DNA from: Candidatus Bathyarchaeota archaeon
GTDB lineage: Archaea; Thermoproteota; Bathyarchaeia; Bathyarchaeales; Bathycorpusculaceae
Assembly (NCBI GenBank): GCA_963827165.1
Contig: CAWGZR010000005.1
Location: 1 to 64,000 of the forward strand
Reading direction: 5' to 3'
Length of the DNA: 64,000 bases
Below are positions 1-64,000 of this stretch, piece after piece; position 1 is the stretch's first letter; each line of letters starts with the position of its first letter. A program made the position numbers and the translations under genes. Under the pieces are notes generated by a model. The model did not search any database. It had not been told where the DNA came from and saw only the letters and a list, made by a program, of their open reading frames with translations.

Positions 1-281
1 TCATTGCTTTCTGAAGGGTTGACTTTTTCCGGTTTAATTGCTTCCAATTCCCTCTTCAGTTGCATTATGCGTTTCCGCTGAAAAAGAAGAATAGACATCA
101 CCATTGGCTCAAAGACGACTGGGTTAGTGGCGCAGCTACTTTCTGAAGCGTAACTTCTGCACATATCCATCAGCTCATCAAAAGCTTCTTTGTCAGGCTT
201 TCGTAAGGCTCTAGTGAAGCCGCTCCAACGGTTAATCTCTCCCTCCAGAGCCAGCCTGAAAGATTCAACAGTCTTACCCAT
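1..281 (-). CDS. small helical archaeal protein of the type encoded in PolB2 (dpo2)/RadA-like operons; runs off the left window edge
   Basis: Manual translation from ATG 281: MGKTVESFRLALEGEINRWSGFTRALRKPDKEAFDELMDMCRSYASESSCATNPIVFEPMVMSILL...; GGAGG upstream; not in the ORF track because it is partial. Confidence 0.65.
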   Translation of the reverse strand, partial: MGKTVESFRLALEGEINRWSGFTRALRKPDKEAFDELMDMCRSYASESSCATNPVVFEPMVMSILLFQRKRIMQLKRELEAIKPEKVNPSESN

Positions 282-393
282 GCTTGCTAAGCCTCCAGAC
301 AATCTAATTTCGTTTTCATAGGCGCTCCCTTGGGGGCTCACCTTTTTTGAGTGAAATCGCTTAAAAAGTAAACGTTGAAACGAACTTTTAGAG

Positions 394-418
394 CAGTGGA
401 GGGGGCAGTGAAAGTGAA
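394..418 (+). repeat. 25-bp element, inverted copy at 11288-11312
   Basis: CAGTGGAGGGGGCAGTGAAAGTGAA vs reverse complement CAGTGGAGGGGTGAGTGAAAGTGAA (23/25). Confidence 0.8.
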
Positions 419-572
419 CAATTGCAACTGCCGTCATAACTCGACCAACCTAAAAAAGTTATCAAACAAAAAAAATAAGAATATTAGGTTATTTACCGAC
501 TATGTGAACAAAGCCACAGCATCCAAACTTAGATCGACGGGATTAGGATTATCATAGCCGACAACTGCTACC

Positions 573-1830
573 TCAGTGAAAGATCCGTCCGTATGTGCCT
601 ATCCATATATGAAATTCTCCAGAAGGACAAACGGTTAGTGCACTACCAACTTGAACCCAACTTGAGCCAGTGTAAACATAGGCATACAAAAGACTGTTAT
701 AGCCAGTATCTGAATAGCCGTCAACGTAAAGATTTCCGCCAGAACTTGTAGACAACGCCACCTCTATTTCTTCGCCGCTGCCGGAATTTGGTGTAAATAC
801 CTGGCATTGAGTATCTGGAACCCCTGATAGGCGGAAGGATTTGAAATGGATGCACCCGTACCACCAAATATACCCGATGTAGCTGGATGAGTACGTTTCA
901 GGAACCATGGCCCAATAGTAAACAGAGCTGACAATAGCAACATTGCTGCCAACACCTTGATCTATTGTTTCATGGTTGTTTATGTTTTGACTCGGCGCAT
1001 AGTAGTAAGTGCTTTCTGCAGTTCCCAATGTGGTCGAAAAGGTTGGAACATTTGTCAGAGTTGCATAAGTGGTGTCTCCTTCAACTGCGTCGTGGAGAAA
1101 AGCACCCATTTGGCCAGTAGAGGATAGAAACGCCTGGAACGAGAGTTGGGTACGTCCAAGGAGTAGAGTTAAGGGTGGTGTCTTGAATGTTAAAAATCAC
1201 AGTGTTGCTGCCACTTGTCGTAAATGAAAAGCTATATGAATGCCCAATTATGTAAGAAATTCCTACGGTAGTTTGTGTTGGATCATTAATGTTCCCATTA
1301 GGAAAAGAGTAGAGGTACCAATTGATTGCACCGTTAGCACCAAACTGGACTGCGAACTGGAACCATACGAAACTGCTAGGTGATGTGCCATAGGCTACGT
1401 TAAGTGGCAAGTAAAAAACAACGTCGTTGCCTACAAGATTTCCGATTGTATTTGATACTGCAGTAAATGCTCCACTCATAGATGCGGGCATGTCTTGACC
1501 GTTCGGATTTGACCAAAGATCTAGTGCGAGCCAAGGAGTGTACGTAGTCAAGGGATTGACGCTACCGTTATCATTTGCATTAGGCAAAGGAGTTGCGTTC
1601 CAATCGTTGGGGTTAGGAATTGTGCTGTTAGGTGAATTTATACTGTTAGGTGGTGTTACTCCACTGGAGGGCGAAGCAATTACCGGGATTTCAGATGTAT
1701 TTATTGTGGGCCAAGTAAGGGGACTTGTTGAATTAGTTGAGCCCTGTGACGCATGTGCGTTCGGTGCGATAATACACAACAATGTAATTGCGATGCATAC
1801 AACGATTATTCTTACTAATGTTTTTTTCAT
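573..1830 (-). pseudogene. secreted beta-rich protein (thermopsin/G1 glutamic-peptidase-like), split by a frameshift near 1089-1092; paralog of 35878..37227
   Basis: ORFs 1081..1860 and 573..1109 align end to end with the intact 449-aa paralog (SPASCVEG vs SP-/-AVEG; GHSYSFSFTTSGS identical); signal peptide from MKKTLVRII at 1830. Confidence 0.75.
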
Positions 1831-2019
1831 TCTTTTTTCCTCTTCCCTTCTGCTGTGCAACCGATTTACTTAATGCTACATTTCCGAACGATTGTACTAA
1901 AGGTTTAGAACAAAAAATCATTCATTTAGCGCTCAGAAAAATGAATTAAATATTAGAAACTTGGTTGAGTTACCACTGAAAAATAGTTTTTAAGCAGGTA
2001 TAGTGCACATAGTTTTTTG

Positions 2020-2454
2020 TTAAAGTGCGCCTTTGATCCATATCTTGGCTGTTTCGTAACAAAAAATGTACGCAAGCACAGCTGTTGCAATAGTGAAGAA
2101 AAAATAGTCACGCGTGAGATTAGGCGGTCTGAGAATAGTAAGTTCAACTATTAGGAATGCAACAGCGAGTATGGAGTAGAACAGGTATTTTGGAATTAGG
2201 AAACCGCTGATTCTTATGCTATTCTCTAAAAGTATTTTGTTAATTGCATAATTGCTTCCTTCTCGTCTTACTAGACAGGCGTCTTCCAGCTTAGATAAGT
2301 GGTAGACGGCTATTGAGGGGCTACTTAGGTTGAGGGCTCTTTGAACTTCTCTTACTCCAACAGGCTTACCGATTTTAAGCATAAAGCGGTAAATCTCAAG
2401 GGTTGTTCCATGTAGACTGTCGGTTGATTCTTCACCTCTCAACCTAATGCACAT
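2020..2454 (-). CDS. membrane-anchored winged-helix regulator (wHTH + 2 TM)
   Basis: VGVREVQRALNLSSPSIAVYHLSKLE HTH followed by two hydrophobic helices; paralog of 48007..48447. Confidence 0.85.
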   Translation of the reverse strand: MCIRLRGEESTDSLHGTTLEIYRFMLKIGKPVGVREVQRALNLSSPSIAVYHLSKLEDACLVRREGSNYAINKILLENSIRISGFLIPKYLFYSILAVAFLIVELTILRPPNLTRDYFFFTIATAVLAYIFCYETAKIWIKGAL

Positions 2455-2512
2455 CCATGCAATAAAATAATTCTCGCATTATAACCTAAAGGTCTTTTCC
2501 TAAAATTATTAA

Positions 2513-2531
2513 TGTTCTAACGTGTAGAACA
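2513..2531. promoter_or_regulatory. palindromic operator GTTCTA-N5-TAGAAC
   Basis: TGTTCTAACGTGTAGAACA between divergent genes; related copies at 1894, 3045 and 3065. Confidence 0.6.
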
Positions 2532-2602
2532 AAGATGCTGAAATATAGTATTAAATAGTTCTAAATAGTTAAAAGTTCTAAAGCTTCAGAGCATGTTCAA
2601 TA

Positions 2603-2884
2603 ATGTATGTCAAGCCAAAAATGAAATTATTTATAGCAGTAATCTTTGCAGTATTGGTCTCTCTTGCAATTGTTGGAGTAGCCTATTATCTGATTCCAGC
2701 TCAGCAACCTGTTTCAAGCTCGCCTTCTCCAGTGCTGCCAGGTCCATATTCGACTCAGCAACCTTTTCTTTCAAGCCAAAATTATGTGTGGCTTCTTGCC
2801 ATAGGTTTTATCGTTGCCGTTGGAGTTACTGCTTTAACGCTGTTGTTTTTAAAAAGGCGCAGACTAAGGAAGTCAAATTGCTAA
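2603..2884 (+). CDS. small two-TM membrane protein with Pro/Ser-rich loop
   Basis: Two hydrophobic helices and basic C-terminal tail KRRRLRK. Confidence 0.7.
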   Translation: MYVKPKMKLFIAVIFAVLVSLAIVGVAYYLIPAQQPVSSSPSPVLPGPYSTQQPFLSSQNYVWLLAIGFIVAVGVTALTLLFLKRRRLRKSNC

Positions 2885-3222
2885 CTGCCAAATTGGCATG
2901 TTAAGTTACAGATAATTAACAAAGTACCACTTGCTCTATTTATTAGAACGATTATCAAATAACAAGATTTTTTGAGATTATTTCGTTTCTAAGCGACACG
3001 GTCTTTTGATTATTCTCTCAAGACCAAATGCCATTAAATTTTTTGTTCTAAATTTTAGACAGTTGTTCTGAAGTGTAGAAATAACTACCACGTGACTATA
3101 AGTAAGACTTGAGTGTGAGGATATGAAAAAGGCTGACTTAGTCAGGACAACTCGTCATTCTGTTCTCGCAACTACCAAGTGCCAGGATAGCTTGAATTTT
3201 TTCAAAGTACACTCGGTGAGGG

Positions 3223-3543
3223 GTGGGTATGAGCAAGCCTGAAAAAGGCAGTTATGAAACTGCGGTTTTAGTCCTGCTGAGCGTCTCTAGAGGCGCCAAG
3301 TCAAGAAAAAAGATTTTGGTTACATTGCTATCCGAGCCTAAGAATTGTAGCCAAATAGCAAGAGAAGTAGGCTTGGATTGGTGGACTGTTCAAAAACACC
3401 TCCGCAGTCTAATGAAAGAAAATATAATTAAAAGTTCACCTTTCGGAAACTCAAAATTCTACAAACTTAGTTCGATAGGCGAAGAGGCTATAACGGTACT
3501 CCAAACAAGCAATGACCTCAAATTCAAAGGTGATCATTCGTGA
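3223..3543 (+). CDS. ArsR-like wHTH regulator
   Basis: SRKKILVTLLSEPKNCSQIAREVGLDWWTVQKHLRSL...FYKLS. Confidence 0.85.
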   Translation: MGMSKPEKGSYETAVLVLLSVSRGAKSRKKILVTLLSEPKNCSQIAREVGLDWWTVQKHLRSLMKENIIKSSPFGNSKFYKLSSIGEEAITVLQTSNDLKFKGDHS

Positions 3544-4260
3544 ACCAGACTCTAGCAAGTTCTATAAAGGCTAACTTTTACAGTAGTAAGCAAACTAGAG
3601 AGGGAAGAGTAGAAATCCTGACGAATAGATCGCTTATAAGAGATTGCAATCTGAAATACGCTGTTTCGAAAGAAAAGAATTTAAGAAAAGGATGTTGAGA
3701 CAGTTAAAGGTCTGTTTAGTTCCTTTTCTTGTCCATTATATGAATAAAGTGATATTTATTCCTCTATACGCTGTATCAGAATTTCTTCCGTGCTTATGGT
3801 GGATGTTATGGTGTTAGCCTATGAATTTTCGGGCGCTTTGTTGTGTATCAGTTCCATATTGTGTCAAGTAGGATTCGATTAATCGACAAGTATTTTGTTA
3901 CATATAAGTGGTTTCACTCGGTCGTAGAGTGTAGTTGCCGCTAATGCAAAATAGCTGCTTTGTAAGTAGGTTGATTCATAGTGATCGTCAAGTTATCAGT
4001 CGATATGTCAATTTTGAATGTTTTATAAGTGCCTAATCGCATTGTCAGTTCTTGAATTCCACTGAATTTGAGTATTATTTCGCCTGTAAATCCCAGTTTG
4101 AGTTCGATGTATTTACAGGCATTCGCCACACATCACCAATATTTACCTGATTTTTCCAAATACACTGCCAACATTTGATTATTACTGACGTTGTAAAATG
4201 GCTGGCCCTCCTAACGCCAGGAAGATTGTAATAGTTAGTTTTTGCTTACATTGAGGATTA

Positions 4261-4863
4261 TCAATAGGCAGGAATTGTTATTTGGCCGCTAAAGTTAATA
4301 GTTGCTTGATTCAAAGGGACTACCCCTAGAAGAGTTGTTTCATAAACCCTGAAAGTGAAAGCAAAATCAACGTTATATACCCCTGAACTTACCTGGTAAC
4401 CTAGAGTAACAAAGGTGTAATTGTTAAACGGTGAAGTATACGAATTCCGACCTGGGCCACCTGTCGTGAAGAACGGACTCTCTTCATGAACAGCGTCGTA
4501 GTCGGGAGTTGCCGAAAGATTAACTTTTTCTGGAACTATATTTAGATTTATGATTCCAAAACTCGTGTTTTGCGCGATTTTGAAAATGTATATCCAGGAA
4601 ACCCCCTCGCCTGATGCTGATGTGCGGTTAGTTAATTGAAAGAGAATCAACCACTTTGCACCGTTGCTGGAAAAAGTGAATGATCCATTGAACCAAGCCC
4701 CACCCGGAAGATTCAAAGCATCTTTAGGGTTCACAATGTTCAAATTATCTATTTTGATATAAGAAAACGCATATATTTCAACTGAAACAATTATCAAAAA
4801 CATAATTAAAAAAATAGCAAAGAACTTTTTATGGCGCAAGCAGTCATTCCCTCTCAATATCAT
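4261..4863 (-). CDS. membrane-anchored exported protein, possible partner/immunity protein of 5000..7213
   Basis: N-terminal TM helix, beta-rich body, directly downstream of the 737-aa secreted protein. Confidence 0.65.
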   Translation of the reverse strand: MILRGNDCLRHKKFFAIFLIMFLIIVSVEIYAFSYIKIDNLNIVNPKDALNLPGGAWFNGSFTFSSNGAKWLILFQLTNRTSASGEGVSWIYIFKIAQNTSFGIINLNIVPEKVNLSATPDYDAVHEESPFFTTGGPGRNSYTSPFNNYTFVTLGYQVSSGVYNVDFAFTFRVYETTLLGVVPLNQATINFSGQITIPAY

Positions 4864-4999
4864 GGCTTTCTTTATTATACTTTACGAGGTAGTTTTTTTA
4901 GCTTTTTCATTGATTGTTTATTTAGTATATATGATGACCATATTGTTCTGCGATGTGCTAACTTTAAGTTAATACAAAGAAAAAAAGGTGTACGTCTCT

Positions 5000-7213
5000 T
5001 TAAGAGACGTAGTATTGGAAGCTATTGTTTACGGTTTGTTGCGTTAGCCAAACTCCGTATAATGGACAGTAAAAGTCAATGGTTGCTGAAATCTTGATAG
5101 TATACAAGGTTGCTGCACCGGCTAGGTCAGGGGTACTTTTCATAAGCATGGTGAAGGGTGCATAACTTTGGTTAGGATTTCCGTATGATTGATAAGCGCC
5201 ATTGTTATTTAACCCCGTAGTAGGATTACCTGAATTCGTTGACATGTATTGTAATAAAGCTGCACCTGCACCTAATCCAGCACTTGCTACAGGACAAAAT
5301 ATTCCTGCGAGCAATGCGGATAGGCTCATGAGCTCTGCACCCTCGTTTAGAGCTATGGCCTGTGACCACACATAGACTCCTCCGGAAGTGCCCGCCATAT
5401 TTGTAGGATTACCTGTGAAAACATCTCCTAAGCATGTAGAGCCGTCCCAAATAGATACTTGTGTTTCTAAACTTGCAACCTCGAATGGATAGCTTTGTGA
5501 TGGTGAAGTAACAACAGAGATACCTGTGGCAAAAACTGGGTCCCATGGTCCATTATTCATACTGCATCCTGTCGGATCGGTTTCGGTTGAATAAGTTCCA
5601 GCGAAGTAATTGTCGTTATTGATCGTGTAATATAAGCTACCTGAGTCTATGCAACCAGGATGAACCGAATTTGTGTCCGTCCAATACTCCGATGTATCGG
5701 GTGCTACGCAAGGTCTGTCTATCGTGGTTATACATCCCTGTACGCCCCAGTTGCCAGAAGAATAGATTTCAAGGCCTATACCAACGTTTGGATCGCCTAC
5801 GCAATAGCCGGTTATATCACATGATTCCCAATACTCGGTACCAGAGTTACCGCTGGGAAGATTCCATTGGTCTACTAGAGAATATTCATTATCATAAGGA
5901 CCGTATTGTACGTAGAGGTATAAAGTAGCAGATTGGCCGTTGGGTGATATAGCGCCAATATTGACTACGTCACCGCCGCTTTGATAAACGAGACCGTTTG
6001 GAAGTGTTGTAGGGAAGTAAACTATGTTGCTGGAGTCGGCTGGCATGGAATAGTATTGAGCCCAGTATTCCTGTGCATTTATATTGTACATGGAGGAACC
6101 AGCGGTATAGACTACATAAATCGAGAGGCTAACTTCCCAGAAGCCATAGCCCTGAAGCGTGTAAAGTTGAGCCTGCGCAGTGTTGGTTAAATATTGACCC
6201 TCAGATATATCTTCCCATGAATTGAAGTTACCTGAAATGTTCACTTCTACGGTGCTATTATAGTAAATTGCTCCAGAATCGTAGACTTGTTGGTTGTCGA
6301 CATCGACAGTTAGAATTCGCTCATACGGATCACCACAGTTTGCCCATTGTGCTACAAGTATAACTGAGCTATACGCACCTGACGCAGGTAAAAAGAATGG
6401 ATTCGTACTCTGCCAGTTGTTTTGAGTATTTTTGAATTGTTGGCTAATTATATTTTGAAGGCTATATACTGATTCTGCTGTTTCAGGAGAAGCCATTGAA
6501 GAGGAGATTTCCTCGGCAATCTGTGGCGCTGAGCAGCTAAGTACAGCAAAGTTAGTGGTCGAGCCGGTTGCGACGGTTGCACCCGTTGTGGCTGGTGTTT
6601 GATTTGGCTGAGTTTGATTGAGAGGAGGGGCTACTGACGCAGAAGTGTCTGGGTTGTAATCTGGAGGTATACATGATCCTGTCGGTTCGTAGTAAACAAA
6701 TATTGTTGGTGAGTAACCTGAGCCATCAGTCAGTTGTATTGCTTCACGATCGAAAAGTCTTAGGGCAAGTGCCATTGTCCACCATTGACTAGAAGAAGCG
6801 TTTACGCCGTTTATAGCTGGAACTGCAACTGAAAAGACGTCGCTTGAGGTAATATTCTTCGGAGTGGTCGTTATAGTGGAAGTAACATACGTCTGATTAG
6901 AATCTAGATCTGCATAGGTGCATAGTTTTTGGGCGCTTGCTTGGTTAGTGAAAGGTAACTCATACCAACTACTCCCGTTCCATAAAGCAAACCTAATGTT
7001 AGTTTCAGGTGTTCCTAAAACTGCATTCAGATCAGTTGCGGGTATTATAGCGGTTCCTTGTTCAACTGTTTGACCAAGAGCAAAAAGTGTACAGGGTATC
7101 ATTAGTCCGCTTAGCAACATCAAAGCCATTAAAACTAAACTTAATTCAATTTTTTTAATTTTTTTCACTTCTTTCACCTTAGACTTGTCTTTTTTGCGAG
7201 AATTTGATATCAT
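5000..7213 (-). CDS. large secreted protein with a late Gly/Ala-rich hydrophobic hairpin
   Basis: Signal peptide; S/T/N/Y-rich; segment LMSLSALLAGIFCPVASAGLGAGAALLQYM near the C-terminus. Confidence 0.8.
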   Translation of the reverse strand: MISNSRKKDKSKVKEVKKIKKIELSLVLMALMLLSGLMIPCTLFALGQTVEQGTAIIPATDLNAVLGTPETNIRFALWNGSSWYELPFTNQASAQKLCTYADLDSNQTYVTSTITTTPKNITSSDVFSVAVPAINGVNASSSQWWTMALALRLFDREAIQLTDGSGYSPTIFVYYEPTGSCIPPDYNPDTSASVAPPLNQTQPNQTPATTGATVATGSTTNFAVLSCSAPQIAEEISSSMASPETAESVYSLQNIISQQFKNTQNNWQSTNPFFLPASGAYSSVILVAQWANCGDPYERILTVDVDNQQVYDSGAIYYNSTVEVNISGNFNSWEDISEGQYLTNTAQAQLYTLQGYGFWEVSLSIYVVYTAGSSMYNINAQEYWAQYYSMPADSSNIVYFPTTLPNGLVYQSGGDVVNIGAISPNGQSATLYLYVQYGPYDNEYSLVDQWNLPSGNSGTEYWESCDITGYCVGDPNVGIGLEIYSSGNWGVQGCITTIDRPCVAPDTSEYWTDTNSVHPGCIDSGSLYYTINNDNYFAGTYSTETDPTGCSMNNGPWDPVFATGISVVTSPSQSYPFEVASLETQVSIWDGSTCLGDVFTGNPTNMAGTSGGVYVWSQAIALNEGAELMSLSALLAGIFCPVASAGLGAGAALLQYMSTNSGNPTTGLNNNGAYQSYGNPNQSYAPFTMLMKSTPDLAGAATLYTIKISATIDFYCPLYGVWLTQQTVNNSFQYYVS

Positions 7214-7590
7214 CGCGCTCTCACTGCGCTCCTACTTAACGGTAAATTTGTAATCGTTAAAGAGCGTTTTCACGATTCGGACTCGATTCGGGTACGAATC
7301 GTACCTCAATCAACATTGCGCTACTAGACGTGGTGTAAATCCGACCAAACACTCTACAATGTAAGCGATGGAATAACTCACGTTTATACCCAAAAGGGTA
7401 GTTTAAACCGATTACGCCCTAGCGAAATACGTATTTATGTTTGAACAGACAAGTAATCACGTGAGGCTTGAGCACAAAGACCAAAGAAAGCTCTCGCTAA
7501 TTCTCAATAAAATTGCCGAAAAGTCTACAATATTATTTTAGCGCAAATAAAAAATAATCTAAAAAAAAGAAAGAAGAATTGAAGAAAATT

Positions 7591-7845
7591 CTAAGTTGCA
7601 GTTTTTGCTTCTTGTGCTGCTTGTGGTGCATTCTGCTTGACAGCGTTGATGCCGTTAACAATGTCTGTTACTGCGTCGGTAAGGCTGCCGTTTATGAGTT
7701 CTTCGCTGCCTTTAACAATAGAGATAACGCCAACAACGGTTAATCCGATGCCTGATTAGACTATGCCAGATGCAACAGAAGCAGTAATTCCCAAGATTGT
7801 AACGATTACGCCGAGAACAGCTATAATTTTATTTGTAGTTTTCAT
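7591..7845 (-). pseudogene. small two-TM (holin-like) protein with internal TAA, copy 1
   Basis: MKTTNKIIAVLGVIVTILGITASVASGIV*SGIGLTVVGVISIVKGSEELING...AAQEAKTAT*; AAGGTGA SD; copy 2 has TAC at the stop position. Confidence 0.7.
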
Positions 7846-8005
7846 TCTCAATTTCACCTTCCATTAAAAAGGATGAAAATGGATTTTATGCAGTGGAACC
7901 AGGTGGCAGCGCTTGTCCACCTATAAACTGAGCGCATAACCGCTAGTTTGCTTTTAGTCCAGAGTATGCCATCTTCCGAATTAACCCTTTGTTTTAAACT
8001 ATCAA

Positions 8006-8064
8006 GTTACCATAACTCTACAGTTCCATGTTATAGTAACTACACCGTTTGTTGTTACAGTAAC
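8006..8064. promoter_or_regulatory. three GTTAY-N-RTAAC palindromes at 24-bp periodicity
   Basis: GTTACCATAAC 8006, GTTATAGTAAC 8030, GTTACAGTAAC 8054. Confidence 0.7.
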
Positions 8065-8129
8065 CGTTCGTCTTCGATAATTCTCACTTCCGATGAAATG
8101 GGTCTAATACTCAAAGAGGAGGTGAAAAA

Positions 8130-8912
8130 TTGAATAAAAAACTCAAATTAATCGCATTGACTATCGCGGCAATAATGGTCATTACTCCAATGCTGACATT
8201 ATCAAGTGTAAAAGCGGCAAGCTGGCAAACAGTAAGCAATGACCCTTACTTATGCAACGCCAATGCTTGGAGTAGCTTATTTGAAACTTACCCATCAGAA
8301 GGCAGCTATAGCGGCAGTGCTCCATCAAACTCCTATGCATCTACAACTTTGGACATGAGAAGTTTGTCAAATAGCTACTGGAATAACGCCGAATTTATCC
8401 AAGGATACAAGCCCATATGGGGAGACAATCCGAACGGTGAACCCTTCAACCCGGTACTGTTGAACCAACAGATGCAAGTAATCGTTCAGGCAGGACTAAT
8501 TAATCCAGTGGTCTGTAATAACTGGGCACATGCATACATCGACTTATGGTGCGAGTTCGAAACAGGTGTGGGAAGTCTCAAATACAACAACATGGAAATC
8601 CAAATCTTCCTAGGTGAATGGGGAAGCGGCCAGATTAGCAATGACGGCATTGTTGCCACAACTAACACCGATGGTGCTGGAAATTACTGGTACTGGGTAC
8701 AATATCGAGTTCATCAAGATATAATGTGGCAACAATCCAACTATTACACGATCGGTTTGAACAATATAATCTCCACAATAGCAGCTAAGTACGACATCAG
8801 TTCAAGTAACCTCGCTAGCGGAGCAGTCGTTGGCTTGACATTTGGGGTAGAAGCATCCAATGCTTACATATCGACATCTTTCAACTACATGTACCTACAA
8901 GCATACGAGTAA
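8130..8912 (+). CDS. secreted protein, GH12/ConA-like jelly-roll candidate
   Basis: Signal peptide; AYIDLW, NMEIQIFL and LTFGVEA resemble the GH12 YDIW / ELMIW / GFE motifs. Confidence 0.6.
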   Translation: MNKKLKLIALTIAAIMVITPMLTLSSVKAASWQTVSNDPYLCNANAWSSLFETYPSEGSYSGSAPSNSYASTTLDMRSLSNSYWNNAEFIQGYKPIWGDNPNGEPFNPVLLNQQMQVIVQAGLINPVVCNNWAHAYIDLWCEFETGVGSLKYNNMEIQIFLGEWGSGQISNDGIVATTNTDGAGNYWYWVQYRVHQDIMWQQSNYYTIGLNNIISTIAAKYDISSSNLASGAVVGLTFGVEASNAYISTSFNYMYLQAYE

Positions 8913-9308
8913 ACCTTTATGAACCAAAATTTCTCTCCCTCTTTTTTACAATGATTTGACAACCCTTGTTTTACTGACGTAAAGATGCTTTCCTTTAATG
9001 AGTTAGCATTTGGCAATTCACATATCTCAGCAACTTGGAATAGTGAAAATAAGCCTCTTAGTCAACCCAAACGTTTGCGCCACTATCTTTATCCTTTGGT
9101 TTTGGGTTATTTTTCTAACTCTTCTGCATAGCAAAAATACTTTTCCTTATAACATTTATTTAGGTACCGTTAAGTAAATTTTAGGTATGCTCTCTATTCA
9201 TGAGAAGCGATTCCTAACCAAGATATTGGTCCCCAGCTTTCTAAAACTTATACCACTGATTTTCTTATAGAACAAGGCAACGCTAAATAATCAAAAGCAA
9301 TAAAGATA

Positions 9309-10496
9309 TTAACTTGCCACATGCCTACTCAAAAATCGACTTTCATGCCTACTTTTTAGTGCCAACACTGTAATACCGAATGTTACAATTACCACCGTAA
9401 ACGCTAATAAAGCGAGAACCGGAATACTCAATTCAGGCACTATTGGGCTGGGCGACACGGACGTGATAGAGGGATTCGATATTACTGAAATGGTATTCTC
9501 CCCCGAATTTGTTACGAATATCTTGTCTTTTCCTGAATCGTAGATTGTATTAATCGGGTTGGACCCCACCGTTATGTTTGCAACCACATTGTTACTGCGA
9601 TCGGAAACAACCGAGAGCGTGCTATCAGCGTAATTGGCTACAAATAACTCGCCAGAACCGTAGCTTATGCCATTTGGGTTGAATCCAACGGTTATGTTTG
9701 CAACCATAGTATTGCTACTGTCCGAAATGACAAAGACTGTGTGCGAACCGCCTTCAGGAGAATAAGCGTTAGAGGTTGTTACAAAAATTTCGCGTGTATT
9801 ATCATCATAGGTCAAGTAATAGGGCGATGTCGAATAATCTCCCACCGTAAAGTTGGCAATGACGGCGTTATTGCTGTCCGATATAACTGAGATAAAGCCA
9901 GGTAAACCTCGAGAGGAAGTGTAATTGAAAACCGAGGCATAGTTTGCCACAAATATCTCTCCTTTCCCCGAATCATAAGCAACGCAGGTTGGCTTAGACC
10001 CTACTGTTATGCTTGAAACAATAGTATTAGTCTCATCTGATATGATTGAAATAGTGCCAGATCCATAATTGGCAACAAACAGCTCACTCTTATCAGAATC
10101 ATAAGCAATAGAACACGGAAAAGCGCCCACTGGGATTGTTGCAATCACCGTGTTATTACTATCAGATATAACTGAGACTGTGCCTGAAACCTGACCCGAT
10201 GCATAATTGGTCACGAATATCTCTCCCTTGTGAGAATCGTAGGTTATGCCATCTGGATTGGATCCAACCGTTATGTTTGTAATTATGCTATTATTGTTGT
10301 CGGAGATTACTGAAACTGAGTCAGAAAGCCAATTTGCTACAAATATTTCGCTTTTGCCATAGTCGTAAGCAAGACCTTCGGGGAACATTCCCACCTTTAT
10401 TGTGCTATTTACACTAATTGCATTAGCCGAATTGATTGCTGGTAAGGCACAAATAAGGATAAAGATTACCAGGAAAATTTTATCTACGCAAGTCAT
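9309..10496 (-). CDS. YVTN-type beta-propeller repeat surface protein with PEF-CTERM-like anchor
   Basis: About seven repeats of VG.xP.GIAYD...EIFVANY...SVSVISD; C-terminal VPEL + TM + basic tail. Confidence 0.9.
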   Translation of the reverse strand: MTCVDKIFLVIFILICALPAINSANAISVNSTIKVGMFPEGLAYDYGKSEIFVANWLSDSVSVISDNNNSIITNITVGSNPDGITYDSHKGEIFVTNYASGQVSGTVSVISDSNNTVIATIPVGAFPCSIAYDSDKSELFVANYGSGTISIISDETNTIVSSITVGSKPTCVAYDSGKGEIFVANYASVFNYTSSRGLPGFISVISDSNNAVIANFTVGDYSTSPYYLTYDDNTREIFVTTSNAYSPEGGSHTVFVISDSSNTMVANITVGFNPNGISYGSGELFVANYADSTLSVVSDRSNNVVANITVGSNPINTIYDSGKDKIFVTNSGENTISVISNPSITSVSPSPIVPELSIPVLALLAFTVVIVTFGITVLALKSRHESRFLSRHVAS

Positions 10497-10691
10497 ACAA
10501 TTTTTTGGGTTAAAGATACTTATAAAATTTCCGTGTAAAATTTACTTAACGCGGGCAAGGGCAACTGACACTTCAGCAATAAACCAATCAATCTACAACT
10601 CGAAAAACGATACTATTTAGTTTCAGCAAAATATCAACTATGTTTTGGAGCAAATTAACCTGGGGCTCCTTATATGGGGAAAGCCATCAAT

Positions 10692-11000
10692 TCAATGTAA
10701 TTGGCTCCCTCTACAAGTTTTTTCTTTATCTCTAAATTTTTCGAATATTTTGAGTACTTGAAGCAATACTTCTGTTTTGTTATTTTCCCTATTTAGTTTG
10801 ATTATGCGCTTATGTCCTAAGCGCTCCTCTGTAACTATTCCTTCTTTTTCTAAAATGTGCAAGTTAGGATTGACTTGGCTATACGTGCTGTTGACCTTGC
10901 GCACAAGCATCATGACGTTTACCCGTCCCAATTTGTACAAAACCCTCAAAATCCTGCGCCGGCATGAAGAAGCCAAAATCATCTCTAACTCTATTAGCAT
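10692..11000 (-). CDS. ArsR-like wHTH regulator, paralog A
   Basis: ILASSCRRRILRVL...VNVMMLVRKVNSTYSQVNPNLHILEKEGIV. Confidence 0.85.
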   Translation of the reverse strand: MLIELEMILASSCRRRILRVLYKLGRVNVMMLVRKVNSTYSQVNPNLHILEKEGIVTEERLGHKRIIKLNRENNKTEVLLQVLKIFEKFRDKEKTCRGSQLH

Positions 11001-11199
11001 TCACCTTTAAATTACATATTTTTTTCCAATCGCTCATAAGTGTTTGATTTGAAAGTTGTGGGGGTTTGAATCGGAGAATAGCTCGATTTCGGTCGTCTTG
11101 TTGAAATCTTTGGTTAGGTTCCAATAGTTTTCTTTGCTTGTTTCCATCTTGTATTCCAAGCTAAGTTTCTGCAGTTTTAGATTTAAAGCATGTAGAACG

Positions 11200-11232
11200 G
11201 TTACGGTAAGTGGGTAACCCAGTTACCGTAAC
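11200..11232. promoter_or_regulatory. near-perfect 33-bp palindrome between the divergent wHTH paralogs
   Basis: GTTACGGTAAG TGGGTAACCCA GTTACCGTAAC. Confidence 0.7.
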
Positions 11233-11287
11233 AGGGAGATAACTGAAAGTGAACTTTTTCATGGGAAAACAAGTGAAAGTAAACCGC

Positions 11288-11312
11288 TTCACTTTCACTC
11301 ACCCCTCCACTG
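11288..11312 (-). repeat. inverted copy of the 394-418 element
   Basis: TTCACTTTCACTCACCCCTCCACTG. Confidence 0.8.
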
Positions 11313-11378
11313 TTTCAAACCGTCGGTTCGACATTTGGTTTTATAAATTAAAAGGTAAACAAAAGAAAGCCCCGAAGG

Positions 11379-11659
11379 TGGAGAGGTTGAATTTAGAGGA
11401 AATTTTGTCTTCAGCTTGCAGGCGAAAAATAATCAAGTACTTAGCCGAGAATGGCTCAGTAAACATAATGCAGCTAATTGTTGGAGTCAATGGTAAATAC
11501 CCGCAAGTCAATGCTGAATTGCAGATTCTGCAGAAAGAAGGTATAATAAGTGACCAACATATTGGTCGGACACGTCTTATCGGACTTGTCAAAGAAAACT
11601 CGGGGACTATATTGATTCTGCAAGCACTAAAAATCTTAACTGACAGAAAAAGAGGATAA
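11379..11659 (+). CDS. ArsR-like wHTH regulator, paralog B; start probably later than the ORF call at 11249
   Basis: ILSSACRRKIIKYL...VNIMQLIVGVNGKYPQVNAELQILQKEGII aligns with 10692..11000. Confidence 0.8.
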
Positions 11660-11812
11660 ATCGGAGTAAGGCGAAAAAGGTCGAAATCGACAAAAATCAA
11701 GTTAGCACGCTTTTTGCTTAACTTTCACTCAGTTAATATCTCTTCCGCTAAAACAATAAATTAAATTCTAAAAAATAGAAAAAATGATTAAGAAAGGAAA
11801 AGAAACGGAAAA

Positions 11813-11997
11813 CTAAGTTCCTGCAGCAGTTTTTGCTTCTTGTGCTGCTTGTGGCGCATTCTGCTTGACAACGTTAATGCCGTTAACGATGTTTGTTACT
11901 GTATCAGTTATAGGTTGCCGACTATCATTTCTTCGCTGCTTTAACGATAGAGATAACGCCAATAACAGTTAATCCGATGCCTGAGTAGTCTATGCTT
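11813..11997 (-). pseudogene. holin-like small membrane protein, copy 2 (5'-truncated, frameshifted)
   Basis: ~185-bp diverged direct repeat of ~7591-7767. Confidence 0.7.
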
Positions 11998-12123
11998 GTT
12001 AGAAGATGAAGATGGAAAACCATGAAAGCAAAATTAGCTTCCGCTAACCTATAATTTAATATGTCGAAAAACAGATACAAAAATAACTATTTTTAATCAA
12101 AAAAAGAAGGGAAGAAAAGAAAT

Positions 12124-12384
12124 TTATGTTGGAGTTGTTGCTGTTTGGCTTTGTGTTTGCGAAGATACTTGCGTTTGGAATACGTTGACGAATTTATGCC
12201 ATACCGCAATCATGGAGCCGCCTATAGTGATCAAGCCGCCGCACACCGATGCACCCAGAGCCTGATATTGAACTGGCATTGAACTCACCGCGGTCATACC
12301 TGCAGTGCCTGCAGCAACCAAACCTGCGCTAACCTCAACAAGTGCAGTCTCAGCTTTCTGACTCAGATTTATAGAACTCACCAT
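12124..12384 (-). CDS. two-TM holin-like protein
   Basis: Two hydrophobic helices; last gene of the late operon; GGAGGTGA SD. Confidence 0.6.
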   Translation of the reverse strand: MVSSINLSQKAETALVEVSAGLVAAGTAGMTAVSSMPVQYQALGASVCGGLITIGGSMIAVWHKFVNVFQTQVSSQTQSQTATTPT

Positions 12385-12485
12385 TTTACATTCACCTCCT
12401 TACCCAAAAACGGGTTACCATGAAAAAAAACGAACTACTGAACCATCCGAGGCTTCAGCAAAGGGACGTGGTCAAAAATTGGATT

Positions 12486-12902
12486 TTAGCTGCTACCCTG
12501 GGCAGGAACTGCTACCTCTGCATTGGCTTTCTTCATAGCATCTCCAGTCGCCTCATCCTTTAGATCCTCAGCAGACTTCTTGCCCTCAACAAAGCGCTCG
12601 TACAAGCCGAGCATGCTAATATGCAGTTTTTTCTGTTCACTCGCAGTTTTGAGCGCTTCAACAATTATGTCATGGGCTTTCTCGCCGACTACAACATCTT
12701 TCAGCACCGAGAGTTTCTCTTTGTTTAGATCTTCGTATTTGCTGCCGTTGGGCAATTTGTACTCGACAATGAATTCGCGGTGTTCCTCTTCTGTAAAACC
12801 AAGCGCCGTCTGCAAATCACGGATAATTTTCAATGTGGACGCGGTTCCTTCTTTCGGAATCACATTAAGCAGATTTATTCTTTCAGCTGGATTAAGCTTC
12901 AA
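12486..12902 (-). CDS. viral hypothetical protein downstream of the tail fibre
   Basis: 138-aa charged ORF, TTG start after GAGGTGA, co-oriented. Confidence 0.75.
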   Translation of the reverse strand: MKLNPAERINLLNVIPKEGTASTLKIIRDLQTALGFTEEEHREFIVEYKLPNGSKYEDLNKEKLSVLKDVVVGEKAHDIIVEALKTASEQKKLHISMLGLYERFVEGKKSAEDLKDEATGDAMKKANAEVAVPAQGSS

Positions 12903-12959
12903 ATTATTCTCACCTCAATTAAGCGATTTAATTTACTTAAAATGAAAAACAAAAAGAAA

Positions 12960-13241
12960 CTAACTGGAGACAGGGGCTGATGTTGTTGGAGAAGCTGTCG
13001 TTGCAGTCGCTGCTGCCGCCATGGTCGCGTTCAAGGAAGCGGCTGTAATTGCTGGCACTCCAAATATCGTTGCCAGTGCTGCGATGGTGTCTGGGAAATC
13101 GTTGAATACTTGCTGAACCGGTGGCATGAAAGGTTGACCTAGAGTTTGTTGAGTAACGATGAAGCCATTTGAGACTTGCTGAACTGTAACACTGACTAGG
13201 GAAGGAGTTGACGGTGTTGATGGTGCTGCCAAATCAATCAC
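12960..13241 (-). CDS. viral hypothetical protein with Ala/Thr-rich tail
   Basis: Overlaps the fibre stop; GGAGGTGA SD. Confidence 0.7.
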   Translation of the reverse strand: MIDLAAPSTPSTPSLVSVTVQQVSNGFIVTQQTLGQPFMPPVQQVFNDFPDTIAALATIFGVPAITAASLNATMAAAATATTASPTTSAPVSS

Positions 13242-16200
13242 CTCCTAATTTTTGGGTTAATTCATCGAGGCGTAAACGTAAATGATCTATTTCCATTCTC
13301 GCTTTGTCTAACTCTTCTCTGAGCTCATCGTTGATGATTTCTTGCTCGTCAAGTTTTTTGACTATTAATTGTTGGACGCATAAATGCCAGCCATCCATCG
13401 TGGATGATTCATAGAACCCGTCTTTGTTTTTGAGGTGCTTTATGCAGTCTGGGTCAATTGTGTCGCCTTTAAGTTTGATGTTGCGGATTAAGTCAAAGTT
13501 TATTTTTTCATTGAATTCGTCATGCAATAACTCATTGAACGCTGAGGGTGCATGGATATAGTAGATGTAGGCTGAGTATACGTAGTTCCAGTAAGAGCTT
13601 GATGTTCCGCATGATCCGGCGCCACCATAGATGGTTATCCCTGCGGTTAAGCTGTTTATGACGTTGCAGTAGAGGTATTGAGTGTCCACTATTTGCCATG
13701 GGTAGCTGTATGAACCGCAATAGTATGATCCGCCCGATTTTGGAAGTATGTTTCCGCCCACGTTGATGGCACCGCAGCTTAGACCACCGCAAGAAACATC
13801 CCCAATTGAATCTATAGAGAATACTACTCCTCCGCCCCATGAGCCCCTGTAATAAAACCAGTTGCCGTTAGTCATGATGTTAAAGGCGCCGTCATACCAT
13901 TGGATGCCGCCGTTTCCTGTTCCAAAAAAACCGTTTCCGAATATGGCGTTGCTGTAACTTGTGCCAAGAATTTCAACGGAGCCAGCGACGTAAGCTGTTA
14001 CGCAAGAAATTCCAGCCCATCTGTTTGAACCACTGCCAAGACCATAAGCATTGTCACTGATCGGGTTAACGTTGCCATTCATGTACATCGTGACAGCTGC
14101 GCCAGAAGCACCGCCAAGGTATAACGTGCTTGATGAGTTAAGCCAGGAACCGCTAACCCAAAAATTACTAGCTTCGCATTGACCTGTAACGTTCATGCCG
14201 CCGTTTATCTGGACGAAGTCCCACATGCCGATCTTACGTGTGCTGCCTATGTAGGAGCCAACTATCATCATGCCGTTCGTAGTCGAGTCAATAGCTATTA
14301 TCGACATGGACGTCGAGCAGTCCGACCATATCGAACCCCAACTGTTTTCAAATCCAACGCTCCCGAGACGACCGTAGCCAGTCGCCGTTACGCTGTTGGA
14401 AACCGTCATGTTGCCCGACTGGTCCAATAGCAAGAGGTCTACAGTCCAAGCATAATCCACAACATCTAGCCTTTGCCCTGATGCGCCAAACTGAATAGTG
14501 CACCCTGAAACAGAATCGGTGCGGCAGAATATTTGCGGATAACCTGAATTGTTTGCGCCTCCTCCTCTGGTTCCAATTTGATGGTAACCTGAAGATACTA
14601 TCCAGCCATAAGTGGTTAGGTCTCCGGCAGTGTCTAAAATCATTGTGTAACTTGAACCATGTGCCCAATAGCATTGACCGTTGCTGTGCAATCCAAACAG
14701 GTTAGTTCCAGTCGAATTATACAGAGCACCATGACTGCCGTTGCTAATGTAGTAGCAAATATTCCAACCGTTAAAACCAGCACCGTTGGCACCATTCGCA
14801 TAGACTTGAGGCGCAGTTACGGCGTTTGCCACTGTTCCGCCGCTCCAGGCAATGCTTCCCGATATTGTGCCAGTAACGGTTAGGTTGCCGTTTATGTAGA
14901 CTACAGGGTTTGCTGTGCCGGTTATGTAGAGCGGGTTTCCATAGGTATTAAGAACGTTGTAGACGGTTGAACCGATGGTGTAGTTGCCATTCATTGCTAA
15001 GTAAGTGGCTCCGCCATACACTCCAATTTTGATTGCTGCAGACGCGTTCGTGCATAAGACACTGTCGAACACTGCATCGCTGGTTGTGTTCAATGCTTGA
15101 TTTGGCAACGAAGAAGCCGCAGCGTAATAACTTGCCAACTGCCCGTTCAGTTCGGTTGCATTCGTAGCTGTAGCTGCATTGCCAGTGCATGACCCTGAAG
15201 AACCAGAACAGTTACCCATAACATTGCCAGAAAACGCCCCAGTTATCGTGCCATTTACAGTTAGGTTTCCATTGATGTACATGATGGGGTTAGATGTGCC
15301 TGTTACATAGAAAGGGTATGCATAGGTGTTTAGAATGTTGTAGGCAACGGAGCTAATCGCGTAGTTGCCAACCATCACCAAATAAGGAGCTGAAGGATTA
15401 GAGGATGGCGAGATCTTTATGGCTGCAGAAGTATTCGTACAATTAACACTATCGAAAACTGGATCCGCCGAGGTTAAGCCAGTTAACTGTGAAAATTGTA
15501 TGGGCATTGACATGTAATTTGAAATCTGGCCGTAAAGTATTGTCCAGCCAGACGCGATAGCGCCTGAACCGCTAAGAGTAGCAGGAGTAACAGCCGATCC
15601 AAGCTGAGCAGTTGATATTGTTCCGCCAAGAAGTGAGAAAGTAACCTGTGCGTATATTGGTGCTGAGCTACCTTGGCCTTCCAAAAAGTAACCGCTTGTT
15701 CCCAGCGGCAACTGCCCTAATGTTGTTGTTATAGTGATCCATTTAGGCGGAGCGCCTGAACCTTGACTTTGTAAAACCTGTCCGCTTGAACCAACCGTAG
15801 CGCTCCCAATAGTTCCTGTGTTTAGCGGGCACAGCAAAGTTATGGCTGAAGACTCCAGGCAATTCAAGAAATCAGTGTAACAGAAGACCTGGTCAACCCA
15901 GAGGAACGGGTACTTGTACGTTCCTAAGCCAATCATTGGCGCAGTATAGGGCGGTCCAGATTGCGGAGTTATCGTCGCAGTTGCCGCGGAGCCGTTTTGG
16001 TTTGCAACCGACGGAATAATATAGGTAAGATAGCTGCTGTTGAAGGTTAAAAACGAAGCTGGAAACCCAGAAGAAGGCACAGGCAACAACGGATTATTGC
16101 CAAGCATCAACGAAGCTACGTCACCAAAATTATCGGCTAATGTCACATACATGCCCGACGTATTAGGGTCGCTGCCATCCGGCATGGTCTGCAAAGCAGC

Positions 16201-17172
16201 GGAAGCATTAGCCAGCTTGGCTACAGCGCCGTTAATTGAAGAAGTCGCATTGATCAATGCGAGGAAAGCACCTGCAGGAGTGACAATTTCTAAAGTGCTT
16301 TTCGTCAAGTTCTTGGTGATGCGGTAAATCGCATAATTACCGCTTAAGCCAAGTTCGGCACCATTTGAGATAGTGACCAAATCTCCACTGTTCAAAGCGG
16401 CTGTTTGAGAAATGTCAGCTTCAAGCGGGCAACCGCTGTTAGTTTCTGCTAAACTCTGCAGATACGCGGCTGCCAACGCATTCAAAGACGCCTGGCTGGT
16501 AACAGCATTATTTGTTAATGTAATTGTGTTGTTGCCTGCTCCGACGCTACCCGCAGTGCCAATGATTACTTGTCCGGTGGGGCTTACTCCGCGGATAACT
16601 ACTCCTGAATAGGCTGTTTTGCTTCGATCAAAATTAACCTGGCTTTGTGTATCAACCGTTATTGCGGTTGGTGTTTGATTGCCTTTAACACCGATAATAA
16701 CTGTTGAACCCGAATTGTAAACGTTCTGGTTAAGAAGAGCGGCTAAGTTTTGAGCAGCCGTTAAGCAATCCGTTGAATTAAACTGTATACTAACGGATGT
16801 TGTTGGGCAAGAGCCAGCAGTCATGCCGGACGCAGCGCAGATCGCAGCTAAAACCGTGTTTGCAGCTACGTTATTGTATGCGCCGGTGATTTGGCGTTTC
16901 TCCATGACTTCAAAAGTGTTATTGTACACTGTGCAGGTTATCTGCGTAAAAGTTGCTGTGTAGGCCATAAGTAAGCCGCTGAAAATAATGGTGCTTCCCC
17001 ACAGCAGCTGCACTTGCTGGTTACTCTGTACAAAGGTCAAGTTCGCCGATGTGTTAGGAATAATAAAATCAAGCTCAAGCTGGCCGTTCAATTCGTCAAT
17101 AATCTGGCTGAACAAGGCATTCGGTACCGTAACCCAACTAGTACCGTTATAGTATTGGATTGTAAAAACCAT
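13234..17172 (-). CDS. tail tip/baseplate hub fused to tail fibre with C-terminal chaperone-like coiled coil
   Basis: N-terminal hub-like region; G/S/N-rich fibre with internal repeats; P-x4-Y-x-[LC]G-x5-W motifs; C-terminal heptad coil; position after TMP/Dit. Confidence 0.85.
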   Translation of the reverse strand: MVFTIQYYNGTSWVTVPNALFSQIIDELNGQLELDFIIPNTSANLTFVQSNQQVQLLWGSTIIFSGLLMAYTATFTQITCTVYNNTFEVMEKRQITGAYNNVAANTVLAAICAASGMTAGSCPTTSVSIQFNSTDCLTAAQNLAALLNQNVYNSGSTVIIGVKGNQTPTAITVDTQSQVNFDRSKTAYSGVVIRGVSPTGQVIIGTAGSVGAGNNTITLTNNAVTSQASLNALAAAYLQSLAETNSGCPLEADISQTAALNSGDLVTISNGAELGLSGNYAIYRITKNLTKSTLEIVTPAGAFLALINATSSINGAVAKLANASAALQTMPDGSDPNTSGMYVTLADNFGDVASLMLGNNPLLPVPSSGFPASFLTFNSSYLTYIIPSVANQNGSAATATITPQSGPPYTAPMIGLGTYKYPFLWVDQVFCYTDFLNCLESSAITLLCPLNTGTIGSATVGSSGQVLQSQGSGAPPKWITITTTLGQLPLGTSGYFLEGQGSSAPIYAQVTFSLLGGTISTAQLGSAVTPATLSGSGAIASGWTILYGQISNYMSMPIQFSQLTGLTSADPVFDSVNCTNTSAAIKISPSSNPSAPYLVMVGNYAISSVAYNILNTYAYPFYVTGTSNPIMYINGNLTVNGTITGAFSGNVMGNCSGSSGSCTGNAATATNATELNGQLASYYAAASSLPNQALNTTSDAVFDSVLCTNASAAIKIGVYGGATYLAMNGNYTIGSTVYNVLNTYGNPLYITGTANPVVYINGNLTVTGTISGSIAWSGGTVANAVTAPQVYANGANGAGFNGWNICYYISNGSHGALYNSTGTNLFGLHSNGQCYWAHGSSYTMILDTAGDLTTYGWIVSSGYHQIGTRGGGANNSGYPQIFCRTDSVSGCTIQFGASGQRLDVVDYAWTVDLLLLDQSGNMTVSNSVTATGYGRLGSVGFENSWGSIWSDCSTSMSIIAIDSTTNGMMIVGSYIGSTRKIGMWDFVQINGGMNVTGQCEASNFWVSGSWLNSSSTLYLGGASGAAVTMYMNGNVNPISDNAYGLGSGSNRWAGISCVTAYVAGSVEILGTSYSNAIFGNGFFGTGNGGIQWYDGAFNIMTNGNWFYYRGSWGGGVVFSIDSIGDVSCGGLSCGAINVGGNILPKSGGSYYCGSYSYPWQIVDTQYLYCNVINSLTAGITIYGGAGSCGTSSSYWNYVYSAYIYYIHAPSAFNELLHDEFNEKINFDLIRNIKLKGDTIDPDCIKHLKNKDGFYESSTMDGWHLCVQQLIVKKLDEQEIINDELREELDKARMEIDHLRLRLDELTQKLGGD

Positions 17173-17567
17173 TAGAGATTCACGTAGGATGCTGCATGCT
17201 TAAAGATCAAAGTAAATTTTAGTATTGGATTGTTTGCGTAATCTTTTGTTTGAATGAATGTTGCTTTATCCAGCTTCCAGGTGCTGTTGAGGCTGGATCT
17301 GGGCGTTGATAATGTGCAAACTAAGCCTCGAAAACCAAGCAGAGGCGTAACATAAGTAGTATCCAGGTAAGCCATGTTCTGGCCTGATACGTTAAGAACG
17401 CCCTCCAAAGTTAACTGGCGGATGTCGCTGCCGATAGAAACCAAAACAGGTTCTTGCTCGGGAACGGTAATTGTTGTGTCGTCAACGGTTGGTGCTTCAT
17501 CGGTTACTGTTTGTGGCGCCAAGGGCAAAGTAACCGTCGTGGATCCTTGCGTTATCTGCCAGCTCAT
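17172..17567 (-). CDS. distal tail protein (Dit/gpU-like)
   Basis: 131 aa between TMP and hub; IGSDIRQLTLEGVL. Confidence 0.65.
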   Translation of the reverse strand: MSWQITQGSTTVTLPLAPQTVTDEAPTVDDTTITVPEQEPVLVSIGSDIRQLTLEGVLNVSGQNMAYLDTTYVTPLLGFRGLVCTLSTPRSSLNSTWKLDKATFIQTKDYANNPILKFTLIFKHAASYVNL

Positions 17568-19040
17568 CTACAGCACCTTATTCATTAGTCCTTTCTTGTA
17601 CATAGCGTCGCAAATGCCCTTGCTGACTGCATCTCGTGTTTGCTTGAGCGAAGCTGAACCTGTAATGCCGCCGTTAATTGTGATGTTTGGAGAAGAGATA
17701 TTCACGTTGCTTGTTCCAGAACCGCCCTTGACATTAACGTTGCCAGCTAGACCCTGAAGGCTGCTGCCAAGAGTGTTGGTTTTATGAGCAAGTTGATCGC
17801 TAAGCGCGATACTCTGCGTAACCTGCTTGTTGAATTCTTCCGCAGCTGGAGCAGCGTGCGCAAAACATAGGTGGCTAAGGGCTGAACCCAAGTCGCCAAT
17901 CAATCCGCTAAGAGGTTTCACAGCGTTCGCAACAGCATTAATCGCCGTTTCAAAAGCCTTCACCGGAATCAACGCAACTTGCAAGTCTGCAACAAGAATT
18001 TCTTTGAAAAAGTTAGCTACCGGCAAAAGAATCGTTGTGTAAGCCCAGTTAAGAGCATTCCACAGGGCGTCTCCTGCGCTCTTCAAATCATTGAAAGCAC
18101 TAAGAAGGGCTCCGCCGATCACGTGCCCTAAGTCATTGATGACGTCGCGGAAGGGTTTGCAGTGCTCATAAGCCTCATAAAATAGCGCAGCTAAAGCTGT
18201 AACTGCCAGCACAACTAGCATAATCGGGTTAGCATCGCAGACTGCATCAAACAATCCCATAGCACCCGTTGCTGCCTCTGTTGCGCCAACCTGGATCCAC
18301 TGTGCAGCTGACTGAGCATCCGTCGCAGCTGTACTAGCTATCGTGCCAAGCGTCCCAGCTTCACGAAGACTGTTCAACGTCGTCATAATACCGACGACAC
18401 TGGGAATAACCGTAAGAGCCGACATCACAAGAGTACTATTATAATTACGTTGAGCCTCTGAAACCCTTTCTTGATCCACGCTTTGAGTCTGCTCAGCTAA
18501 AGCAAGTTTATTCTGTGCATCCTGTGCTTGCAAGCTTGTGGGACCATATTCGGCAACTGCTTTATTGTATGCTTGCTGAGCTAAAGTCACGGAATTCGCG
18601 GCTTTCTCCTCAGTCAAATTTGCCTTCGCAAGTGAAGTCTGAGCGTTCTCAATGTTGTTTACGCTCATATAGAGCATGGCGCCGCTCATGGCCATCGTGT
18701 TCATCTGCATTGCATTTTTGCTAAAGCTGCTGCTTGAATCCTCAGTCGCTTCTCCCGCCTGTTGGGTGCTGACTATAACTTGATTCATGCTTACCTGAGC
18801 AGAATCTGCCGCTTGATTGAAAGAATCCTGCATCTGAACAGTATCAGCCTGCACAGTAGTCGTCATAGTGGTGACGCTGCCCGCAGTATTCTGCATGCTA
18901 CTTGACACATCGGTGCTCATTGAGTCGGAAGCTTCGCTGACATTGCTGCTCATATCGGAAAAGTTGCTGCTGACCTCTTGGAAAACATCCGAAGCATCAT
19001 CAGTCGCGATAATGTCTATTTCTGCAGGAACTCCACTCAT
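17568..19040 (-). CDS. tail tape measure protein
   Basis: IDIIATDDAS N-terminus, Ala/Gln-rich helices, ANPIMLVVLAVTALAA..Y....FRD motif. Confidence 0.9.
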   Translation of the reverse strand: MSGVPAEIDIIATDDASDVFQEVSSNFSDMSSNVSEASDSMSTDVSSSMQNTAGSVTTMTTTVQADTVQMQDSFNQAADSAQVSMNQVIVSTQQAGEATEDSSSSFSKNAMQMNTMAMSGAMLYMSVNNIENAQTSLAKANLTEEKAANSVTLAQQAYNKAVAEYGPTSLQAQDAQNKLALAEQTQSVDQERVSEAQRNYNSTLVMSALTVIPSVVGIMTTLNSLREAGTLGTIASTAATDAQSAAQWIQVGATEAATGAMGLFDAVCDANPIMLVVLAVTALAALFYEAYEHCKPFRDVINDLGHVIGGALLSAFNDLKSAGDALWNALNWAYTTILLPVANFFKEILVADLQVALIPVKAFETAINAVANAVKPLSGLIGDLGSALSHLCFAHAAPAAEEFNKQVTQSIALSDQLAHKTNTLGSSLQGLAGNVNVKGGSGTSNVNISSPNITINGGITGSASLKQTRDAVSKGICDAMYKKGLMNKVL

Positions 19041-19146
19041 AATAAATCACAAACTTTTTTGTTCAATATGATATTCTATTAACAAAGAGTGCAGCCATCT
19101 TTACACGCAATAGAAGCATGCTGTGACGTCAAAAGCAAGATTGGGT

Positions 19147-19893
19147 TTAGCTTAAAAACGGGTTATAATAGGTTATTTTAGAGTACTTGCTTTTTTTGTA
19201 AACAAGATATCCCAATATTGCGCCGACAACGGCACCAAAAATCGGGTTAAGAATCCAAAACGCAAAAGTCCAAAAGGTAGGATAACTTAATGACGTTCTA
19301 ACTCGCCCAAAAATCTCCACAAGTCCCACCATAATTAGCCCGCCTCCAAAAAAGCCGAATGGCACTCCTATTGTAGCTCCGAGGAAAACATAGGAAATCT
19401 CGGCACCAACCATCTGGCTTTTTGGAGACCATTTAGCTCTTACTTCCCGCATCTTATAAGAAGTGTAGGCTAAAATGATGGCGAGAAATAAACCGATGAT
19501 ACCTATAAGCAAATTTCCAAAACTAACTAATCCAAACGAGTAAAGTATGGAAAAAACAAGGGCTGCACCGACCCCAAGCAGCGCTACTCTAAACCAGAAT
19601 TGACTTATCACTAGCATTTCACTCTCTGCTCGGCTTACGCCTTCTGGAAATTCGACTAAAAGCTTAGCGGCAATAAGACCCTTATCAGTCAATGAATACT
19701 TGTTATCACTGGTCTTTGACAAAAGACCGTTAAGAACTTTCAAGTGATAGTTCATCTTTCCGGTACTGCTGATCCCTAATTCCTTCATTAGCTCCGTGTA
19801 GCCAATGTCACCTCTTTCGTGAAGCAAAAGGATAGTTCTTTGTCTTGTGCTGTCTTTCAAGATCTTAAACAGCCGAGCTAATTCTGAAGTCAT
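19147..19893 (-). CDS. wHTH + 4-TM membrane regulator inserted as a moron in the tail operon
   Basis: LFKILKDSTRQRTILLL...YTELMKELGISSTGKMNYHLKVL plus four hydrophobic helices; own palindrome GACTAA-N4-TTAGTC at 19932-19947. Confidence 0.85.
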   Translation of the reverse strand: MTSELARLFKILKDSTRQRTILLLHERGDIGYTELMKELGISSTGKMNYHLKVLNGLLSKTSDNKYSLTDKGLIAAKLLVEFPEGVSRAESEMLVISQFWFRVALLGVGAALVFSILYSFGLVSFGNLLIGIIGLFLAIILAYTSYKMREVRAKWSPKSQMVGAEISYVFLGATIGVPFGFFGGGLIMVGLVEIFGRVRTSLSYPTFWTFAFWILNPIFGAVVGAILGYLVYKKSKYSKITYYNPFLS

Positions 19894-19995
19894 AGGCTTT
19901 TACTTATTATCATTTGAATTTAAGTTCTCTTGACTAAAAAATTAGTCCTCATTAGCAAATTTATCCATGCCTCATTTGTGTCAAATTATCGAGGG

Positions 19996-20178
19996 CTATC
20001 CTTCTGATAATTTACGATACCAAATCGCGGATTGGATCAAAAATTCAAGTTGAAAATTAGTCAAGCTTGCCGCGTACTCTAGGGTGTAGTGGTAGAGGTT
20101 GACGACGGCGGCGATCCGCTGGGCTTCGCTGCTCCAGTAGATCCAGTCATTGACCGCCTCACCTGACGCGGTAAAAAA
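19996..20178 (-). CDS. -1 frameshift extension of the tail chaperone (gpGT-like)
   Basis: T TTT TTA at 20172-20178; -1 frame reads TASGEAVNDWIYWSSEAQRIAAVVNLYHYTLEYAASLTNFQLEFLIQSAIWYRKLSEG*. Confidence 0.8.
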   Translation of the reverse strand, partial: FFTASGEAVNDWIYWSSEAQRIAAVVNLYHYTLEYAASLTNFQLEFLIQSAIWYRKLSEG

Positions 20179-20534
20179 CCCTCATTAAGCAAAGCCTTCT
20201 CCAGGGCACGCACCAAATCCCAAGGCGCATCACGCAGATCCTTCTCTGTTAAGTCTGGGTAGCAGGGCTTCATCATTTTTAGAAGTGCCTGCAATTCAAA
20301 TTCGCGCTGATCATCCTTGTAAAACTTCGCCAAATCGCTCAGCTCGTTATGTGTAAGTAATACGAATTTGACCCAGCCGGCGCCAGGCACATTAGCCTCC
20401 TGCGGAACCTTACTACTCTTAAGCAGGCCTACGCTAAAGTTTTTGAAACGCTCTTTCTGCTCAGCCTCGTACTCGTTGAATGCGGCCTTAAGTTTCTCGA
20501 AACCTTCACTGTCAAATTTTTCTTCACTCATCAA
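20079..20534 (-). CDS. tail assembly chaperone (gpG-like)
   Basis: Between tail tube and TMP; slippery GGT TTT TTA near the 3' end. Confidence 0.8.
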   Translation of the reverse strand: MMSEEKFDSEGFEKLKAAFNEYEAEQKERFKNFSVGLLKSSKVPQEANVPGAGWVKFVLLTHNELSDLAKFYKDDQREFELQALLKMMKPCYPDLTEKDLRDAPWDLVRALEKALLNEGFLPRQVRRSMTGSTGAAKPSGSPPSSTSTTTP

Positions 20535-20601
20535 ATCACCTCATTAATAATTTCTAATTTTTGGATAAGAAAATTGAAAAAACAAAGAGAAGGAAAAGGC
20601 A

Positions 20602-21033
20602 CTAGAAAGTGCTTGTGGCCACACTTTGTGCTTCACCGCTGATGTCGTTTGCAATGGTGCCTTTCTGCCCGTTTTTCACATTGTAAGCTGTTAAGACAAC
20701 GTTGCTCAAAGTGATTTTTGGAGTTCCGGATCCTGTAGACGTTCCTTGTGGACCCCAAATAACCGTCACCAAAGTGCCGTTGAGAACATCTGTTAGCAGT
20801 GCTGCATAGTTTGCTGGAACGTAAAGAGCCGAAGCTTTGAACGTGTAGGATTGGTTACCGCTTGCCGTGAAAGCTGGCGATGGAGAACCACCTGAAGCGC
20901 AAACGTATTCCTTTATCATTTCTGCTTTAACATCCATAGTGAAGTCAGTTAGAAAGCCGATTGCCGCGCCGCCCACCTGGACAACGGCATTTCGGCTTAG
21001 AACTGGCGTAGTTGCTAAACTCAAATTTTTCAC
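20602..21033 (-). CDS. major tail tube protein; true start probably TTG near 21024
   Basis: Beta-rich 143-aa ORF directly upstream of the chaperone. Confidence 0.75.
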   Translation of the reverse strand: MKNLSLATTPVLSRNAVVQVGGAAIGFLTDFTMDVKAEMIKEYVCASGGSPSPAFTASGNQSYTFKASALYVPANYAALLTDVLNGTLVTVIWGPQGTSTGSGTPKITLSNVVLTAYNVKNGQKGTIANDISGEAQSVATSTF

Positions 21034-21060
21034 CTCGATTACAATGGTTACTTAAAACCG

Positions 21061-21423
21061 TTAACCTTGAAGTAAATCCATGATTTGCTGCTCAATCTCA
21101 GGTGCTAACTCGCTAAGATGCTGATTGACTGAGTTTGTTAGGAATAGCCGTGCAGACATTTTCTTTGTTCCGAACTCCACATAATAGGCATATGGAGCTG
21201 TGGCTTTGACTTTAATTTGAAATTTGCTTGGCTGTTCGATTGCTATGGTGCTTTTCAAATAGCCTGTTCTGACTGGAACTAGCGTATTTGCTGTAGCCAA
21301 AATATCCTGGGCCACGTTTAGCATTCCAACGGCAACAGCTTCTGGGTACTGTTCACAAAGGCAGTTCAAGCAATTCCTTTTGGCATCAAAATTCGTCAAA
21401 CTAACCTTAATAGAAATGCTCAT
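21061..21423 (-). CDS. HK97 gp10-like tail completion protein
   Basis: VPVRTGYLKSTI...APYAYYVEFGTKKMSARLFL signature. Confidence 0.9.
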   Translation of the reverse strand: MSISIKVSLTNFDAKRNCLNCLCEQYPEAVAVGMLNVAQDILATANTLVPVRTGYLKSTIAIEQPSKFQIKVKATAPYAYYVEFGTKKMSARLFLTNSVNQHLSELAPEIEQQIMDLLQG

Positions 21424-21445
21424 GTCTTTTTCACCTGAATGCGGC

Positions 21446-21565
21446 TCAAGCTATTTTTGTCACTCTGTGCTCTACAAGGACCTGAGCACCGTTTTTGTAA
21501 GTCACAGTCCAAGAGCTAAATTTCGTCTTAAATTTCTGGTTTGCCGCCCTTTTTGATTCTGCCAT
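21446..21565 (-). CDS. 39-aa basic viral protein (below the ORF track cutoff)
   Basis: MAESKRAANQKFKTKFSSWTVTYKNGAQVLVEHRVTKIA*; AGGTGA SD; fills the operon gap. Confidence 0.6.
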   Translation of the reverse strand: MAESKRAANQKFKTKFSSWTVTYKNGAQVLVEHRVTKIA

Positions 21566-21581
21566 TCAATTCACCTGCCTA

Positions 21582-22019
21582 TTAACTTGAAATGCTGAAG
21601 TAAACGGCGTCAACATTGATCATAACGCGGGTAACTTCAGTTGCGTTACTATGAATCGGCTCTCCGGTTACCGCATAATTTGGATCTTGCAGGTGTATAA
21701 TGCGATTAACCTCAGCCTGCAAGGCCTCCAAGGTTGATTCTGCAGCGGCTAAATCAGTCGAGCTTTGACTGGCGTTAACAACAATTATGTCGACAACAAG
21801 TTTTTCCGTGACGAGGTAACATTCGCGACTAAGTGCGTCAACTTGCTTGCTTGGGCTCGCGTTGTAGACGGCTATCTGTAATTGTCCTTTTCCCTGAGTA
21901 ATCCCAATAGCATCTAACCGCGTCGATGGCCACATAATATTCGCGGCGGCCACCGGATTTGATAGCCCCCAATTCTCCTTTAGCAACTCTGAAACTGCCA
22001 AGGCCTGATTAGTTGACAT
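21582..22019 (-). CDS. tail terminator/completion protein
   Basis: 145 aa; position in the neck/tail block. Confidence 0.6.
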   Translation of the reverse strand: MSTNQALAVSELLKENWGLSNPVAAANIMWPSTRLDAIGITQGKGQLQIAVYNASPSKQVDALSRECYLVTEKLVVDIIVVNASQSSTDLAAAESTLEALQAEVNRIIHLQDPNYAVTGEPIHSNATEVTRVMINVDAVYFSISS

Positions 22020-22124
22020 CTAATTTTTTCTCCGCCTTCTGCCGAAATAATAAAGAATCCAACCTACCACGAAAAGCGCTATAGCAACGGGAATAAGCAG
22101 AAGCCTCAGTTTTCGCTTTGCCAT
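22020..22124 (-). CDS. 34-aa single-TM viral protein
   Basis: MAKRKLRLLLIPVAIALFVVGWILYYFGRRRRKN*; fills the gap between adaptor and terminator almost exactly. Confidence 0.65.
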   Translation of the reverse strand: MAKRKLRLLLIPVAIALFVVGWILYYFGRRRRKN

Positions 22125-22126
22125 TC

Positions 22127-22588
22127 CTAACGCCACCGTTCTTTGTAATGTGGGACTTCATTTCCTAGGCGGGCTTGAGCACTTACTGCTCCAGTTGAAA
22201 GATTCGCCATATTTCGAGTAAAACTGTCTTGGAAGCTTTGCACTGCGCTTTCAAATGAGAATTTTCCAATGGTGCCTTTAGTTACAAACAAGTCGCCGAG
22301 CTTGTAATCTGCCGCGCCCAAAAGCATTCCGCCACTTGCCGCAACTAAAACGGCCATGCATGCAAGGTCAAGTGCGGCTAACTGCGCGAACGGGTAACGC
22401 GGATCCGTCGATGTTACACTGGGCGCGAAGCTGCCAATGTAAGTGTTCGCGTGATCAACGTATGCTTGGACGCTGTTGCTTGAAACAGAAAGCCCGTAAA
22501 CAAGATAATTGCTGTTTCCATCAGGTCCCGTCGCATTTAGAAAGCCGATAACTTCCTCTAGCGAAGTGAAAGCTGGATAAGTTGACAT
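22127..22588 (-). CDS. head-tail adaptor protein
   Basis: Directly after MCP; FTSLEEV N-terminus, ADYKLGDLFV. Confidence 0.7.
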   Translation of the reverse strand: MSTYPAFTSLEEVIGFLNATGPDGNSNYLVYGLSVSSNSVQAYVDHANTYIGSFAPSVTSTDPRYPFAQLAALDLACMAVLVAASGGMLLGAADYKLGDLFVTKGTIGKFSFESAVQSFQDSFTRNMANLSTGAVSAQARLGNEVPHYKERWR

Positions 22589-22618
22589 GAAAAGTCTCCG
22601 TGAATTTGTTAATTTGAA

Positions 22619-22653
22619 GCCGGCTTTACGGTTCCAGACTTAAAAAACTGGAG
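22619..22653 (-). promoter_or_regulatory. double-hairpin element, copy B (downstream of MCP)
   Basis: CTCCAGTTTTTTAAGTCTGGAACCGTAAAGCCGGC. Confidence 0.6.
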
Positions 22654-22668
22654 CAAACAAATAATCGT

Positions 22669-23568
22669 TTAACTGGTTGCATAGCCCGTAGATTTGCATA
22701 TACAGAAGCCGTTTGCGACGTAGGGTGTCTTGCGGTAGCTTGTGAACGGGATAATTTTTCGTAGCCGTTTCTGGATGTCGATGTCGGTTGTGATTTCTTG
22801 TTTGGTTACCATGAAACCCATGGGTGCGTAGTTGTTGTTTGGGTTTTGGCCGTCGCTGATGCCGTAAACTGTGCCAGCTGGAACAAGATTGCTGACGAGC
22901 AGTGTCCATATGCCGAGTTTTTGTTCAACTTCATTGGTGAGAGGGTTGGTGACTTCGCGGAATAAGTTGGGGTAAGGCAAGTTACGCAGCGATTCTTCTT
23001 GGATCGGGTTGATTGCAATGTATTTCATTATGAAGTTGTGCTGTTTTATGAGTCGGTTCATTTTGTTTAGGTCTTCAAGGCCTACGCCGCCGCTGACAGT
23101 TATTGTTGAGCCTGTGACGCTGATTGTGTTTCCCGTGCCTGCAAAAGAGTTGCCGTTCGCTGCCCCCGCGCCATCTATAGCGGTCCAACTGTCTAGCTCT
23201 ATTTGATACATCGTGCGGAAGGCCAGACGCATCATTTGAGTGTCGACCACTCCGAGTTCGAAGTCAGTGATCATTTCTATTGGGATTTCAACCTCTTCGC
23301 CGTAAGTATCCGGGGTGATGCTCACACTTGTTAATGGGGTGAAGTCTAATACTGCGGGTGCTGAGATGCCTTTGCGTTGAATGCCGATTGCGACGTTGCC
23401 TGCTTCTTTCACATAGGTTCGAGTGCGTCCTTTGATAATTGGGTCTGGAACAAAGAGCTTGGCAAATATCATGGCGTTGGTTGCCATCTGCAGGATTTTT
23501 TGGTGTAGCTCTGGATATTGAATGGCTGGGCTATCATCCATTGTTACTTGATCTGGTGCAAAACTCAT
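22669..23568 (-). CDS. major capsid protein (HK97 fold)
   Basis: 299 aa; TYGEEVEIPIEMITD, YIAINPIQ, LLVSNLVPAGTVY patterns; gene order. Confidence 0.85.
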   Translation of the reverse strand: MSFAPDQVTMDDSPAIQYPELHQKILQMATNAMIFAKLFVPDPIIKGRTRTYVKEAGNVAIGIQRKGISAPAVLDFTPLTSVSITPDTYGEEVEIPIEMITDFELGVVDTQMMRLAFRTMYQIELDSWTAIDGAGAANGNSFAGTGNTISVTGSTITVSGGVGLEDLNKMNRLIKQHNFIMKYIAINPIQEESLRNLPYPNLFREVTNPLTNEVEQKLGIWTLLVSNLVPAGTVYGISDGQNPNNNYAPMGFMVTKQEITTDIDIQKRLRKIIPFTSYRKTPYVANGFCICKSTGYATS

Positions 23569-23603
23569 TTCTTGATTTCTCCTTTATTTTTTATTTAGAA
23601 TTT

Positions 23604-23638
23604 CTCGACTTGACGAGTCCAAACTTGAAAGATTGGAG
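23604..23638 (-). promoter_or_regulatory. double-hairpin element, copy A (upstream of MCP)
   Basis: CTCCAATCTTTCAAGTTTGGACTCGTCAAGTCGAG. Confidence 0.6.
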
Positions 23639-23639
23639 T

Positions 23640-24008
23640 TTAGGGAATGACTATTGCTTGTCCGCCGTTAGATGCGCCTGTGTCGCATAGGCAGTGTTTG
23701 GTTGTTGGCGTGTTGTTGGTTACTCCTACTCCGCCTGCAGCTGAGATTACTAAGTCGCCTGGGTTGATTGTGCCGCTGGCTGTGATTCTGGCTTTTACTT
23801 TGCCAGTCATTACTGTGCAGATTTTGCCTGCTGCTGCGCCGACTTTAACGATGCCGACCCATTCTTGTGCTCCTGTGGTTGGGGAAACCGTGCCGGGTCC
23901 GCTAATGTAGACGAACTGTCCTGCTGTGACGCCGCCTGTGCCTGCGATAAACGAGAGATCGGTTGAAGACGGCTGTTGTACGAGAGGGCCTGAATTTTCG
24001 AATGACAT
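23640..24008 (-). CDS. capsid decoration/cement protein (DUF2190-like)
   Basis: Gly/Ala-rich, ASGTINPGDLVISAAGG; adjacent to MCP. Confidence 0.75.
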   Translation of the reverse strand: MSFENSGPLVQQPSSTDLSFIAGTGGVTAGQFVYISGPGTVSPTTGAQEWVGIVKVGAAAGKICTVMTGKVKARITASGTINPGDLVISAAGGVGVTNNTPTTKHCLCDTGASNGGQAIVIP

Positions 24009-24009
24009 T

Positions 24010-25092
24010 TTACTGCATGCCTCCTTGTGTTACCTGGGCGTCAAAGGTTCGTTTCTTTTGTGCGGCTGCTGCAAGCTCTTTGAAGTAGGGTGGCACTGCC
24101 ACCATTCCTGGCTGAGCCTTCTGTGGTTCCAAGTGTTCGTTTAGGATTCCTGCGACTCCTTTCCCGGGCGTACGTTGCTTTAGTGCTAGTTTTATGGTTT
24201 CGTCGACTTTAGCTGCGATCGCGGCGGTTTCCAGTTTGACTGCTTCTCTTGCGGCTTCGACTGCTTTTGTTACTGCTTCGGCTGAGGCTTTGTTGCATGC
24301 TTCTGATAGGTTGTTTACGTGCTTTTCCATCATTGCCTTTATGGCTTCTGCATCTAAGGGTTGATTTGTTGACAATTTTCTCTCCTCCGAATTTTTCTTT
24401 TCGTTTTTTTGGTTAGCTCCCTTGTGGGAGTGTTCCTGGGAATTACAACTTAAACAACTAAGGGTCAAAGCGCTTGCACATAGCCCACATGGAACTTTTT
24501 CCTGTGCCAATAGCGCTTTTCTGATGACTTCTTGTTGGTCCACTTTCATGGCAGCCGCAAAGCCAACGGGCTTAAACTTGGCGTGCTCATATGCACCTAT
24601 TGAGACAATGCTCAACTCGACAAGGCGTGGATGGCGCATGATTTCCCAAGCACCCCGGCAAATGTGCACCAAATTCATTTGGTCGTCTCTTGAGCGTGAT
24701 CCACATAAGCTGCAGTAAGCTTCTCCAAGAATTCGTGGGCTAACGCTGTTAACGTATTCTCGCTCGATTTTCGCGAGCAGTTCCTCATCGCCGCTCACTT
24801 CACCTTCAAAAGGTACAACGATTCTACCGTCAACCGAGGCCTGAGGCAAGTGCAAAATGTTGATGACGCCTTTGATGTCTTCCACTCGGTCGCCATGATC
24901 AACACGTATCTGAGCGTTTTGGCTGTTAGTCACAAAATACGGCAGTTCTTCAGCGGGGACCTGCCAACTATTCGCGTTAACTGTGTCGTCGATGGCTGTG
25001 CCTTGAATGAGCAGGACTTTGCCGTCAGGGCTTCTCTTGAAAGTGACGGGCACATTGTAGTCTAGATGAATGTTGGGTTTAGAAGCGCTCAT
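24010..25092 (-). CDS. prohead protease fused to scaffold
   Basis: IRVDH, VNSVSP, CSLCG..HIC, VELSIVSIGAYEHAKF; Ala/Lys/Glu-rich helical C-terminus. Confidence 0.85.
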   Translation of the reverse strand: MSASKPNIHLDYNVPVTFKRSPDGKVLLIQGTAIDDTVNANSWQVPAEELPYFVTNSQNAQIRVDHGDRVEDIKGVINILHLPQASVDGRIVVPFEGEVSGDEELLAKIEREYVNSVSPRILGEAYCSLCGSRSRDDQMNLVHICRGAWEIMRHPRLVELSIVSIGAYEHAKFKPVGFAAAMKVDQQEVIRKALLAQEKVPCGLCASALTLSCLSCNSQEHSHKGANQKNEKKNSEERKLSTNQPLDAEAIKAMMEKHVNNLSEACNKASAEAVTKAVEAAREAVKLETAAIAAKVDETIKLALKQRTPGKGVAGILNEHLEPQKAQPGMVAVPPYFKELAAAAQKKRTFDAQVTQGGMQ

Positions 25093-25108
25093 TGTTCTCT
25101 CTCTTTAG

Positions 25109-25429
25109 TTACCAGTAAACGTCATGGTCACGAACTACAAGGCAAACACAATTTGGATGCAGATTCACCGCAAAAGTGTCCTCATCAAGCCATTCTCCAT
25201 AAGGAAACATATCCTTCAACTCGTCCGGATCCTTCAGCTCGTAGACATCAGTATTATGGTTCTGGCAGTTCTGGCAAAGATTAGGGCTTGGTTTTAGGCC
25301 TTCAGTTACATAGCGCCAAACAGTGTAGCGGATTGCGGGATTAACGACGGCTGCCTTGAAAGCCTTAAACGCAAGAAAAGCGTTGACTGCATCCTGCATG
25401 TCATTGTCTTGGAATTTCTGAGATAACAT
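25109..25429 (-). CDS. truncated minor head protein (Mu gpF/SPP1 gp7-like C-terminal domain)
   Basis: CQNC...LHPNCVC motif after portal. Confidence 0.75.
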   Translation of the reverse strand: MLSQKFQDNDMQDAVNAFLAFKAFKAAVVNPAIRYTVWRYVTEGLKPSPNLCQNCQNHNTDVYELKDPDELKDMFPYGEWLDEDTFAVNLHPNCVCLVVRDHDVYW

Positions 25430-26873
25430 AGCTTTTCCCGTTCATGCTGATCTGTCTTTGAGAAGCCTTTAGTTGTGGAGAAAGCTGCGATGCACCGCTT
25501 TTGCTGACGGCGTCGTCGGGCATTGCTTGGTCGTAACTTTGACGCATAGTTGCCAGGTTACCCCAGACTTCTTCAGGCAACCCAAGTTTTGCTCGGGCTT
25601 CTAGATCTCCGGTTAGGCCTGCTTGGAAGAGTGCAATTTGTTGGTCAACCAAAACGTCTGCTGCGGGCTCCCAGATTGGTCGCCACTTTATCTTTGGAAT
25701 CTTATCCGAGGTTATGAGCGATCCCGGAAAGTCACCTTGCAGGATAGCTGGGAACAACTCCGTTTCGTAAGTGTACTTTATGTGTTCCTGTCGCATGCGA
25801 AGGCGGGTGACGAATTCCTGCATAACTATGTCAGCGGTTGATCTGTTTGCGTTTTCAATTTCTCCTAAAAACAACTTGGGAACGCCTAACTGTGCGTTAC
25901 GTTGAGTTAGCAGGTAGTTTAGCCACCATTCAACCCGCAAGCCGCGAGTCATGCTGTCAATAGGTATTGGAGTTACGTCGTGTTTGAACGCGAGGTCAGT
26001 TCCTTGCTGGCGTTCAGCCATGCCATCGATAAATGCCTGCAGTTTAGTGTCAGACCACTCGGCCTTTTCTGTCCCACATTGATACGCAAGGATGGGTTTG
26101 GTGTAAATCTTCATGATGGTTGCCATGTCATGCTGGAAATCATCGGTAAGCGCCTGAATCAGCAAGGTGCTTCTTAGCAGGCTAACGCCATAAGCGCTGT
26201 TGTACCTGCCCGAACCTTGATTGTGCAAAGTACGCAAGATGTCTTGGGGCTCAAAAATTGCAGGAGGCACAGAGAGCAACTGAATGTAGCCGAAAACGTT
26301 CATGTAAGCGTCTCGGCGAATCCGGACATAAAGAGGATCCAGAGGCTTTAGCCACTCGACCCGCTGGTTATCTTCATCTCGGCAAAGCTCAGTGACGCTA
26401 AAGCCGTTAACCAAAGCATTGTTTTCTTGAATACGGGCAACAGATGGAACGTTATGGGAATCCAGCCACTCGCTCAAATAATCGTTGAATGTAGAGTTGC
26501 CGCCTTCCAGCTCAAGCCAATTGCTAACAGTCAAGTTAACGCGGACGTCCACTGCTGCAGCAATGTATGGGTTGTACTCGTAGAGGGCTTGCAGTTTCGG
26601 CAGATCATCAACCGGTGTGATTCCCCAAATTCTATCATACAAGCTGCTGTAAGGCGGAGTGACAAAGCCTATTCCAGCACTTTTCAAAGTGTACCTACTC
26701 AGGTACTCTTGCAGAACCGCATCCCGAGTGGACCTAAATGGGATCTCTTGCTCAATTTGTTGCTTCGCCGTATCTTCTGCCACATTGCGCATGGGATTTG
26801 GCAACGAGTTATTTCGTGGGGCAGGGAGGATTTTGCTTGTGACCTGTCCAAAAGCGGCTCTGAAGTTTACCAT
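25401..26873 (-). CDS. portal protein
   Basis: LKPLDP, AYGVSLL, LGVPKLFLG..NANRSTA motifs; follows TerL. Confidence 0.9.
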   Translation of the reverse strand: MVNFRAAFGQVTSKILPAPRNNSLPNPMRNVAEDTAKQQIEQEIPFRSTRDAVLQEYLSRYTLKSAGIGFVTPPYSSLYDRIWGITPVDDLPKLQALYEYNPYIAAAVDVRVNLTVSNWLELEGGNSTFNDYLSEWLDSHNVPSVARIQENNALVNGFSVTELCRDEDNQRVEWLKPLDPLYVRIRRDAYMNVFGYIQLLSVPPAIFEPQDILRTLHNQGSGRYNSAYGVSLLRSTLLIQALTDDFQHDMATIMKIYTKPILAYQCGTEKAEWSDTKLQAFIDGMAERQQGTDLAFKHDVTPIPIDSMTRGLRVEWWLNYLLTQRNAQLGVPKLFLGEIENANRSTADIVMQEFVTRLRMRQEHIKYTYETELFPAILQGDFPGSLITSDKIPKIKWRPIWEPAADVLVDQQIALFQAGLTGDLEARAKLGLPEEVWGNLATMRQSYDQAMPDDAVSKSGASQLSPQLKASQRQISMNGKSYVISEIPRQ

Positions 26874-26888
26874 TTACTGAGTACATCC

Positions 26889-28127
26889 TTAATGTCTGTT
26901 CGGGAATGCAATTCCGACGCCTGATGATGGTGAGGGTGAGCGTTTTAGTTGCCAAGCGGCTAATGCGAGAGCGATAACTGCGTCGTCGTGGTAGCCTTCA
27001 GGTGCTCCATATTGGACGTTGCCGCTTCGAGTGGTTTTGTAGCCGTACAGCTTAAGCTCGTTAATCAAAACAGGAATTGCTGGAATTGTGAGCTGGTGGT
27101 TTTCAATCATTATGCTTAGGTTTTCTATGAGGTCTTTTTTTGTGGCATTAGTAAATTTGTAGCCGCCCACATGCACTTTCTCTCGGCAAAGCTCATCTTC
27201 AATTGGGTCACCGACTCCGGTGCTGTCAATTAGCAAACGGGCATCATAGTTCTGGGCCAGTTGAACGATACGTTTTCTTTGAAACACCCAATCCAACTCA
27301 TTGAACCTGTCAAAGGCAACCAAGTGACCGTCAATATCTAAGACTATTAGAACTGTGAAATCTTCGAGTTTTGCAAGGTCGCCGCCCATGACGTACTTCT
27401 TTTTTGGTTGAGGAAGTTCAAAGTCGCCTTCAACAATGCGATCCACTCCTCGGAAGACACTGCCGACATCTTCTAAGAATTGTGCCAGGACCTCTTGGCG
27501 ATAAGCCAATTCAGGCATATCTCGGGCAAACGAGGCGATTTCGGCTGGATCCAAATATGGGTTGCTTGCACTTGGGAAGCTCCAGCTCTTGTAATCTGGC
27601 TGTTTAGGGTCTTGCCCGCGAGTCCATAGCTGGAAATACCAGTTGTGCCCTCTCGGTGTGCCTGTGAAAAAGGCGATGCCTTTCTCATCCATCAAAGCAG
27701 GCCTAAGAGCAAGTGTCCAGGCTTCCTCTGCAATTTGTGCGCCCTCGTCTACCCAAAGAACCTTTACGCCTTGGCTACGAAGCGAATCGGGGTTGTCGGC
27801 GCTCTTGAACCAAATATGCCGATTGCCCGACAGTATGACGTGACGGTCGGCTCGGTGGATTTCCTCAATTAGCTCACTTGGGCAGTAGTTGAAGAATTCG
27901 CTCCATTGCCGCTGGGTATGCCAATATGTGGGTGCAACCGCGAAGCCGACTATGCCTGTTTTTTCTCTGCCTTTGCCTTGCTGCCACATTTGCCTTATGA
28001 ATTCGTTGGCGCCGCAGACGGTTTTGCCCCAGCGCCTTCCACAGTTGAGCACTCGGAACCTTGCGGGGTGGAAGTGGAAGCTAAGTTGTCCTGGGTGGGC
28101 TTTGTATCGGATGGGGTATATTGTCGT
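26889..28127 (-). CDS. terL: terminase large subunit; frame extends 25 codons upstream of the ORF call to an ACG
   Basis: Walker A CGRRWGKT, LWVDEGA, GTPRG, nuclease GGDLA / IDSTGVG / HDDAVIALA; upstream HPGQ adenine-binding motif in frame. Confidence 0.95.
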   Translation of the reverse strand, partial: TTIYPIRYKAHPGQLSFHFHPARFRVLNCGRRWGKTVCGANEFIRQMWQQGKGREKTGIVGFAVAPTYWHTQRQWSEFFNYCPSELIEEIHRADRHVILSGNRHIWFKSADNPDSLRSQGVKVLWVDEGAQIAEEAWTLALRPALMDEKGIAFFTGTPRGHNWYFQLWTRGQDPKQPDYKSWSFPSASNPYLDPAEIASFARDMPELAYRQEVLAQFLEDVGSVFRGVDRIVEGDFELPQPKKKYVMGGDLAKLEDFTVLIVLDIDGHLVAFDRFNELDWVFQRKRIVQLAQNYDARLLIDSTGVGDPIEDELCREKVHVGGYKFTNATKKDLIENLSIMIENHQLTIPAIPVLINELKLYGYKTTRSGNVQYGAPEGYHDDAVIALALAAWQLKRSPSPSSGVGIAFPNRH

Positions 28128-28519
28128 TTAAGGTCCTCCGGATCAACCCATATAATCTGGTCTGGTTCATTCTGCGTCTGTTGCTCAGTTGGTTTAGCGC
28201 CGCTAAGCTCGGTCTGCTCCATGTTGATTTGACGCATGAGATTTAGAGCAGCAATTCGAGCTCTGTCGCTTTTCGCTTGTGAGTACATGAAGCTGGCTTT
28301 ACGGTACAACTGCTCATGACGGTTCTGAGCTTTTAGCAACGCACGCGAGAGACTTTGAATAAGCGGCTGCCAAGTTGACTTTGTCTTCAAGTCGTGGTAG
28401 CCAGTGACTTTGGAGACGCCGAATTTGGCGCATACTTCCTTTACTATTTCACGATCGTTTAAGCCGTCTCCTTCGAGCTTTAACTCAAAGAGGTATCTTT
28501 CAAGCGTTTCTTCGAGCAT
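27995..28519 (-). CDS. terminase small subunit (N-terminal HTH)
   Basis: GLNDREIVKEVCAKFGVSKVTGYHDLK; immediately upstream of TerL. Confidence 0.75.
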   Translation of the reverse strand: MLEETLERYLFELKLEGDGLNDREIVKEVCAKFGVSKVTGYHDLKTKSTWQPLIQSLSRALLKAQNRHEQLYRKASFMYSQAKSDRARIAALNLMRQINMEQTELSGAKPTEQQTQNEPDQIIWVDPEDLKRQYTPSDTKPTQDNLASTSTPQGSECSTVEGAGAKPSAAPTNS

Positions 28520-28540
28520 AAGAATCAGTTTTTTTAAGTT

Positions 28541-29014
28541 TCACTTAACTTTTTTTGGAACATATTTTAAAGAGACGGTTAAGCGTCCTCTACTGTTTGA
28601 GCGGACGAGTTCCCGGTTTATTCTTGTGTCGCCTCTGCCATGGCTGCCATGCCCAACACGCTTGATGATCCAGTTACCAAGGTCTCCACGGACCAGCTGT
28701 GGGTTACTCGTAATTAGATAGAACGGCAGTCTGGTCTGGGATGTGTAGAGCTCTGCGATAAAGTTCAGCAGACGCTTACCAACACCTATCCCTTGATAGT
28801 CAGGGAGAACCACAAGACGGCTAACCCGATAATAATTTGCTTTCATACGCACGTGTGCCACAGCGATAAAAGCAATGGGTTTTTGGTTGTACATCGCTGC
28901 GTAGCATCTGACTCCGGCGCCGAGTTTGCTGTTTAGATAATGATATTGCCGAAACATCTGCCACATGGAACCGCCGCACCGATAAACTTGGAGCTCAACG
29001 GGCGGCCTGCTTCT
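28541..29014 (-). CDS. GNAT (Mom-like) acetyltransferase, entered by a -1 shift from the ATPase frame
   Basis: WQMFRQYHYL; RVSRLVVLPDYQGIGVG acetyl-CoA motif; upstream RPPVELQVYRC in the same frame after the A7 run. Confidence 0.85.
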   Translation of the reverse strand, partial: RSRPPVELQVYRCGGSMWQMFRQYHYLNSKLGAGVRCYAAMYNQKPIAFIAVAHVRMKANYYRVSRLVVLPDYQGIGVGKRLLNFIAELYTSQTRLPFYLITSNPQLVRGDLGNWIIKRVGHGSHGRGDTRINRELVRSNSRGRLTVSLKYVPKKVK

Positions 29015-29617
29015 TTTTTTCGGCTAAACTCCATTGTGTCCGTGCAGAAAACCCAATCGGGATCAAGCCAATCGATAACATCATAGTGGCACGTAACGGC
29101 AATGAATTTCTTGTTTGTTCTTCGGACGGCTTTGCTTATGGCATAGGCACTAACTTTAGCAATCTCACGGTCTACGACGCTTGTAAACTCGTCAAATACG
29201 ATTTGTGGCTGTTCATAGACTGAGAGCTCTTGCGATGTCTACTCGCATTTTCTCTCCTTGACTGAGGGCATCGTAGCTTTTGAGCCAATCAGGGGGTGAA
29301 GCAAAACCAACGCTGCAGAGGTTCTTTGTTATCTCGTTTACCTGTTGTCCTTCAGGAAAATCGTCGAGAATAGATTCATGGGTATAGGCAAAATCTTTGA
29401 TGTAGCTGTCAGCGAAGAGAGTTTTGGCTATGCTCGTTTTACCAGTCCCGCTACGACCTACTATGACGCCGATCTGCCAAGTATTATCCTCAATCGGAAT
29501 TTGTCCAGTGAAGTGCTTCTCCATCTTGCAATCAACGAGTGTGAAGCTGCCGATGACTGATTGCGCTCGAAAACTGTTTGGCTTATTCCAGGTTCTCATA
29601 AAGTCAAAAGACGGCAC
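28933..29617 (-). CDS. ABC-family ATPase interrupted by a +1 break at CTA TGA A (29213-29215)
   Basis: Walker A GRSGTGKT and signature LSQGE in frame 1; Walker B IVFDEFTSVVDR and H-loop VTCH in the +1 frame. Confidence 0.85.
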
Positions 29618-30132
29618 TTGTACCCCTCACCTGTTAGTTTGTTGAAGATGGCTTGTTGGTGAACCTCATCTTCGCATTCAAGTACAACCTCAAAAGTCGC
29701 AGCAAGCGTTATGCCTTTTTCTTCGCTTAGAAGGTTCTTGAGTTTCTCATCGGAAACCATAACTAAGTACTTGAGTTCTTCTTCCTTTCCCGCTTCGATA
29801 ATGCGTTCATACTCAGCCCTGTCAAGTTCAGGGTCATGCTTGCCTCTGAGCTTGTTTAAGACTTGTCTGAGTAATCTGCGGTCAACATCTTCTACTGGTA
29901 GGCGTATAACTGAGACTTCAACCATGCCCAAGGCTTTAGCGGCTGTGTAGCGTTGTTCTCCATCAGCGATTAAGAGATCCTTGTTGGTTATGATGGGAAC
30001 GATGAAGCCCCATTTCTTGATAGAAGTTTTAAGGCGTTCGAGCTGGTCTTTGCTCATCTTATTTGGGTTCTGCCCATCCGTCTTAACGTCGCTGATCTTT
30101 ACCGTTTCAGCGGCAGGAATAACTATTGACAT
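29596..30132 (-). CDS. ParB/Srx N-terminal domain protein
   Basis: NPNKM...SIKKWGFIVPIITNKDLLIADGEQRYTA. Confidence 0.9.
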   Translation of the reverse strand: MSIVIPAAETVKISDVKTDGQNPNKMSKDQLERLKTSIKKWGFIVPIITNKDLLIADGEQRYTAAKALGMVEVSVIRLPVEDVDRRLLRQVLNKLRGKHDPELDRAEYERIIEAGKEEELKYLVMVSDEKLKNLLSEEKGITLAATFEVVLECEDEVHQQAIFNKLTGEGYKCRLLTL

Positions 30133-30462
30133 CTATCGGATAACCAACTTTTCAATCAGAATAACTGCAAGACTGACCAAGCCGACTAGGCTGGTGCTTC
30201 CTATGGCTATGAGGATTTTTTGAGTTACTTCTAGCTGCTGAACTTTGGCAACAAGACCTGACTGCAAATCCTCGCCCACAAGCGCCTTTTCTATTCGGTT
30301 AACTTGAGCGGTGTTTGTGTGTATTGCTGTGATGTAGGGACAAACGGGGTTTTTGTTTGCATCCGGACAAATCTCTTGCTGTTCAGTTTCTTCATTTGGT
30401 TCCAGTTGAAATTCCTCCGAATGCTTGTAGGGTTTGAAAGGCGCCTTGACCAAGTGGGTCAT
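30133..30462 (-). CDS. viral coiled-coil + C-terminal TM protein
   Basis: IEKALVGEDLQSGLVAKVQQLE followed by a TM helix. Confidence 0.65.
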   Translation of the reverse strand: MTHLVKAPFKPYKHSEEFQLEPNEETEQQEICPDANKNPVCPYITAIHTNTAQVNRIEKALVGEDLQSGLVAKVQQLEVTQKILIAIGSTSLVGLVSLAVILIEKLVIR

Positions 30463-30685
30463 GAAGAACTAAACCAGGCTCAACTTCGGGCACCGCTTCG
30501 GGAGCAGCTTGCTCAAAGGTTGCTGCCAAATGCTGCACAACCTTATCGATTGTTGTTAAGCAAACGGTTTCGCTGATTAACCTGTCACGAAAAGCCTCTC
30601 CGCTAACAAAGCCTTGTGCATCGTGCCATTGCTGGCGTAGTTCGTATGATTTAGACGAACGTCTAAGTCCTCGTTTATGTGTCAT
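30392..30685 (-). CDS. first gene of the late operon, hypothetical; start probably ATG 30685
   Basis: Co-oriented ORF overlapping the next gene. Confidence 0.45.
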   Translation of the reverse strand: MTHKRGLRRSSKSYELRQQWHDAQGFVSGEAFRDRLISETVCLTTIDKVVQHLAATFEQAAPEAVPEVEPGLVLHDPLGQGAFQTLQAFGGISTGTK

Positions 30686-30963
30686 ACTAGAAAGCCGCTC
30701 ACCACAACTTTTGGATGAAGGGGGCGAACTCAGAATAGCCTGGAGCAACTGCTCCCCCGCCAAGAGTTTTTGCGCAAAAGATATAACATCTAACATAAAA
30801 AACTATCTATTGCATCTCTATTCGCATCAAGCCGATTTTTAGCTAAAACAGTCTATTAAAAGCTTTTTTTAACGTCAAGTAACGGCTTTTTAGCATTTTG
30901 TATTTATTCTTGTATTAATTGAAAAATGAGCTATTTTTTGGCACAAGCGGATTAACCATGGCT

Positions 30964-31201
30964 TTAGGGTGTGTAAATTACTACTGGATTGTTTTCTTGT
31001 TTCATTATCAAGTTGTACTTGCTAATAACTGAGATAATGGTTAACCTTGAGTCAGAACTTATGTCGCACTTTAACCGTATCACAAAATCCTCGCTTTGGG
31101 GGGGGGGGGAAACGGTCAAGAGAGATAGCATCCACAGGTAGGGATTCTTGGAATGCATCCTTTAGTTCATGTAAAACTGTTAAGGCTTCAGCTTTCTTCA
31201 T
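30964..31201 (-). pseudogene. small hypothetical protein, frameshifted near a G12 tract
   Basis: MKKAEALTVLHELKDAFQESLPVDAIS* then EDFVIRLKCDISSDSR...VVIYTP in another frame; G12 at 31098-31109. Confidence 0.45.
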
Positions 31202-31501
31202 AGCACTTGCTTATCTGCTATCAAGAGATATTAATGCTTTTGCCAATGCGGTTTATCTAAAGTCTTTGTTTTTGGTTTTTAAAGCATAATCTCCCTATCA
31301 AATGATAAATCGACCTTCCCGCGCGGATTAGCTATGGGCGCGTGGTTACATCATTCCCCTCAGAAGGCAACTAAACAAACGATGCTTCAAAAGTGCAGAG
31401 AATTGAGCAAATATTTGCGCGCAAGATTTCAGGGATTTCAGAACCTAAAATAGCTTGCTTGAATGAAAAAAAAGAAAAATTGAAGTTCAAAAAGAACTCA
31501 A

Positions 31502-32383
31502 TTACCCGGTTGCAGTGTACTCGCCAAACCAGGCGTCATTATTCAGGTAGTCTTCAGGTGCAAAGTGGTTGAAGCTGTTCGCATAGGGATTTAAATAGGG
31601 GGTGTTTTCGAAATAGACAGTGTAACAGGGTCCGTTGTTCTGCTGATATTGTACATTGCTCCATTGTCCGAAGATGTTATTTTGTATCCCAGATGCGATT
31701 GTTGACTCGCATGATGAGTAGACGAATGTCGTCGAACTGAAGCCGCAAATTCGAGAAGCGAACATATGCCATGTATTAGCATTGCCAGGATTGAAGTTGT
31801 ACCATGCCGTCCAATTTGAGTTATCTTGTGCAGCAGCCACTTCGATGGTTTGACCAAGCGCTAACCCTGATGGAGAGTAATCTTGATGTTCGACGTTGAC
31901 CTGGTAACCGCCCCACCAAGTTGTCAAGTAAAGGAAAGGGGTTCCCCAGCCGTTGTTATAATCAACTTGAATTCCGACTTCCGCAACGTTGTATTCCACC
32001 GTGCTGGAGCCAGACCCAGTGTCATATACAGCGCCTAACCCCATCCAGTTATTAAAAGAATTCGAACCCATTCCTATCGCGTCGAGTGCTACATCAGCGT
32101 ATACTGCGGTCACGGTGGTTTCAGGCTGGCCAATTATACACCCATAAGGTCCAGATGTCTGAGGTGACGCACTAGATATTTGCGTCGAATTTATCTGTGA
32201 TGGTATAAACGATCCGCCTATTGAGTTAACCACAGCTCCATGTATGGGCTGCAAAAAAACATTTGCCACCATCAAGCTCAAGAGCATGACTGCAATTATT
32301 CCAACTATTCTTTTTCCTTGTCTCACTTTCAAATTCCTCGCGGTTGTTATGGATTGGTTGTATAAGAGACTTTCGTAAGACAC
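31502..32383 (-). CDS. secreted beta-rich protein, neprosin/G1 peptidase-like candidate
   Basis: Signal/TM; NNWMGLG...VAEVGIQ...GQTIEV...NWTAWY...SSCES. Confidence 0.6.
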   Translation of the reverse strand: MSYESLLYNQSITTARNLKVRQGKRIVGIIAVMLLSLMVANVFLQPIHGAVVNSIGGSFIPSQINSTQISSASPQTSGPYGCIIGQPETTVTAVYADVALDAIGMGSNSFNNWMGLGAVYDTGSGSSTVEYNVAEVGIQVDYNNGWGTPFLYLTTWWGGYQVNVEHQDYSPSGLALGQTIEVAAAQDNSNWTAWYNFNPGNANTWHMFASRICGFSSTTFVYSSCESTIASGIQNNIFGQWSNVQYQQNNGPCYTVYFENTPYLNPYANSFNHFAPEDYLNNDAWFGEYTATG

Positions 32384-32597
32384 TATAAACCAACCGTTTG
32401 CTTGTCAGGTCTTCAAGAAAAAAATTGCGTGTGTTCAGTAATCCCAGAGGTCGACAAAGGAGTTCTGAAGTCAGGGATAGGAAATAAATTTAGCTCCCAA
32501 AAACAAAAATGCTGCAAACCGTTTTAGCGCCCGTCCTCACGACGCTCCAACATATACAGTTAATTACTCCCCTAACATTTAGCAACTCAATTTAAGT

Positions 32598-34124
32598 TTG
32601 CTTCGCAAAAGCAGAAGGACATGCATGAAAAATAGACTGATAATAGCCTTATCACTTATGGTAATAGCGGTCATTACAATATCATTGCTTGCGGCTTCAG
32701 AAAATAAACTGCCTTCTCCCTCTCTTGTTGGGGCTAAGAAGCCCTTCTATCTTGGCGTCACATACTGCGGCAGTTCGGTTGCCGGGGCCGACCAATTAAT
32801 CGACAGCATAAAGAATTGCACTAATCTGTTTGTAGTGCAGTCTGGACCCTTGATGGATAATCTTACCGACCTAAATCAGGTATGCAGCTATGCTGTTCAG
32901 GCTGGGTTGAAGATTATAGCGTACTTCACCAACACCAGTCCCACCGTAAATGTGCCCTCATTCATCAGCCATGCTCAGGCTACGTGGGGCAGCAACTTTC
33001 TGGGTGTCTATTATTGTGATGAGCCTGGAGGAAAAATGCTTGATACCGGAATTGCTGTAACTTCCGACGATTTGATTATAAGTGGAGCATATGGCGAAGT
33101 CGATGAAATTCCCCAAAACCAAACTCAACCCCAACTTTCCTACTCTACATCGGGCATAGTATCAATAGTACGGTTCACCAACCAGTCAACTGTAAGCCCG
33201 TTTCTAACACCTGTCATTACAACTTATTACCCTAACGGCACCATTACTTATACAGCTTTTACGACACTAATCTACGAGCCAAACGGCAAAGTTCTAAACG
33301 AAAACGGGCAAGTTGTAACTAACCAGGGTAACATTTCGCAGTTTGAACCCTACCAGCAAGTCCTGAATCAAGACCCTCTGCTCAATTACACCGATGCTGC
33401 TAACTTATACGTGAGCAATTTAAAGTCGACGTTGTCTGGTATTGGCAATCAAACAGACGTTAATCTTTTCACCTCTGATTATGGGCTCTACTGGTATGAT
33501 TACCTAGCAGGTTATAACACCGTATTTGCTGAACAATTTGGGACAAACGCCGACACACAAGCCTTAGCTTTAGTGCGGGGTGCTGCTGACATGCAGGGTA
33601 AAAATTGGGGCGTTATGATTGAGCCTTCATGCCAGTCGCCGCTTACACTTCAAACGGGCGATCAAATATACGGCGAGCTAAAACAGGCATATGAGGATGG
33701 CGCTGAGTATGCGGTGTTATTCAACTATGCGCCAAATTGCAATAGTACATTAGGGCTTTTACGGGACGAGCAGTTTGCCGCAATTCAGAGATTCTGGGAA
33801 AATGTCGTACAGAACCCTAAAGAAACCAATAACGTCACTGTGCAAGTCGCATTGGTTTTGCCTGCTAACTATGGGTTCAGCATTTCAAGCGCGGGGCACG
33901 ACACGACAAGCAAAATTGACACTATTTGGGGTATATGGGGACCAGACGTAAACTCGAAGCAGGTTTGCAGCTCAGTGCAGCAGTCCCTTGCTAAATATGG
34001 GTCAAGACTTGATATCATATATGCGGATTCAGGTTATCCGACCGCTGGAAGATATCAACAGGTGATATACTGGAATATCCCTCGACAACCCTTCTTAATG
34101 ATAAAGCAGTGGCTCAATGTTTAG
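32598..34124 (+). CDS. exported protein, glycoside hydrolase-like barrel candidate
   Basis: N-terminal TM; FLGVYYCDEPGG, FTSDYGLYWYDY, VFAEQ, LVRGAA..WGVMI. Confidence 0.7.
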   Translation: MLRKSRRTCMKNRLIIALSLMVIAVITISLLAASENKLPSPSLVGAKKPFYLGVTYCGSSVAGADQLIDSIKNCTNLFVVQSGPLMDNLTDLNQVCSYAVQAGLKIIAYFTNTSPTVNVPSFISHAQATWGSNFLGVYYCDEPGGKMLDTGIAVTSDDLIISGAYGEVDEIPQNQTQPQLSYSTSGIVSIVRFTNQSTVSPFLTPVITTYYPNGTITYTAFTTLIYEPNGKVLNENGQVVTNQGNISQFEPYQQVLNQDPLLNYTDAANLYVSNLKSTLSGIGNQTDVNLFTSDYGLYWYDYLAGYNTVFAEQFGTNADTQALALVRGAADMQGKNWGVMIEPSCQSPLTLQTGDQIYGELKQAYEDGAEYAVLFNYAPNCNSTLGLLRDEQFAAIQRFWENVVQNPKETNNVTVQVALVLPANYGFSISSAGHDTTSKIDTIWGIWGPDVNSKQVCSSVQQSLAKYGSRLDIIYADSGYPTAGRYQQVIYWNIPRQPFLMIKQWLNV

Positions 34125-34540
34125 GGGCCGTGCAATTCGTTGTGTTGTTGTGTTCTCTGTTGCTGTATTAATTAAGCATCGAAAAACCGAAAACCTTTCA
34201 AAAAGCGCTTCTACGCGGCTGAGACTACCTTACCTTCATTTTTTTAGTTATTTAGGGCACAATCCTCTTATACGATAATTGATGTTTAGGTTTGTGCAAC
34301 GTTGGCGCTTTTGGGTATGTTTACGCTTTACTGTTGCTTATTGTAGGCAAGCTCAAAAGCGACGTTAGCGCGCGATTGCATCTAGGTAATAATGGTGCCT
34401 CTGGACCTGAATTGTCGGTTTTTGTCCATCGCAGTGTCATAAAATTTAGCATTTGACTTTCCGAGAAAAAGGCTGTTGTTACGTCTTAACAACAATCGTT
34501 AAATATTAACAACCCAAAAAATAGTGAGAGACCTCGCAAA

Positions 34541-34680
34541 ATGCGAAAACACGATGTAACCATAGCCCTCTCAAACCGCATACTCCAAAAAAAGTGACCA
34601 AGAAGCTACAAAGTGCAAGAAAAGATCAGGAAGCGAATACACGAAATTATTCTTCGAAGAGCTCTTTTTACGCCTTCAAA
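34541..34680 (+). pseudogene. possible ribbon-helix-helix remnant
   Basis: MRKHDVTIALSNRILQK then frame break in an A-run, continuing DQEATKCKKRSGSEYTKLFFEELF. Confidence 0.3.
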
Positions 34681-34798
34681 CTTGGACAGACAAAGAGTCT
34701 CCTTAAAGCTTATCAAAGAAAGCTTGTTCGCGAATAAACTTTTCTTGAGTATCCTATTATGATAATAGTCTCGATTGTTTTGATTTCTAACAAAATAT

Positions 34799-35662
34799 TT
34801 AATAGAGCGGTGGATTCTGGACTACCTGCCCTGTTGCCGCATCAATTAAGATAAAATCCATAGGTGGCATACTTAGTATGCCAGATTTTTGCATATCTAT
34901 TTGCCAGACATAAATGTAAATTACACCATTACCGGTGACATGTGAATAGTTTTCTGGAGGATTTGTCAAGTCGCCTGTTGATGGATTAACCTTAATCGGC
35001 AGTGATTCACTGTGAACGGTGTCGTTGGTCACAATGGACCAGGGCATGAGATTAATGTACAATGTCATGCCTTGAAGTGACGTTTTGTTCCAGTCATCAG
35101 CTTCTAAGCCTATTAGGAGTGCTTGGTACATTGAAACTGGCGGTCTAAATGAAGAATTAGTATCTGTAATGGGAACTACTCCAAATCTACTATAGTATGC
35201 TGCTGCGTCTTTCCCGTTAACTTGGTCAAATTCTTTCTGAATTGAGGTTGTTTGATTGTACTCAAATAATGCAATCGCCGAGCTCGCAATCAAAAGAGCT
35301 ATCAGCATAAAGGCAACTGGTTTCAAGCCTAACTTACCGCCAAAGAAGCGTCTATGTGCTTTTTCTCGTCCGCTACTTTTTGGTGATGCGTTCTCTACGG
35401 TTTGCACAGTTAACAGAGCATCTTTTCCTTCGTCAGATAAGCAATATTTGCCATATTCATCAGTTTTTATCAAGCCGTTAAGTTTAGTTAGGTGATGTTG
35501 CAGGTGTCCGCTACTTTCAATGGCTGTCTTTTTCTTCAATTCAGCAAACCCTAAAGCACCTTCGCTTAGAACCTTCAGAATCAGTATACGTGTTGGATGC
35601 CCAAGTGCGTCAAATACCTCTGCACGTTGCCTGTCATGCTCTACCTGTTTTTCATCTTCCAT
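34799..35662 (-). CDS. membrane-spanning ArsR-like regulator: wHTH + TM + extracellular PepSY-like end
   Basis: VFDALGHPTRILILKVL...SSGHLQHHLTKL; one TM; C-terminal FILIDAATGQVV; palindrome GTCCAG-N4-CTGGAC at 35754-35769. Confidence 0.85.
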   Translation of the reverse strand: MEDEKQVEHDRQRAEVFDALGHPTRILILKVLSEGALGFAELKKKTAIESSGHLQHHLTKLNGLIKTDEYGKYCLSDEGKDALLTVQTVENASPKSSGREKAHRRFFGGKLGLKPVAFMLIALLIASSAIALFEYNQTTSIQKEFDQVNGKDAAAYYSRFGVVPITDTNSSFRPPVSMYQALLIGLEADDWNKTSLQGMTLYINLMPWSIVTNDTVHSESLPIKVNPSTGDLTNPPENYSHVTGNGVIYIYVWQIDMQKSGILSMPPMDFILIDAATGQVVQNPPLY

Positions 35663-35877
35663 TTTCGCCCTCTCCTAGTTTCTTGTTCATCAATGTCCAA
35701 TACTCTATTTAATACCTCTTTTGTAGACCAAATAAAAAGTAAATGAACAATTAGTCCAGTTTTCTGGACACAATATTGTCCAGTCAAAAAAAAGCGTGAC
35801 CTAGTCGATTAATGATTAAGCAAAAACTAACTGACAATACTGTATAGAGTCTATATCCACATCGCATATTAAGAGTT

Positions 35878-37227
35878 GTGATATGTGATATGTTGGGGAT
35901 TATGAAGATGAATAAAAAATTTAAACTACTCTTAACGTCAACAATTTTGATTGCAATTCTCGCAATATCATGCAGTTATGCAATATTGACGCCAATTGCA
36001 AAGGCAGAGACAGAAACGAACTCAGGTGGACCACAAATTACTGCGGCTTCTTCAAATGGAACCTTAACCACACCAATTTATATGCCTGGAATCGGGAATT
36101 CAACTCAGTCAGCAAACATAGACCCTTCTTCGACCAATTTAAAAGCAAACAACATTACGTTAGCTGATTCAACAATTCTTAGTGCGCAGCCAATGACTTG
36201 GGGAAATCGTTGGTGGATAATTGATCAATGGACGACGCCTTCATACATGAGTGGTTCATTTACAGCTGTTGCCGATTCATTCCAAGGCTGGAGTTCTGGT
36301 GATGCAATTATTTATGAGCCCATGAACGTGGCTTATGGTACATCCAGCTCAAATTTCAACTGGTTCCAGTTTTGTATATTCTTTAATCAGAACGGGACCG
36401 TAAATTGGGGTGTCCAAGATACTCCATTAGGTGGATCTAGTTATACATGGTATCCAGCGCCAATGTCTTATACAGTGGGGCACTCCTATAGTTTCTCCTT
36501 CACCACATCTGGCAGTAGCACTGTTGTCTTCAGTCTAACTGACACTACAACTAACAATCCACAAACACATAGCTTCAGTTCTCCCGGAGTGACAATTCTA
36601 GTGAATCCTATCTATAATAGCCAAGAGAGTTATTCGCCAGCAAGTTGTGTTGAAGGCTGGAACAATGCCAACCAAGTGACTAACGCCCCAACTTTTACAA
36701 CAACAATTGGCACAGGTGAAAGCAATTACTACTATTGGACATTTGTATCTACAGGTGCTGCGATAAATGGTGTTACTACTAATGTTGTTGTAAGCGGCTC
36801 TAATTACCAGTGGTCAATGACACCGGCGACGTTTATATCAAGCCTCTACGGAAATCCCATACCGATTGGACAAGGATCAGTTACAAATGCAAACTATATC
36901 ATAGGCGCACCTAACAGTCAAGATGCAGTAATTTATGGAGGAAATCCTGGCGATGGCGGAAGCATAGGTGGAAATTTAGTTACAAGTACTGGCGGAACAA
37001 TTGTGGTTGATGGTTATGTTTCACCCGGCTACTATAGCGACCTGATTATATACGTGTCCGTTGATGGGTCAACATGGATTCAGGCAGGAAGTATCCTTGT
37101 TGGGTCGAATTCCGGAACACATATTGATGTATGCACATATTCTAGCGCTTTCAACTACATTCAAGTTACCGGCTATGACTATACAGATAGCGTAAACTTT
37201 CATTTAGACGCCGTTTATGTAACATAG
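35878..37227 (+). CDS. secreted thermopsin/G1 peptidase-like protein, intact paralog of 573..1830
   Basis: Signal peptide; EPMNVAYG..WFQFCIFF..ASCVEG; C-terminal beta domain. Confidence 0.75.
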   Translation: MICDMLGIMKMNKKFKLLLTSTILIAILAISCSYAILTPIAKAETETNSGGPQITAASSNGTLTTPIYMPGIGNSTQSANIDPSSTNLKANNITLADSTILSAQPMTWGNRWWIIDQWTTPSYMSGSFTAVADSFQGWSSGDAIIYEPMNVAYGTSSSNFNWFQFCIFFNQNGTVNWGVQDTPLGGSSYTWYPAPMSYTVGHSYSFSFTTSGSSTVVFSLTDTTTNNPQTHSFSSPGVTILVNPIYNSQESYSPASCVEGWNNANQVTNAPTFTTTIGTGESNYYYWTFVSTGAAINGVTTNVVVSGSNYQWSMTPATFISSLYGNPIPIGQGSVTNANYIIGAPNSQDAVIYGGNPGDGGSIGGNLVTSTGGTIVVDGYVSPGYYSDLIIYVSVDGSTWIQAGSILVGSNSGTHIDVCTYSSAFNYIQVTGYDYTDSVNFHLDAVYVT

Positions 37228-37652
37228 CGGTAAAAACCGTATATAGGACAATTAGCCTTTTTTTTCTTTATATTCTACCCTAAATGTTCGGTTATGTTAC
37301 TTTTGAAGCAAAATATGCCGATAACTCTTTTGTTCTTTAAACTCCCAATCCTTTTATTTGCAACCTTAGCAATGAAGTCGGGGAAAACGCTAAGTAACCT
37401 TCTTAGGCAGCGAAATCGGAACGAAGAAAACAAACTCTTGATACATAGCTGAAAACGCCGTCTTTAATAGAAGACAAGTACTCCTTAATTATTCCGCCCC
37501 TAAAATAACCAATAACCTATTAAGTGATATTACAAAGTAAACCGAGAAATTCATTTTAGCTTTAATTGATCGTCACAAGAAAATTTGCGTAGTTTTACCT
37601 AACTAACAAGATGTATGAGATAATTGTAGCGGCGGGCGACGGTTTTTTGTGT

Positions 37653-38110
37653 TCAAGCAATTTTCTTTTCTGTTTCGCTCCAAATTTCCACTGCAAAGCT
37701 GGTTAGTGCCCAATGCCAACCGCGCTTTTCCACAACATGCTCGCCGAATTCTTTCTCTAAGCGTTTATTCATTCTTAGAATTCTCCTGCTGACCTGATGC
37801 CTGTTAACCTTAAACCTTTGAAGCTTAACAGCCAAATCCTTCGGCAGCAGCCCTGAAGAACCAACCTCAAAGAGTCCCTGCAAAATCTCACGGTCTACCT
37901 CATCAGAACACACAACTCGCTCGATTAGTGATTGCTCAAAATTGAAAGAACCCTTCAGGCCAGCGAAAATCGTGCGTAACATCAGCTTGACCTCTTCAAC
38001 CTCTGCCAACGTCTGCTTGAGGAGTTGCTGGTTATACTTCAAGCGACCAATTTTATCGCTTTGACTGCGCTTCTTTTTGTTATTTTGAACAGGTTTTTCA
38101 GCGGTTTCCA
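37653..38110 (-). CDS. coiled-coil + C-terminal wHTH protein; start probably ATG 38110
   Basis: DEVDREILQGL...PKDLA...RHQVSRRILRMN...KRGWHWALT. Confidence 0.75.
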
Positions 38111-38297
38111 TGACAGAACGCTCACTCCAAGAATTTTTCTCCATCAACACAGGGCAAAAATGACAGTAGGTAATCAGGACCAAACAGTGGCAGAAAAGCG
38201 GGTCCTGAAAAGCATGGACTTTTCCCATGCCCTAAGCATACTGCTGAAATGTCTTTTGAACAGGTTTTAACAGCCATTAGCGCAGAAATAACCGAAG

Positions 38298-39209
38298 TCA
38301 AACGGTGTACTCCCCAAGTTTTCTCTGTCCTTCAGCCAGCTTTTGCGGGTCAGCCTCATCATCTACTCGCCCAAGGGCTTCAATTAGCTGCTCAAATTTA
38401 ATCTCAAGCCGATCCAATTTCTTATCGATCCGCTTGACTTTCTCAGGCATCTGCATATAATCAATCGCCGCATCTTTGCCGATGTTCTCAAGCTCGCCTT
38501 CGCCCCAGCTGTGATCAATCTTGCGACGCCCCGCTCTAACACTGAAGTATCTGCCAAACAGTTTCGCGATAGGATCCTCAACAGCCATTTCGCCGCCACA
38601 AAATGCTCCCTCAGCTAAGATAACTCCGTATTTCTTAGCTAAAGCCACCGCAATGCGATTACTCAGGTTCATGGCTAAGCCGTAAACTTCCGCCGGGTTC
38701 TTACCTCGAATCACCGGCACATGAACAATCCAACTCTTTGAAGTATGCCTAACCTTAACACCCTGCTCCAAACCCAAAAGAGCCGTCCAATTCTGCATCT
38801 CCACAGCCTTAAACTTCCCATCAGGATAACGCCCCTCTGCCAAAATCTTAAAAGACACTTGGCACTTGTCCAGCCGGTGCAACTCGCCAGGAAAAACTCT
38901 GCCCTCACATGACTTGAGAAGATTTGAGCCCTCGGTTGTAAGGGCATAAAAGGTTGCGCTGCTGCGTTTCTCCTGGTAGATTAGGCCTGCTTTTTGTAGC
39001 TTGCCGATGTAGTACCATACGTGGGAACGGCTTAAACCCAAGATTCTGCCAGCTTGAGTGGGGTAATCACCTGCATAAATGCGCTTCATCAAAGGAAGAA
39101 CCCATGTGCGGACTTTATCGCTGTCAAACTGCACGCTACCTGTGGCTTGATGTCTAGTTGTACTTTGAGCATTTTCAGCACCAACTTTTGTACTTTGATT
39201 TTCAACCAA
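38298..39209 (-). CDS. wHTH + conserved acidic domain + coiled coil; candidate replication/regulatory protein
   Basis: YPTQAGRILGLSRSHVWYYIGKL...FYALT; HRLD; IDHSWGEGELE. Confidence 0.75.
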   Translation of the reverse strand: MVENQSTKVGAENAQSTTRHQATGSVQFDSDKVRTWVLPLMKRIYAGDYPTQAGRILGLSRSHVWYYIGKLQKAGLIYQEKRSSATFYALTTEGSNLLKSCEGRVFPGELHRLDKCQVSFKILAEGRYPDGKFKAVEMQNWTALLGLEQGVKVRHTSKSWIVHVPVIRGKNPAEVYGLAMNLSNRIAVALAKKYGVILAEGAFCGGEMAVEDPIAKLFGRYFSVRAGRRKIDHSWGEGELENIGKDAAIDYMQMPEKVKRIDKKLDRLEIKFEQLIEALGRVDDEADPQKLAEGQRKLGEYTV

Positions 39210-39212
39210 AAA

Positions 39213-39458
39213 TCAAGCCTCCAGCCGGTTGGATAAGGAGTCATTTATTTTCGCTTTGATCTCCTCCTCGAAAGCATCAACAGAAAGCGTTAGGTCATCT
39301 AACGAAATGCAAAGTTTTCTATTTTCTTCCCAAAGTAGCCGATTTTCTTTTTCCAGAACCGCAATCCTTTCTTCATATGTTAGTAGGACGCGCTGAACTT
39401 CTTGCAAAACATCCGATCTAATTCTGTCCCTTATTGAACCGTCGCCATTTTGAATCAT
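39213..39458 (-). CDS. coiled-coil viral protein
   Basis: Heptads EERIAVLEKENRLLWEENRKL; ATGA overlap with the upstream gene. Confidence 0.7.
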   Translation of the reverse strand: MIQNGDGSIRDRIRSDVLQEVQRVLLTYEERIAVLEKENRLLWEENRKLCISLDDLTLSVDAFEEEIKAKINDSLSNRLEA

Positions 39459-39724
39459 CGGTACCTGCCTCCAAAACGTCTACGCTCAAGAACTCCCCGC
39501 CCAGAACAAGAACCGCCGCCATGCGTACAATGCCGATTAGCAAAACTGTACCGCTTACACGAAATATCAGTTCCATCAGCAAACGCCAACTTTGCGAACT
39601 TGCAGAAAAACAAGTCCTTGGAACAAGTATCCATGACAGCGCAGTCTTTCGACTGAAGATTACTTATGCAAGGATAATATCCAAGAAGACACGGAGGCTT
39701 AAACGAATCAGCGACAAAGCTCAT
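39455..39724 (-). CDS. Cys-rich small viral protein
   Basis: Multiple Cys; GGAGG SD; coupled to the downstream gene. Confidence 0.55.
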   Translation of the reverse strand: MSFVADSFKPPCLLGYYPCISNLQSKDCAVMDTCSKDLFFCKFAKLAFADGTDISCKRYSFANRHCTHGGGSCSGRGVLERRRFGGRYR

Positions 39725-39888
39725 TTAGGGCTGCCTCCTCTGGGCTGAAACTTAGAGCAAACGCTGCTTGAAGATAGCTGATTAATCGACTTCTTACCCT
39801 TCAAAGCGGGCTCAGAGCAGCGCCCACACCAAAAAACACAGTCCACACAACGAGGTTCTTCAACCTTCTGATTCTCAGTAAAATCTAA
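39721..39888 (-). CDS. Cys-rich zinc-binding microprotein; start uncertain
   Basis: Frame ...EEPRCVDCVFWCGRCSEP...VCSKFQPRGGSPK* ends in ATGA overlap with 39724. Confidence 0.4.
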   Translation of the reverse strand, partial: LDFTENQKVEEPRCVDCVFWCGRCSEPALKGKKSINQLSSSSVCSKFQPRGGSPK

Positions 39889-40180
39889 GAGCCTAAAAAA
39901 AGAGAAAAAATCAGTACCTTTTCTTGGCTGGGTTGGTGGGGCTGCCCGTCCCTAAACCCATTTGAGAGTGTGTGAAAACTCAAATTCAGTTTTAGAAATT
40001 GCGCCTTATATGAAAAAAACAACTCACACTTCGCCCAAATCATCATTAAAACAGCAATTTTCTGAAATTGAAAATGGTTTTTACACAGTCTCGTTTTGGG
40101 GTAAGCCCGGTCCGGCTCGCCATACAAATCTTTGTTCAGACCACTCTACCTCTGTTTTTTGGCTTTTTCACCATTTGATT

Positions 40181-41201
40181 TGTAGTCACCTCAGACGTTA
40201 AATATAAATAATGTAGTCACCAATTATAATTTGTGCACATTGAAATTAGGGAAAAAAACGGTTCAAAAAAATATTACCTTGCCCATTCCTTCAGGGATGC
40301 CGACAGCGTTAAGAAAGTTCGTGTTTTTCTCGGTAGAGACTTGACCAATGAAGCTCTTCTGTTGCGTAAGAAAAGCGCTGAAGCAGAACTTAAACAAAGA
40401 GTCAAGAAAGCAAAGGCGATAAACAGCCCTTTCTTTACTGTTCTATCGCCCATTGAGTTAAAGGAACTTGCAACGCTGGAGGTGCGTGGGGAGCTGCGCG
40501 TGCGCCATCTTTCAGAGTCTGATTGGACCAAGTTCAAGGAAACCTTCACTTACGACACAAACGCCATAGAAGGTTCTCGCGTAGACGTCAACGAAGTGAA
40601 AAATATTCTGGAAAACAAAGGTTGGCCTCAAGATAAAGGCAAAGAAGATATCGCTGAAACCTTCGGGGTGGCAGATGCAGTTGACTATATACGATCAACA
40701 AACGAGCACATCTCTTTAAAGCTTATCCAAGAACTCCATCTCACAGTCTTCAAGAATTCAAAACATTTTGCAGGAGATTTCCGCGAAAAAGGTGTAGAAG
40801 TGGTGGTCGCGGATGCCTTGGGCAATATTGTTCATCCGGGAGCTCCGTCGCAACATATTGAGCCATTGCTTAAAGAGTTAGTGCGATGGTATAACAAAAA
40901 CAAAACAAAGTGCCCGCCTCTTGTTTTGGCTGCTGTAGTTCATAACCAATTTGAAGTCATTCACCCCTTCCAAGATGGCAACGGGAGAGTCGGGCGACTA
41001 TTGCTAAACAACATATTACTAAAACATAATCTGCCACCCTTGAACATCGAATTAAAAAATCGAGCCCAATACTACGCCGCCCTACAAGCATACGAAAAAG
41101 AAAACAACATACGCCCAACGTTGGAGCTCATGCTAAAAGAATACCGTGCCCTCAAAAAAATCATCAAATAGGTGACTACAAAAAACGGAAATGTAGTCAC
41201 C
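40181..41201. repeat. four copies of TGTAGTCACC around fic
   Basis: Direct at 40181, 40212 and 41192; inverted (GGTGACTACA) at 41171. Confidence 0.9.
40233..41171 (+). CDS. fic: Fic family protein with N-terminal basic beta domain
   Basis: HPFQDGNGRVGR catalytic motif; TNAIEG inhibitory-helix motif. Confidence 0.95.
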   Translation: MHIEIREKNGSKKYYLAHSFRDADSVKKVRVFLGRDLTNEALLLRKKSAEAELKQRVKKAKAINSPFFTVLSPIELKELATLEVRGELRVRHLSESDWTKFKETFTYDTNAIEGSRVDVNEVKNILENKGWPQDKGKEDIAETFGVADAVDYIRSTNEHISLKLIQELHLTVFKNSKHFAGDFREKGVEVVVADALGNIVHPGAPSQHIEPLLKELVRWYNKNKTKCPPLVLAAVVHNQFEVIHPFQDGNGRVGRLLLNNILLKHNLPPLNIELKNRAQYYAALQAYEKENNIRPTLELMLKEYRALKKIIK

Positions 41202-41215
41202 CAGAATTCCTGGCG

Positions 41216-41262
41216 GCTGTTTGACGTGCAGAAGGTCGCTGGTCTGAATCTGGTCCGACCTA
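41216..41262 (+). pseudogene. degenerate 3' half of tRNA-Val(GAC), att-like remnant
   Basis: GCTGT TTGACGT GCAGA AGGTC GCTGG TCTGAAT CTGGT CCGACCT A: anticodon arm, variable loop, T arm and acceptor 3' strand in register; no 5' half. Confidence 0.65.
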
Positions 41263-41833
41263 CTCCCGCGTAGAAATGCTCCATTGACTGTTTTTAAAGT
41301 ATTTTGTTATTCTTGCTCCTTTAGCTCTTTGTGGTTTGAACCCCGACACAGACTGTGTGAAAAGTCTTTTTCCTGTGATAGTCACTCACCATTAAGCTTA
41401 AAGCTAGCTTACGATTCGGCATACACCAACGAGACATACCTGACGGGCGGATAAGGGGTAAGGTGGAAAAACAAATCAATATAGCTCTAATAGCTATAGT
41501 CGGAATCGAGTATACGCCTCAGCAAAAGCGGAAGGAGCTTCACGAAGTCTAATTATGAAAACTCGTACTTTTACCTTGAATTCTAACCAGAGTTTAAGTA
41601 ATTAGATTTACAAAGCAGCAAAGATTCCTATGGGGCATCGTCCCGTTTTTTCAAAGAAAACTGGATTTAGTACCCAAACTCTTGAATTTGAAAAGTCGTT
41701 TTTGTCAAGTTTTCCTCAACAATGCATAAGTTATTTAAATCATAACAGGGCAAGCTGGAGAGCTATGGGTATGAAGCACGTGTGAATGCTTCTTCAACCC
41801 AAAAAAATAAATCGATAGGAGAAGAAAAGAAAA

Positions 41834-44497
41834 TTGAAAATAACAGAAAACAAAATTACATCCATTATGATTTCGATATTCTTAATACTTTCAATGACAG
41901 CTTCGCTAACACTAATACCGAACGTTAGAGCAACAGTAGGACTTGACATAGCAACTTTTGGCTTCATAAGCGTTGGACCTAGCCCGGTCGGAGTAGGGCA
42001 AACAGTACACTTGAACTTCTGGGTCGATAAACCGACACCTACGGCTAACGGAGCTTACGGAGATAGGTGGCAGAATCTTAAGGTTACAGTTACAAAGCCG
42101 GGTGGAACCACAGAAGTCTTGGGACCTTTCATCGCTGACGATACCGGAGGAACCTACACTACCTACGTGCCCTCCACAGCAGGCAACTATACCTTTGTCT
42201 TTAGCTTTCCAGGCCAAACAATTACAGGTTCCAATCCAGCACCAACAGGGACATCCGATCCAGCAGCAATCGGTACATATTTTGAACCTTGCACCAGCAG
42301 CCCAGTATACTTAACCGTTCAACAAAACCCGATACCGAGTTATCCATCAACCCCTTTACCAACAAACTACTGGCAAACTCCCGTATTCGCAATGAACACC
42401 GGCTGGAACGGCATAAGCGGCAACTGGCTTTCAACTGGGCTCGCATCCAGACTTAACAATGCCTTCAACGCCAGCGAAAACTTCGACCCGTATACAACGG
42501 CTCCAGCGACTGCCCACATAATGTGGACAAAACCATACGCTATAGGCGGATTAATCGGAGGAAACTATGGAGTTGCAGGTTCAGACCAATACACCAATTA
42601 TTATTCGACACCGCAATACGAACCTAAATTTACACCGCCAATCATCATAAACGGCGTACTCTACTACAACCTGTATCCTGGAAGTTCAACAAGCCTCGAA
42701 GGCTGGGTAGCCGTAGACTTATACACCGGACAAACATTATGGACCCAAAATTACACGACAATAAACTTGAGGATGGGTCAAGTACTAGATTACGTCTCAC
42801 CCAATCAGTACGGCGGCCTCGCATACTTGTGGGGCAACAACGGCAACACGTGGTCGATGTTCGATGCAATGACAGGAGACTGGATATTGAGCATTACAGG
42901 CGCACCTAACGGTCCCCAGTTCATGCTCGATTCATCCGGAAATCTAATCGCTTACTACATCAACAGTACCGCTGGCACACAAATAATCCAAGGCCAACCC
43001 GTAACTACTCCCAAAGGCGGCGCAATGCTACAATGTTGGAATGCTACAGAAGCAATTGAATACCCCACCGGATACATACCAGGACTCACAGCGATACAAT
43101 GGCAATGGAGACCGGGACAAGGAACAAGCATTCCTTGGTCATCAGGAATCATGTGGGCAGCAGCTGTAGCAACGACAATCACTGAACCAAATGGAACAGC
43201 GGTGGCACTCTCCCCTGCCCTCGGTTACACCACTTATAGCCAAGACATTACTGGCAATGACATTGTATTGTTCGCTGTTCCCGGGATATCAGGTACTTAT
43301 TCAGGCGGCTTAACTAGTTGGCAACCAGGCTGGGACATCGAAGCAGGCTACAGCTTAACAACAGGCGCGCAACTATGGATTGTTAACAGGACGCAAGTAC
43401 CCGACACAAGACTTGGCGAATGGCCTTGCTTTAACAGTGGCGAATATATTATGCCAAACTTTGAAATGATGTCAATAAGCGGCTTCAGCAGCAGCACTGG
43501 AAAACAGTTATGGGGACCAGTTTATCTAAACAGCACAGGCGACGAATGGGGCAACTACCAAGCCTATCCACTAATGGCATACGGCATCGTTTATGTCGCC
43601 GACTTAGGCGGCTACGTCTACGCTGTAAATGCTACAACAGGCGCTCGTTTATGGACTTGGAATACAGGAAGCGGCACATACGCAACACCATACAATGTCT
43701 TTCCTCTTTGGAGCATGGCACTAGTCGCAGGCGGAGACCTCTTCGTATTTGGCGGGCATGAGTACAGTCCACCATTGTTCCCCGGAGGTCAGTTATACTG
43801 TATAAACGCCACCACAGGCAACCTAAACTGGAGCATTCTTAACTTTCCAATTTCAAACGGTCCCACCACGGCAATAGCAGACGGAATCCTTACACTACCC
43901 AACGCATACGACAACCAAATCTACGCCTTCGGCAAAGGACCCAGCCAAACGACAGTAACAGCACCTTTGGTTGGAGTGACAACTTCTACACCAGTGACGA
44001 TAACAGGTTCTGTGACTGACATCTCCGCAGGATCGCAGCAGACAGCAGTTGCAGCAAACTTTCCGAACGGATTACCATGTGTTTCCGACGCTAGCATGAG
44101 CCAGTTCATGGAGGCAGTTTACGAGCAGCAGCCAATGCCAACCAACGTAACAGGGGTACCTGTAACAATCTCCGTTATAGACAGCAACAACAACAACAGA
44201 AACATCGGCACGACAACGACCGACGCCAGAGGCAACTTCGCCTTGACATGGACACCTGACATCACAGGCAACTTCACCGTCATCGCCACCTTCGCCGGAA
44301 CAGGATCATACTATGGATCCTCAGCGTCAACAGGCTTCAACGCAGCTTCACCTCCGACAACAGCAGTACCAGCACCAACAACGGTCAGCGGCTTAGCTAC
44401 TCAAAACGCAGTCATGTACATCGGCGTTGCGATAATCATTGTCATCATCGTAGGCATCGTCGCACTTGCAGCCATAATGCTCAGAAAACGACCGTAA
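41834..44497 (+). CDS. PQQ-like beta-propeller surface protein with C-terminal TM
   Basis: Repeated AVDLYTGQTLW / AVNATTGARLWTW motifs; signal peptide; TM + RKRP tail. Confidence 0.9.
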   Translation: MKITENKITSIMISIFLILSMTASLTLIPNVRATVGLDIATFGFISVGPSPVGVGQTVHLNFWVDKPTPTANGAYGDRWQNLKVTVTKPGGTTEVLGPFIADDTGGTYTTYVPSTAGNYTFVFSFPGQTITGSNPAPTGTSDPAAIGTYFEPCTSSPVYLTVQQNPIPSYPSTPLPTNYWQTPVFAMNTGWNGISGNWLSTGLASRLNNAFNASENFDPYTTAPATAHIMWTKPYAIGGLIGGNYGVAGSDQYTNYYSTPQYEPKFTPPIIINGVLYYNLYPGSSTSLEGWVAVDLYTGQTLWTQNYTTINLRMGQVLDYVSPNQYGGLAYLWGNNGNTWSMFDAMTGDWILSITGAPNGPQFMLDSSGNLIAYYINSTAGTQIIQGQPVTTPKGGAMLQCWNATEAIEYPTGYIPGLTAIQWQWRPGQGTSIPWSSGIMWAAAVATTITEPNGTAVALSPALGYTTYSQDITGNDIVLFAVPGISGTYSGGLTSWQPGWDIEAGYSLTTGAQLWIVNRTQVPDTRLGEWPCFNSGEYIMPNFEMMSISGFSSSTGKQLWGPVYLNSTGDEWGNYQAYPLMAYGIVYVADLGGYVYAVNATTGARLWTWNTGSGTYATPYNVFPLWSMALVAGGDLFVFGGHEYSPPLFPGGQLYCINATTGNLNWSILNFPISNGPTTAIADGILTLPNAYDNQIYAFGKGPSQTTVTAPLVGVTTSTPVTITGSVTDISAGSQQTAVAANFPNGLPCVSDASMSQFMEAVYEQQPMPTNVTGVPVTISVIDSNNNNRNIGTTTTDARGNFALTWTPDITGNFTVIATFAGTGSYYGSSASTGFNAASPPTTAVPAPTTVSGLATQNAVMYIGVAIIIVIIVGIVALAAIMLRKRP

Positions 44498-44622
44498 GCA
44501 ACTAAAACAACCTAAATCCCAAAACCACCTTTTTCTTTTTTTTTATTTTTTTTTTTGACTAACGTCATCCTTAGTAGGTGGAAAATAGACAAAAAAAATT
44601 TAAGCCTCAAGATAAGTCTAGG

Positions 44623-45132
44623 CTATTCTTTCTTCGTTAGTTTTGTTGCTTCTTTGATTGCTTGGACGTACACTTCTTCTTTTAGCCTGAAGCCTTCCTC
44701 TATCAACTCGTCAAGAGCCTGCAGAAATCCGTCAAATTCGATTTTCCTTTGCTTAAGAGCCATAAGCAAAACGAAAATGGTTCCCCGAGGTGTTAAGCCG
44801 AGTAAACGTGCCGCAGAACGAGCGGACACTTCATCTATGAGAACTATGTCCAAGTTTAGCTGCTTTGCAAGGGACAAAGCTTCTTCCTCTCCCTTGTCCA
44901 ACTCTATTGGTATCTCGAAAGTGTCAGCAGCCACAACTTTAATCCAGCCCCGGGCAACCGCGTTTTCAACGATGTAGGCGTCTTTTCGTCCGAGCGATTT
45001 TCCTTTTTCAACTACCTCGTTCCAAACTTCTTTTGGAATCAGGATTTCTCCAAAGAGTACTTTCAAAAGGTCTAGCTTGCCTATTTTAGCTAGGTAAATG
45101 AGGGGGGTTGAGTTGGAGACGGCGCCTGGCAC
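44623..45132 (-). CDS. PIN-domain protein (DUF3368 family)
   Basis: VSNSTPLIYL..LDKGEEEAL..VLIDE..AR..LGL..GT. Confidence 0.9.
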   Translation of the reverse strand: MPGAVSNSTPLIYLAKIGKLDLLKVLFGEILIPKEVWNEVVEKGKSLGRKDAYIVENAVARGWIKVVAADTFEIPIELDKGEEEALSLAKQLNLDIVLIDEVSARSAARLLGLTPRGTIFVLLMALKQRKIEFDGFLQALDELIEEGFRLKEEVYVQAIKEATKLTKKE

Positions 45133-45440
45133 TAGGAAGCCTTCCGTAGGCCTTTCAAATCTTCCTTAAATTCTGCCAGCGTATAAGGAACGTGAACTTC
45201 TTTTCTTTTTGCCTCATCCATCATTTCCCAAACTGACAAGCCGCATTTTCTAGCCGCCTGCCAGAGCGTTATTTTGCCTTCTTCATATTCCTGTAAGTTC
45301 TTTTCAATTAGCCAGTCCTTCGCTGCTTTCATAAGGAACCTTCGTATGACAGTAGATTTGTCCATTCCTTCTTTTTTGGCAACTTCGTCTATGATTTTGG
45401 CGAGATCATTTTCTACTCTAGTTGTTAAGGTCGTCGGCAC
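45132..45440 (-). CDS. UPF0175 family antitoxin-like protein
   Basis: N-terminal RHH-like region, YEEGKITLWQAARKCGLS; coupled to the PIN gene. Confidence 0.85.
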   Translation of the reverse strand: MPTTLTTRVENDLAKIIDEVAKKEGMDKSTVIRRFLMKAAKDWLIEKNLQEYEEGKITLWQAARKCGLSVWEMMDEAKRKEVHVPYTLAEFKEDLKGLRKAS

Positions 45441-45518
45441 ATCTTATCCCGTATTAAAATGATGCAAATAAATACTTAAGTATTCGCAGAGAAAAAAGGA
45501 ACCACTCAAAAAGTTTGT

Positions 45519-45596
45519 TGGTGGGGCTGCCCGGATTTGAACCGGAGTCTATAGAGCCCAAGTCTACAAGCCTAGACCAAGCTAGCCGACAGCCCC
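45519..45596 (-). tRNA. tRNA-Pro(TGG), CCA encoded
   Basis: GGGGCTG acceptor; GTAGA CTTGGGC TCTAT; GTTCAAATC. Confidence 0.95.
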
Positions 45597-46059
45597 GCGC
45601 GTTGCTGGCTACATTAATTTCAGCGGGGTCATAAAAACCTTAGCCACAGTCTACGCGCAGGTATAGATAGAGACATTACCGTTTTTAAGCGGTTTCACGA
45701 TCAAGACGCAGAAAAAAGCGTCTATGAAAAGCATGATTGGAAATATAGGGGATATTTGATTTCTCTTTTGGAACTATACCGGTTGTTCCATGTATTTGGG
45801 AGTCTATCTATCCATCGCTCAATCCACTTAGGAACTCTATTTACCAATGCTGCATTCTTATAATTTAAGAAAATCTCTAATAAAAATTACCAAAATCACG
45901 GTGCCTTCATTTTCAGGGCCAAAATATTGTTGACAAGGATGAAAGTTTAGTCGGGCTGCAATTTGGGTAAGATTTGAGTGCAAATCTGGAAAATCGATTA
46001 ATAATCTCCACCGTTAGAAGAAGTTGAAAACTTGAAAACAGAGAAGGGAGATTTGGAGG

Positions 46060-46302
46060 ATGAAGCAAATACAGGTGTATGTGTTGGATTTGACCAAAAT
46101 TGGTGGAAGCGGAGACCTTTGGTGTCCAGGATGTGGAAACGCGATATCTCCAGATGACTGTACCGAAGTGGGTTATTCAATTCTAGAAGCAAAGGTCAGT
46201 AATCAGAGTTTAGAGGAACTAATGGTTCGCTGCAATAAGTGTGAAAGTGAACTGCATTTGATTGGATTTTCGCTCTTACAAAAACTGGACGCGAACTTGT
46301 AA
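46060..46302 (+). CDS. small zinc-ribbon protein
   Basis: CPGC...CNKC; GGAGG SD. Confidence 0.8.
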   Translation: MKQIQVYVLDLTKIGGSGDLWCPGCGNAISPDDCTEVGYSILEAKVSNQSLEELMVRCNKCESELHLIGFSLLQKLDANL

Positions 46303-46451
46303 CCAAGCGTAGAGGCAGGAAATAACGCAACAATCTCTGCATAAAAATAGAAACAAAAAACCAGGGGAATCCGACTTGGAGAAACCGGAAAAGCAGAATT
46401 TATCTTAAGGGTCATAGTAAACCGAATTTAAGTGAAATAGTTGAAACACTA

Positions 46452-46520
46452 CGATCCGCCCCGGCAACCACTTTCTTCTTCAGGCTAACTGAAGATCGAA
46501 CGGCCGCATCTAGAGCCGCT
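46452..46520 (+). ncRNA. putative structured RNA: tRNA-like 3' end followed by two hairpins
   Basis: CCGCCCCGGCAACCA then TCTTCAG-GCTAA-CTGAAGA and CGGC-N10-GCCG. Confidence 0.35.
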
Positions 46521-46808
46521 CTCACGCTCATATTACCCCGTTATACACCTCTGTTGCCCCAACACCCGCATGCAAAAATGAGTAATTCAAAAACTAAAAG
46601 GCAAAACCAATATTCCCAAATTCGCCAGATTCCACGATTTAAGCCCCAAATCTCAGCTCTTTCGAGCACACCAAAGCAAGGGGATCCCCCTAAAATTACT
46701 CAAAAATGAATAATTGAATAGCAAGAGGCAAGAAGCCGCCAAGTTCAGGCGCACAGAGCATATGTTGGTTATGGACTTATGAAAAAAAGAAAACGAGTGG
46801 GGATGCTT

Positions 46809-46913
46809 TTACATCATTGGGTATTCTTTGACGGCGGTTGCGGGCATGGTGATTGTTTCGGTTACGCCTCTTATTGAGGAGATTTGTTCTCCTACGAAGT
46901 GGCGTCTCTGTCT
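46809..46913 (-). pseudogene. C-terminal remnant of an Lrp/AsnC-like ligand-binding domain
   Basis: RHFVGEQISSIRGVTETITMPATAVKEYPMM*, in frame after the trxB TAG. Confidence 0.45.
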
Positions 46914-47849
46914 CTATGCCTTGGCTTTTCTAACGTAGGCTGAAGCACGCATCGCAGCCATTGCGCCTTCCCCAGCCGCCGTGACCACCTGCATCCCGCC
47001 GCATGTACAGTCTCCAGCAGCGAACACACCTTCGACATTTGTTTTCTGTTGTCGATCAACAGTTAAGCAGCCTGATGGGTCGGTGGCTACTCCAGCGTTT
47101 TTAACTATGGATGTCATAGGTACTCCGCCTAAAGAAACAAAAACGCCTTTAACGGCCCGCTCCAACTCGCGTTTTGAATTGAACTCTAGAATTTTCACAG
47201 ATTTAACCACCTGCTCGCCCACGATTCTTACAACTTGCCCCATGATGACTTCAATGTTCGCTCTGCTTCTGAGCCTATCCATGAGGGCACCTTCAAAATT
47301 TAGTTGTTGCTGCTCACTCACAAGCAGAACCTGGCTTGCCAAATCTGACATGAATAGGGCGTCGATAGCTGCTTCTTCGCCGTTGCCCACCACTGCCACC
47401 GTCGCGTTCCTAAAGAATGGACCATCACAGGTTACACAGAAGCTGACGCCACGTCCGACAAAATCGGTTTCGCCTGCCACAAGCAGTTTTCTGCGTTGAG
47501 TCCCAGTTGCGATAATCACTGCAGACGCCTCGTAGCTTTGTTTTCGGGATATGACCCGTTTGAATTCGCCCTTCAGCTCCAACGCCACAACTTCCTCGCC
47601 TTCCGCGATCTCCGCTTGAAAACGCAGAGCCTGCAAACGCATTTTCTCCGCTAATTCGCTGCCTTTAACGCCGAATTCGAAGCCGGGAAAATTCTCGATT
47701 TTAGGCGCCAACCATGCCCTGCCGCCGACGACGCCTGCCTCCAAAACAACGGTTTTCAACCCCAGCCACGAAGTGTAAATTGCGGCGGTCAACCCTGCGG
47801 GTCCGCCTCCGATAATCAAAACGTCGATCTTTTTGCTTTCTGCTTCCAT
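46914..47849 (-). CDS. trxB: thioredoxin reductase
   Basis: GGGPAGLTAA, CVTCDG, GVFAAGD. Confidence 0.95.
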   Translation of the reverse strand: MEAESKKIDVLIIGGGPAGLTAAIYTSWLGLKTVVLEAGVVGGRAWLAPKIENFPGFEFGVKGSELAEKMRLQALRFQAEIAEGEEVVALELKGEFKRVISRKQSYEASAVIIATGTQRRKLLVAGETDFVGRGVSFCVTCDGPFFRNATVAVVGNGEEAAIDALFMSDLASQVLLVSEQQQLNFEGALMDRLRSRANIEVIMGQVVRIVGEQVVKSVKILEFNSKRELERAVKGVFVSLGGVPMTSIVKNAGVATDPSGCLTVDRQQKTNVEGVFAAGDCTCGGMQVVTAAGEGAMAAMRASAYVRKAKA

Positions 47850-48006
47850 TTTGACTTCACCAAAAACTCAGTATCCTAACTTTACTGTATCCAACGGAGG
47901 TTGAATAGGTTTTCGATTGCTGTGCTGTGAGAAAGGAAATTTTAGGTGGTTTTTAGTTTGGGTTTTTAAGGTGCACCGCCCTAAATGGTTTTAGGGTGTC
48001 ATTGGC

Positions 48007-48447
48007 TTGCAGCAAAATGAGGAGCTTAATGCGTCAACTTTCCAGACTTACATGTATCTTGTTAAAGTAGGCAAGCCCGTTGGACCAAGGGACGTCATGC
48101 GTGGAGCCAACCTAAGCAGCCCCAGCGTGGCTTACAGGAATCTTCAGAAACTCGTAGATCTTGAATTAGTGGTCAAAGACGAGTACAGCAACTACGTTAT
48201 CAAAGAAAAAGCAAAAATGAAAGGCTACATGTGGTTTGGCAAAACTTTGTTGCCGAGCTTTGTTATATTCGGCTTCATATTTGTAGGCGTATTGATTGCT
48301 GAAATCGGCATTTTGGTTCCGCACCTGATCTTGGGCTCTTCGATTCAAGAGTCATTCTGGCTCTGGATCATAACCACCATTGCCGCCGCACTGCTTTTTC
48401 TGGTCACAGCCGTACGCTTCAGAATGAAGCTTAAGAACCAGCCTTAA
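48007..48447 (+). CDS. membrane-anchored wHTH regulator (2 TM)
   Basis: VGPRDVMRGANLSSPSVAYRNLQKL; palindrome CCCTAAA-N4-TTTAGGG at 47979-47996. Confidence 0.85.
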   Translation: MQQNEELNASTFQTYMYLVKVGKPVGPRDVMRGANLSSPSVAYRNLQKLVDLELVVKDEYSNYVIKEKAKMKGYMWFGKTLLPSFVIFGFIFVGVLIAEIGILVPHLILGSSIQESFWLWIITTIAAALLFLVTAVRFRMKLKNQP

Positions 48448-48513
48448 AAACACAGCGCGCATGCAGGAAATTTAGGGTTCTAAAAAAAATAAAAAGAAAG
48501 GTTAGTTGTTTGT

Positions 48514-50163
48514 TTATTCTTCGCCTTGGGGACCGCCCATTCCGCCTGGGCCGCCTGCTCCGCCTTTGGGCGATTTAGCTGTTATCACGTCGTCGATGCG
48601 CAGTATCATGGCTGCTGATTCCGCTGCTGATTTGATAGCTTGTTCTTTAACAACGATTGGCTCGATGACTCCGTTTGCGATGCTGTCTTGCAATTTGCCT
48701 GTGAAGACATTGATGCCAAAGTTTTTGCCGTCCGCTGTGTCGTGTTTTTGGCGAAGTTCAACGAGGATGTCTATGGGTTCTAAACCTGCGTTTTCGGCGA
48801 GTGTGCGTGGGATGACTTCAACGGCGTCTGCAAATGCTTCAACGGCTAGTTGTTCTCGTCCGCCGACTTTGGTCGCGTATTTGCGTAGTTCCTTAGCGAT
48901 TTCGACTTCAACTGCGCCGCCGCCTGGAACAATCTTATTGTTTTCAATAACGTCAGAAACCACTGATAACGAGTCAATCATGGCTCTTTCTGCTTCGTCA
49001 ACGAGGCGTTCAAGCCCTGCGCGGATAAGTATTGCAACGCTATGCGCATCTTTGCATTTTTCGACGAAGATCATTTTGTCGTCGCCGATTTTGCGTTCTG
49101 TAACTGATCCTGCGAAGCCAAGATCTGCAGCTTTAAGGTCGTCTAGATCGCTGATTATGCGTGCACCTGTTGCTCTTGAGAGTTTCTCCATGTCGGATTC
49201 TTTTACGCGTCGCGCCGCCATTATGCCGACTTTGGATAGGAAATGCTGAACCATGTCGTCGATGCCTTTCTGGCAGAACACCACGTCTGCGCCTGAAGCC
49301 TTAACTTTGGTAACCATCTTCTGCAGCATGTCGTCTTCCTGATTTAGGAAAGCCTTCATCTGAGACGGGTCTTTTATTCGGATTTCCGCGCTTATCTCGG
49401 TTTTCTCGATTTCAAGCGCTGCATCCAGCAAAGCGATCTTTGCGTTTTCCTTACTCTTAGGCATTCCAGGGTTTACGACTTCTTTGTCGATGATTATGCC
49501 TTGGATAAGTTGGGTTTCAAGAAGGCTTTTACCTGTTTTCTTTATGAGTTGGATATTATCGATGTCCGCAATGGTTTTGTCTCCCCGTTGCTCAGCAATC
49601 TGTTTGACGGCTTCGATGCTTATTTCCGCCAAATGCTCGCGTGCGCTGCCGACGGCCTTGCTGCTCATGCTTGTTAAGGAAACCTTGAGTAGGGTGGCTT
49701 TGTCGTTGACGTCCAGTGGAGTGGCAAGTTTGTTTATGACTTCGATAGCTTTCTGGCTGGCTTTTCGGTAGCCGCTGACCAATATTATTGGGTGGATGTT
49801 TTGGTCAAGGAGTTCCTCAGCTCTTTTGAGGAGTTCACTTGCAAGAACCACTGCAGTTGTTGTTCCGTCGCCGACCATGTCGTCTTGGGTTTTTGCGATT
49901 TCAACCATCATTTTGGCTGCGGGGTGTTCAACGTCGATTTCCTTGAGGATTGCGGCGCCGTCGTTTGTTATTGTTATGTCTCCCAGGCTGTCGATGAGCA
50001 TTTTATCCATGCCTCTTGGGCCAAGGGTGGTTTTGAGCACTTCGCCTATGACGCGTGCCGCCATGATGTTGTTTCTTTGGGCTTCTTTGCCCCTGCTTCT
50101 TTGTGTTCCTTCTTTTAGAATGAGGACTGGCTGTCCTGAATTGGTTGTTGTTAAATACGCCAT
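48514..50163 (-). CDS. ths: thermosome (group II chaperonin) subunit
   Basis: [26 protein letters not shown] tail. Confidence 0.98.
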
Positions 50164-50381
50164 ATGTTACACCATCTTAATAGAACTTGTTTTTATTATA
50201 TCGGAAATAAGCAAAAAGTCAACGGAAATATAAACTTTTAGCTTCGGAAACTGTAGGTTTCCGATTTTTCAGGTTGGGTACATGGTTTTTTGGATTACAT
50301 TTTTGGTTTGAGGCTAAAGGGTTGTTGTTGCGATTTGTCTGATGGCTCGGGCGGATGGCGCTCCATCGGGATTGATTGATT

Positions 50382-51782
50382 TTAATCGGACGACTTCTGA
50401 GCAACAATGCGACCAGCCTTGATGGCGTCCAGCATAGCTTGATAATCATGCTCGACTTGTTCTGCGTAGGAAACGCTAAAGTCTGCAATCGCCTCATCGA
50501 ACGATTTACCCCCATCCAGATACCCTGAAATCCCAGCGGCATCTCCAGAACGGGCATGACCAAGCGCCAAACAGTTACTACAGCACAAAAGATAATCCTT
50601 AAAACCTGTAACATTCAACACGGAAACATCAACGGACCCTTTCATATCTCTTAGTTGGCGCCAATAATAATCACGTCCGGAAGAAGCAAAACCGCGGCTC
50701 CACCCCAAAAAAGCGTCGCTTGCCGACTGCATTAACCGCTGCCCAGTCACCACACGGTCCGCATGATTGGCAAATTCCCCGGGACCAAGATATCGTTCCA
50801 ACACAGAAGACCCCGCTTCCTTTTGCTGCAAAACAATTTCGTCATCTGTTGAGTTAGCTTCCAACAAAGCTACGAAGCACCTGGTTCCCACGCTGCCCAC
50901 ACCCACAACTCTTAGCGCGGCATCAACAAGATGATAACGATACAGCAGCTCGCGACGATTTATTTCAACGCTGGTGACGTACTCAAGCCAAGCTTTTTCC
51001 AGGTCGTTTCTTGATACCTGAATTTTACTTTCAGGATTGTCTGTTAAGGGAACCATAAGGGGTGGATTATTGATAAATTGTCGTTGAGAACCCACGACTT
51101 CAGTGAACTGCTCAAGTGATTGTTGCTCCGTTCTACTGCGGGCTTTCTTAATGGTTTTTGTCAGAATTTTCGACGCTTTTTTGGAGTTCTGAAACGTTTC
51201 TAAAAACTTCTTAGCATCCACATGGTAATACCACAATTCCAGAGTTAGCATATTGGCAAAGTTGGTTATTGCCTTACGATACTTTCTAGAAGTGTACCTC
51301 GCTAATTCGCGGCAATCTTCAGGTTTAAACCCGTTGTCCAGCCCCGCAACAACTGCGCTGACTGCTAACCGTTTGAGGTCCCACTCCCACGGACCAGGGA
51401 AACATTCATCAAAGTCATTTATGTCAAAAATTAGTTTGCGCTCCGGCGAAGCAAAGATCCCGAAATTGGATACGTGCGCGTCGCCGCACAACATTGTTTC
51501 GATTCCGGTGACGGGTGTAACTGTAAGGTCAGCTGCCATTACAACGGCTGAACCCTTAAGATAAGCAAAAGCTGAAGCCGCCATGCGGCTATATTTGATA
51601 GGTAGCAAGAACTGCAATCGTCCTTTGTCATTTTCTTGAATTAGGTTGACGGGGTCTTCGATATTACTGGGGCGTTTCCATTCACGGTGGCTCCACCAAG
51701 GAATCTTTGAACTAAGCTCTTTCCCTTTTTGCCAACGCTCCTGATGACTAAAACCGCTATTTGGCGGAATAGATGAAATGAT
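50382..51782 (-). CDS. DUF2252 family kinase-like protein; frame extends 55 codons upstream to an ATC after GGAGG
   Basis: CGDAHVSNFG, FDINDFDE, VVGVGSVG, YWRQLRDMKGS; upstream in-frame ERWQKGKEL..SH.EW..DPVNLI..GR matches the family N-terminus. Confidence 0.9.
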   Translation of the reverse strand: MISSIPPNSGFSHQERWQKGKELSSKIPWWSHREWKRPSNIEDPVNLIQENDKGRLQFLLPIKYSRMAASAFAYLKGSAVVMAADLTVTPVTGIETMLCGDAHVSNFGIFASPERKLIFDINDFDECFPGPWEWDLKRLAVSAVVAGLDNGFKPEDCRELARYTSRKYRKAITNFANMLTLELWYYHVDAKKFLETFQNSKKASKILTKTIKKARSRTEQQSLEQFTEVVGSQRQFINNPPLMVPLTDNPESKIQVSRNDLEKAWLEYVTSVEINRRELLYRYHLVDAALRVVGVGSVGTRCFVALLEANSTDDEIVLQQKEAGSSVLERYLGPGEFANHADRVVTGQRLMQSASDAFLGWSRGFASSGRDYYWRQLRDMKGSVDVSVLNVTGFKDYLLCCSNCLALGHARSGDAAGISGYLDGGKSFDEAIADFSVSYAEQVEHDYQAMLDAIKAGRIVAQKSSD

Positions 51783-52271
51783 TCTCTATACCTCCTTTTT
51801 GTTACGATTACCCATTCATTTGGCAACGGTCAGTTGCCAACAATCAGTTATTTTTATTCAGAAATAAAGATATGTGATTGTCTATGATCCTCACAAATTT
51901 AAAAATTTACGATTAGCCCCTAACGCCTCAAAAAAATTATGAATTTGAAGAAAACCGCCCTATTCCTTTTCTTCTTTATGCCTGATCTTGTAGCGCAACT
52001 TATCTGTCTTATCAACTGTGAAAGCGTCAGGGCATGGACCTACCTTATCCGTATTGTTTTTTTAGGCTCCAGAAGAATTCCCTTTCCCGTATCGGTCACT
52101 GCGAGTTTTGTGCCTTCTTCGATTTTGTATTTTCTGGGAGTTTTCAAAGCGATGTTGTTACTTTTGAATGCGTATTATTTTTAAGGATTACAGAAAAATT
52201 CTCAGGTCGATTGGACAAGGTTACGAAGGTTTTTTAGCCGCAGGCCACCACATACCTAACAATGACCTTGT

Positions 52272-52808
52272 ATGAGCTTGCTTGACCAAAACGATTTCAT
52301 AATGCAGAAAAAAATCCTCTCCGCCCACGAACACTACGACTTCATGGACCTGCAAGGCAACAAGCTAGCCGAAGCTGACGCCAACCTCATCCAGATCCCA
52401 CCCAAATTTCAAGTCAAAGATATTCACAACATCGAACTCATGCATCTGCAGGGCAAGACCCTGAGCTTCCGCCATGAATTCACCCTCTACGGCTCCGACG
52501 GCGAAGAACTTGGAACCATGAAGCGTAAGATAGCTAAGCTGGTCGGCGAAGAATTCTGGGTTGAAAAAAACGGTCAGGAATTCATGCGTATCTATGGAGA
52601 CTTCACTGAACACGAATACCAATTTGAAGTCGCCGGTCAATCCGTTGCCGCAGTCCACAAAAAATGGGTGACGCTAAGAGACCAAATGGGAGTCTCAATA
52701 ACTGGCAACGCGGATCATCGAATAATCATAGGTGCTGTTATTGTGATAGAACACGTGGAGGTAACAGAAAATAAATCCTCTTCAAGTTCTTCTAACTTAA
52801 GATTGTAG
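52272..52808 (+). CDS. LURP-one/scramblase (Tubby C-like) protein
   Basis: MQKKILS, IYGDFTEHEY, VHKKW..RDQMGV. Confidence 0.85.
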   Translation: MSLLDQNDFIMQKKILSAHEHYDFMDLQGNKLAEADANLIQIPPKFQVKDIHNIELMHLQGKTLSFRHEFTLYGSDGEELGTMKRKIAKLVGEEFWVEKNGQEFMRIYGDFTEHEYQFEVAGQSVAAVHKKWVTLRDQMGVSITGNADHRIIIGAVIVIEHVEVTENKSSSSSSNLRL

Positions 52809-52812
52809 TTTA

Positions 52813-53145
52813 CTATTTTTTGCGTATGTTGCATTGGAGTACTTTGGGGCAGATTAGGCATTCGTCTTGTGTTAGCATGGTTTCTCCCGGGGCGTGGAGT
52901 AGGCTGCTGTAGTGGGCGCATTTGGCTGGGCTGTCGAAGACCGTTGGGTACTCGGTTGGTTTGACTTCAATGACCTTGTTTTTTTCGGTTCTGATGTCGA
53001 GTTTGCTCATGCAGTAGGGGCAGGCGAAATGAGTTTGCCGCGGAATGGTGCTTGTGTCGGTTATGACGGTCGGCTTGTCAAATAGTTTTTCGCATCCTTT
53101 GTAAGGGCATTTGAGTTTTTGCTCATGCCCATGGAAAAGCTGCAC
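52813..53145 (-). CDS. zinc-finger protein
   Basis: CPYKGC, CPYC, CAH, CLICP..C. Confidence 0.8.
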   Translation of the reverse strand: MQLFHGHEQKLKCPYKGCEKLFDKPTVITDTSTIPRQTHFACPYCMSKLDIRTEKNKVIEVKPTEYPTVFDSPAKCAHYSSLLHAPGETMLTQDECLICPKVLQCNIRKK

Positions 53146-53324
53146 GTCACTCGCCTCCCATGTTGTATCCTATCGAATATAGCAATATTTAATAAACTTA
53201 TCAGCCGACGGCACATCATGCATAATTGCACAACACAAATACACAAAGCACCCAAAAGCAACATCCAAACCATTTTTCAGAGACTTATTATTCAATCTTA
53301 CACATATCTGCCGGCTGTGGTCTA

Positions 53325-53890
53325 TTGAGTATAATTAATGTTGGGTATGCTACCTGTTAATTACGCCAAAGGCAAAGATGCTAGTAGACGTTGGTTGGCC
53401 AGGTGGAATGCAAGAGCTCAAGTGGAGTCTAGCTGAGGCAAATTTATCAGTGAAAGATATCACGCACGTTCTGATTACCCATTACCACATCGACCATAGC
53501 GGAATCGCCCAGGAATTGAAGGACAAAGGCGCAAAACTTGTGGTTATGGAAAGCCAAATCGAGAATATGAATGACCAGAAGAAATTCATCAGACCGCCTT
53601 TGGTGTTTCACGAGATAAAGAATGAAGGCAACATTGTGCTAGCCTTTAGTGATATCGAGTTTTCCTCAAAACTTTAGGCATTGAGGGCGAAATTATCTCT
53701 ACTATGGGACATAGCGTCGATCATGTTTCCCTCGTTCTAGATGAAGGCACCGCTTTCACGGGAGACCTGCCGCCTGAAAATAGCTCGCCAAAAGGAGGCA
53801 GTGCCTTAAGGGATTGACAACATGTCCGAGCCATGAAGGCAAAGAGAATCTATCCCGCACACGGTCAATCATATGAATTGCCCGCTCGAA
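53325..53890 (+). pseudogene. metallo-beta-lactamase fold hydrolase, frameshifted
   Basis: THYHIDH in ORF 53378..53677; GHSVDH and FTGDLPP continue in another frame after ~53660. Confidence 0.75.
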
Positions 53891-54182
53891 CCTGAAAGGC
53901 CCACCGAGTATAGAACAAGTCATTTCATAGCCTATAGATAGCACGCAGTCACAAGAATTGGCGTCTAAATCTGCATAGTCAACTTGACCTTTGCGAAAAA
54001 CAATCATCAAATAAGAAACTCGACAATCATCGATTCACATAATGTCGAAGTCTTTTTTTTGACTCGCTTTGTTTGCTGCAGTTAAGATGTTTGTTCAACA
54101 TTTCATAATAAATATGAACAAATCTCAAACAGCCTTATATCGATTCGCGACCCAATAACATCAAAAAAGAATGGTGGAAAAA

Positions 54183-54248
54183 ATGGAAAAAACATCCCCA
54201 AAGAAAACCGCTCCAAAAGGAGAAATCCTGTACTTTCCGCATATATAG
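54183..54248 (+). CDS. 21-aa micropeptide
   Basis: MEKTSPKKTAPKGEILYFPHI*; GGTGG upstream. Confidence 0.35.
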   Translation: MEKTSPKKTAPKGEILYFPHI

Positions 54249-54258
54249 GTGAGAAAAA

Positions 54259-54372
54259 ATGATCGTGGAAACAAGTTTGCCCATATTTGTGCTTTGCGCA
54301 AGTTCGTTGGCGGCAGCCTTCGTTTATTATAATACGAAATACCGAAAATTCATCAGGGAAAATCCACCTTAA
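54259..54372 (+). CDS. 37-aa single-TM micropeptide
   Basis: MIVETSLPIFVLCASSLAAAFVYYNTKYRKFIRENPP*; AGGTGA SD. Confidence 0.5.
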   Translation: MIVETSLPIFVLCASSLAAAFVYYNTKYRKFIRENPP

Positions 54373-54531
54373 TCCAGCCTACCCAGATCGAACACAAAAG
54401 AAAACAGGAGGAGATGACAAAAGAGCCGAAAACAAAATGAAAAGGAATCTTCAAAGCCAATTCCGAGTCCGCCAGAACACGAAATTGGCTTCCTTTTTTC
54501 TTCTTTTGGCCAAGTTTTTTTGAAATATAAG

Positions 54532-54608
54532 TGGAGCCTCGAGCGGGCTTCGGTCCCGCGGCCTGCTGCTTACGAGGCAGCCGCTCTACTAGGCTGAGCC
54601 ATCGAGGC
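54532..54608 (-). tRNA. tRNA-Thr(CGT), CCA encoded, atypical D and T loops
   Basis: GCCTCGA/TCGAGGC acceptor; GCTGC CTCGTAA GCAGC; T loop ACCGAAG. Confidence 0.9.
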
Positions 54609-54947
54609 ACACCGTTTATGTTTGCTAATCAGTGAAACCCAAGTTTTTAAATGTTTTATTGTTGGATTTGTGTGTTAAAAAGCATTAATTCAACATGCTA
54701 TAGCGTACTTCGATTTCCATGTTGAACCGAGGGTAGGTTCTATTCACGCACATGCGCTTCTCCACGATGCGTTGTTTTCTCGTCTACTGTGGAGTCTAGA
54801 TTTACCGCCTGTTTGGAGCATCAAGAAAACGGTGGCAGGGGTACGGAAAAAACCAACAGGAAGAGGTCTGTTTTGATGCAACCCAACCACAAGAACGGGC
54901 TAGCGCCAATTTTAAAAGCATTAGACAGCTTATCTTGACTTACAGTT

Positions 54948-55994
54948 TTGAATCCGAGGACTATCGATTTGGCTGACAAAAAAACAGGAAAAAAACTAGT
55001 CCGAGAAAATGTAAATATCGGCGAGAGAAGAATAATTGACATCATAGCCCGCCACCTCGAAATAATGCCTAACATGCCCGTGCCCTTTGGCGACGACGTG
55101 TCCGCCGTCAGCCTAGACGAAAAGCAGGTGGCAGTACTTAAAACTGACATGATGGTAGGCAAAACCGACGTGCCTCCCAACATGAGCCTTTGGCAAGCTT
55201 CACGCAAAGCGGTCGTGATGAACATCAGCGACTTTGCATCCAAAGGAGTCCAACCTAAAGCCGCCCTTGTAGCTCTTGGCCTACCCAAAGGACTCATGCA
55301 AAAGGATATTGAAGAAATCGCACGGGGTCTAAACGCTGGCGCAAGGGAATATGGAGCGTACATTGTCGGCGGGGACACGGGTGAAGCCTCAGACCTCATA
55401 GTTTCTATTAGTTTATACGGTTCGGCAGAGAAAACGAGTTTGATGCTTCGCAACGGTGCTAAGCCAGGCGACGTGTTGGCAGTCACAGGGTTCTTCGGCA
55501 AATCAGCTGCAGGGTTGCGTCTGCTGATGAATAATTGTTCAGCGTCCCCTCATCTGCGCGAGGTTTTGGTTGGGGCAGTGTGCATGCCTAAAGCCCGCTT
55601 AAAAGAGGGGTTAGCTCTTAGCCGCTCAGGTGCCGTGTCAGCATCGATTGATTCAAGCGACGGCTTGGCTTGGAGCCTGCATGAAATCGCCAAAATGAGC
55701 AATGTTGGCTTCATAGTTAACACCGTTCCCGTCTCTGACGAGGTGAGGCGGTTTGCGGAATTCAACCATCTTGACCCTTTGGAGCTGGCGCTCTACGGTG
55801 GCGAAGAATATGAGTTGGTCACAACCGTCAAACCTGACAAGTGGGTTGAAGCTGAAGCCGCAGTCGAAGAAGTCGGAGGATGCCTATTGCCCATTGGAAA
55901 GGCTACAAGGGATACTCAGATGCTCTTAGATGTTGATGGGGTCAAAGGTACTGTTGAAGCCCGGGGCTGGGAACATTTCAAAAGCAAGGTTTAG
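54948..55994 (+). CDS. thiL: thiamine-monophosphate kinase
   Basis: FGDD, MNISDFASKG, VGGDT, IDSSDGL, GGEEYEL, GWEHF. Confidence 0.95.
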   Translation: MNPRTIDLADKKTGKKLVRENVNIGERRIIDIIARHLEIMPNMPVPFGDDVSAVSLDEKQVAVLKTDMMVGKTDVPPNMSLWQASRKAVVMNISDFASKGVQPKAALVALGLPKGLMQKDIEEIARGLNAGAREYGAYIVGGDTGEASDLIVSISLYGSAEKTSLMLRNGAKPGDVLAVTGFFGKSAAGLRLLMNNCSASPHLREVLVGAVCMPKARLKEGLALSRSGAVSASIDSSDGLAWSLHEIAKMSNVGFIVNTVPVSDEVRRFAEFNHLDPLELALYGGEEYELVTTVKPDKWVEAEAAVEEVGGCLLPIGKATRDTQMLLDVDGVKGTVEARGWEHFKSKV

Positions 55995-56551
55995 CCTTTG
56001 CAATCCAGTAGATAATTGATTATCGTTATGCATGAAGCTGCCAAGTAAGGTTGTTTGCCTAAACTGATTTTTTCGCCAAACCTAAGCGCAAAGCGCTCCA
56101 CGTTTCTGGGTAACCCAACATGGTCGCCAAGTACAAAAACTGCGTCATCAGCGAGTTCCATGTCAGCGACGTTTTTTCCCCCCTCTTCCAAGACATAAAC
56201 TTGATGCGCCGGGGCTTCGGATTTGAGCAGTGCTTCGAAACTTGTTTTGTCGGTGCTGATGCCTGGGTGGGGTTTGCCTGCGATGGTTTTTCTGAGAATT
56301 TGCTGCCATGTATCCACGTCTGTGCGAACGTCGTATAGTTTTTCGCCGTCGATTTTTATATGCAGCGGAGGGTTCGGGGGGCCGTTCAATATAGTGTGGA
56401 AGGTCACGTCTCTACGCAGGCCGTGGGAAAGGAAGAGGCTGGCAACTATGCATTCGTGCGCGATGTCTAAGCGTCCAGCGTCATGAAGATCATGAAAAAA
56501 GGCATCGGTTTTTCCCAGACGCGAGAACAGGATAAATTGTCGTGGCAACAC
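55991..56551 (-). CDS. trmY: tRNA pseudouridine-54 N1-methyltransferase (SPOUT)
   Basis: AGRLDI..C..SLFLSHGLRRDV, FVLGDHVGL. Confidence 0.9.
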   Translation of the reverse strand: MLPRQFILFSRLGKTDAFFHDLHDAGRLDIAHECIVASLFLSHGLRRDVTFHTILNGPPNPPLHIKIDGEKLYDVRTDVDTWQQILRKTIAGKPHPGISTDKTSFEALLKSEAPAHQVYVLEEGGKNVADMELADDAVFVLGDHVGLPRNVERFALRFGEKISLGKQPYLAASCITIINYLLDCKG

Positions 56552-56620
56552 AGTTCACATTTTAGTGCTACGCGAGCTTGCCTAAAAGCCCTTCCCAAAC
56601 GATAATGTCAAGCCCGAGAT

Positions 56621-56977
56621 TTAGACAATCAAATGCAGTAAGACAAGAATGTTGTTTACAACAACAACGGCGGTGAACAATACGATAGTGAAGTATGCGA
56701 TTCTTAAGGTTTTCAGGGCAATTTTGAACGAGTTCGAGCTAGGATCAAATACCCGCATTAAGATCTTCCTCGCCAAAACAAAAATCAGTCCCACCACAAC
56801 GGTAACTGTTAACTTTACAATTACGAAACCTGACAGGTTAGAGCTCACTAACCCTGCAAGGAATGGATTTAACTCCTGAGTGCCAAAAAACAAAGCGCCG
56901 ACAACCGTAGTTAAACAATCCATTGATCCCATAAAAATCAGAAACAAGCAACTCGATACAGTTCGGGAACTCTGCAA
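56621..56977 (-). CDS. DUF5658-like membrane protein
   Basis: DCLTT..G..ELNP..K..NN motif, 3 TM. Confidence 0.8.
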   Translation of the reverse strand: MQSSRTVSSCLFLIFMGSMDCLTTVVGALFFGTQELNPFLAGLVSSNLSGFVIVKLTVTVVVGLIFVLARKILMRVFDPSSNSFKIALKTLRIAYFTIVLFTAVVVVNNILVLLHLIV

Positions 56978-57212
56978 AACTTTCAGCTCCTTTTCGATTA
57001 AAAACTAAGCTACAAGTTTTCAAGTAAGGATTTAGCGAAAAGCAAAGGTTGCCAAAATCCAGTTGTTTTATGTTATAGACTTTGAAGGCTTGTAGTTTCC
57101 AAAGTAACTAATGTTTGAATGAGTTTTTATATGTTCACTACTTTGAGGGAGGCAATAGGGTGGAATGGGTAACTTAAAAACTTTACAAGCTAAGCCCGTT
57201 TTGCAACTCTGG

Positions 57213-57617
57213 TCAGATTAAAACCCTTTTAATTATGGCTGAGTGATTCGCGTTTTTCTCCATGAACACGCTTATCTTGTTTTCACCAATCTTCATAAAA
57301 AGCACTTTGAGGCTGCTACCTTCAACTAAAGCACTTTCAATTTCAGCAACGCTAATTTGTTTTGCAATTTCCACACTGGATTGATCCAGTTGATAAGAAA
57401 AAAGCGCGTACTGACTAATTTTATCGTCTTCCGCCAAATCTAGCACGGCTGAAACGTTGCTTCTTATTATGTAGCCTAAAACCCCGTCCAGCTTGCGTAT
57501 TTCAACTAGGCTGGCGCCTAAACTTGCAAAAGCGGGATCTTCACTGTCCGCAGTTGTTACGGCGACAACATCGGTCAATGCTGTTTCCGTGTGGTTGGCA
57601 ATTGCGTTCTTTGTCAA
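57213..57617 (-). CDS. Roadblock/LC7-like protein
   Basis: LVEIRKLDGVLGYII..; ALVEG..VLFMKIGENKISVF. Confidence 0.75.
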   Translation of the reverse strand: MTKNAIANHTETALTDVVAVTTADSEDPAFASLGASLVEIRKLDGVLGYIIRSNVSAVLDLAEDDKISQYALFSYQLDQSSVEIAKQISVAEIESALVEGSSLKVLFMKIGENKISVFMEKNANHSAIIKRVLI

Positions 57618-58438
57618 CTTTGCTCCTCCAGCACCACGGGTATGACAGGTTTTACCATCACAAGTTTGCCATCGCCTGTTCGCAAAGTCTGCAGGATCCT
57701 TTCGGGAATCTGAATAATCCCCTTAGCTTTGCCGTCTGCCTCTCTAATGGGCCTAAACTTGCACATCGCAGATTTACCCTCTAAGGTTTCAATGTTCACC
57801 AGCAAAATCTGGGTATCGCCGTAGAGATCACTCCATTTGCCGACAACGTCAGCATCAACACGCACCACATCTGAAGCAACCAACAACCCTCCGATCTTCT
57901 CCACCATAAACTGGTTAACAGGCGGCTTGGGAAAAACACGTTCGGAAGAAACCGTGGGCACAACAGAAATCTGCTCAGCAGGCGCGGGTTCCTGAGGCAA
58001 CTGAACGACCGCTTTATCCGAGTTAACTTCAGGTTGGCCAGGATCAATTACTTGGCTGTCGGATTCTGCAGGAGATGTTTGATCTAATAGTTTTATGAAG
58101 GTTGGCACGATAACGCAGGCTAAGGCTTTGATCATTTTTTCGTCTGCCGCCCGTGATGAAACGATTGCTAAGTAACGGCTGTGTGTAGATGTGATGCCAA
58201 TCTGTGTGCTTACGCCGAGGATGGTCAGGTTTTCTACGCCACCCATGAAAGTGGCTCGGGTTGCGATTTCGTCGTATGCTTGAACCATTCTTTTGGCTCG
58301 TTCTGCAGCGACAAATTCTTCGTCGCCGGCTAGGATTTCTCCGTCTTTTGTAAAAATGGCAGCTTGGGTTAGCTCCGGGCTAATGTTTTTAAATTCGCCT
58401 AAAATTGTCTGCAGCGGTTTTGTCGAGGCTTCGATCAC
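57614..58438 (-). CDS. Roadblock/LC7-like domain + Pro-rich linker + C-terminal beta-barrel
   Basis: ILGEFKNISPELTQAAIFTKDGEIL; C-terminal IQIPERILQTL..G.LVMVKP. Confidence 0.7.
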   Translation of the reverse strand: MIEASTKPLQTILGEFKNISPELTQAAIFTKDGEILAGDEEFVAAERAKRMVQAYDEIATRATFMGGVENLTILGVSTQIGITSTHSRYLAIVSSRAADEKMIKALACVIVPTFIKLLDQTSPAESDSQVIDPGQPEVNSDKAVVQLPQEPAPAEQISVVPTVSSERVFPKPPVNQFMVEKIGGLLVASDVVRVDADVVGKWSDLYGDTQILLVNIETLEGKSAMCKFRPIREADGKAKGIIQIPERILQTLRTGDGKLVMVKPVIPVVLEEQS

Positions 58439-58458
58439 CTTTGCTGCCAGCCTCCAAT

Positions 58459-58884
58459 TTAAGTTATCTTGAATAGTATTCGCTCTGGGATGCCTTCGTC
58501 CTGCAGCACAAGGTATTTGAGGCCTTCTGTGTCTCCGAGTTGGTCAAGCCATTTGAGAGCTTCGCGAACCTTCTGCAAAACAAGTAGCCTCTCTTGATAA
58601 CTGCGAACTACTGCCTCTATTGCAGTTAACTCGTGGAACGCGTTGGCGTCTAACACGATGTTTAGGGTGCCGACTGTGATTTCGCTGGGGTTCTCCGTTG
58701 ATGCTTTTTTGCCTGCTAGTTTCATGACAACTTCGCGGACTTTCTTTGATTTTTCAGCTAACGTGCGGATTTCATCCAGCCGTCGCAGATACTCGCCCAA
58801 AACGCTTTTTGTTTCGGACAGCTCCTTATCCAGGGCGTCGGCTATTGCTTGTGCGGAATTGTATTCTTGTATTTGAGTTACCAT
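58459..58884 (-). CDS. coiled-coil protein
   Basis: Two helical heptad blocks around a short beta hairpin; GGAGG SD. Confidence 0.8.
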   Translation of the reverse strand: MVTQIQEYNSAQAIADALDKELSETKSVLGEYLRRLDEIRTLAEKSKKVREVVMKLAGKKASTENPSEITVGTLNIVLDANAFHELTAIEAVVRSYQERLLVLQKVREALKWLDQLGDTEGLKYLVLQDEGIPERILFKIT

Positions 58885-58981
58885 ACTTTTTTACCCTCCA
58901 AGAGGAAACGAAAGAGAAAAGGAAAAAGGTGGTGATGCAAATTTCACCTTACCCCCGAAATTTCAAATCAAACTTGTTTGC

Positions 58982-59491
58982 TTAAGGTCCGTTGTATGAA
59001 GCTGAAGTTGTGATCGTGTTGCCTTTTGAAGTCATCAATGCTATCGTGTACTGCGCGCTGTTAACGAATGAAGTCGCGGTTGCAGGCAAAGTTATGTAAA
59101 CGTCTACTGAAGTGCCTTTAGCAATTGGTAGCTGTCCTTTAGATAAAAGGCTTGTAGCGGTGGTGCCACTGAGATATCCTTCGGCTATTTTTGCGGTATT
59201 TCCATCTATAGTTACTGAAGATATGGTTACTGTTGCGGAGCCTGTGTTTTGAATGGTTACGATACCTGCAGAAGTTGTGCCGCCTGTGAGGTTGGTTGGA
59301 CTGTTATATGTGTTAGTTAAGACAGCGTTGGTTACTTTTGCTTGTTCAGAGTTTCCCATGAATCCGATAGTTAATGCTCCCATCCATGCTGCGACGACGA
59401 CGCTGACTGCTACGGTTACAGCGATTAGTATGATTGTTGCTATTACGGGGCTTAGTGCTTTTGCGCTTTTCCTAAATTTCCTGAAATTCAT
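58982..59491 (-). CDS. archaeal type IV pilin (class III signal peptide)
   Basis: KSAKA/LSPVIATIILIAVTVAVSVVVAAW; GGAGG before ATG 59491. Confidence 0.9.
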   Translation of the reverse strand: MNFRKFRKSAKALSPVIATIILIAVTVAVSVVVAAWMGALTIGFMGNSEQAKVTNAVLTNTYNSPTNLTGGTTSAGIVTIQNTGSATVTISSVTIDGNTAKIAEGYLSGTTATSLLSKGQLPIAKGTSVDVYITLPATATSFVNSAQYTIALMTSKGNTITTSASYNGP

Positions 59492-59708
59492 TTGTTTTTG
59501 TACCCTCCTTGGGTTAAATATACGTTCCACGAACAAAGCTAATAAATATTATGACTTAATACACAATATTATAGATGTGTCGAGCACAACTACACCAAGT
59601 CGAACTTCAAAGTAAAATTTACCCAGTTGGCTGGCCCTGCTGACCGCTGGATGTTGAGTTTGTGAAAAAGATATTGGGCGATTTCAAAAAACTTTTGGAG
59701 TTTTCGGG

Positions 59709-60041
59709 TTAGGATTCTAGTTCGTCGAAGAATCCGAGCAGCAGTTTGGCTACTTTTTCGCCGAGTTCCGTTTTTAGGTAGTATTTCTTGAGTGGGTCGA
59801 TTCGTTCGCTTTTGGCTAGCCCTAGCGATTCGATTTCGATCATTCTTGCCCTAAATGTTCCGTCGCTTAGTGTAAGTTTGTTTTTGCGCATGAAGTCTTT
59901 GGCTTCTTTCCATTTGCCGCGTCCCGCATAGAGAAGGAACAGGCAGTCGATTGCGTGGTCTTTTTCAAGCATGGTTTTGACGGCGGACAGTTTGGGGTCT
60001 GTCAAGATGTGCTTGATTTTATCGTCCTCGTTTTTTGCCAT
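59709..60041 (-). CDS. winged-helix DNA-binding protein
   Basis: LSDGTFRARMIEIESLGL...YYLKTELGEKV. Confidence 0.8.
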   Translation of the reverse strand: MAKNEDDKIKHILTDPKLSAVKTMLEKDHAIDCLFLLYAGRGKWKEAKDFMRKNKLTLSDGTFRARMIEIESLGLAKSERIDPLKKYYLKTELGEKVAKLLLGFFDELES

Positions 60042-60407
60042 TTTTTCTTAACACCTTTCCTTTACATTTTGTTATTAAACCAAAAGTTAGCGTCTTATGC
60101 TTTTAAACCATATTGCGAATCGTGAAACATATCTAAAGACGCCTTCCTTCAGAAAACATGTATAACGTGCAACTTGCTTATAAATTATTAGCAGGTAGCA
60201 AAAATTGATTAAGGTTAAACATTCAGCCATAAAATGGAATTGAAATCAATAAAGCTCTTATTTTTTTATAGAATGTTGGGTTTGCATGGGAGGGCTTGGT
60301 TGCTGCAGTTTTTTGATGTTGAATAGGGTGAGTTGGTTTCTTGGGGAACGGTAAATTTAACTACGAAAGCCTGCAAATTATGTTCACTTTAGAATGAGGC
60401 GTAAGGT

Positions 60408-61001
60408 ATGGCTGCCCTAACCGTTTATGAGGTTCCGACTTGGAGCCAAATCTACGATATGCTGCTGAACCAAGCAGCTAAAATCCGAAGCGACGGCTAC
60501 GTTCCCGATATCATAGTTGGCATCGCCCGGGGCGGTTTGGTGCCCTCACGAATTTTGGTCGATCTTCTGGAGACGCGGGATTTCGCTATAATCACCATAG
60601 AATATTACATTGGGATAGGCCAAACTCAGCGGGAACCCATCCTAAAACAGTGCCTCCATATCCAACTAACGGGCAAGAAAGTTCTGCTGGTTGATGATGT
60701 TTCTGACGGCGGTAAAAGCTTGCAGCTTGCCAAGAAGCATTTGGAAGATCAATGTGCCAAAGAAATAAAGATTGCCACCATCTACTGCAAACCAGGAACA
60801 GTAACTACACCCGATTATTTCGAGAAGGAGACAAGCCACTGGATCGTTTTTCCTTGGGAAGCCCGAGAAACCCTGATTAAAATAAGGCGCAAAATCAGTG
60901 GCGAACGCGCTATAAGCAGAGAAGTCTCCAATCTTGTGCGCTCGGGGTATCCAAAGCAGTTGGCTGAGAAACTCCTCCAAAACGATGGAAAGATCAAATA
61001 A
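60408..61001 (+). CDS. type I (purine) phosphoribosyltransferase
   Basis: GIARGG, VLLVDDVSDGGKS, PDYF..WIVFPWE. Confidence 0.92.
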   Translation: MAALTVYEVPTWSQIYDMLLNQAAKIRSDGYVPDIIVGIARGGLVPSRILVDLLETRDFAIITIEYYIGIGQTQREPILKQCLHIQLTGKKVLLVDDVSDGGKSLQLAKKHLEDQCAKEIKIATIYCKPGTVTTPDYFEKETSHWIVFPWEARETLIKIRRKISGERAISREVSNLVRSGYPKQLAEKLLQNDGKIK

Positions 61002-61564
61002 TGCTGCATCAAATAAAAGAATTTGGGGCCTACGCTGAAATAACTGGGTTTAGAGCCGTGAAATTCTCGGATGCAGAAGCCTTCCTCAAGGAATGCCGAA
61101 AGAAAACCCGCTCTGTTGACCTGCAATTCTATGACGCTGACCTGATCGCGACCCGGAAACACCTGTATTTCGCTGTCCTCAATGCACTGCAAGCTTTCCA
61201 CAACAAAACCAACGTTGCCAAAAGCTTAGCTGTCGAAACCATGCTTTACGCTTCTGCCCAACGACAAATACAGCGAGCCATCCAACGATGCGGCATAAAA
61301 CCCCAAACTCAAAACATGGCTGTCACAATAATTGGGGAAAACCTCGTTGAAATTCAAGCGTCGCTGCAGAAAATTAGCGCATGCATCAAAGTTAAGCCCG
61401 ATGAAACCGTGTTGGAAATAACCAGGGTTAAGCTTGAGAAAATTAAGTCATCTTTCCAAATCAAAGATGAAGAGGTCAAATCGGTGATTAGCGGCGGCGA
61501 CTTGGAAGCAGCAGTTGTTGGCCTCGTCGTTGAACGTGCAGCCCTGCTTGCAACTCAACTCTAA
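61001..61564 (+). CDS. cgi121: KEOPS complex subunit Cgi121
   Basis: HLYFAVLNA..AKSLAVETMLYASAQRQIQRAI..G. Confidence 0.9.
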   Translation: MLHQIKEFGAYAEITGFRAVKFSDAEAFLKECRKKTRSVDLQFYDADLIATRKHLYFAVLNALQAFHNKTNVAKSLAVETMLYASAQRQIQRAIQRCGIKPQTQNMAVTIIGENLVEIQASLQKISACIKVKPDETVLEITRVKLEKIKSSFQIKDEEVKSVISGGDLEAAVVGLVVERAALLATQL

Positions 61565-61566
61565 GA

Positions 61567-62094
61567 CTACAGCATTTTCTCTTTCATAACGGACAGGACA
61601 TCGCTGGGTTTAAGCAGTGAAATTCCCGTGAGGGCGCCCAGAACCTCGATCTGAAGGATGCGGTTGGGGTTGTTCATGTCTGCTTTGCGTTTAATGTCTG
61701 AAGCCGCAGCTTCAATGATTTCTTTGGAGTGCAACGCGGTGAAGCGTTTCTCAACAGTGACCCTGAAGGATTCTTGTTCGCCGATTCTGGCGGCTAACTC
61801 TTGTGTTACATGTTTGATTTCTGCCAAGTCGGTTGGTATAACCCGTTCGATGGGAACGATTCGCAGGGAGTAACGGAACTCGTATGGACGCTCCTTAAGG
61901 ATGTCGCGTAGCTTTTCTATGGCGGTGAAGGGATCTAGTGTGGTTTTAGCCACGATTAAGCCACGGATTTTAGTCTTAGCTGCCTGCGGGTCAGGGTCGC
62001 CTAACTCATCTTTGAGCAAGTAAAACAGCTCGTTGCACATCGGCCTCTCGTTACCTCTTGCTGTCGTAGCAACAAGGTTGAAGTTACTGATCAT
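61567..62094 (-). CDS. THUMP domain RNA-binding protein
   Basis: SFRVTVEKR..ADMNNPNRILQIEV. Confidence 0.9.
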   Translation of the reverse strand: MISNFNLVATTARGNERPMCNELFYLLKDELGDPDPQAAKTKIRGLIVAKTTLDPFTAIEKLRDILKERPYEFRYSLRIVPIERVIPTDLAEIKHVTQELAARIGEQESFRVTVEKRFTALHSKEIIEAAASDIKRKADMNNPNRILQIEVLGALTGISLLKPSDVLSVMKEKML

Positions 62095-62807
62095 AACGTT
62101 CCCAGAATTGAAAATGGGGACAGGTTATTTCTGCCTTTGGCTTCCCCGCCGGATATTTTCTTTTTTCGCACCAGTACCTGTAGGTTTTCTAGATTCCCAA
62201 ACGGGAGTGTCTGATGAACCAAAGAGATGAAAAACTCTTTTCAGGGCACTGCGTTTGTCTGTGAATGCAACGTGTACCCCTAGTCCGATTAGACGCTTCA
62301 ATTAGGCGCCAAATACTTCGATGAAGAAATCGACACAAGGTATCGCATGTTGAATTGATTCTTCAAGATACAAATTGCGGCTCTTCATGTAAAAAGCTAA
62401 CCAATTACGTGAAGGGTTTATGTTAATTTTGGGTCAGCGTTATTTTGACGATTTCTCACAGCGTAGAGCTCGAAGCCGTCGCCTCACATCATCCCGATCT
62501 CAATGTGGGTCTACGGAAATTTATTCATTTTGTTCAAAGAAAGCGGGTTTTTTACGAGGTCAGTCGGGTTACAAGGTCTGAGACTCAAGTGTCCAAGTTT
62601 TCGCTTTGCCCAATTTTCACCACTACAGCCTGCATTAGTGTTCCGTTGTTTGAAAGGACTGGAAAGTTTATGTGGAAAAATCTGTTCACGAAACATGTTT
62701 TAGCCCTAATTCATCATGCAGGATTAACGACAGTTGACGAATCTAAATCTTTAAAGTTCCGCAAGGGTAGGGTAGATTATACGTGTATTTGGAGGTGAAA
62801 AAGAGAT

Positions 62808-62876
62808 ATGATATTCGAAGAAGAAGATGAATGGGAAGAAGGCGAAGACGAAGAATGGGAAGAAGAAGAATGGTAA
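62808..62876 (+). CDS. 22-aa acidic Glu/Trp micropeptide
   Basis: MIFEEEDEWEEGEDEEWEEEEW*; GGAGGTGA SD; T-rich tract downstream. Confidence 0.65.
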   Translation: MIFEEEDEWEEGEDEEWEEEEW

Positions 62877-63105
62877 ACCAATGACCAACTAGTTTTCACT
62901 ATATCTTTTCTTTAGACTAAGCTTTCCATTGTTTTGGTTTTGCCGTTATTAAAAAAAAGGACAGACACTTTTTCCATGATCGTTTTTTATCCGATATTCT
63001 TTGCGAAGAACTCCAAAGTCATTTTGTGAATGCAAGGAACCTTAACACGACTTGAAATTTAGCGATCATTCGCTAAAAGCTTAACTGAAAAGACACTTGC
63101 GATAA

Positions 63106-63210
63106 TTGGCGATAGCAAGAGAAGTTGACGTGTCAATTTACGATGCCTCGTATCTTTCCGTTCTGAAAACCAAATCCAAATTAATTACGGTCGACGAGAA
63201 AATGTCCTAA
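63106..63210 (+). pseudogene. VapC/PIN remnant
   Basis: AIAREVDVSIYDASYLSV...LITVDEK*. Confidence 0.5.
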
Positions 63211-63321
63211 AAGTGTAGGGCATCTTCGGTGTTCTCCATGTTAAAGAATACGTACAAAATTTCAACTCCGCTTTTTTAAATTTATAACTTAGTTGTTACC
63301 TTCATAGTTGAGAGTTTAGCT

Positions 63322-64000
63322 ATGACCCGAATTGCTGTGCTTAATCAGGACAAATGCAAAGTTAAAAAATGCAACCAAGTCTGCGTCAGCTACTGCCCGA
63401 TGGTTCGCAGCAGAGTGGAAGCCATTAGGGTAGAAGGAAACAAAGCGGTCATATCCGAATCTCTCTGCAGTGGCTGCGGGATCTGTGTTAAGAAATGTCC
63501 CTTCAAAGCCATCACTGTTGTCAACTTGCCCGACGAGTTAGAGAAGGATTGCAGCCACCGGTTCACCGAAAACAGCTTCAAACTTTTCCGGTTACCAATG
63601 CCATCACCCGGCACGGTGCTGGGTTTACTGGGACAGAACGGCATAGGCAAAACCACGACGCTTAAGGTTTTCTCTGGTGAGATAAAACCGAACTTGGGAA
63701 AGTTCAATGATCCGCCTGATTGGCCGGAAATAATCCAGTATTATCGGGGTTCAAGCCTTCAAGATTACTTTCAGAAAATGAGTGAGAAAAAACTCAAAGT
63801 GAGCAGCAAACCCCAGTACGTTGATAAAATTCCGAAGGCGGTCGCTGGGAAAGTGGGCGATTTGCTGGAAAAGGTTGATGAAAGAAAACAGTTAGACGCC
63901 ATCGCTGAGGAGCTTGAGCTCAAAAAAGTGTGGGACAGACCTTTAGATGTTCTTAGTGGTGGGGAACTTCAACGTGTTGCCGTCGCCGCTGCCCTCAGCC
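63322..64000 (+). CDS. rli1: ABCE1/RLI1 ribosome recycling ATPase, partial
   Basis: N-terminal FeS Cys clusters (CVSYCP, CSGCGICVKKCPF), GQNGIGKT, LSGGELQR. Confidence 0.97.
   Translation, partial: MTRIAVLNQDKCKVKKCNQVCVSYCPMVRSRVEAIRVEGNKAVISESLCSGCGICVKKCPFKAITVVNLPDELEKDCSHRFTENSFKLFRLPMPSPGTVLGLLGQNGIGKTTTLKVFSGEIKPNLGKFNDPPDWPEIIQYYRGSSLQDYFQKMSEKKLKVSSKPQYVDKIPKAVAGKVGDLLEKVDERKQLDAIAEELELKKVWDRPLDVLSGGELQRVAVAAALS

Follow-up and report, generated by a model that had tools for sequence, protein, structure and literature searches.

Does the cluster of tailed-virus genes at the start of contig C5 belong to a provirus, and in what state, or to a domesticated particle-producing element? 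The window analysed here is the first 64 kb (64,000 nucleotides) of this 970,559-bp contig, and as it coincides with the contig start there is no neighbouring DNA on the left; the initial 2 kb of C5 show no overlap with any other contig of the same long-read assembly. The cluster is probably the provirus of a temperate siphovirus-type Caudoviricetes virus, integrated at the 3' end of a tRNA-Pro(TGG) gene in a peat or soil Bathyarchaeia archaeon, and present as a partly decayed copy. Large terminases (TerL) at least 72% identical to that of the window were found at 27 loci on assembled-genome contigs, and all 27 are titled as Bathyarchaeota or Bathyarchaeia MAGs.

The morphogenesis genes form one contiguous module on the minus strand (12124–30800), listed here in reading order.

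27995–28519, minus strand: putative small terminase subunit (TerS), proposed from position, overlapping the 5' end of TerL
26889–28052, conserved frame open from 28112, minus strand: TerL (PF03237 1.7e-15, PF17289 1.9e-6, phrog_2 3.1e-37)
25401–26873, minus strand: portal (phrog_9232 3.3e-18, residues 87–434)
25109–25429, minus strand: 106-aa Cys-rich protein
24010–25092, minus strand: 360-aa protease/scaffold candidate, role proposed from position
23640–24008, minus strand: 122-aa scaffolding or decoration candidate
22669–23568, minus strand: major capsid protein (MCP), 299 aa
within 20079–22588, minus strand: 153-aa and 145-aa connector candidates, from gene order
21061–21423, minus strand: gp10/Neck1-like protein (phrog_5 2.9e-13)
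20602–21033, minus strand: 143-aa tail-tube candidate, from gene order
20079–20534, minus strand: 151-aa chaperone candidate, from gene order
19147–19893, minus strand: inserted DUF7347 wHTH-membrane gene (PF24038 6.7e-10), specific to this copy
17568–19040, minus strand: tape measure, 490 aa (phrog_1272 7.2e-12)
17172–17567, minus strand: 131-aa distal-tail candidate, from gene order
13234–17172, minus strand: fibre/tip protein, 1312 aa
12960–13241, 12486–12902 and 12124–12384, minus strand: three small genes, the last encoding a membrane protein

TerL has the ATPase and RNaseH-like nuclease domains of a Caudoviricetes large terminase, and contains the Walker A motif GRRWGKT. The TerS candidate gave no family match in the profile searches, and is 65–67% identical to the copies at the same position on contig C11 of the same genome and in the related provirus G020 described below. 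The portal has no Pfam match, and a match to phrog_673 at 2.3e-8 also lies within the head genes (22669–26873). The MCP itself scores 21.4 bits on PF25209, under the cut-off of 27, and this family is carried by 17 of the 19 clusters of its homologues. A low-confidence AF2 model of the protein (pLDDT 56) gave 45 Foldseek PDB matches at E<=1e-3, and those listed are almost all tailed-phage capsid proteins, including HK97 (top match 9m66_A, 1.1e-5), so that homologues and model together point to an HK97 fold. The connector and tail genes at 20079–22588 contain a match to PF04883 (1e-6) and show 80–98% amino acid identity to the copies on C13 and in G020. For the genes at 12124–19040 the identity to G020 is 76–98%, with a weak YQBQ-like match (1.6e-4) that is under the cut-off. 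No sheath family was matched among the tail genes in the profile searches. The 299-aa MCP and the 490-aa tape measure are as originally predicted, the latter by a rule of thumb (about 0.15 nm per residue) corresponding to a predicted tail of about 70 nm, and the module is contiguous with the expected genes, but the description of it as intact does not hold, with the TerL start missing and the DUF7347 gene inserted.

Upstream of the terminase genes the cluster continues towards the right as follows.

28541–29617, minus strand: ABC-type ATPase and GNAT, both halves matching phrog_11143 (4.3e-25 and 4.4e-25)
29596–30132, minus strand: ParB-N-like protein (PF02195 4.9e-8, phrog_620 1.3e-20)
30133–30462 and 30392–30796, minus strand: two small conserved ORFs
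30797–37652: variable cargo region, with secreted or surface proteins at 31502–32383, 32598–34124 and 35878–37227
34799–35662: DUF7347 regulator within the cargo region
37653–39849, minus strand: conserved right (regulatory) arm, part of the same element as the module
37653–38228, minus strand: 191-aa protein of the right arm
38298–39209, minus strand: 303-aa wHTH protein of the right arm
39213–39458, minus strand: 81-aa coiled-coil protein of the right arm

The genes at 29596–30796 are kept in the copies on C9 and C11 and in G020. No part of G020, where 2.8 kb occupy this place, is homologous to the cargo region; paralogues of the cargo genes are scattered across the host genome, and a variant joint from 31333 to 34310 is present in the sequencing runs X2 and X3. 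The right arm is 85% identical at the nucleotide level to positions 56446–58633 of G020, with the homology ending at 39849. A model of the 303-aa protein consists of a wHTH domain, an alpha/beta domain and a coiled coil, and the Foldseek matches listed for it are nearly all wHTH/MarR/ArsR/Lrp-type regulators or winged-helix proteins, together with two RIO2 kinases. All the genes are read from the tRNA-proximal right end, beginning with small regulators and continuing through variable cargo, the ParB-like gene, a presumably recoded ATPase-GNAT gene, TerS and TerL into the head, connector, tail and fibre genes.

The right boundary is defined by three features.

39932–39948: putative att site, 17 bp that duplicate the 3' end of tRNA-Pro and repeat 45517–45533 exactly
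39949–45516: 5.6-kb island encoding Fic, a surface protein of 887 aa with a beta-propeller, and a toxin-antitoxin pair of the PIN/UPF0175 type (Pfam)
45519–45596, minus strand: tRNA-Pro(TGG), presumptive integration target (ARAGORN; Rfam RF00005 51.6 bits)

The right end of the provirus lies about 80 nt (82–85) from the copy of the tRNA-Pro 3' end, and three matches to the att 15-mer were reached in 0 of 100 shuffles. In a contig of run X3, position 39931 is followed immediately by 45517, 17 letters at the joint fitting both sides, and the island is missing from this variant. Since the provirus abuts tRNA-Pro in this public run, 39932–45516 is a separate tandem island of 5.6 kb, which carries no integrase and would have been inserted later between the provirus and the tRNA gene. 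The terminal sequence of the island (matching approximately 39934–40099) was found at eight further sites in the genome, one of which, on C1, is beside the same 15-nt tRNA-Pro fragment. The junction also bears on the idea that a free viral contig was wrongly joined to host DNA in assembly or binning. Such an artefact would agree with the presence of at least one indel error in the long-read assembly and with the contig breaks at several of the related copies in this genome, but the independent X3 contigs link the right end of the provirus to a complete tRNA-Pro gene, the 970,559-bp contig bears the archaeal core genes thermosome, Cgi121 and ABCE1, and three of the five related IMG/VR records examined are classed as proviruses, so that we give a misjoin hardly any credence.

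At the other side of the module a putative accessory arm (1–12123), cut by the contig start, encodes wHTH regulators, secreted proteins and a beta-propeller. It contains a 4.2-kb segment flanked by direct repeats of 170 bp (7598–7766 and 11826–11995) and a 737-aa ORF (5000–7213) that was detected in none of 30 other genomes of the genus, and the IMG/VR locus G041 is 99% identical across 11261–11870. The statement of the original prediction that no integrase, MCM, primase or polymerase is present in the window was confirmed, as PF00589 gave no match in positions 1–64000 of C5, and none of these families was found by Pfam among 70 ORFs (32 + 38). Viruses of this family lack genes for a DNA polymerase, a primase and a helicase, and so presumably depend on the replisome of the host. 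Positions 1–39931 contain no further copy of the att 15-mer; the other match has two mismatches and is inside the tape-measure gene.

A second att copy and an integrase gene are both present in G020 (C30, PLSP01000042.1), a provirus in a Bathyarchaeota MAG that is the closest syntenic relative, with a TerL identity of 95%. The two are syntenic over the whole stretch between tail genes and right arm, at 76–98% amino acid identity per gene and 83–91% nucleotide identity over 12500–30810 and 37666–39849. In G020 a 19-bp exact direct repeat (18671–18689 and 58748–58766) bounds about 40 kb, and its first copy is 20 nt from the stop codon of a 471-aa tyrosine-recombinase-like ORF, located at the far left approximately 13 kb past the tail genes. 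This ORF matches PF00589 at 3.6e-5 with 24.0 bits, below the gathering cut-off of 27.1, and is 63% identical to an integrase in the genome of the window that passes the Pfam cut-off. Unlike the copy in the window, G020 is integrated at a site that is not a tRNA gene, in different genomic surroundings, and has other cargo inserts; an ABC-transporter operon inside its att-bounded unit indicates that the unit could be a composite of provirus and island. Viruses of this family probably insert themselves at tRNA genes or at other short target sequences by means of a tyrosine recombinase encoded far to the left, beyond the accessory arm. The integrase was originally expected to the left, and G020 fits this expectation, but none was found for the copy in the window. 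Genes at 2020–2454 and 3223–3543 have homologues of 60–63% identity in the left arm of G020, which puts a G020-like integrase position just beyond the contig start, and as the contig begins inside the left arm the integrase and the second att site should be off-contig or lost. Because the 40 kb available hold neither of them, integrase-mediated integration of this copy is suggested by its relatives. In the IMG/VR locus G045 only 40 nt, and no integrase, separate the viral tail end from a TFB gene, indicating that the integrase arm is not always present.

The copy in the window is not fully intact and has probably begun to decay. The first ATG, GTG or TTG in the TerL frame is a GTG at 28052, four codons before the Walker A motif, whereas in 16 of 16 relatives an ATG is located about 27 codons upstream and is followed by 27 conserved N-terminal codons. 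The sequence lacking the upstream start was confirmed in contigs of three runs with 0 differences. A 953-bp insert (19044–19996), which contains the DUF7347 gene, separates the tape measure from the chaperone, and is absent from G020 and from all eight IMG/VR loci spanning the site. Several flanking genes had also been taken for pseudogenes, of which the ATPase does not bear this out. An extra 1-nt indel at 29215 is omitted by the contigs of four of four runs from two studies, so this frameshift is probably an assembly indel. The split between ATPase and GNAT was considered as decay and rejected, since the shift to the -1 frame, located at a run of seven A (29014–29020), is conserved.

It is possible, though in our judgement doubtful, that the same temperate virus is here complete and inducible. 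Its integrase and attL would then lie a short way outside the contig, translation of TerL would begin at the GTG or at a non-canonical codon, and the inserted DUF7347 gene would be a harmless moron. The structural ORFs of 13 gene pairs compared have the same length as in G020, the fibre gene is a single ORF in the window and in two pieces in G020, and dN/dS against G020 is 0.02–0.22 for 17 gene pairs, after exclusion of three more in which the sequence extracted from G020 contained internal stops. The left-arm homologues and the contradiction of the one clear frameshift by all four runs also agree with a complete copy. However, the N-terminal codons kept in the relatives are untranslatable here from a standard start, and in the whole 94.5%-complete assembly neither a contig-end integrase nor a fitting third tRNA-Pro fragment was found. 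A partly decayed provirus is thus the reading we prefer, in which TerL has presumably lost its function, although its translation might still begin at a non-canonical codon or at the GTG of position 28052.

Gene transfer agents of the RcGTA type occupy a fixed chromosomal locus, are inherited vertically across a host clade, and fill their particles with random pieces of host DNA that are shorter than the gene cluster of the agent itself. The window resembles them in having a head-tail cluster with no visible integrase or replisome gene in the available DNA, and the fact that its structural genes are under strong purifying selection, as well as the abutment of the G045 tail end on a host-like TFB gene, would also suit a GTA-like element kept by the host to produce particles. 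The locus is not fixed, however, as the flanks of the G020 provirus map to other contigs of the genome of the window, and a close TerL (77–95% identity) has a patchy distribution in the genus, with 5 of 24 genomes having one and 19 lacking it. At least four diverged copies are present in the genome of the window at different tRNA genes; copies of the right arm are found on C11, C12, C9 and C3, that on C9 located 74 nt after tRNA-Asn and that on C11 after tRNA-Gln. In addition, a TerS candidate and virus-typical regulators are present, and the damaged TerL start would disable a GTA too. With variable loci, and an integrase and att pair in a relative, the GTA idea of the original prediction has to be abandoned as very unlikely, and the temperate provirus is retained. 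The spacers of the single CRISPR array found in the genome have no match to the element, and so give no independent sign of recent infection.

The cluster had further been proposed as a novel lineage, which was overstated, and it is a new member of an already known kind of Bathyarchaeia tailed provirus. IMG/VR already contains MCPs with up to 99–100% identity, a full-length MCP that is 98–99% identical was found in 9 of 17 IMG/VR UViGs, and such records (e.g. IMGVR_UViG_3300041809_003430, a provirus of 26.7 kb) show approximately 90–95% nucleotide identity over the structural module in the same gene order, but have a normal TerL ATG, other cargo regions and, in the eight that span the site, no DUF7347 insert. 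These UViGs belong to the same lineage, and no virus that has been characterised or named is among them. Among cultured tailed viruses TerL is 32.6% identical in Halorubrum phage Hardycor1 and 34.1% in Tunturiibacter phage Tunturi_4, the T4-type TerL fold family being common to all three; 2270 matches to GenBank phages are all below 60% identity, the best among the matches listed being the 34.1%. A tblastn search of 50,697 phage records with the MCP gave nothing at E<=1e-3. Fuxiviridae and Kunpengviridae are ICTV 2025 families of head-tailed Caudoviricetes viruses of Bathyarchaeia, represented by the exemplar genomes PP467601 and PP467599, with Bifangarchaeales and Jinwuousiales as hosts in hot springs and vents (PMC10848311, PMC12451623). 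Fuxivirus has 31,982 bp and Kunpengvirus has an integrase, MCM and PolB; by description rather than by sequence, the provirus is like the former in being small, and unlike the latter in that no MCM or PolB is seen. A published counterpart that is similar in description is a siphovirus-like, head-tailed provirus of 46.8 kb in a complete Bathy-6 MAG with terminase, integrase and structural genes, a type termed "common in Bathyarchaeia" (PMC11697101). Two loci (L059 and L065) with a TerL 87–88% identical to that of the window are on a MAG that may come from the Bathy-6 study.

The element with its conserved core at 12124–39900 is a genuine and largely well-preserved temperate tailed-virus provirus of peat and soil Bathyarchaeia, located at a tRNA-Pro gene and cut by the contig edge, and it is not GTA (gene transfer agent)-like. 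It is carried on a contig of 970,559 bp (C5), which the window opens, in an archaeal MAG (G000) of 3.13 Mb in 14 contigs that is 94.5% complete. A Bathyarchaeia-like host had been proposed and this is borne out, since all 27 public genome loci with a TerL at least 72% identical come from Candidatus Bathyarchaeota or Bathyarchaeia MAGs, and a Pfam scan of the window ORFs places the archaeal host genes for thermosome, Cgi121 and ABCE1 to the right of the provirus. Several of the 27 loci belong to isolates named bog, palsa or SPRUCE, and the sequencing runs in which this DNA occurs are metagenomes from soil, peat, sediment and wetland. A simple repeat scan of G000 gave a single CRISPR array (C4:272138–273642, 37-nt repeat, 21 seed copies), and nothing in the whole array matched the provirus over 22 nt or more. 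Its sole match to any related locus examined, L003, is 25 nt at 88% with E = 5.4, and was treated as chance.

The morphogenesis module is read from about 30.8 kb down to 12.1 kb, in this order of transcription:

Minus strand, first: ParB-N-like protein (PF02195, 4.9e-8)
Minus strand: ABC-type ATPase and GNAT, jointly matching phrog_11143
Minus strand: TerS candidate, by position only
Minus strand: TerL (PF03237, 1.7e-15; PF17289, 1.9e-6; phrog_2, 3.1e-37)
Minus strand: portal (phrog_9232, 3.3e-18)
Minus strand: 106-aa Cys-rich protein
Minus strand: 360-aa protease/scaffold candidate, by position
Minus strand: 122-aa protein (phrog_673, 2.3e-8)
Minus strand: 299-aa MCP, by homologue clusters and predicted fold
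Minus strand: two connector candidates
Minus strand: gp10/Neck1-like protein (PF04883, 1e-6; phrog_5, 2.9e-13)
Minus strand: tube candidate, then chaperone candidate
Minus strand: tape measure, 490 aa (phrog_1272, 7.2e-12)
Minus strand: 131-aa distal-tail candidate
Minus strand, module end: 1312-aa fibre, then three small genes

The MCP is weak in Pfam (21.4 bits, with a cut-off of 27), and PF25209 is present in 17 of the 19 homologue clusters found in a search among 5.8 billion proteins. Confidence in its AF2 model is low (pLDDT 56), yet a long spine helix and a beta core are modelled, and a Foldseek search against the PDB gave 45 matches at E<=1e-3; among the matches listed almost all are tailed-phage capsid proteins, including HK97. 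NCBIfam gave nothing useful for the 24 proteins scanned. Because no sheath family was matched by the module proteins in profile searches, the particle is most likely siphovirus-like.

The ATPase and GNAT ORFs never share a frame, and the point where they meet is a conserved A7 or A9 run (A_AAA_AAA), which in this copy is:

29014–29020, minus strand: A7 run, within 28541–29617

If the frame shifts by -1 at the run, the two ORFs form a fusion that matches phrog_11143, a single-protein family. The same arrangement is found in G000 on contigs C9, C11, C12, C10, C13 and C3 and at C5:330 kb, and also at 29 loci in other MAGs and in UViGs; in the pairings examined elsewhere the run is present in 31 of 31, with GNAT in the -1 frame in 28 of the 31. 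Within the overlap, changes between copies are synonymous or conservative in the -1 frame and radical in the 0 frame. On this pattern of sequence conservation, the junction is a candidate for programmed -1 frameshifting or transcriptional slippage in archaeal viruses.

The closest syntenic provirus, on contig C30 of a same-genus MAG (G020), shows 83–91% nucleotide identity to the window over 12500–30810 and again over 37666–39849, and the similarity ends at 39849. The latter match indicates that the right arm is part of the element, and the coordinates first proposed, 12124–39900, are a good fit to the conserved core with the right arm included:

37653–39849: right arm, consisting of a 191-aa protein, a 303-aa wHTH protein and an 81-aa coiled-coil protein

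The right arm is found together with the ParB-ATPase-GNAT-terminase block also on C11, C9, C3 and C12 of G000. Between the conserved parts, 30.8–37.6 kb is variable cargo encoding secreted proteins with paralogues in the host. Contigs from two public sequencing runs (X2 and X3) omit 2976 bp at 31333–34310, containing two secreted-protein genes, so the cargo shows presence/absence polymorphism, and the block end at 34239–34367 is similar to the end of another insert in G020 (43689–43816). The 303-aa protein was considered as a hidden integrase or replication protein, and this was rejected, as a profile search of PDB sequences gave nothing below E = 0.09. Winged-helix domains and DNA-binding regulators of the wHTH type make up nearly all of its listed fold matches, two of the matches being RIO2 kinases; in the Atlas the protein occurs only in unnamed viral and Bathyarchaeota clusters, and the family, with more than 397 clusters, is far broader than that of the MCP. 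From the model it is predicted to be a DNA binder with a wHTH, an alpha/beta domain and a coiled coil, possibly a regulator or an origin binder.

The original prediction held that integrase and replisome are missing from the window and that the integrase should be sought in the adjacent window to the left. The first part stands, as PF00589 had no match anywhere in C5:1–64000 and recombinase, MCM, primase and polymerase were absent among the 70 window ORFs scanned with Pfam; the second does not, since the window opens the contig and no such neighbour exists. The missing integrase is here probably a contig-edge effect. In G020, an exact 19-bp direct repeat (18671–18689 and 58748–58766) bounds about 40 kb, and we estimate the chance of a 19-mer common to stretches of 1.7 kb and 34 kb at about 2e-4. 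A 471-aa ORF, whose stop lies 20 nt from the first repeat copy, matches PF00589 at 3.6e-5 and 24.0 bits, under the cut-off of 27.1, and is 63% identical to a G000 integrase above the Pfam cut-off. A 13-kb accessory arm with wHTH regulators and an ABC-transporter operon is located between integrase and tail genes, and two of its genes have 60–63% homologues in the window at 2020–2454 and 3223–3543. The 737-aa secreted protein at 5000–7213 is found in none of 30 other same-genus genomes, indicating that the first 12 kb are accessory and not core host DNA. By analogy with the G020 layout the integrase would be expected a kilobase or two past the contig start.

When the G020 integrase was searched against G000, the matches were a single full copy and two fragments of the C-terminus, each internal to C10 and none at a contig end, and no other G000 contig overlaps the first 2 kb of C5. 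The full C10 copy (46368–47777, 63% identical to that of G020) and the fragments (52011–52103 and 63662–63868) are within 17 kb, which suggests remnants of serial integrations. The left arm can be lost in this virus family, as it is absent from the IMG/VR record G045, where the tail end is 40 nt from a host-like TFB gene. G045 (locus L130) and a second IMG/VR record, G041 (L127), are from different metagenomes and both end within a TFB (TFIIB) gene with 88–91% nucleotide identity to that of G020 (12812–13753); in one the gene follows the virus right end and in the other it is located 40 nt before the tail end, and it is either a host gene flanked by proviruses or a gene carried between virus ends. 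Direct repeats of 170 bp in the window (7598–7766 and 11826–11995, 87–91% identical) flank 4.2 kb with a beta-propeller gene, two wHTH genes and a 260-aa ORF. They were rejected as att sites, since they correspond to the 3' portion of a family of small membrane-protein genes, which also occurs beside a host TFB gene in G020. A single copy is present at the same provirus place in G020 and in IMG/VR locus L040, and the window therefore carries a duplication or insertion there.

A GTA-like element had been offered as an explanation for a head-tail cluster lacking replication genes, and this is not borne out, given the integrase and att pair of G020 and the variable loci. Close TerL homologues (77–95%) are found in 5 of 24 same-genus genomes, the genes surrounding the G020 provirus have their orthologues on G000 contigs C9, C3 and C6, and G000 contains at least four diverged copies, all breaking contigs (TerL 82% and MCP 41% on C13, portal 57% on C9 and 51% on C3). 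The absence of a replisome is reportedly not unusual at this genome size. Compared with G020, dN/dS is 0.02–0.22 with dS 0.39–2.6 (17 gene pairs; a further three, with internal stops in the extracted G020 sequence, were excluded), values that fit either a virus or a GTA and show only that decay, if any, is recent. That the window copy and G045-like copies are not decaying remnants but "grounded" proviruses, which the host maintains through purifying selection as a GTA-like element that produces particles, we consider very improbable.

At the right end of the provirus, the 17 bp at 39932–39948 exactly repeat the tRNA-Pro(TGG) 3' end at 45517–45533. The sequence to the right of this repeat (matches within about 39934–40099) is found at eight further places in G000, one of them on C1 adjoining the same 15-nt tRNA-Pro fragment, and this recurrence marks the interval as a separate small island:

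39949–45516: integrase-less island of 5.6 kb, with Fic, an 887-aa beta-propeller/Ig surface protein and a PIN-DUF3368/UPF0175 pair

The island is separate from the provirus, as proven by public contigs: in run X3 a contig joins 39931 straight to 45517, with 17 letters common to both sides and the island without cover there. In this variant the provirus right end is 82–85 nt from the tRNA-Pro 3' end, and the geometry is similar in sister copies, with the right arm beginning 74 nt past tRNA-Asn on C9 and located after tRNA-Gln on C11. An integrase that shares the tRNA-Pro specificity may mobilise the island in trans. A 44-nt stretch immediately downstream of Fic (41217–41260) matches the tRNA-Val(GAC) gene region on C6 (26325–26368) at 88.6%; it may be what is left of an earlier att site, and perhaps it is the tRNA-Val meant in the original prediction. 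The only further tRNA-Pro fragment in the assembly is the C1 one, which belongs to another island copy. No clean empty site was found, the tRNA-Pro/TrxB locus of two further genomes (G016 and G004) not being colinear with G000 on the tRNA 3' side; its neighbours there map to six different G000 regions, and these loci gave no link to a contig continuing C5. Matches of 14–16 bp between the G020 right end and 13789–13804 or 32855–32868 were rejected as a left att, being A-rich intergenic sequence.

The copy in the window probably has a packaging defect. The TerL ATG is located about 27 codons ahead of Walker A in 16 of 16 relatives in one comparison, and in another six of seven relatives have M at the start, with L in genome G003. 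In the window the 5' region differs in sequence and has a stop, with no ATG, GTG or TTG before a GTG four codons ahead of GRRWGKT. Contigs from X1, X2 and X3 span the site with zero differences, so the lesion is real, and its location where a divergent TerS allele (65–67% identical) joins TerL suggests a recombination scar. This copy alone has a 953-bp insert with a DUF7347 wHTH-membrane gene between tape measure and chaperone. Of the pseudogenes claimed in the flanks, the ATPase-truncating frameshift at 29215 did not hold up, as it is missing from the contigs of four of four runs from two studies and is probably an assembly indel, which puts the others in doubt. Interruptions are seen in small membrane-protein genes at about 7.6–7.9 kb and 11.8–12.1 kb (both window repeat copies), and a single family member of 449 aa is broken into the ORFs at 573–1860; both cases may reflect genuine decay or more indels. 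Some apparent pseudogenes here are probably long-read indels.

Bathyarchaeia are abundant, uncultured carbon-cycling archaea for which few viruses are described. The claim of novelty is overstated, as four papers already describe head-tailed viruses and proviruses of Bathyarchaeia. They cover Fuxiviridae, with a head-tailed virus of 31,982 bp, and Kunpengviridae, head-tailed and encoding integrase, MCM and PolB (both PMC10848311, PMC12451623), 38 proviruses, eight of them from Bathyarchaeia (PMC11705971), and, in a complete Bathy-6 MAG, a siphovirus-like provirus of 46.8 kb that carries terminase and integrase and is described as common in Bathyarchaeia (PMC11697101). One MAG has a TerL 87–88% identical to that of the window, and its isolate name suggests that it is from the Bathy-6 study; the lineage may already be within the provirus lists of PMC11705971, PMC11697101 and PMC10848311. 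Among 50,697 GenBank phage records the MCP had no match at E<=1e-3 and the best TerL match, to a bacterial phage, was 34.1%, with Halorubrum phage Hardycor1 at 32.6%, indicating a large distance from cultured viruses and probably the need for a family of its own. IMG/VR contains 17 UViGs of the lineage, and of five records examined three are classed as provirus and two as linear; a 26.7-kb record is rated 73% complete by CheckV, giving a whole genome of roughly 36–37 kb. The finding is incremental and not surprising, and the locus is a well-delimited example of a widespread peat and soil siphovirus-type lineage (17 UViGs, 27 MAG loci) that uses tRNA genes as targets and shows free recombination among sister copies inside one genome.

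Sister proviruses in G000 at C9:307.9–327.2 kb with C13:1–6.4 kb, C11:180.9–191.3 kb and C3:298.9–310.5 kb reach contig ends inside the structural module. C9 ends in the protease/scaffold gene and C13 begins 381 nt upstream of the MCP, and the two look like pieces of a single broken provirus, in which a host-family surface-protein gene is found in place of the tape-measure and fibre genes and the tube gene is frameshifted.

Follow-up and report, generated by a model that had tools for sequence, protein, structure and literature searches.

A covarying, strand-specific double-hairpin element adjoining the major capsid protein gene in viral sequences of Bathyarchaeia

Comparative sequence data show that a short double hairpin, hereafter type A, is a conserved, structured and strand-specific element with loops under selection, and that it is anchored to the cistron of the major capsid protein (MCP) in a tailed provirus of a Bathyarchaeia archaeon and in related viral sequences. 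Two copies are present in the window, i.e., the whole stretch of 64,000 nt that was analysed, where the preliminary description had proposed a cis RNA motif that covaries, is undescribed and is linked to the capsid cistron; homologues, strong covariation, wobble pairs on the sense strand and the lack of a match in Rfam all bear this proposal out. The element is apparently undescribed, a structured RNA in viruses for which no motif had been described earlier within the literature searched, and it probably helps to decide the fate of the capsid message. As a cis element within the late operon of a virus, it is of a generally known kind.

The late genes of the provirus all lie on the minus strand, and comprise the large terminase gene (26889-28052), the portal gene (25401-26873), a 360-aa gene, the gene of a 122-aa small head protein (23640-24008), the MCP gene (22669-23568; 299 aa), a 153-aa gene termed here the "adaptor" (22127-22588), and an HK97 gp10-like and a tape-measure-like gene. 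The small head protein is scaffold- or decoration-like (phrog_673, head scaffolding, E 2.3e-8), and its homologue in locus L116, which is 40% identical, matches Phage_cement_2. The MCP was assigned because three observations agree: a weak match of the window gene to PF25209 (E 3.4e-4, below the cut-off), matches of its homologues to the same family, that of L116 standing above the cut-off (44.2 bits vs. 27), and the gene order, 3' of the portal and small head-protein genes. The "adaptor", which follows the downstream copy, takes its role from position only, with no family match at E<=1. Elsewhere in the window, a thermosome gene (48514-50163) marks the DNA as archaeal. The MCP relatives and the element-bearing records are genome bins of Bathyarchaeota/Bathyarchaeia, and contigs from peat, bog and soil.

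Read on the minus strand, the upstream copy (23604..23638) begins 1-2 nt past the stop codon of the small head-protein gene. Its stem 1 (TCCAA/TTGGA) joins 23637-23633 with 23622-23618 around a 10-nt loop 1 (23632-23623), and is followed by hairpin 2, CTCG-TCAAGT-CGAG, in which 23617-23614 pairs with 23607-23604 around a loop at 23613-23608; an A/T-rich box and the Shine-Dalgarno sequence GGAG (23582-23579) lie between this copy and the MCP ATG (23569..23603). The downstream copy (22619..22653, also on the minus strand) is separated from the MCP stop codon by a T-rich tract ending in TTGC (22654..22668). In this copy stem 1 (TCCAG/CTGGA) joins 22652-22648 with 22637-22633 around a 10-nt loop 1 (22647-22638), hairpin 2, CCG-TAAAGC-CGG, joins 22631-22629 with 22622-22620 around a loop at 22628-22623, and an A/T-rich box with GGAG (22599-22596) again leads to the next ATG (22589..22618). 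The likeness of the two copies extends 3' past the hairpins into the A/T-rich box. A recount on the minus-strand reads (23638-23604 and 22653-22619) returned the identity of 25/35 nt given previously, and the distances of about 35 and 30 nt to the following genes agree with gaps of 35 and 30 nt to the ATGs at 23568 and 22588. Moreover, the compensatory change claimed for each of the two stems is present in the window copies.

Chance is excluded as the source of this pair, since two 21-nt degenerate half-motifs, allowing up to three mismatches, each match just the two copies in the 64 kb, where 0.01 and 0.03 matches are expected, and two or more matches were reached in 0/100 shuffles. Folded alone, the upstream and downstream copies fold into the two hairpins with -9.0 and -7.9 kcal/mol (z of -1.66 and -0.49 vs. 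shuffles), a stability not significantly above that of shuffled sequences, and with longer flanks, comprising the whole gap, the minimum-energy fold of the window copies takes other pairings. Single-sequence energetics therefore neither prove nor disprove the structure, and the case for it rests on comparative data. Five other late intergenic regions of the window that are of foldable length were not unusually structured (z > -1).

The family shares a layout of a 5-bp stem, the 10-nt loop UCUUUUAAGU, a return arm, 1 nt, and then CCG-UAAAGC-CGG. In this context, type A was defined through a covariance model (R1) as a 5-bp covarying stem with a 9-10-nt loop UCUUUUAAG(U), followed after 1 nt by a second hairpin of 3-4 bp with the loop UNAAGY, the whole adjoining an MCP gene. 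The downstream and upstream window copies belong to it with 67 bits (E 2.2e-23) and 57.1 bits (E 1.9e-19), respectively, both being part of the R1 seed alignment by construction. Pattern scans anchored on the two loops, in which the stem was left free, gave exact matches in 34 stretches of viral contigs, at least 126 of metagenomes and 62 of reference genomes. As the first alignment had been filtered on pairing, membership was re-tested by criteria that ignore the stem, all counts being of contexts among the matches listed. With a homologue of the MCP or of the small head protein at most 150 nt upstream, 27 of the 28 unique contexts had five of five stem-1 pairs and one had four; where the upstream flank reached 300 nt or more and contained no such gene, 52 contexts followed a random-looking distribution (13, 20, 12, 5 and 2 contexts with one to five pairs), and 26 further contexts had an upstream flank too short to be classified. 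Likewise, records titled Bathyarchaeota/Bathyarchaeia held 21 unique contexts, 20 with all five pairs and one with four, and among 39 contexts from other records five pairs were found once, on a 1.7-kb contig with a 99% MCP upstream.

Furthermore, R1 found members that the patterns had missed, namely a variant with a 9-nt loop (L072, L076, L079 and contig 13 of the same genome), L073, and the downstream copy of L120. Among 17 close viral loci, the downstream copy occurred in 13 of the 15 that reach that far and the upstream copy in 13/15, and in L013 (MCP 90%) stem 1 of the downstream copy is wholly different and still fully paired. The search for further homologues, named earlier as a check, has thus shown that many viral, metagenome and Bathyarchaeia genome contigs carry the element.

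Over all fetched rows, excluding the doubtful L141 and L167, 17 distinct pairs of stem-1 arms were counted, 16 fully paired and one with a terminal A.G mismatch. In alignment A3 (26 rows), 99.6% of the cells are paired and all five outer stem-1 pairs have changed on both sides; the observed values were reached by 0/500 shuffles, and sliding the partner by one column left at most 63.8% paired. Alignment A4 (36 distinct rows, two of them doubtful) gave 98.9% against at most 62.5% when slid, and RNAalifold arrived de novo at the same two-hairpin structure. The covariance model and alignments that had been suggested as a check thus yielded strong covariation in stem 1, in A3 and A4 alike; hairpin 2 offers one covarying pair (C-G to U-A), and the upstream copy of the window gains a fourth pair there. 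The two stem-loops, in columns 9-28 and 30-41, are a single column, i.e., one nt, apart. Regarding the strand, stem 1 contains six G.U, no A.C and one A.G as wobbles or mismatches when read on the sense strand, and the six G.U against no A.C point to a single-stranded sense strand, that is, mRNA.

Loop 1 is UCUUUUAAGU in 19 of the 29 cores listed, with five one-step variants besides, and loop 2 is UAAAGC in 21 of the 29 cores listed, the others being UAAAGU, UCAAGU and UUAAGC; the ending AAG(T/C), seen at first in both loops of the window copies, can therefore be extended across the family to UNAAGY. Most substitutions have fallen on stem positions that pair, and the loops have been spared, which shows selection and not drift. 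The 5' arm of stem 1 is always pyrimidine-rich, and forms, in downstream copies, the continuation of a T/C-rich tract with GC at its end; this tract precedes most downstream copies as well as a second element, type B, of sister viruses; TTGC stands at the end of the tract in 17 of the 29 cores listed.

The element is also specific to its place. R1 finds exactly the two copies at E<=1 in the window and three strong matches in the 3.13-Mb genome to which it belongs, two directly behind an MCP gene and one in front, the third being that of a second provirus on contig 13, 3' of its MCP gene. No credible match was obtained in 150 other genomes of the class, where two weak ones (E ~1e-5) were set aside as having no MCP nearby and no motif on reading. 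Comparison with Rfam, another check put forward earlier, found no family that matches the element (Rfam 15, 4227 models): scanned at the gathering score, the whole window yielded two tRNAs and nothing else, and the element region of L220 yielded no match at E<=1 under permissive filters.

Several other identities were considered and rejected. A bacterial-type intrinsic terminator is contradicted by the T-rich tract preceding the hairpins and by the A-rich sequence after them, L073 alone having T6 right after hairpin 2; a CRISPR repeat, by the unlike repeat of the sole array found in a crude k-mer scan (contig 4, 272137-273605); and a dispersed REP- or MITE-like repeat, by there being just three strong matches in 3.13 Mb, all adjoining an MCP gene. 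Pairing of the T-rich with the A-rich flank into a long-range helix agrees with the window, L005 and L013, but not with L139, L116 or L022. Loop-loop kissing (CUUU with AAAG) is opposed by changes of loop-2 position 34 from A to C or U that are uncompensated in loop 1, and an intramolecular kiss is also unlikely given the 1-nt linker. The loop contains CUUUUAA, yet a mimic of an anticodon arm is no more than a curiosity, as a regular closing pair is missing and the loop counts 9-10 nt. Nor is a read-through or frameshift extension of the MCP tenable, the frame across the gap not being kept (the spacer of L005 is 4 nt shorter than that of the window). A promoter with transcript start at the conserved GC is unlikely, no A/T-rich box lying 23-30 nt upstream of it in the window. 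Short-word BLAST of the copies against the genome gave, in the first 40 matches listed, chance words of 11-15 nt, all to the upstream copy, and the loop or hairpin-2 strings found elsewhere in the genome fall in coding or unrelated sequence.

With respect to the gene that the element accompanies, the downstream copy lies 10-40 nt past the MCP stop codon in viruses whose MCPs are 29-45% identical to that of the window. It is often followed by an "adaptor" homologue; where this homologue lies about 620-980 nt further on, with other genes between (L069/L173, L019 and L076), the element is still behind the MCP gene. The upstream copy, on the other hand, was restricted to loci whose MCP is about 88% or more identical to that of the window, while the gene before it varies from 45 to 100% identity, and one version of the copy differs from the downstream-type copy of L190 by a single loop base. 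The upstream copy thus looks like a later duplication or transfer, placed between the stop codon and the A/T box. The distribution of both copies follows the MCP, and hence both go with it; judged from the sequences compared, the ancestral, widespread site is behind the capsid gene, with the front copy confined to the subclade of the window. Consequently, the claim that the element lies on both sides of the capsid gene stands for this subclade and has to be narrowed in general, where the site is the 3' side of the MCP gene.

Both type-A copies are missing from L011/L063 (MCP 93%), which have type B instead, and L015/L066 (MCP 76%) have neither type A nor type B. The second provirus on contig 13 compares with that of the window at 41% identity for the MCP, 89% for the "adaptor" and 87.5% for the next gene; L079 and L076 have the MCP and the element in common and diverge just past the element; and L063 combines an MCP of the window's type with the gap and adaptor type of L068. 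In these three comparisons (window vs. contig 13, L079 vs. L076, and L063 vs. L068) the mosaic joints coincide with the element.

Type B, of about 60 nt, occupies the same slot after the same T-rich tract ending in GC in relatives that lack type A. It consists of a 5-bp outer stem, an inner 5-bp hairpin and a 6-bp pseudoknot, in which the loop of the inner hairpin pairs with sequence 4 nt past the outer stem. Among nine distinct sequences, 99.3% of the cells are paired (at most 40% in slid controls), and 9/16 pairs have changed on both sides, three of them within the pseudoknot. As a pseudoknot is an RNA feature, this strengthens an RNA reading of the whole slot. Type B is unrelated to type A, sometimes standing in tandem with it in sister viruses, directly 3' of type A in L174/L206 and L286. 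Three loci of type B had no Rfam match at E<=1 under permissive filters, and a loose-signature search found no type B in the genome of the window. Moreover, the late gap at 20535-20601 has a plain layout of T/C-rich tract, A/T box and Shine-Dalgarno sequence, as does the MCP gap of L066, and given this layout types A and B look like modules placed 3' of a terminator-like tract and ahead of the A/T box that belongs to the following gene.

Assembled RNA-library contigs of one study bridge the upstream copy from the head-protein gene into the MCP gene (23531-23700 and 23537-23708), so that some nucleic acid, at least, of these libraries contains this copy as part of a longer molecule, where DNA carry-over is possible. 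Across 22100-24100, contigs from four runs of two studies include none over 22597-22731, the stretch with the downstream copy; as the contigs are assembled, this gap carries no meaning.

Our favoured explanation, held tentatively, is that type A acts on the sense strand as a cis RNA whose two loops are bound by a conserved factor, setting the 3' boundary of the MCP message or how stable it is, and so uncoupling its dosage. The two like loops would be putative docking sites of a dimeric or two-domain RNA-binding factor, and the bound element would form a boundary mark on the late transcript that shields the MCP message from 3'-to-5' decay, fixes a point of processing or termination, or insulates the message from the genes downstream. 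MCP dosage might thereby be uncoupled from that of the downstream head-completion and tail genes, and in the subclade of the window both ends of the MCP cistron would be marked. As candidate functions, the preliminary description had put forward processing or stabilisation of the MCP cistron, or a viral protein that binds the element and so sets capsid stoichiometry. Because the loops are near-invariant while the MCPs share 29-45% identity, the data argue, if anything, for a conserved host protein over a fast-evolving viral one as the putative binding factor. With stems of 5 and 3-4 bp, at about -8 to -9 kcal/mol and no better than shuffles, the element alone would be a poor block to exonucleases. 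A T-rich tract is the usual terminator signal in archaea, and since it lies before and not after the downstream copy, transcripts ending there would lack the element. In the window clade, the location of the element 30-36 nt before the start codon fits a 5'-UTR role equally well. The close relatives L011/L063 and L015/L066 do without type A, which counts against the favoured reading. A bolder extension, which we regard as distinctly doubtful, would make types A and B archaeal-virus counterparts of nut/put or of exonuclease-blocking RNAs, a "punctuation" read by the host machinery, with RNA polymerase, the termination factor aCPSF1/FttA and the exosome as candidate readers; marks placed past the T-rich tract would then decide which polymerases or transcripts continue into the head-completion and tail genes.

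Among the alternatives, a translational operator or 5'-UTR element of the following cistron (the MCP gene for the upstream copy, the next gene for the downstream one), where the access of ribosomes to the Shine-Dalgarno sequence would depend on a protein bound there or on an alternative fold, is in our judgment unlikely. The following gene is not constant, an "adaptor" homologue can be 620-980 nt further on, and the next predicted start (from ORF-based starts) is 16 to 139 nt away, although the copies of the window clade do end 30-36 nt before a start codon with GGAG between, and the element travels with the downstream module in two mosaics (contig 13, MCP 41% and adaptor 89%; and L063 with L068). 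When the whole gap is folded, CUCC of the stem-1 5' arm pairs with GGAG in the minimum-energy structure of either window copy; nevertheless, this arm is not conserved, L079 and L222 having a Shine-Dalgarno region almost identical to that of the window and the arm CCATA, and sequestration by CUCC was rejected as it is not kept in these two loci. We consider improbable a nascent-RNA signal that, like phage nut and put, reprograms transcription by modifying the polymerase or a termination factor, so that a polymerase past the T-rich tract behind the MCP gene then reads through, or stops at, later T-tracts. A pair of stem-loops separated by one nt and lying in cis within a viral late operon resembles put of HK022, the position just past a T/C-rich tract is suggestive as similar tracts follow other late genes (e.g., 20535-20601), and a highly conserved partner, for instance the host polymerase, would suit the lack of variation in the loops; set against this, the element has about half the size of put, lies in mid-operon and not after a promoter, and we know of no RNA-based antitermination in archaea.

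Little credence is likewise given to a role at the DNA level, be it as part of a promoter, an activator or operator site, a single-stranded DNA hairpin, or a recombination linker for capsid modules. A protein-binding duplex would conserve sequence and not complementarity, whereas 17 stem variants keep pairing with loops fixed; G.T mismatches occur on the sense strand only (6 vs. 0); and type B, the sister element of this slot, contains a pseudoknot that covaries. Loop 1 is indeed T/A-rich and TATA-like, and the element is followed by an A/T box whose centre lies about 25 nt upstream of each ATG, but upstream of the conserved GC the window has no TATA-like box at the customary spacing. The coincidence of mosaic breakpoints with the element (window/contig 13, L079/L076 and L063/L068) would suit a linker. 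The wobble argument is compatible with a strand-specific single-stranded DNA hairpin. Finally, it is highly improbable that type A is a small selfish or neutral insertion, hopping between viral intergenic gaps with no viral role: its presence does flip between close relatives (L063 and L066 vs. the window clade), and the copy in front of the MCP gene in one subclade is a clean insertion of about 35 nt, from stop codon to A/T box, but it was found only beside the MCP gene (twice in the window and three times in 3.1 Mb, with no occurrence among 150 other genomes of the class), and its substitutions fall in paired stem positions and spare the loops.

A full-text literature search found no description of such an element. 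The text of a survey that mined candidate structured RNAs from IMG/VR states that five of its candidates are "typically found upstream of" one family of major capsid proteins (PMC10690425; Fremin and Kyrpides, 2023). In so far as that text describes them, they and type A are alike in being cis motifs of viral intergenic regions supported by covariation, and they differ in that the capsid-linked candidates lie upstream of the gene and type A is ancestrally downstream. Motif strings and six metagenome identifiers had no match in the supplementary tables of PMC10690425 outside its zip archives, by which a prior listing is neither shown nor excluded, and the main text of a paper on Bathyarchaeia viruses (PMC10541130) contains no mention of hairpin, stem-loop, non-coding or intergenic.

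For tailed viruses of archaea, there is hardly any information on what controls the widely differing quantities in which the structural proteins are made, and neither Bathyarchaeia nor their viruses are in culture. In this context, type A, with its calibrated model R1, and type B, both anchored to the capsid gene, offer a handle on post-transcriptional or transcriptional control; they could serve as bait for an RNA-binding factor, and as markers of the module boundaries at which capsid genes are exchanged among these viruses. Should a host protein or the polymerase turn out to be the partner, the element would report on host RNA biology beyond culture, and if types A and B do act as punctuation, they would represent the first RNA-based control of late-operon read-through or decay in an archaeal virus.

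Known systems offer parallels of design. HK022 put has two stem-loops with one unpaired nt between them and about twice the length of type A, and lambda boxB has an A-rich loop that is read by a protein, put and nut being located just after early promoters of bacterial phages. These signals and type A are all short cis stem-loops in a viral transcript, and put shares the 1-nt spacing; they differ in that there is no sequence likeness and no Rfam family was matched. REP hairpins of Escherichia coli operons and the RNase III sites of the T7 late region are hairpins that flank highly expressed cistrons and are thought to set dosage. However, they act through stem stability or a duplex-specific nuclease and have free loops, whereas type A has weak stems and conserved loops, and RNase III is, to our knowledge, generally lacking in archaea. 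In the coat-protein operators of ssRNA phages and in thrS, a protein reads a conserved loop carried by a covarying stem, and in thrS a dimer reads two similar hairpins; these operators overlap or abut the ribosome-binding site, whereas type A is 16-139 nt from the next predicted start and tied to the preceding gene. The guanidine-II (mini-ykkC) riboswitch also has two small hairpins with the same conserved loop motif, in its case tetraloops, whereas the loops of type A have 10 and 6 nt and end in UNAAGY, the linker is 1 nt, and no Rfam match was obtained at E<=1. In brief, the likenesses of type A to put, nut, REP, RNase III sites, operators, thrS and guanidine-II are to be read as analogies of design, and not as membership in any of these groups.

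A second structured element of about 60 nt, here called type B, was located 3' of the major capsid protein (MCP) gene in sister viruses of the window provirus, at L063:3415-3490, L068:3413-3488, L070:1117-1192, L071:3413-3488, L074:2358-2433, L080:1127-1202, L174:232-307 (-), L206:45-120, and L271:37-112 (-) (L-numbers denote the viral, metagenome or genome loci compared). Its architecture comprises a 5-bp outer stem, a 5-bp inner hairpin, and a 6-bp pseudoknot, with covariation in 9 of the 16 pairs, and an Rfam search with type B matched no family. In L174/L206 and L286, it directly adjoins the 35-nt double-hairpin element (type A), in the tandem order type A to type B. Moreover, a late intergenic gap of the window (20535-20601, minus strand) displayed a plain layout, in which a long T/C-rich tract precedes both an A/T box and the Shine-Dalgarno sequence GAGGTGAT; behind the MCP gene, types A and B appear to have been inserted into a layout of this kind.

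Another provirus was identified in the same genome (contig 13, 364-1819; locus L222), whose MCP shared 41% identity with the window MCP, the two genes that follow it reaching 87-89%, and the break in identity between both proviruses falls at the type-A element. In this locus, and likewise in L320, ACG replaces ATG as the start codon of the "adaptor" gene, so named by its position only.

A further type-A copy (L118:1488-1536; stem TTCCA/TGGGA), identical in sequence in L287, had no recognizable MCP gene on its 5' side, and its 3' flank consisted of a non-coding stretch of approximately 190 nt and a radical-SAM/B12-binding gene in convergent orientation. This orphan copy may mark the border of a decayed provirus. 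Furthermore, matches to the exact pattern anchored on the two type-A loops, with stem 1 left free, were found at many metagenome loci (e.g., L095, L100, L101, L107, L110, L113, L115, L127, L130, and L146), and belong to a highly repeated family whose sequence spans 80 nt or more, in which a T run precedes conserved sequence without stem-1 pairing. This family is unrelated to type A, the loop-pattern match being due to chance. Additionally, a crude k-mer scan revealed a CRISPR-like array in contig 4 of the genome (272137-273605); its repeat, present in about 21 copies, bears no likeness to type A.

Regarding other window genes, two neighboring minus-strand ORFs of 134 aa (29213-29617) and 141 aa (28541-28966) cover positions 11-126 and 214-351, respectively, of the 357 positions of phrog_11143. 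A P-loop/ABC-like signature is present in one of these ORFs and a GNAT signature in the other; they look like a split or interrupted gene. Within the tail-gene region of the provirus, a 248-aa protein (19147-19893, minus strand) carries the archaeal DUF7347 domain, presumably of winged-helix type, and therefore may be a regulator.

In more distant relatives, late intergenic gaps are occupied by plain G+C-rich hairpins with 8-9 bp stems and a T-rich loop (L076:4330-4432; L088 and L089, 3' of the MCP stop), which represent a different solution at comparable sites.

Follow-up and report, generated by a model that had tools for sequence, protein, structure and literature searches.

TmcA/NAT10 is an ATP-dependent RNA cytidine N4-acetyltransferase. 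At dnaX (tau/gamma), E. coli shifts the frame by -1 at A_AAA_AAG, which a hairpin follows, and Thermus dnaX uses transcriptional slippage at a run of nine A (A9). In phages, a GNAT coupled to an ABC ATPase has been predicted to be an enzyme of DNA-base acyl modification (Iyer et al., 2013, cited in a passage of PMC7824862, section 3.4.7); an earlier note on this DNA had referred to this prediction among other literature, and that literature is real. The passages of PMC7824862 on ABC-GNAT do not mention a -1 shift. According to excerpts of PMC8211752, -1 frameshifting in Archaea has been demonstrated for one gene, fucA1 of Saccharolobus solfataricus, where programmed -1 frameshifting occurs at A-AAA-AAT, and has been reported for tail genes of haloarchaeal viruses. 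No prior report of an ATPase-GNAT frameshift was found in literature searches; it is absent from passages of PMC3711429, PMC5009743 and PMC10885494, and the supplement of PMC3711429 (GeneTack clusters) may list the family.

Here we describe, in the window (the whole stretch of 64,000 nucleotides that was analysed), what is probably one gene of a tailed archaeal provirus, in which programmed -1 slippage would yield both an ATPase of about 227 aa and an ATPase-GNAT fusion of about 358 aa once one extra base in the assembly is left out. The gene shares with the ABC-GNAT of Iyer et al. (2013) and with phrog_11143 the same domain pair in the same order, and the occurrence in phages beside DNA-handling genes, but here and in 51 of 79 sampled relatives the domains are joined only via a -1 shift. 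The likeness to dnaX lies in a homopolymer of lysine codons, in two products with a common N-terminus and in the presence of both flavours within the ATPase-GNAT family, short runs that have a hairpin and long runs that lack it; the gene family and the host domain are different, and whereas the shifted product of dnaX is short, the shift here would add a whole catalytic domain. As described in the excerpt of PMC8211752, fucA1 is likewise archaeal and has an A-rich heptamer, a putative stem-loop and a full-length enzyme reached by the shift only, and in its full-length orthologues the length of the run is changed by a single A, as it is in one relative of the present gene (L046). However, the interrupted form of fucA1 is confined in that account to strains P2 and 98/2 of a single species, whereas for the ATPase-GNAT gene it is the usual form in a large virus family and extends to bacterial phages. 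The tail chaperones G/GT are comparable in that bacterial and archaeal tailed viruses conserve a -1 shift there, which sets the proportion of short to long product, but G/GT is a structural chaperone of the tail module and the ATPase-GNAT is a predicted enzyme of the packaging-side module. If our reading is true, a conserved frameshift in an enzyme gene would join the few archaeal cases.

Gene layout and domains of the module

All of the genes concerned lie on the minus strand. The first encodes a protein of 178 aa with a ParB N-terminal domain (29596..30132; Pfam ParB_N, E 4.9e-8), whose best PHROG match is phrog_498 (ParB-fused DNA methyltransferase, E 1.5e-24), followed by phrog_620 (E 1.3e-20). 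Its 3′ end overlaps by 22 nt the start of ABC ATPase part 1 (29213..29617 as in the window; ABC_tran, E 9.2e-7), which begins with GTG at 29617, preceded by ggtgagggg at 29631-29623, codes over 29617..29216 and holds both the Walker A motif GRSGTGKT and the signature LSQGEK. Part 1 is closed by TGA 29215-29213, which is a product of the extra base. ATPase part 2, together with the 0-frame tail (28933..29214), carries Walker B IVFDEF, the D-loop and the H-loop CHYD, is open in the +1 frame only (29238..28936; stop TAA 28935-28933) and is 52% identical to residues 128-202 of phiE255 gp29. The GNAT acetyltransferase domain follows in the -1 frame (28541..29023; Acetyltransf_1, E 5.5e-9) as a piece of 160 codons plus stop that is open only in the frame of ATPase part 1 (29023..28544), and its Pfam matches (Acetyltransf_1, _7 and _10) are general GNAT families. 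Beyond it come a terS-like ORF of 174 aa (27995..28519), which overlaps the terminase large subunit gene by 58 nt, then terL itself (26889..28052; Terminase_6N, E 1.7e-15; Terminase_6C, E 1.9e-6; phrog_2, E 3e-37) and a portal protein (25401..26873; phrog_9232, E 3.3e-18).

The ParB, ABC ATPase and GNAT genes and both frame breaks were thus found where the earlier note had placed them. Its description of these genes as overlapping directly upstream of terS was right for ParB and the ATPase, but the GNAT stop (28541) and the start of the next ORF (28519) are 21 nt apart without overlap; similarly, the neighbour that it called terS does lie upstream of terL and overlap it, but this ORF gave no Pfam or PHROG match and is named by its position only. 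The same contig carries a thermosome gene (48514-50163) and Cgi121 (61001-61564), and for this reason an archaeal host, as had been proposed, is supported.

When the three pieces were compared with phrog_11143 (357 positions), they matched it colinearly at positions 11-126, 128-201 and 197-351 with E values of 4e-25, 2e-27 and 2e-31, respectively, covering the whole profile in one order; we therefore read them as one gene in three frames and not as a chance pattern. The four ABC motifs given above could be read directly in the window, where they correspond to invariant columns of an alignment of homologues from which the window was excluded (A4), and the signature S and the Walker B D are spaced 24 residues apart with the extra base dropped. 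The GNAT piece has the fold of the superfamily and its acetyl-CoA motif Q/R-x-x-G-x-G/A (as YQGIGVGKR), with Q77, G78, G80 and G82 invariant or nearly so. An AF2 model of this domain (pLDDT 85.2) had GNAT folds as its best Foldseek matches, and the PDB gave 327 matches at E <= 0.001, the listed ones being acyltransferases of the GNAT superfamily. The AF2 model of the in-frame relative L046 (pLDDT 81.6) comprised an ABC nucleotide-binding domain and a GNAT domain, and its top Foldseek matches were MalK, MsbA, HlyB and MJ0796.

The -1 junction and its conservation

The ATPase and GNAT pieces meet at a run of seven A on the minus strand (29014..29020; T7 on the plus strand), which reads cgA AAA AAA g in the ATPase frame, i.e., A_AAA_AAA. 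The run begins at codon position 3 and forms an in-phase X_XXY_YYZ heptamer, and directly upstream of it the -1 frame is closed by TAG 29026-29024. Sequence data from two independent public runs of two studies, X1 and X2, were available for comparison, in addition to partial data from X9. The length of the run was confirmed by an X1 contig spanning 28400-29531; X2 contigs end at about 29001-29011 and X9 is partial, and neither is informative on this point. An RNA library (X18) gave one window-identical contig of 185 nt (29266-29450), possibly DNA carry-over, which reaches neither break. A -1 shift at the run had been proposed to restore a linker, and this agrees with the natural in-frame fusions, in which RRRPPIDLDVRQ and RRQRPKIKLQIFRC stand where the shifted product of the window would read ...EFSRKK|RSRPPVELQVYRC...; the trans-frame junction peptide of the predicted fusion is SRKKRSRPPVELQVYR. 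The zone 28936..29013 on the minus strand is read in two frames, as the 0-frame tail and as the -1-frame linker with the first GNAT strand and the W..F..YHYL motif.

The close loci comprised 14 of the 15 IMG/VR loci found and 8 copies in the window's own genome, the remaining IMG/VR locus (L006) being excluded because it ends before the junction. All 22 of these close loci place the GNAT at -1 relative to the C-terminal piece of the ATPase, and all have A7, A8 or A9 at the junction, the flanks having diverged down to 62% protein identity. A 0-frame stop lies 79-80 nt past the run in all 22, and in 14 of them a stop closes the -1 frame at most 3 nt upstream of the run or in its first bases. Another 8 genomes of the same genus, of which two are single-contig, contributed ten further loci, and all 10 again showed the -1 relation with an A7-A9 run at the junction. 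For the wider family, the 80 best of no fewer than 532 IMG/VR relatives were sampled (9 contigs repeat IMG/VR contigs of the close loci), and among the 79 with both parts the relation is -1 in 51, in-frame in 27 and +1 in one. An in-phase X_XXY_YYZ heptamer is present in 50 of these 51 -1 loci, an A or T run of at least 7 falls in the permitted shift window in 45, and 35 have A9 (28), T9 (5) or A10 (2); A or T runs of 7-10 bases mark nearly every -1 junction. Diverged homologues thus conserve both where the shift occurs and its direction. Together, these comparisons support the view, already taken in the earlier note, that the -1 shift is recoding, and conserved recoding at that.

The -1 layout was also seen in isolate phages, as judged by sequence or annotation coordinates, namely Streptococcus 315.4 and phiNIH1.1, Lactococcus P335 and Thomasclavelia TR-TP1. 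In phiNIH1.1 the GNAT region is unannotated and the ATPase is labelled 'ABC transporter'. In-frame fusions are found in phiE255 (gp29), a Porphyromonas phage and Nonlabens P12024S (gp24), whose residues up to about 189-202 align with part 2 and those from 199-205 onward with the -1 piece. L046, with an A10 run and a continuous ORF of 361 aa, is nested among A9 sisters in the tree, a quick IQ-TREE run with long-branch warnings. Given that 27 of the 79 relatives are plain fusions, making two products is not essential to the enzyme.

The GNAT frame past the 0-frame stop has a pN/pS of 0.26, as against 1.32 and 1.43 in the other two frames, and is accordingly under purifying selection; a shared pseudogene was rejected on this ground. 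In the overlap zone (75 nt) the 0 and -1 frames score alike, with pN/pS values of 0.55 and 0.51, respectively, against 1.68 for the third, and the -1 frame is not singled out; pS is about half of its downstream value.

Mode of slippage and alternative readings

In the proposed scheme, normal decoding from GTG 29617 to TAA 28935-28933, with the extra base removed, would give the ATPase-only product of about 227 aa, while a fraction would slip back one base at cgA AAA AAA g (29020-14) to give the fusion of about 358 aa, and the GNAT domain would be reached only through this shift. We infer that the two proteins are both produced, in a proportion that is relevant; since ABC ATPases act as dimers, a dimer mixing short and long subunits is conceivable.

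A GC-rich hairpin, GGCCGCCCG...CGGUGCGGC with an inner stem (28973..29006, minus strand; centroid fold), is a putative stimulator of frameshifting. It begins 7 nt past the run in 12 of 12 distinct A7-type sequences, for which the 50 nt folded gave a mean MFE of -21.9 kcal/mol and a mean z of -2.84; the A9-type sequences (n = 27) lack the hairpin and gave a mean MFE of -6.0 kcal/mol and a mean z of +0.17 over 50 nt. This split by run type at 50 nt is the informative fold analysis; the 98-nt fold of the whole region was not better than shuffles (z -0.65), and RNAalifold, applied to the region past the run in 32 sequences, returned no consensus structure and none shared with the A9 types. In the hairpin alignment 97.4% of cells are paired and no pair is changed on both sides, and dual coding (RPP / RCG in the -1 frame) could explain the conservation. 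For the window copy, with A7 and a hairpin 7 nt downstream, -1 ribosomal frameshifting is the most likely mode suggested by these features, and for the A9/T9 relatives without a hairpin, slippage of RNA polymerase, with one A or U added, is no less likely.

Transcriptional slippage could also be put forward for the locus as a whole, with RNA polymerase adding one A at the run and some mRNAs encoding the fusion in frame, and we regard this as possible but not the account to be favoured. Known sites of transcriptional slippage are A or T runs of about the length of the RNA-DNA hybrid, and the 35 relatives with A9, A10 or T9 resemble them in using A as well as T, in run length and, at the A9 sites, in lacking downstream structure. 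The window's run, however, is A7 only, below the roughly 9 or more A or T of such sites, and it combines an exact in-phase A_AAA_AAA with a hairpin at the spacing typical of ribosomal stimulators, which lie 5-9 nt downstream; moreover, Streptococcus-type relatives shift at T5/C5 or C_CCT_TTA, which are too short for polymerase slippage. Natural controls are at hand in the in-frame A10 sisters and in the pairing of A7 with a hairpin versus A9 without one.

The second break, +1 in the context CTA TGA A, had been taken in the earlier note for a programmed shift like that of prfB or else for an inactivating lesion of the provirus. That it is genuine in either sense is improbable. Its TGA is present in the window sequence, and extra ATPase frame breaks also occur in L018 and L020 of the same genome and in L114 of a congeneric complete genome, so that integrated copies do decay; but the breaks of L018 and L020 lie at positions other than 29215, and the data for that position point the other way. 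In X1 and X2, the only bridging contigs (1131 and 790 nt) are identical to the window save for one letter, having one base fewer at 29215 at depths of 8.88 of 8.88 and 7.55 of 7.55, respectively, and a loose end in X9 is likewise without the extra base. Homologous loci aligned to the window with a 1-nt insertion in the window. The CTA-TGA context is lacking in all 21 other close loci, and the ATPase is uninterrupted at this site in all 14 IMG/VR loci, including L001 (96% identity). Without the extra base the frame is continuous through ...ARALSLEQPQIVFDEF..., and a prfB-like shift, for which a conserved site, an in-frame stop and real DNA would be expected, was rejected because the site is not conserved and the base is lacking in the X1 and X2 contigs; a real lesion was not borne out either. 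What stands at 29215 is either an error of assembly or a rare variant and does not represent recoding. The read evidence consists of assembled contigs only, and contigs drop rare variants; the base could be a real variant of the source population. The +1 'recoding site' illustrates that one error of assembly is enough to imitate a signal of the prfB type.

Phase variation, in which the run length would change in the DNA and switch the GNAT on or off within the virus population, is very unlikely. Homopolymers are mutational hot spots, in-frame A10 loci stand beside A9 relatives (L046; also L085, L096 and L098 versus L072, L074 and L077), and one T9 locus is +1, but of the 28 tree rows in the window's clade 27 share one 'off' state and +1 does not occur, the close loci (22 of 22) and the genomic copies (10 of 10) are all -1, and lineages without long runs keep the -1 layout. 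Two separate proteins, with the ATPase ending at its stop and the GNAT starting internally or by coupling, can hardly be credited. The ATG at 28966 has GGTG/GGCGG a few bases upstream, and separate genes were called by the annotators of Thomasclavelia TR-TP1 and Lactococcus P335, but 8 of the 22 close loci have CTG, CTT or TTA instead of this ATG, and the earliest possible start in L004, L005 and L014 is 120-168 nt past the run and within the GNAT domain. Moreover, the -1 residues upstream of the ATG (R.RP..E/D.L.V..C) match in-frame linkers and the PHROG profile from 197, and the invariant junction homopolymer would be left without a role. The GNAT has no conserved start codon of its own, and independent initiation was rejected on this ground.

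Predicted function

On our preferred reading of one gene with a programmed -1 shift, the ATPase-GNAT gene sits in a packaging-side module of ParB, ATPase-GNAT, terS-like and terL genes, and its product would acylate a nucleic-acid base with ATP and acyl-CoA, with ParB as a putative partner on the DNA side. We predict acylation because of the published ABC-GNAT prediction and by analogy with TmcA; DNA-base acylation by ABC-GNAT is itself a prediction in the literature, in which the enzyme figures as a candidate for a new DNA-base acylation, and knowing its active form, here a predicted trans-frame fusion, is a precondition for expression and assay. The substrate of the GNAT was not identified from its Foldseek neighbours, which are generic (TM about 0.6), or from a PDB sequence search, which returned generic GNATs only. 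The proposal in the earlier note of a DNA-modifying, anti-restriction enzyme is a hypothesis, and its suggestion that recoding limits a toxic product is pure speculation. Since Mom uses charged tRNA, according to an excerpt of PMC13219725, its chemistry may differ from that of the window GNAT. Tentatively, and with clear doubt, the slippage might be of ancient origin and common to the whole family of an enzyme of nucleic-acid acylation, ParB-linked and packaging-side, in archaeal viruses and bacterial phages, setting the ratio of ATPase-only product to fusion in a mixed ABC dimer and working interchangeably through a heptamer and hairpin on the ribosome or through A9/T9 at the polymerase.

Like the predicted fusion, TmcA/NAT10 (2zpa) combines in one chain a P-loop ATPase and a GNAT that acetylates a nucleobase. 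It was the only ATPase-plus-GNAT chain among the Foldseek matches listed, at rank 26 for the whole L046 model and rank 7 for the GNAT alone, with TM scores that are low (0.30 for the whole model, TMq, and 0.58 for the GNAT), and in the PDB sequence search the acetyl-CoA motif weakly matched NAT10 (E about 0.01). The TmcA ATPase is helicase-like, however, whereas the window ATPase is ABC-type and without DUF1726 or tRNA-binding domains, and the set of helicase-type ATPase, GNAT and tRNA-binding domain that marks TmcA/NAT10 is not found in the window protein; the likeness is best taken as an analogy of mechanism and not as membership. In isolate phage genomes, gene callers split or miss the GNAT, and the family is therefore under-recognised.

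Anatomy and genomic setting of the split gene

On the minus strand of the window, a ParB gene (30132-29596; ParB_N, E 4.9e-8) is followed by ATPase piece 1 (GTG 29617 to TGA 29215-29213), which holds the Walker A (GRSGTGKT) and ABC signature (LSQGEK) motifs, then by piece 2, which is read in the +1 frame as far as TAA 28935-28933 and includes Walker B (IVFDEF), the D-loop and the H-loop (CHYD), and finally by the GNAT piece, which returns to the original frame and extends from 29023 to its stop codon (28541-28543). Re-reading of ORF and motif positions showed that the anatomy, coordinates and shift directions described in an earlier note were correct. All three pieces matched a single PHROG family to which no function is assigned, phrog_11143; on its 357-position profile they cover 11-126, 128-201 and 197-351 (E 4e-25, 2e-27 and 2e-31, respectively). 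The same note had placed terS directly downstream; the position holds, but the ORF there (27995-28519, minus strand) gave no family match and is therefore terS-like by position only. TerL (26889-28052) and portal (25401-26873), both on the minus strand, were clear assignments, and scaffold, neck and tape-measure genes lie further downstream. The proposed archaeal host is borne out by a thermosome gene (48514-50163; Cpn60_TCP1, E 2.5e-179) and Cgi121 (61001-61564) in the same window. Between the viral genes and the thermosome lie a Fic/DOC protein (40233-41171), a toxin-antitoxin-like UPF0175 and DUF3368 pair (44623-45440) and tRNA-Pro (45519-45596); this region may mark the provirus boundary or hold its attachment site. 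Window ORFs of at least 100 aa included no recognisable integrase.

The 3.13-Mb archaeal genome contains eight diverged copies of the ParB/ATPase-GNAT module (GNAT protein identity 70-82%), those outside the window being L017-L023 at C9:316265, C11:190275, C13:39412, C10:404464, C5:330081, C12:75879 and C3:302540. Among 24 further congeneric genomes, 13 had matches, up to 10 per genome; 16 genomes representing other families in the order had none. This distribution suggests a genus-specific provirus family present in multiple copies.

The frame break at 29215

Logan contigs from four public sequencing runs were compared with window positions 28400-29800. The sole bridging contigs of run X1 (study P1; 28400-29531) and run X2 (study P2; 29011-29800) were each identical to the window except that the one letter at 29215 was left out, and a loose end from run X9 also lacked it; without this base the ATPase reads ...DIARALSLEQPQIVFDEF... 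Alignment with homologous loci placed a 1-nt insertion in the window between two substitutions, locus L001 (96% protein identity) having CAGCCTTGAGCAG at the equivalent of the window's CAGTCTATGAACAG. Every one of the 14 IMG/VR loci has an unbroken ATPase frame, as do 19 of the 22 close loci overall; the three exceptions are the window itself, L020 (another 1-nt insertion, with SQGEK changed to SQWEK) and L018 on contig C11 (a 1-nt insertion within piece 1, at about 1040). Since CTA TGA A is absent from the independent assemblies and from the other loci, the site is neither conserved nor independently present, and the suggestion of prfB-like +1 recoding there was rejected. The +1 break at 29215 is one extra base, as read from assembled contigs, which can hide rare variants.

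Extra 1-nt ATPase frame breaks at non-homopolymer sites beside substitutions, like the window's extra base, were observed in L018, L020 and L114 (G003:C1:504950-506550, a single-contig congeneric genome), the last with two; either genuine decay or errors in the consensus could explain them.

A conserved -1 junction and its likely mechanism

A search with the GNAT piece gave 15 IMG/VR loci, 14 of which reach the junction, in addition to the eight copies in the window's own genome. The -1 break is conserved: in all 22 close loci the GNAT piece stands in the -1 relation to the ATPase C-terminal piece with an A7, A8 or A9 run at the junction, while the flanking bases vary (ccgAAAAAAAgaag, atAAAAAAAAAgtta, gtAAAAAAAAAcgat...), and the same relation and A run were found in 10 of 10 loci from eight other genomes of the genus (two single-contig), which answers the question of slippery-site conservation in homologs. 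In 14 of the 22 the -1 frame is closed by a stop, located either no more than 3 nt before the run or in its first bases, and in every one a 0-frame (ATPase-frame) stop lies 79-80 nt past the run; the shift is therefore confined to the run or the bases immediately following it. Beyond the 0-frame stop, the GNAT frame had a pN/pS of 0.26, the two alternative frames 1.32 and 1.43. ATG 28966 is missing in 8 of 22 close loci, and three have no start codon at all for 120-168 nt. Natural single-ORF fusions (Burkholderia phage phiE255 gp29, 376 aa; a protein of 377 aa from a Porphyromonas phage; Nonlabens phage P12024S gp24, 379 aa) can be aligned with both pieces: with piece 2 as far as residues about 189-202 and, beginning at residues 199-205, with the -1 piece. 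The window's RSRPPVELQVYRC matches the linkers of these fusions, in agreement with the earlier proposal that a -1 shift at A7 restores the linker.

An IMG/VR profile search returned at least 532 relatives. The 80 best-scoring were retained, nine of these contigs repeating the close-locus set. Among the 79 with both parts, 51 were -1, 27 in-frame and one +1. The longest run within the permitted shift window of the -1 loci was A9 in 28, A7 in seven, T9 in five, A10 in two, T7 in two and A8 in one, the other six having shorter runs or C_CCT_TTA; only L079 lacked an in-phase heptamer. Seven of the 27 in-frame loci have A10 at the same spot, one of which (L046) nested among A9 sisters in a quick tree, and the others have no run at the junction; several of these run-less loci belong to replication modules (DnaB, primase, PolA) and are not beside ParB/terminase. 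The sole +1 locus, L073 (IMGVR_UViG_3300027896_001936; junction about 1985), has a T9 run, its T9 relatives being -1, and is probably a run-length variant. Matches occurred in 57 isolate-phage records, and of seven inspected, four had the -1 layout with short runs (T5/C5, G5), namely Streptococcus phages 315.4 and phiNIH1.1, Lactococcus P335 and Thomasclavelia TR-TP1, and three were in-frame.

The window site reads cgA AAA AAA g in the ATPase frame, an exact A_AAA_AAA heptamer, and in the centroid fold a GC-rich hairpin (29006-28973) starts seven nt past the run. This hairpin was present in 12 of 12 distinct A7-type sequences (mean MFE -21.9 kcal/mol over 50 nt, mean z -2.84), with pairing retained in 97.4% of cells; no pair changes on both sides, so coding constraint could account for the pairing. 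It was found in none of 27 A9-type sequences (50-nt folds; mean MFE -6.0, z +0.17). In the A9/T9 relatives, polymerase slippage may do the job of a ribosomal shift. The window copy itself we read from its sequence as a putative ribosomal -1 frameshift site, which would yield two products, an ATPase with a 0-frame tail (about 227 aa) and an ATPase-GNAT fusion (about 358 aa). Within the 75-nt overlap, pN/pS was about 0.5 in both frames and pS was halved, which fits dual use, short of proof. The case would be a further instance of a known phenomenon, programmed -1 slippage; the literature passages searched, recoding papers among them, did not mention a frameshift in this family.

The 0-frame tail (28936-29013) shows roughly the same conservation as the -1 frame (e.g., ..QLTSQFINAAIPCGRSLGNITI vs ..RPLSSKFIGAAVPCGRCFGNIII, each before a stop), either as a by-product of dual coding or as a functional tail. 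A 185-nt contig from the peat metatranscriptome X18, identical to the ATPase part at 29266-29450, is a weak hint of transcription, DNA carry-over being possible.

Context for the predicted function

For phage GNATs coupled to ABC ATPases, a role in DNA-base acylation is a published prediction (PMC7824862, citing Iyer et al. 2013). An AF2 model of the in-frame relative L046 (pLDDT 81.6) showed an ABC nucleotide-binding domain followed by GNAT; Foldseek ranked ABC transporter ATPase domains top and TmcA (2zpa), an ATP-dependent tRNA cytidine acetyltransferase, 26th. When the window GNAT was modelled by itself (pLDDT 85.2), the matches were generic GNATs and TmcA ranked 7th. In a scan of the immediately preceding ORF at 44 loci, ParB_N was present in 14 of 29 with the -1 layout, where the other 15 ORFs are ParB-sized without a Pfam match, and in 5 of 14 in-frame loci; TerL was frequent downstream. 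A recent paper (PMC13229309) describes phage thymidine dioxygenases that depend on co-encoded ParB, which by analogy makes it plausible for a DNA-modifying enzyme to have ParB as a partner. Directly after GNAT, an ASCH-domain gene was observed in the Streptococcus phages (L024/L025, 3029-3406) and in the A9-type contig L053 (2835-3257), and a PurN-like formyltransferase gene follows GNAT in phiE255 and the Porphyromonas phage (L027, 3025-3639; L028, 3019-3492); both are possible partners in a pathway of base modification. We regard the folds, the ParB/TerL neighbours and these genes as context for the predicted function. In the deposited Streptococcus phage genomes the family is systematically mis-annotated: the GNAT part (L024, 2699-2968; L025, phiNIH1.1, 2576-3029) either has no annotation or is called a short hypothetical protein; the ATPase bears the name ABC (iron siderophore) transporter.
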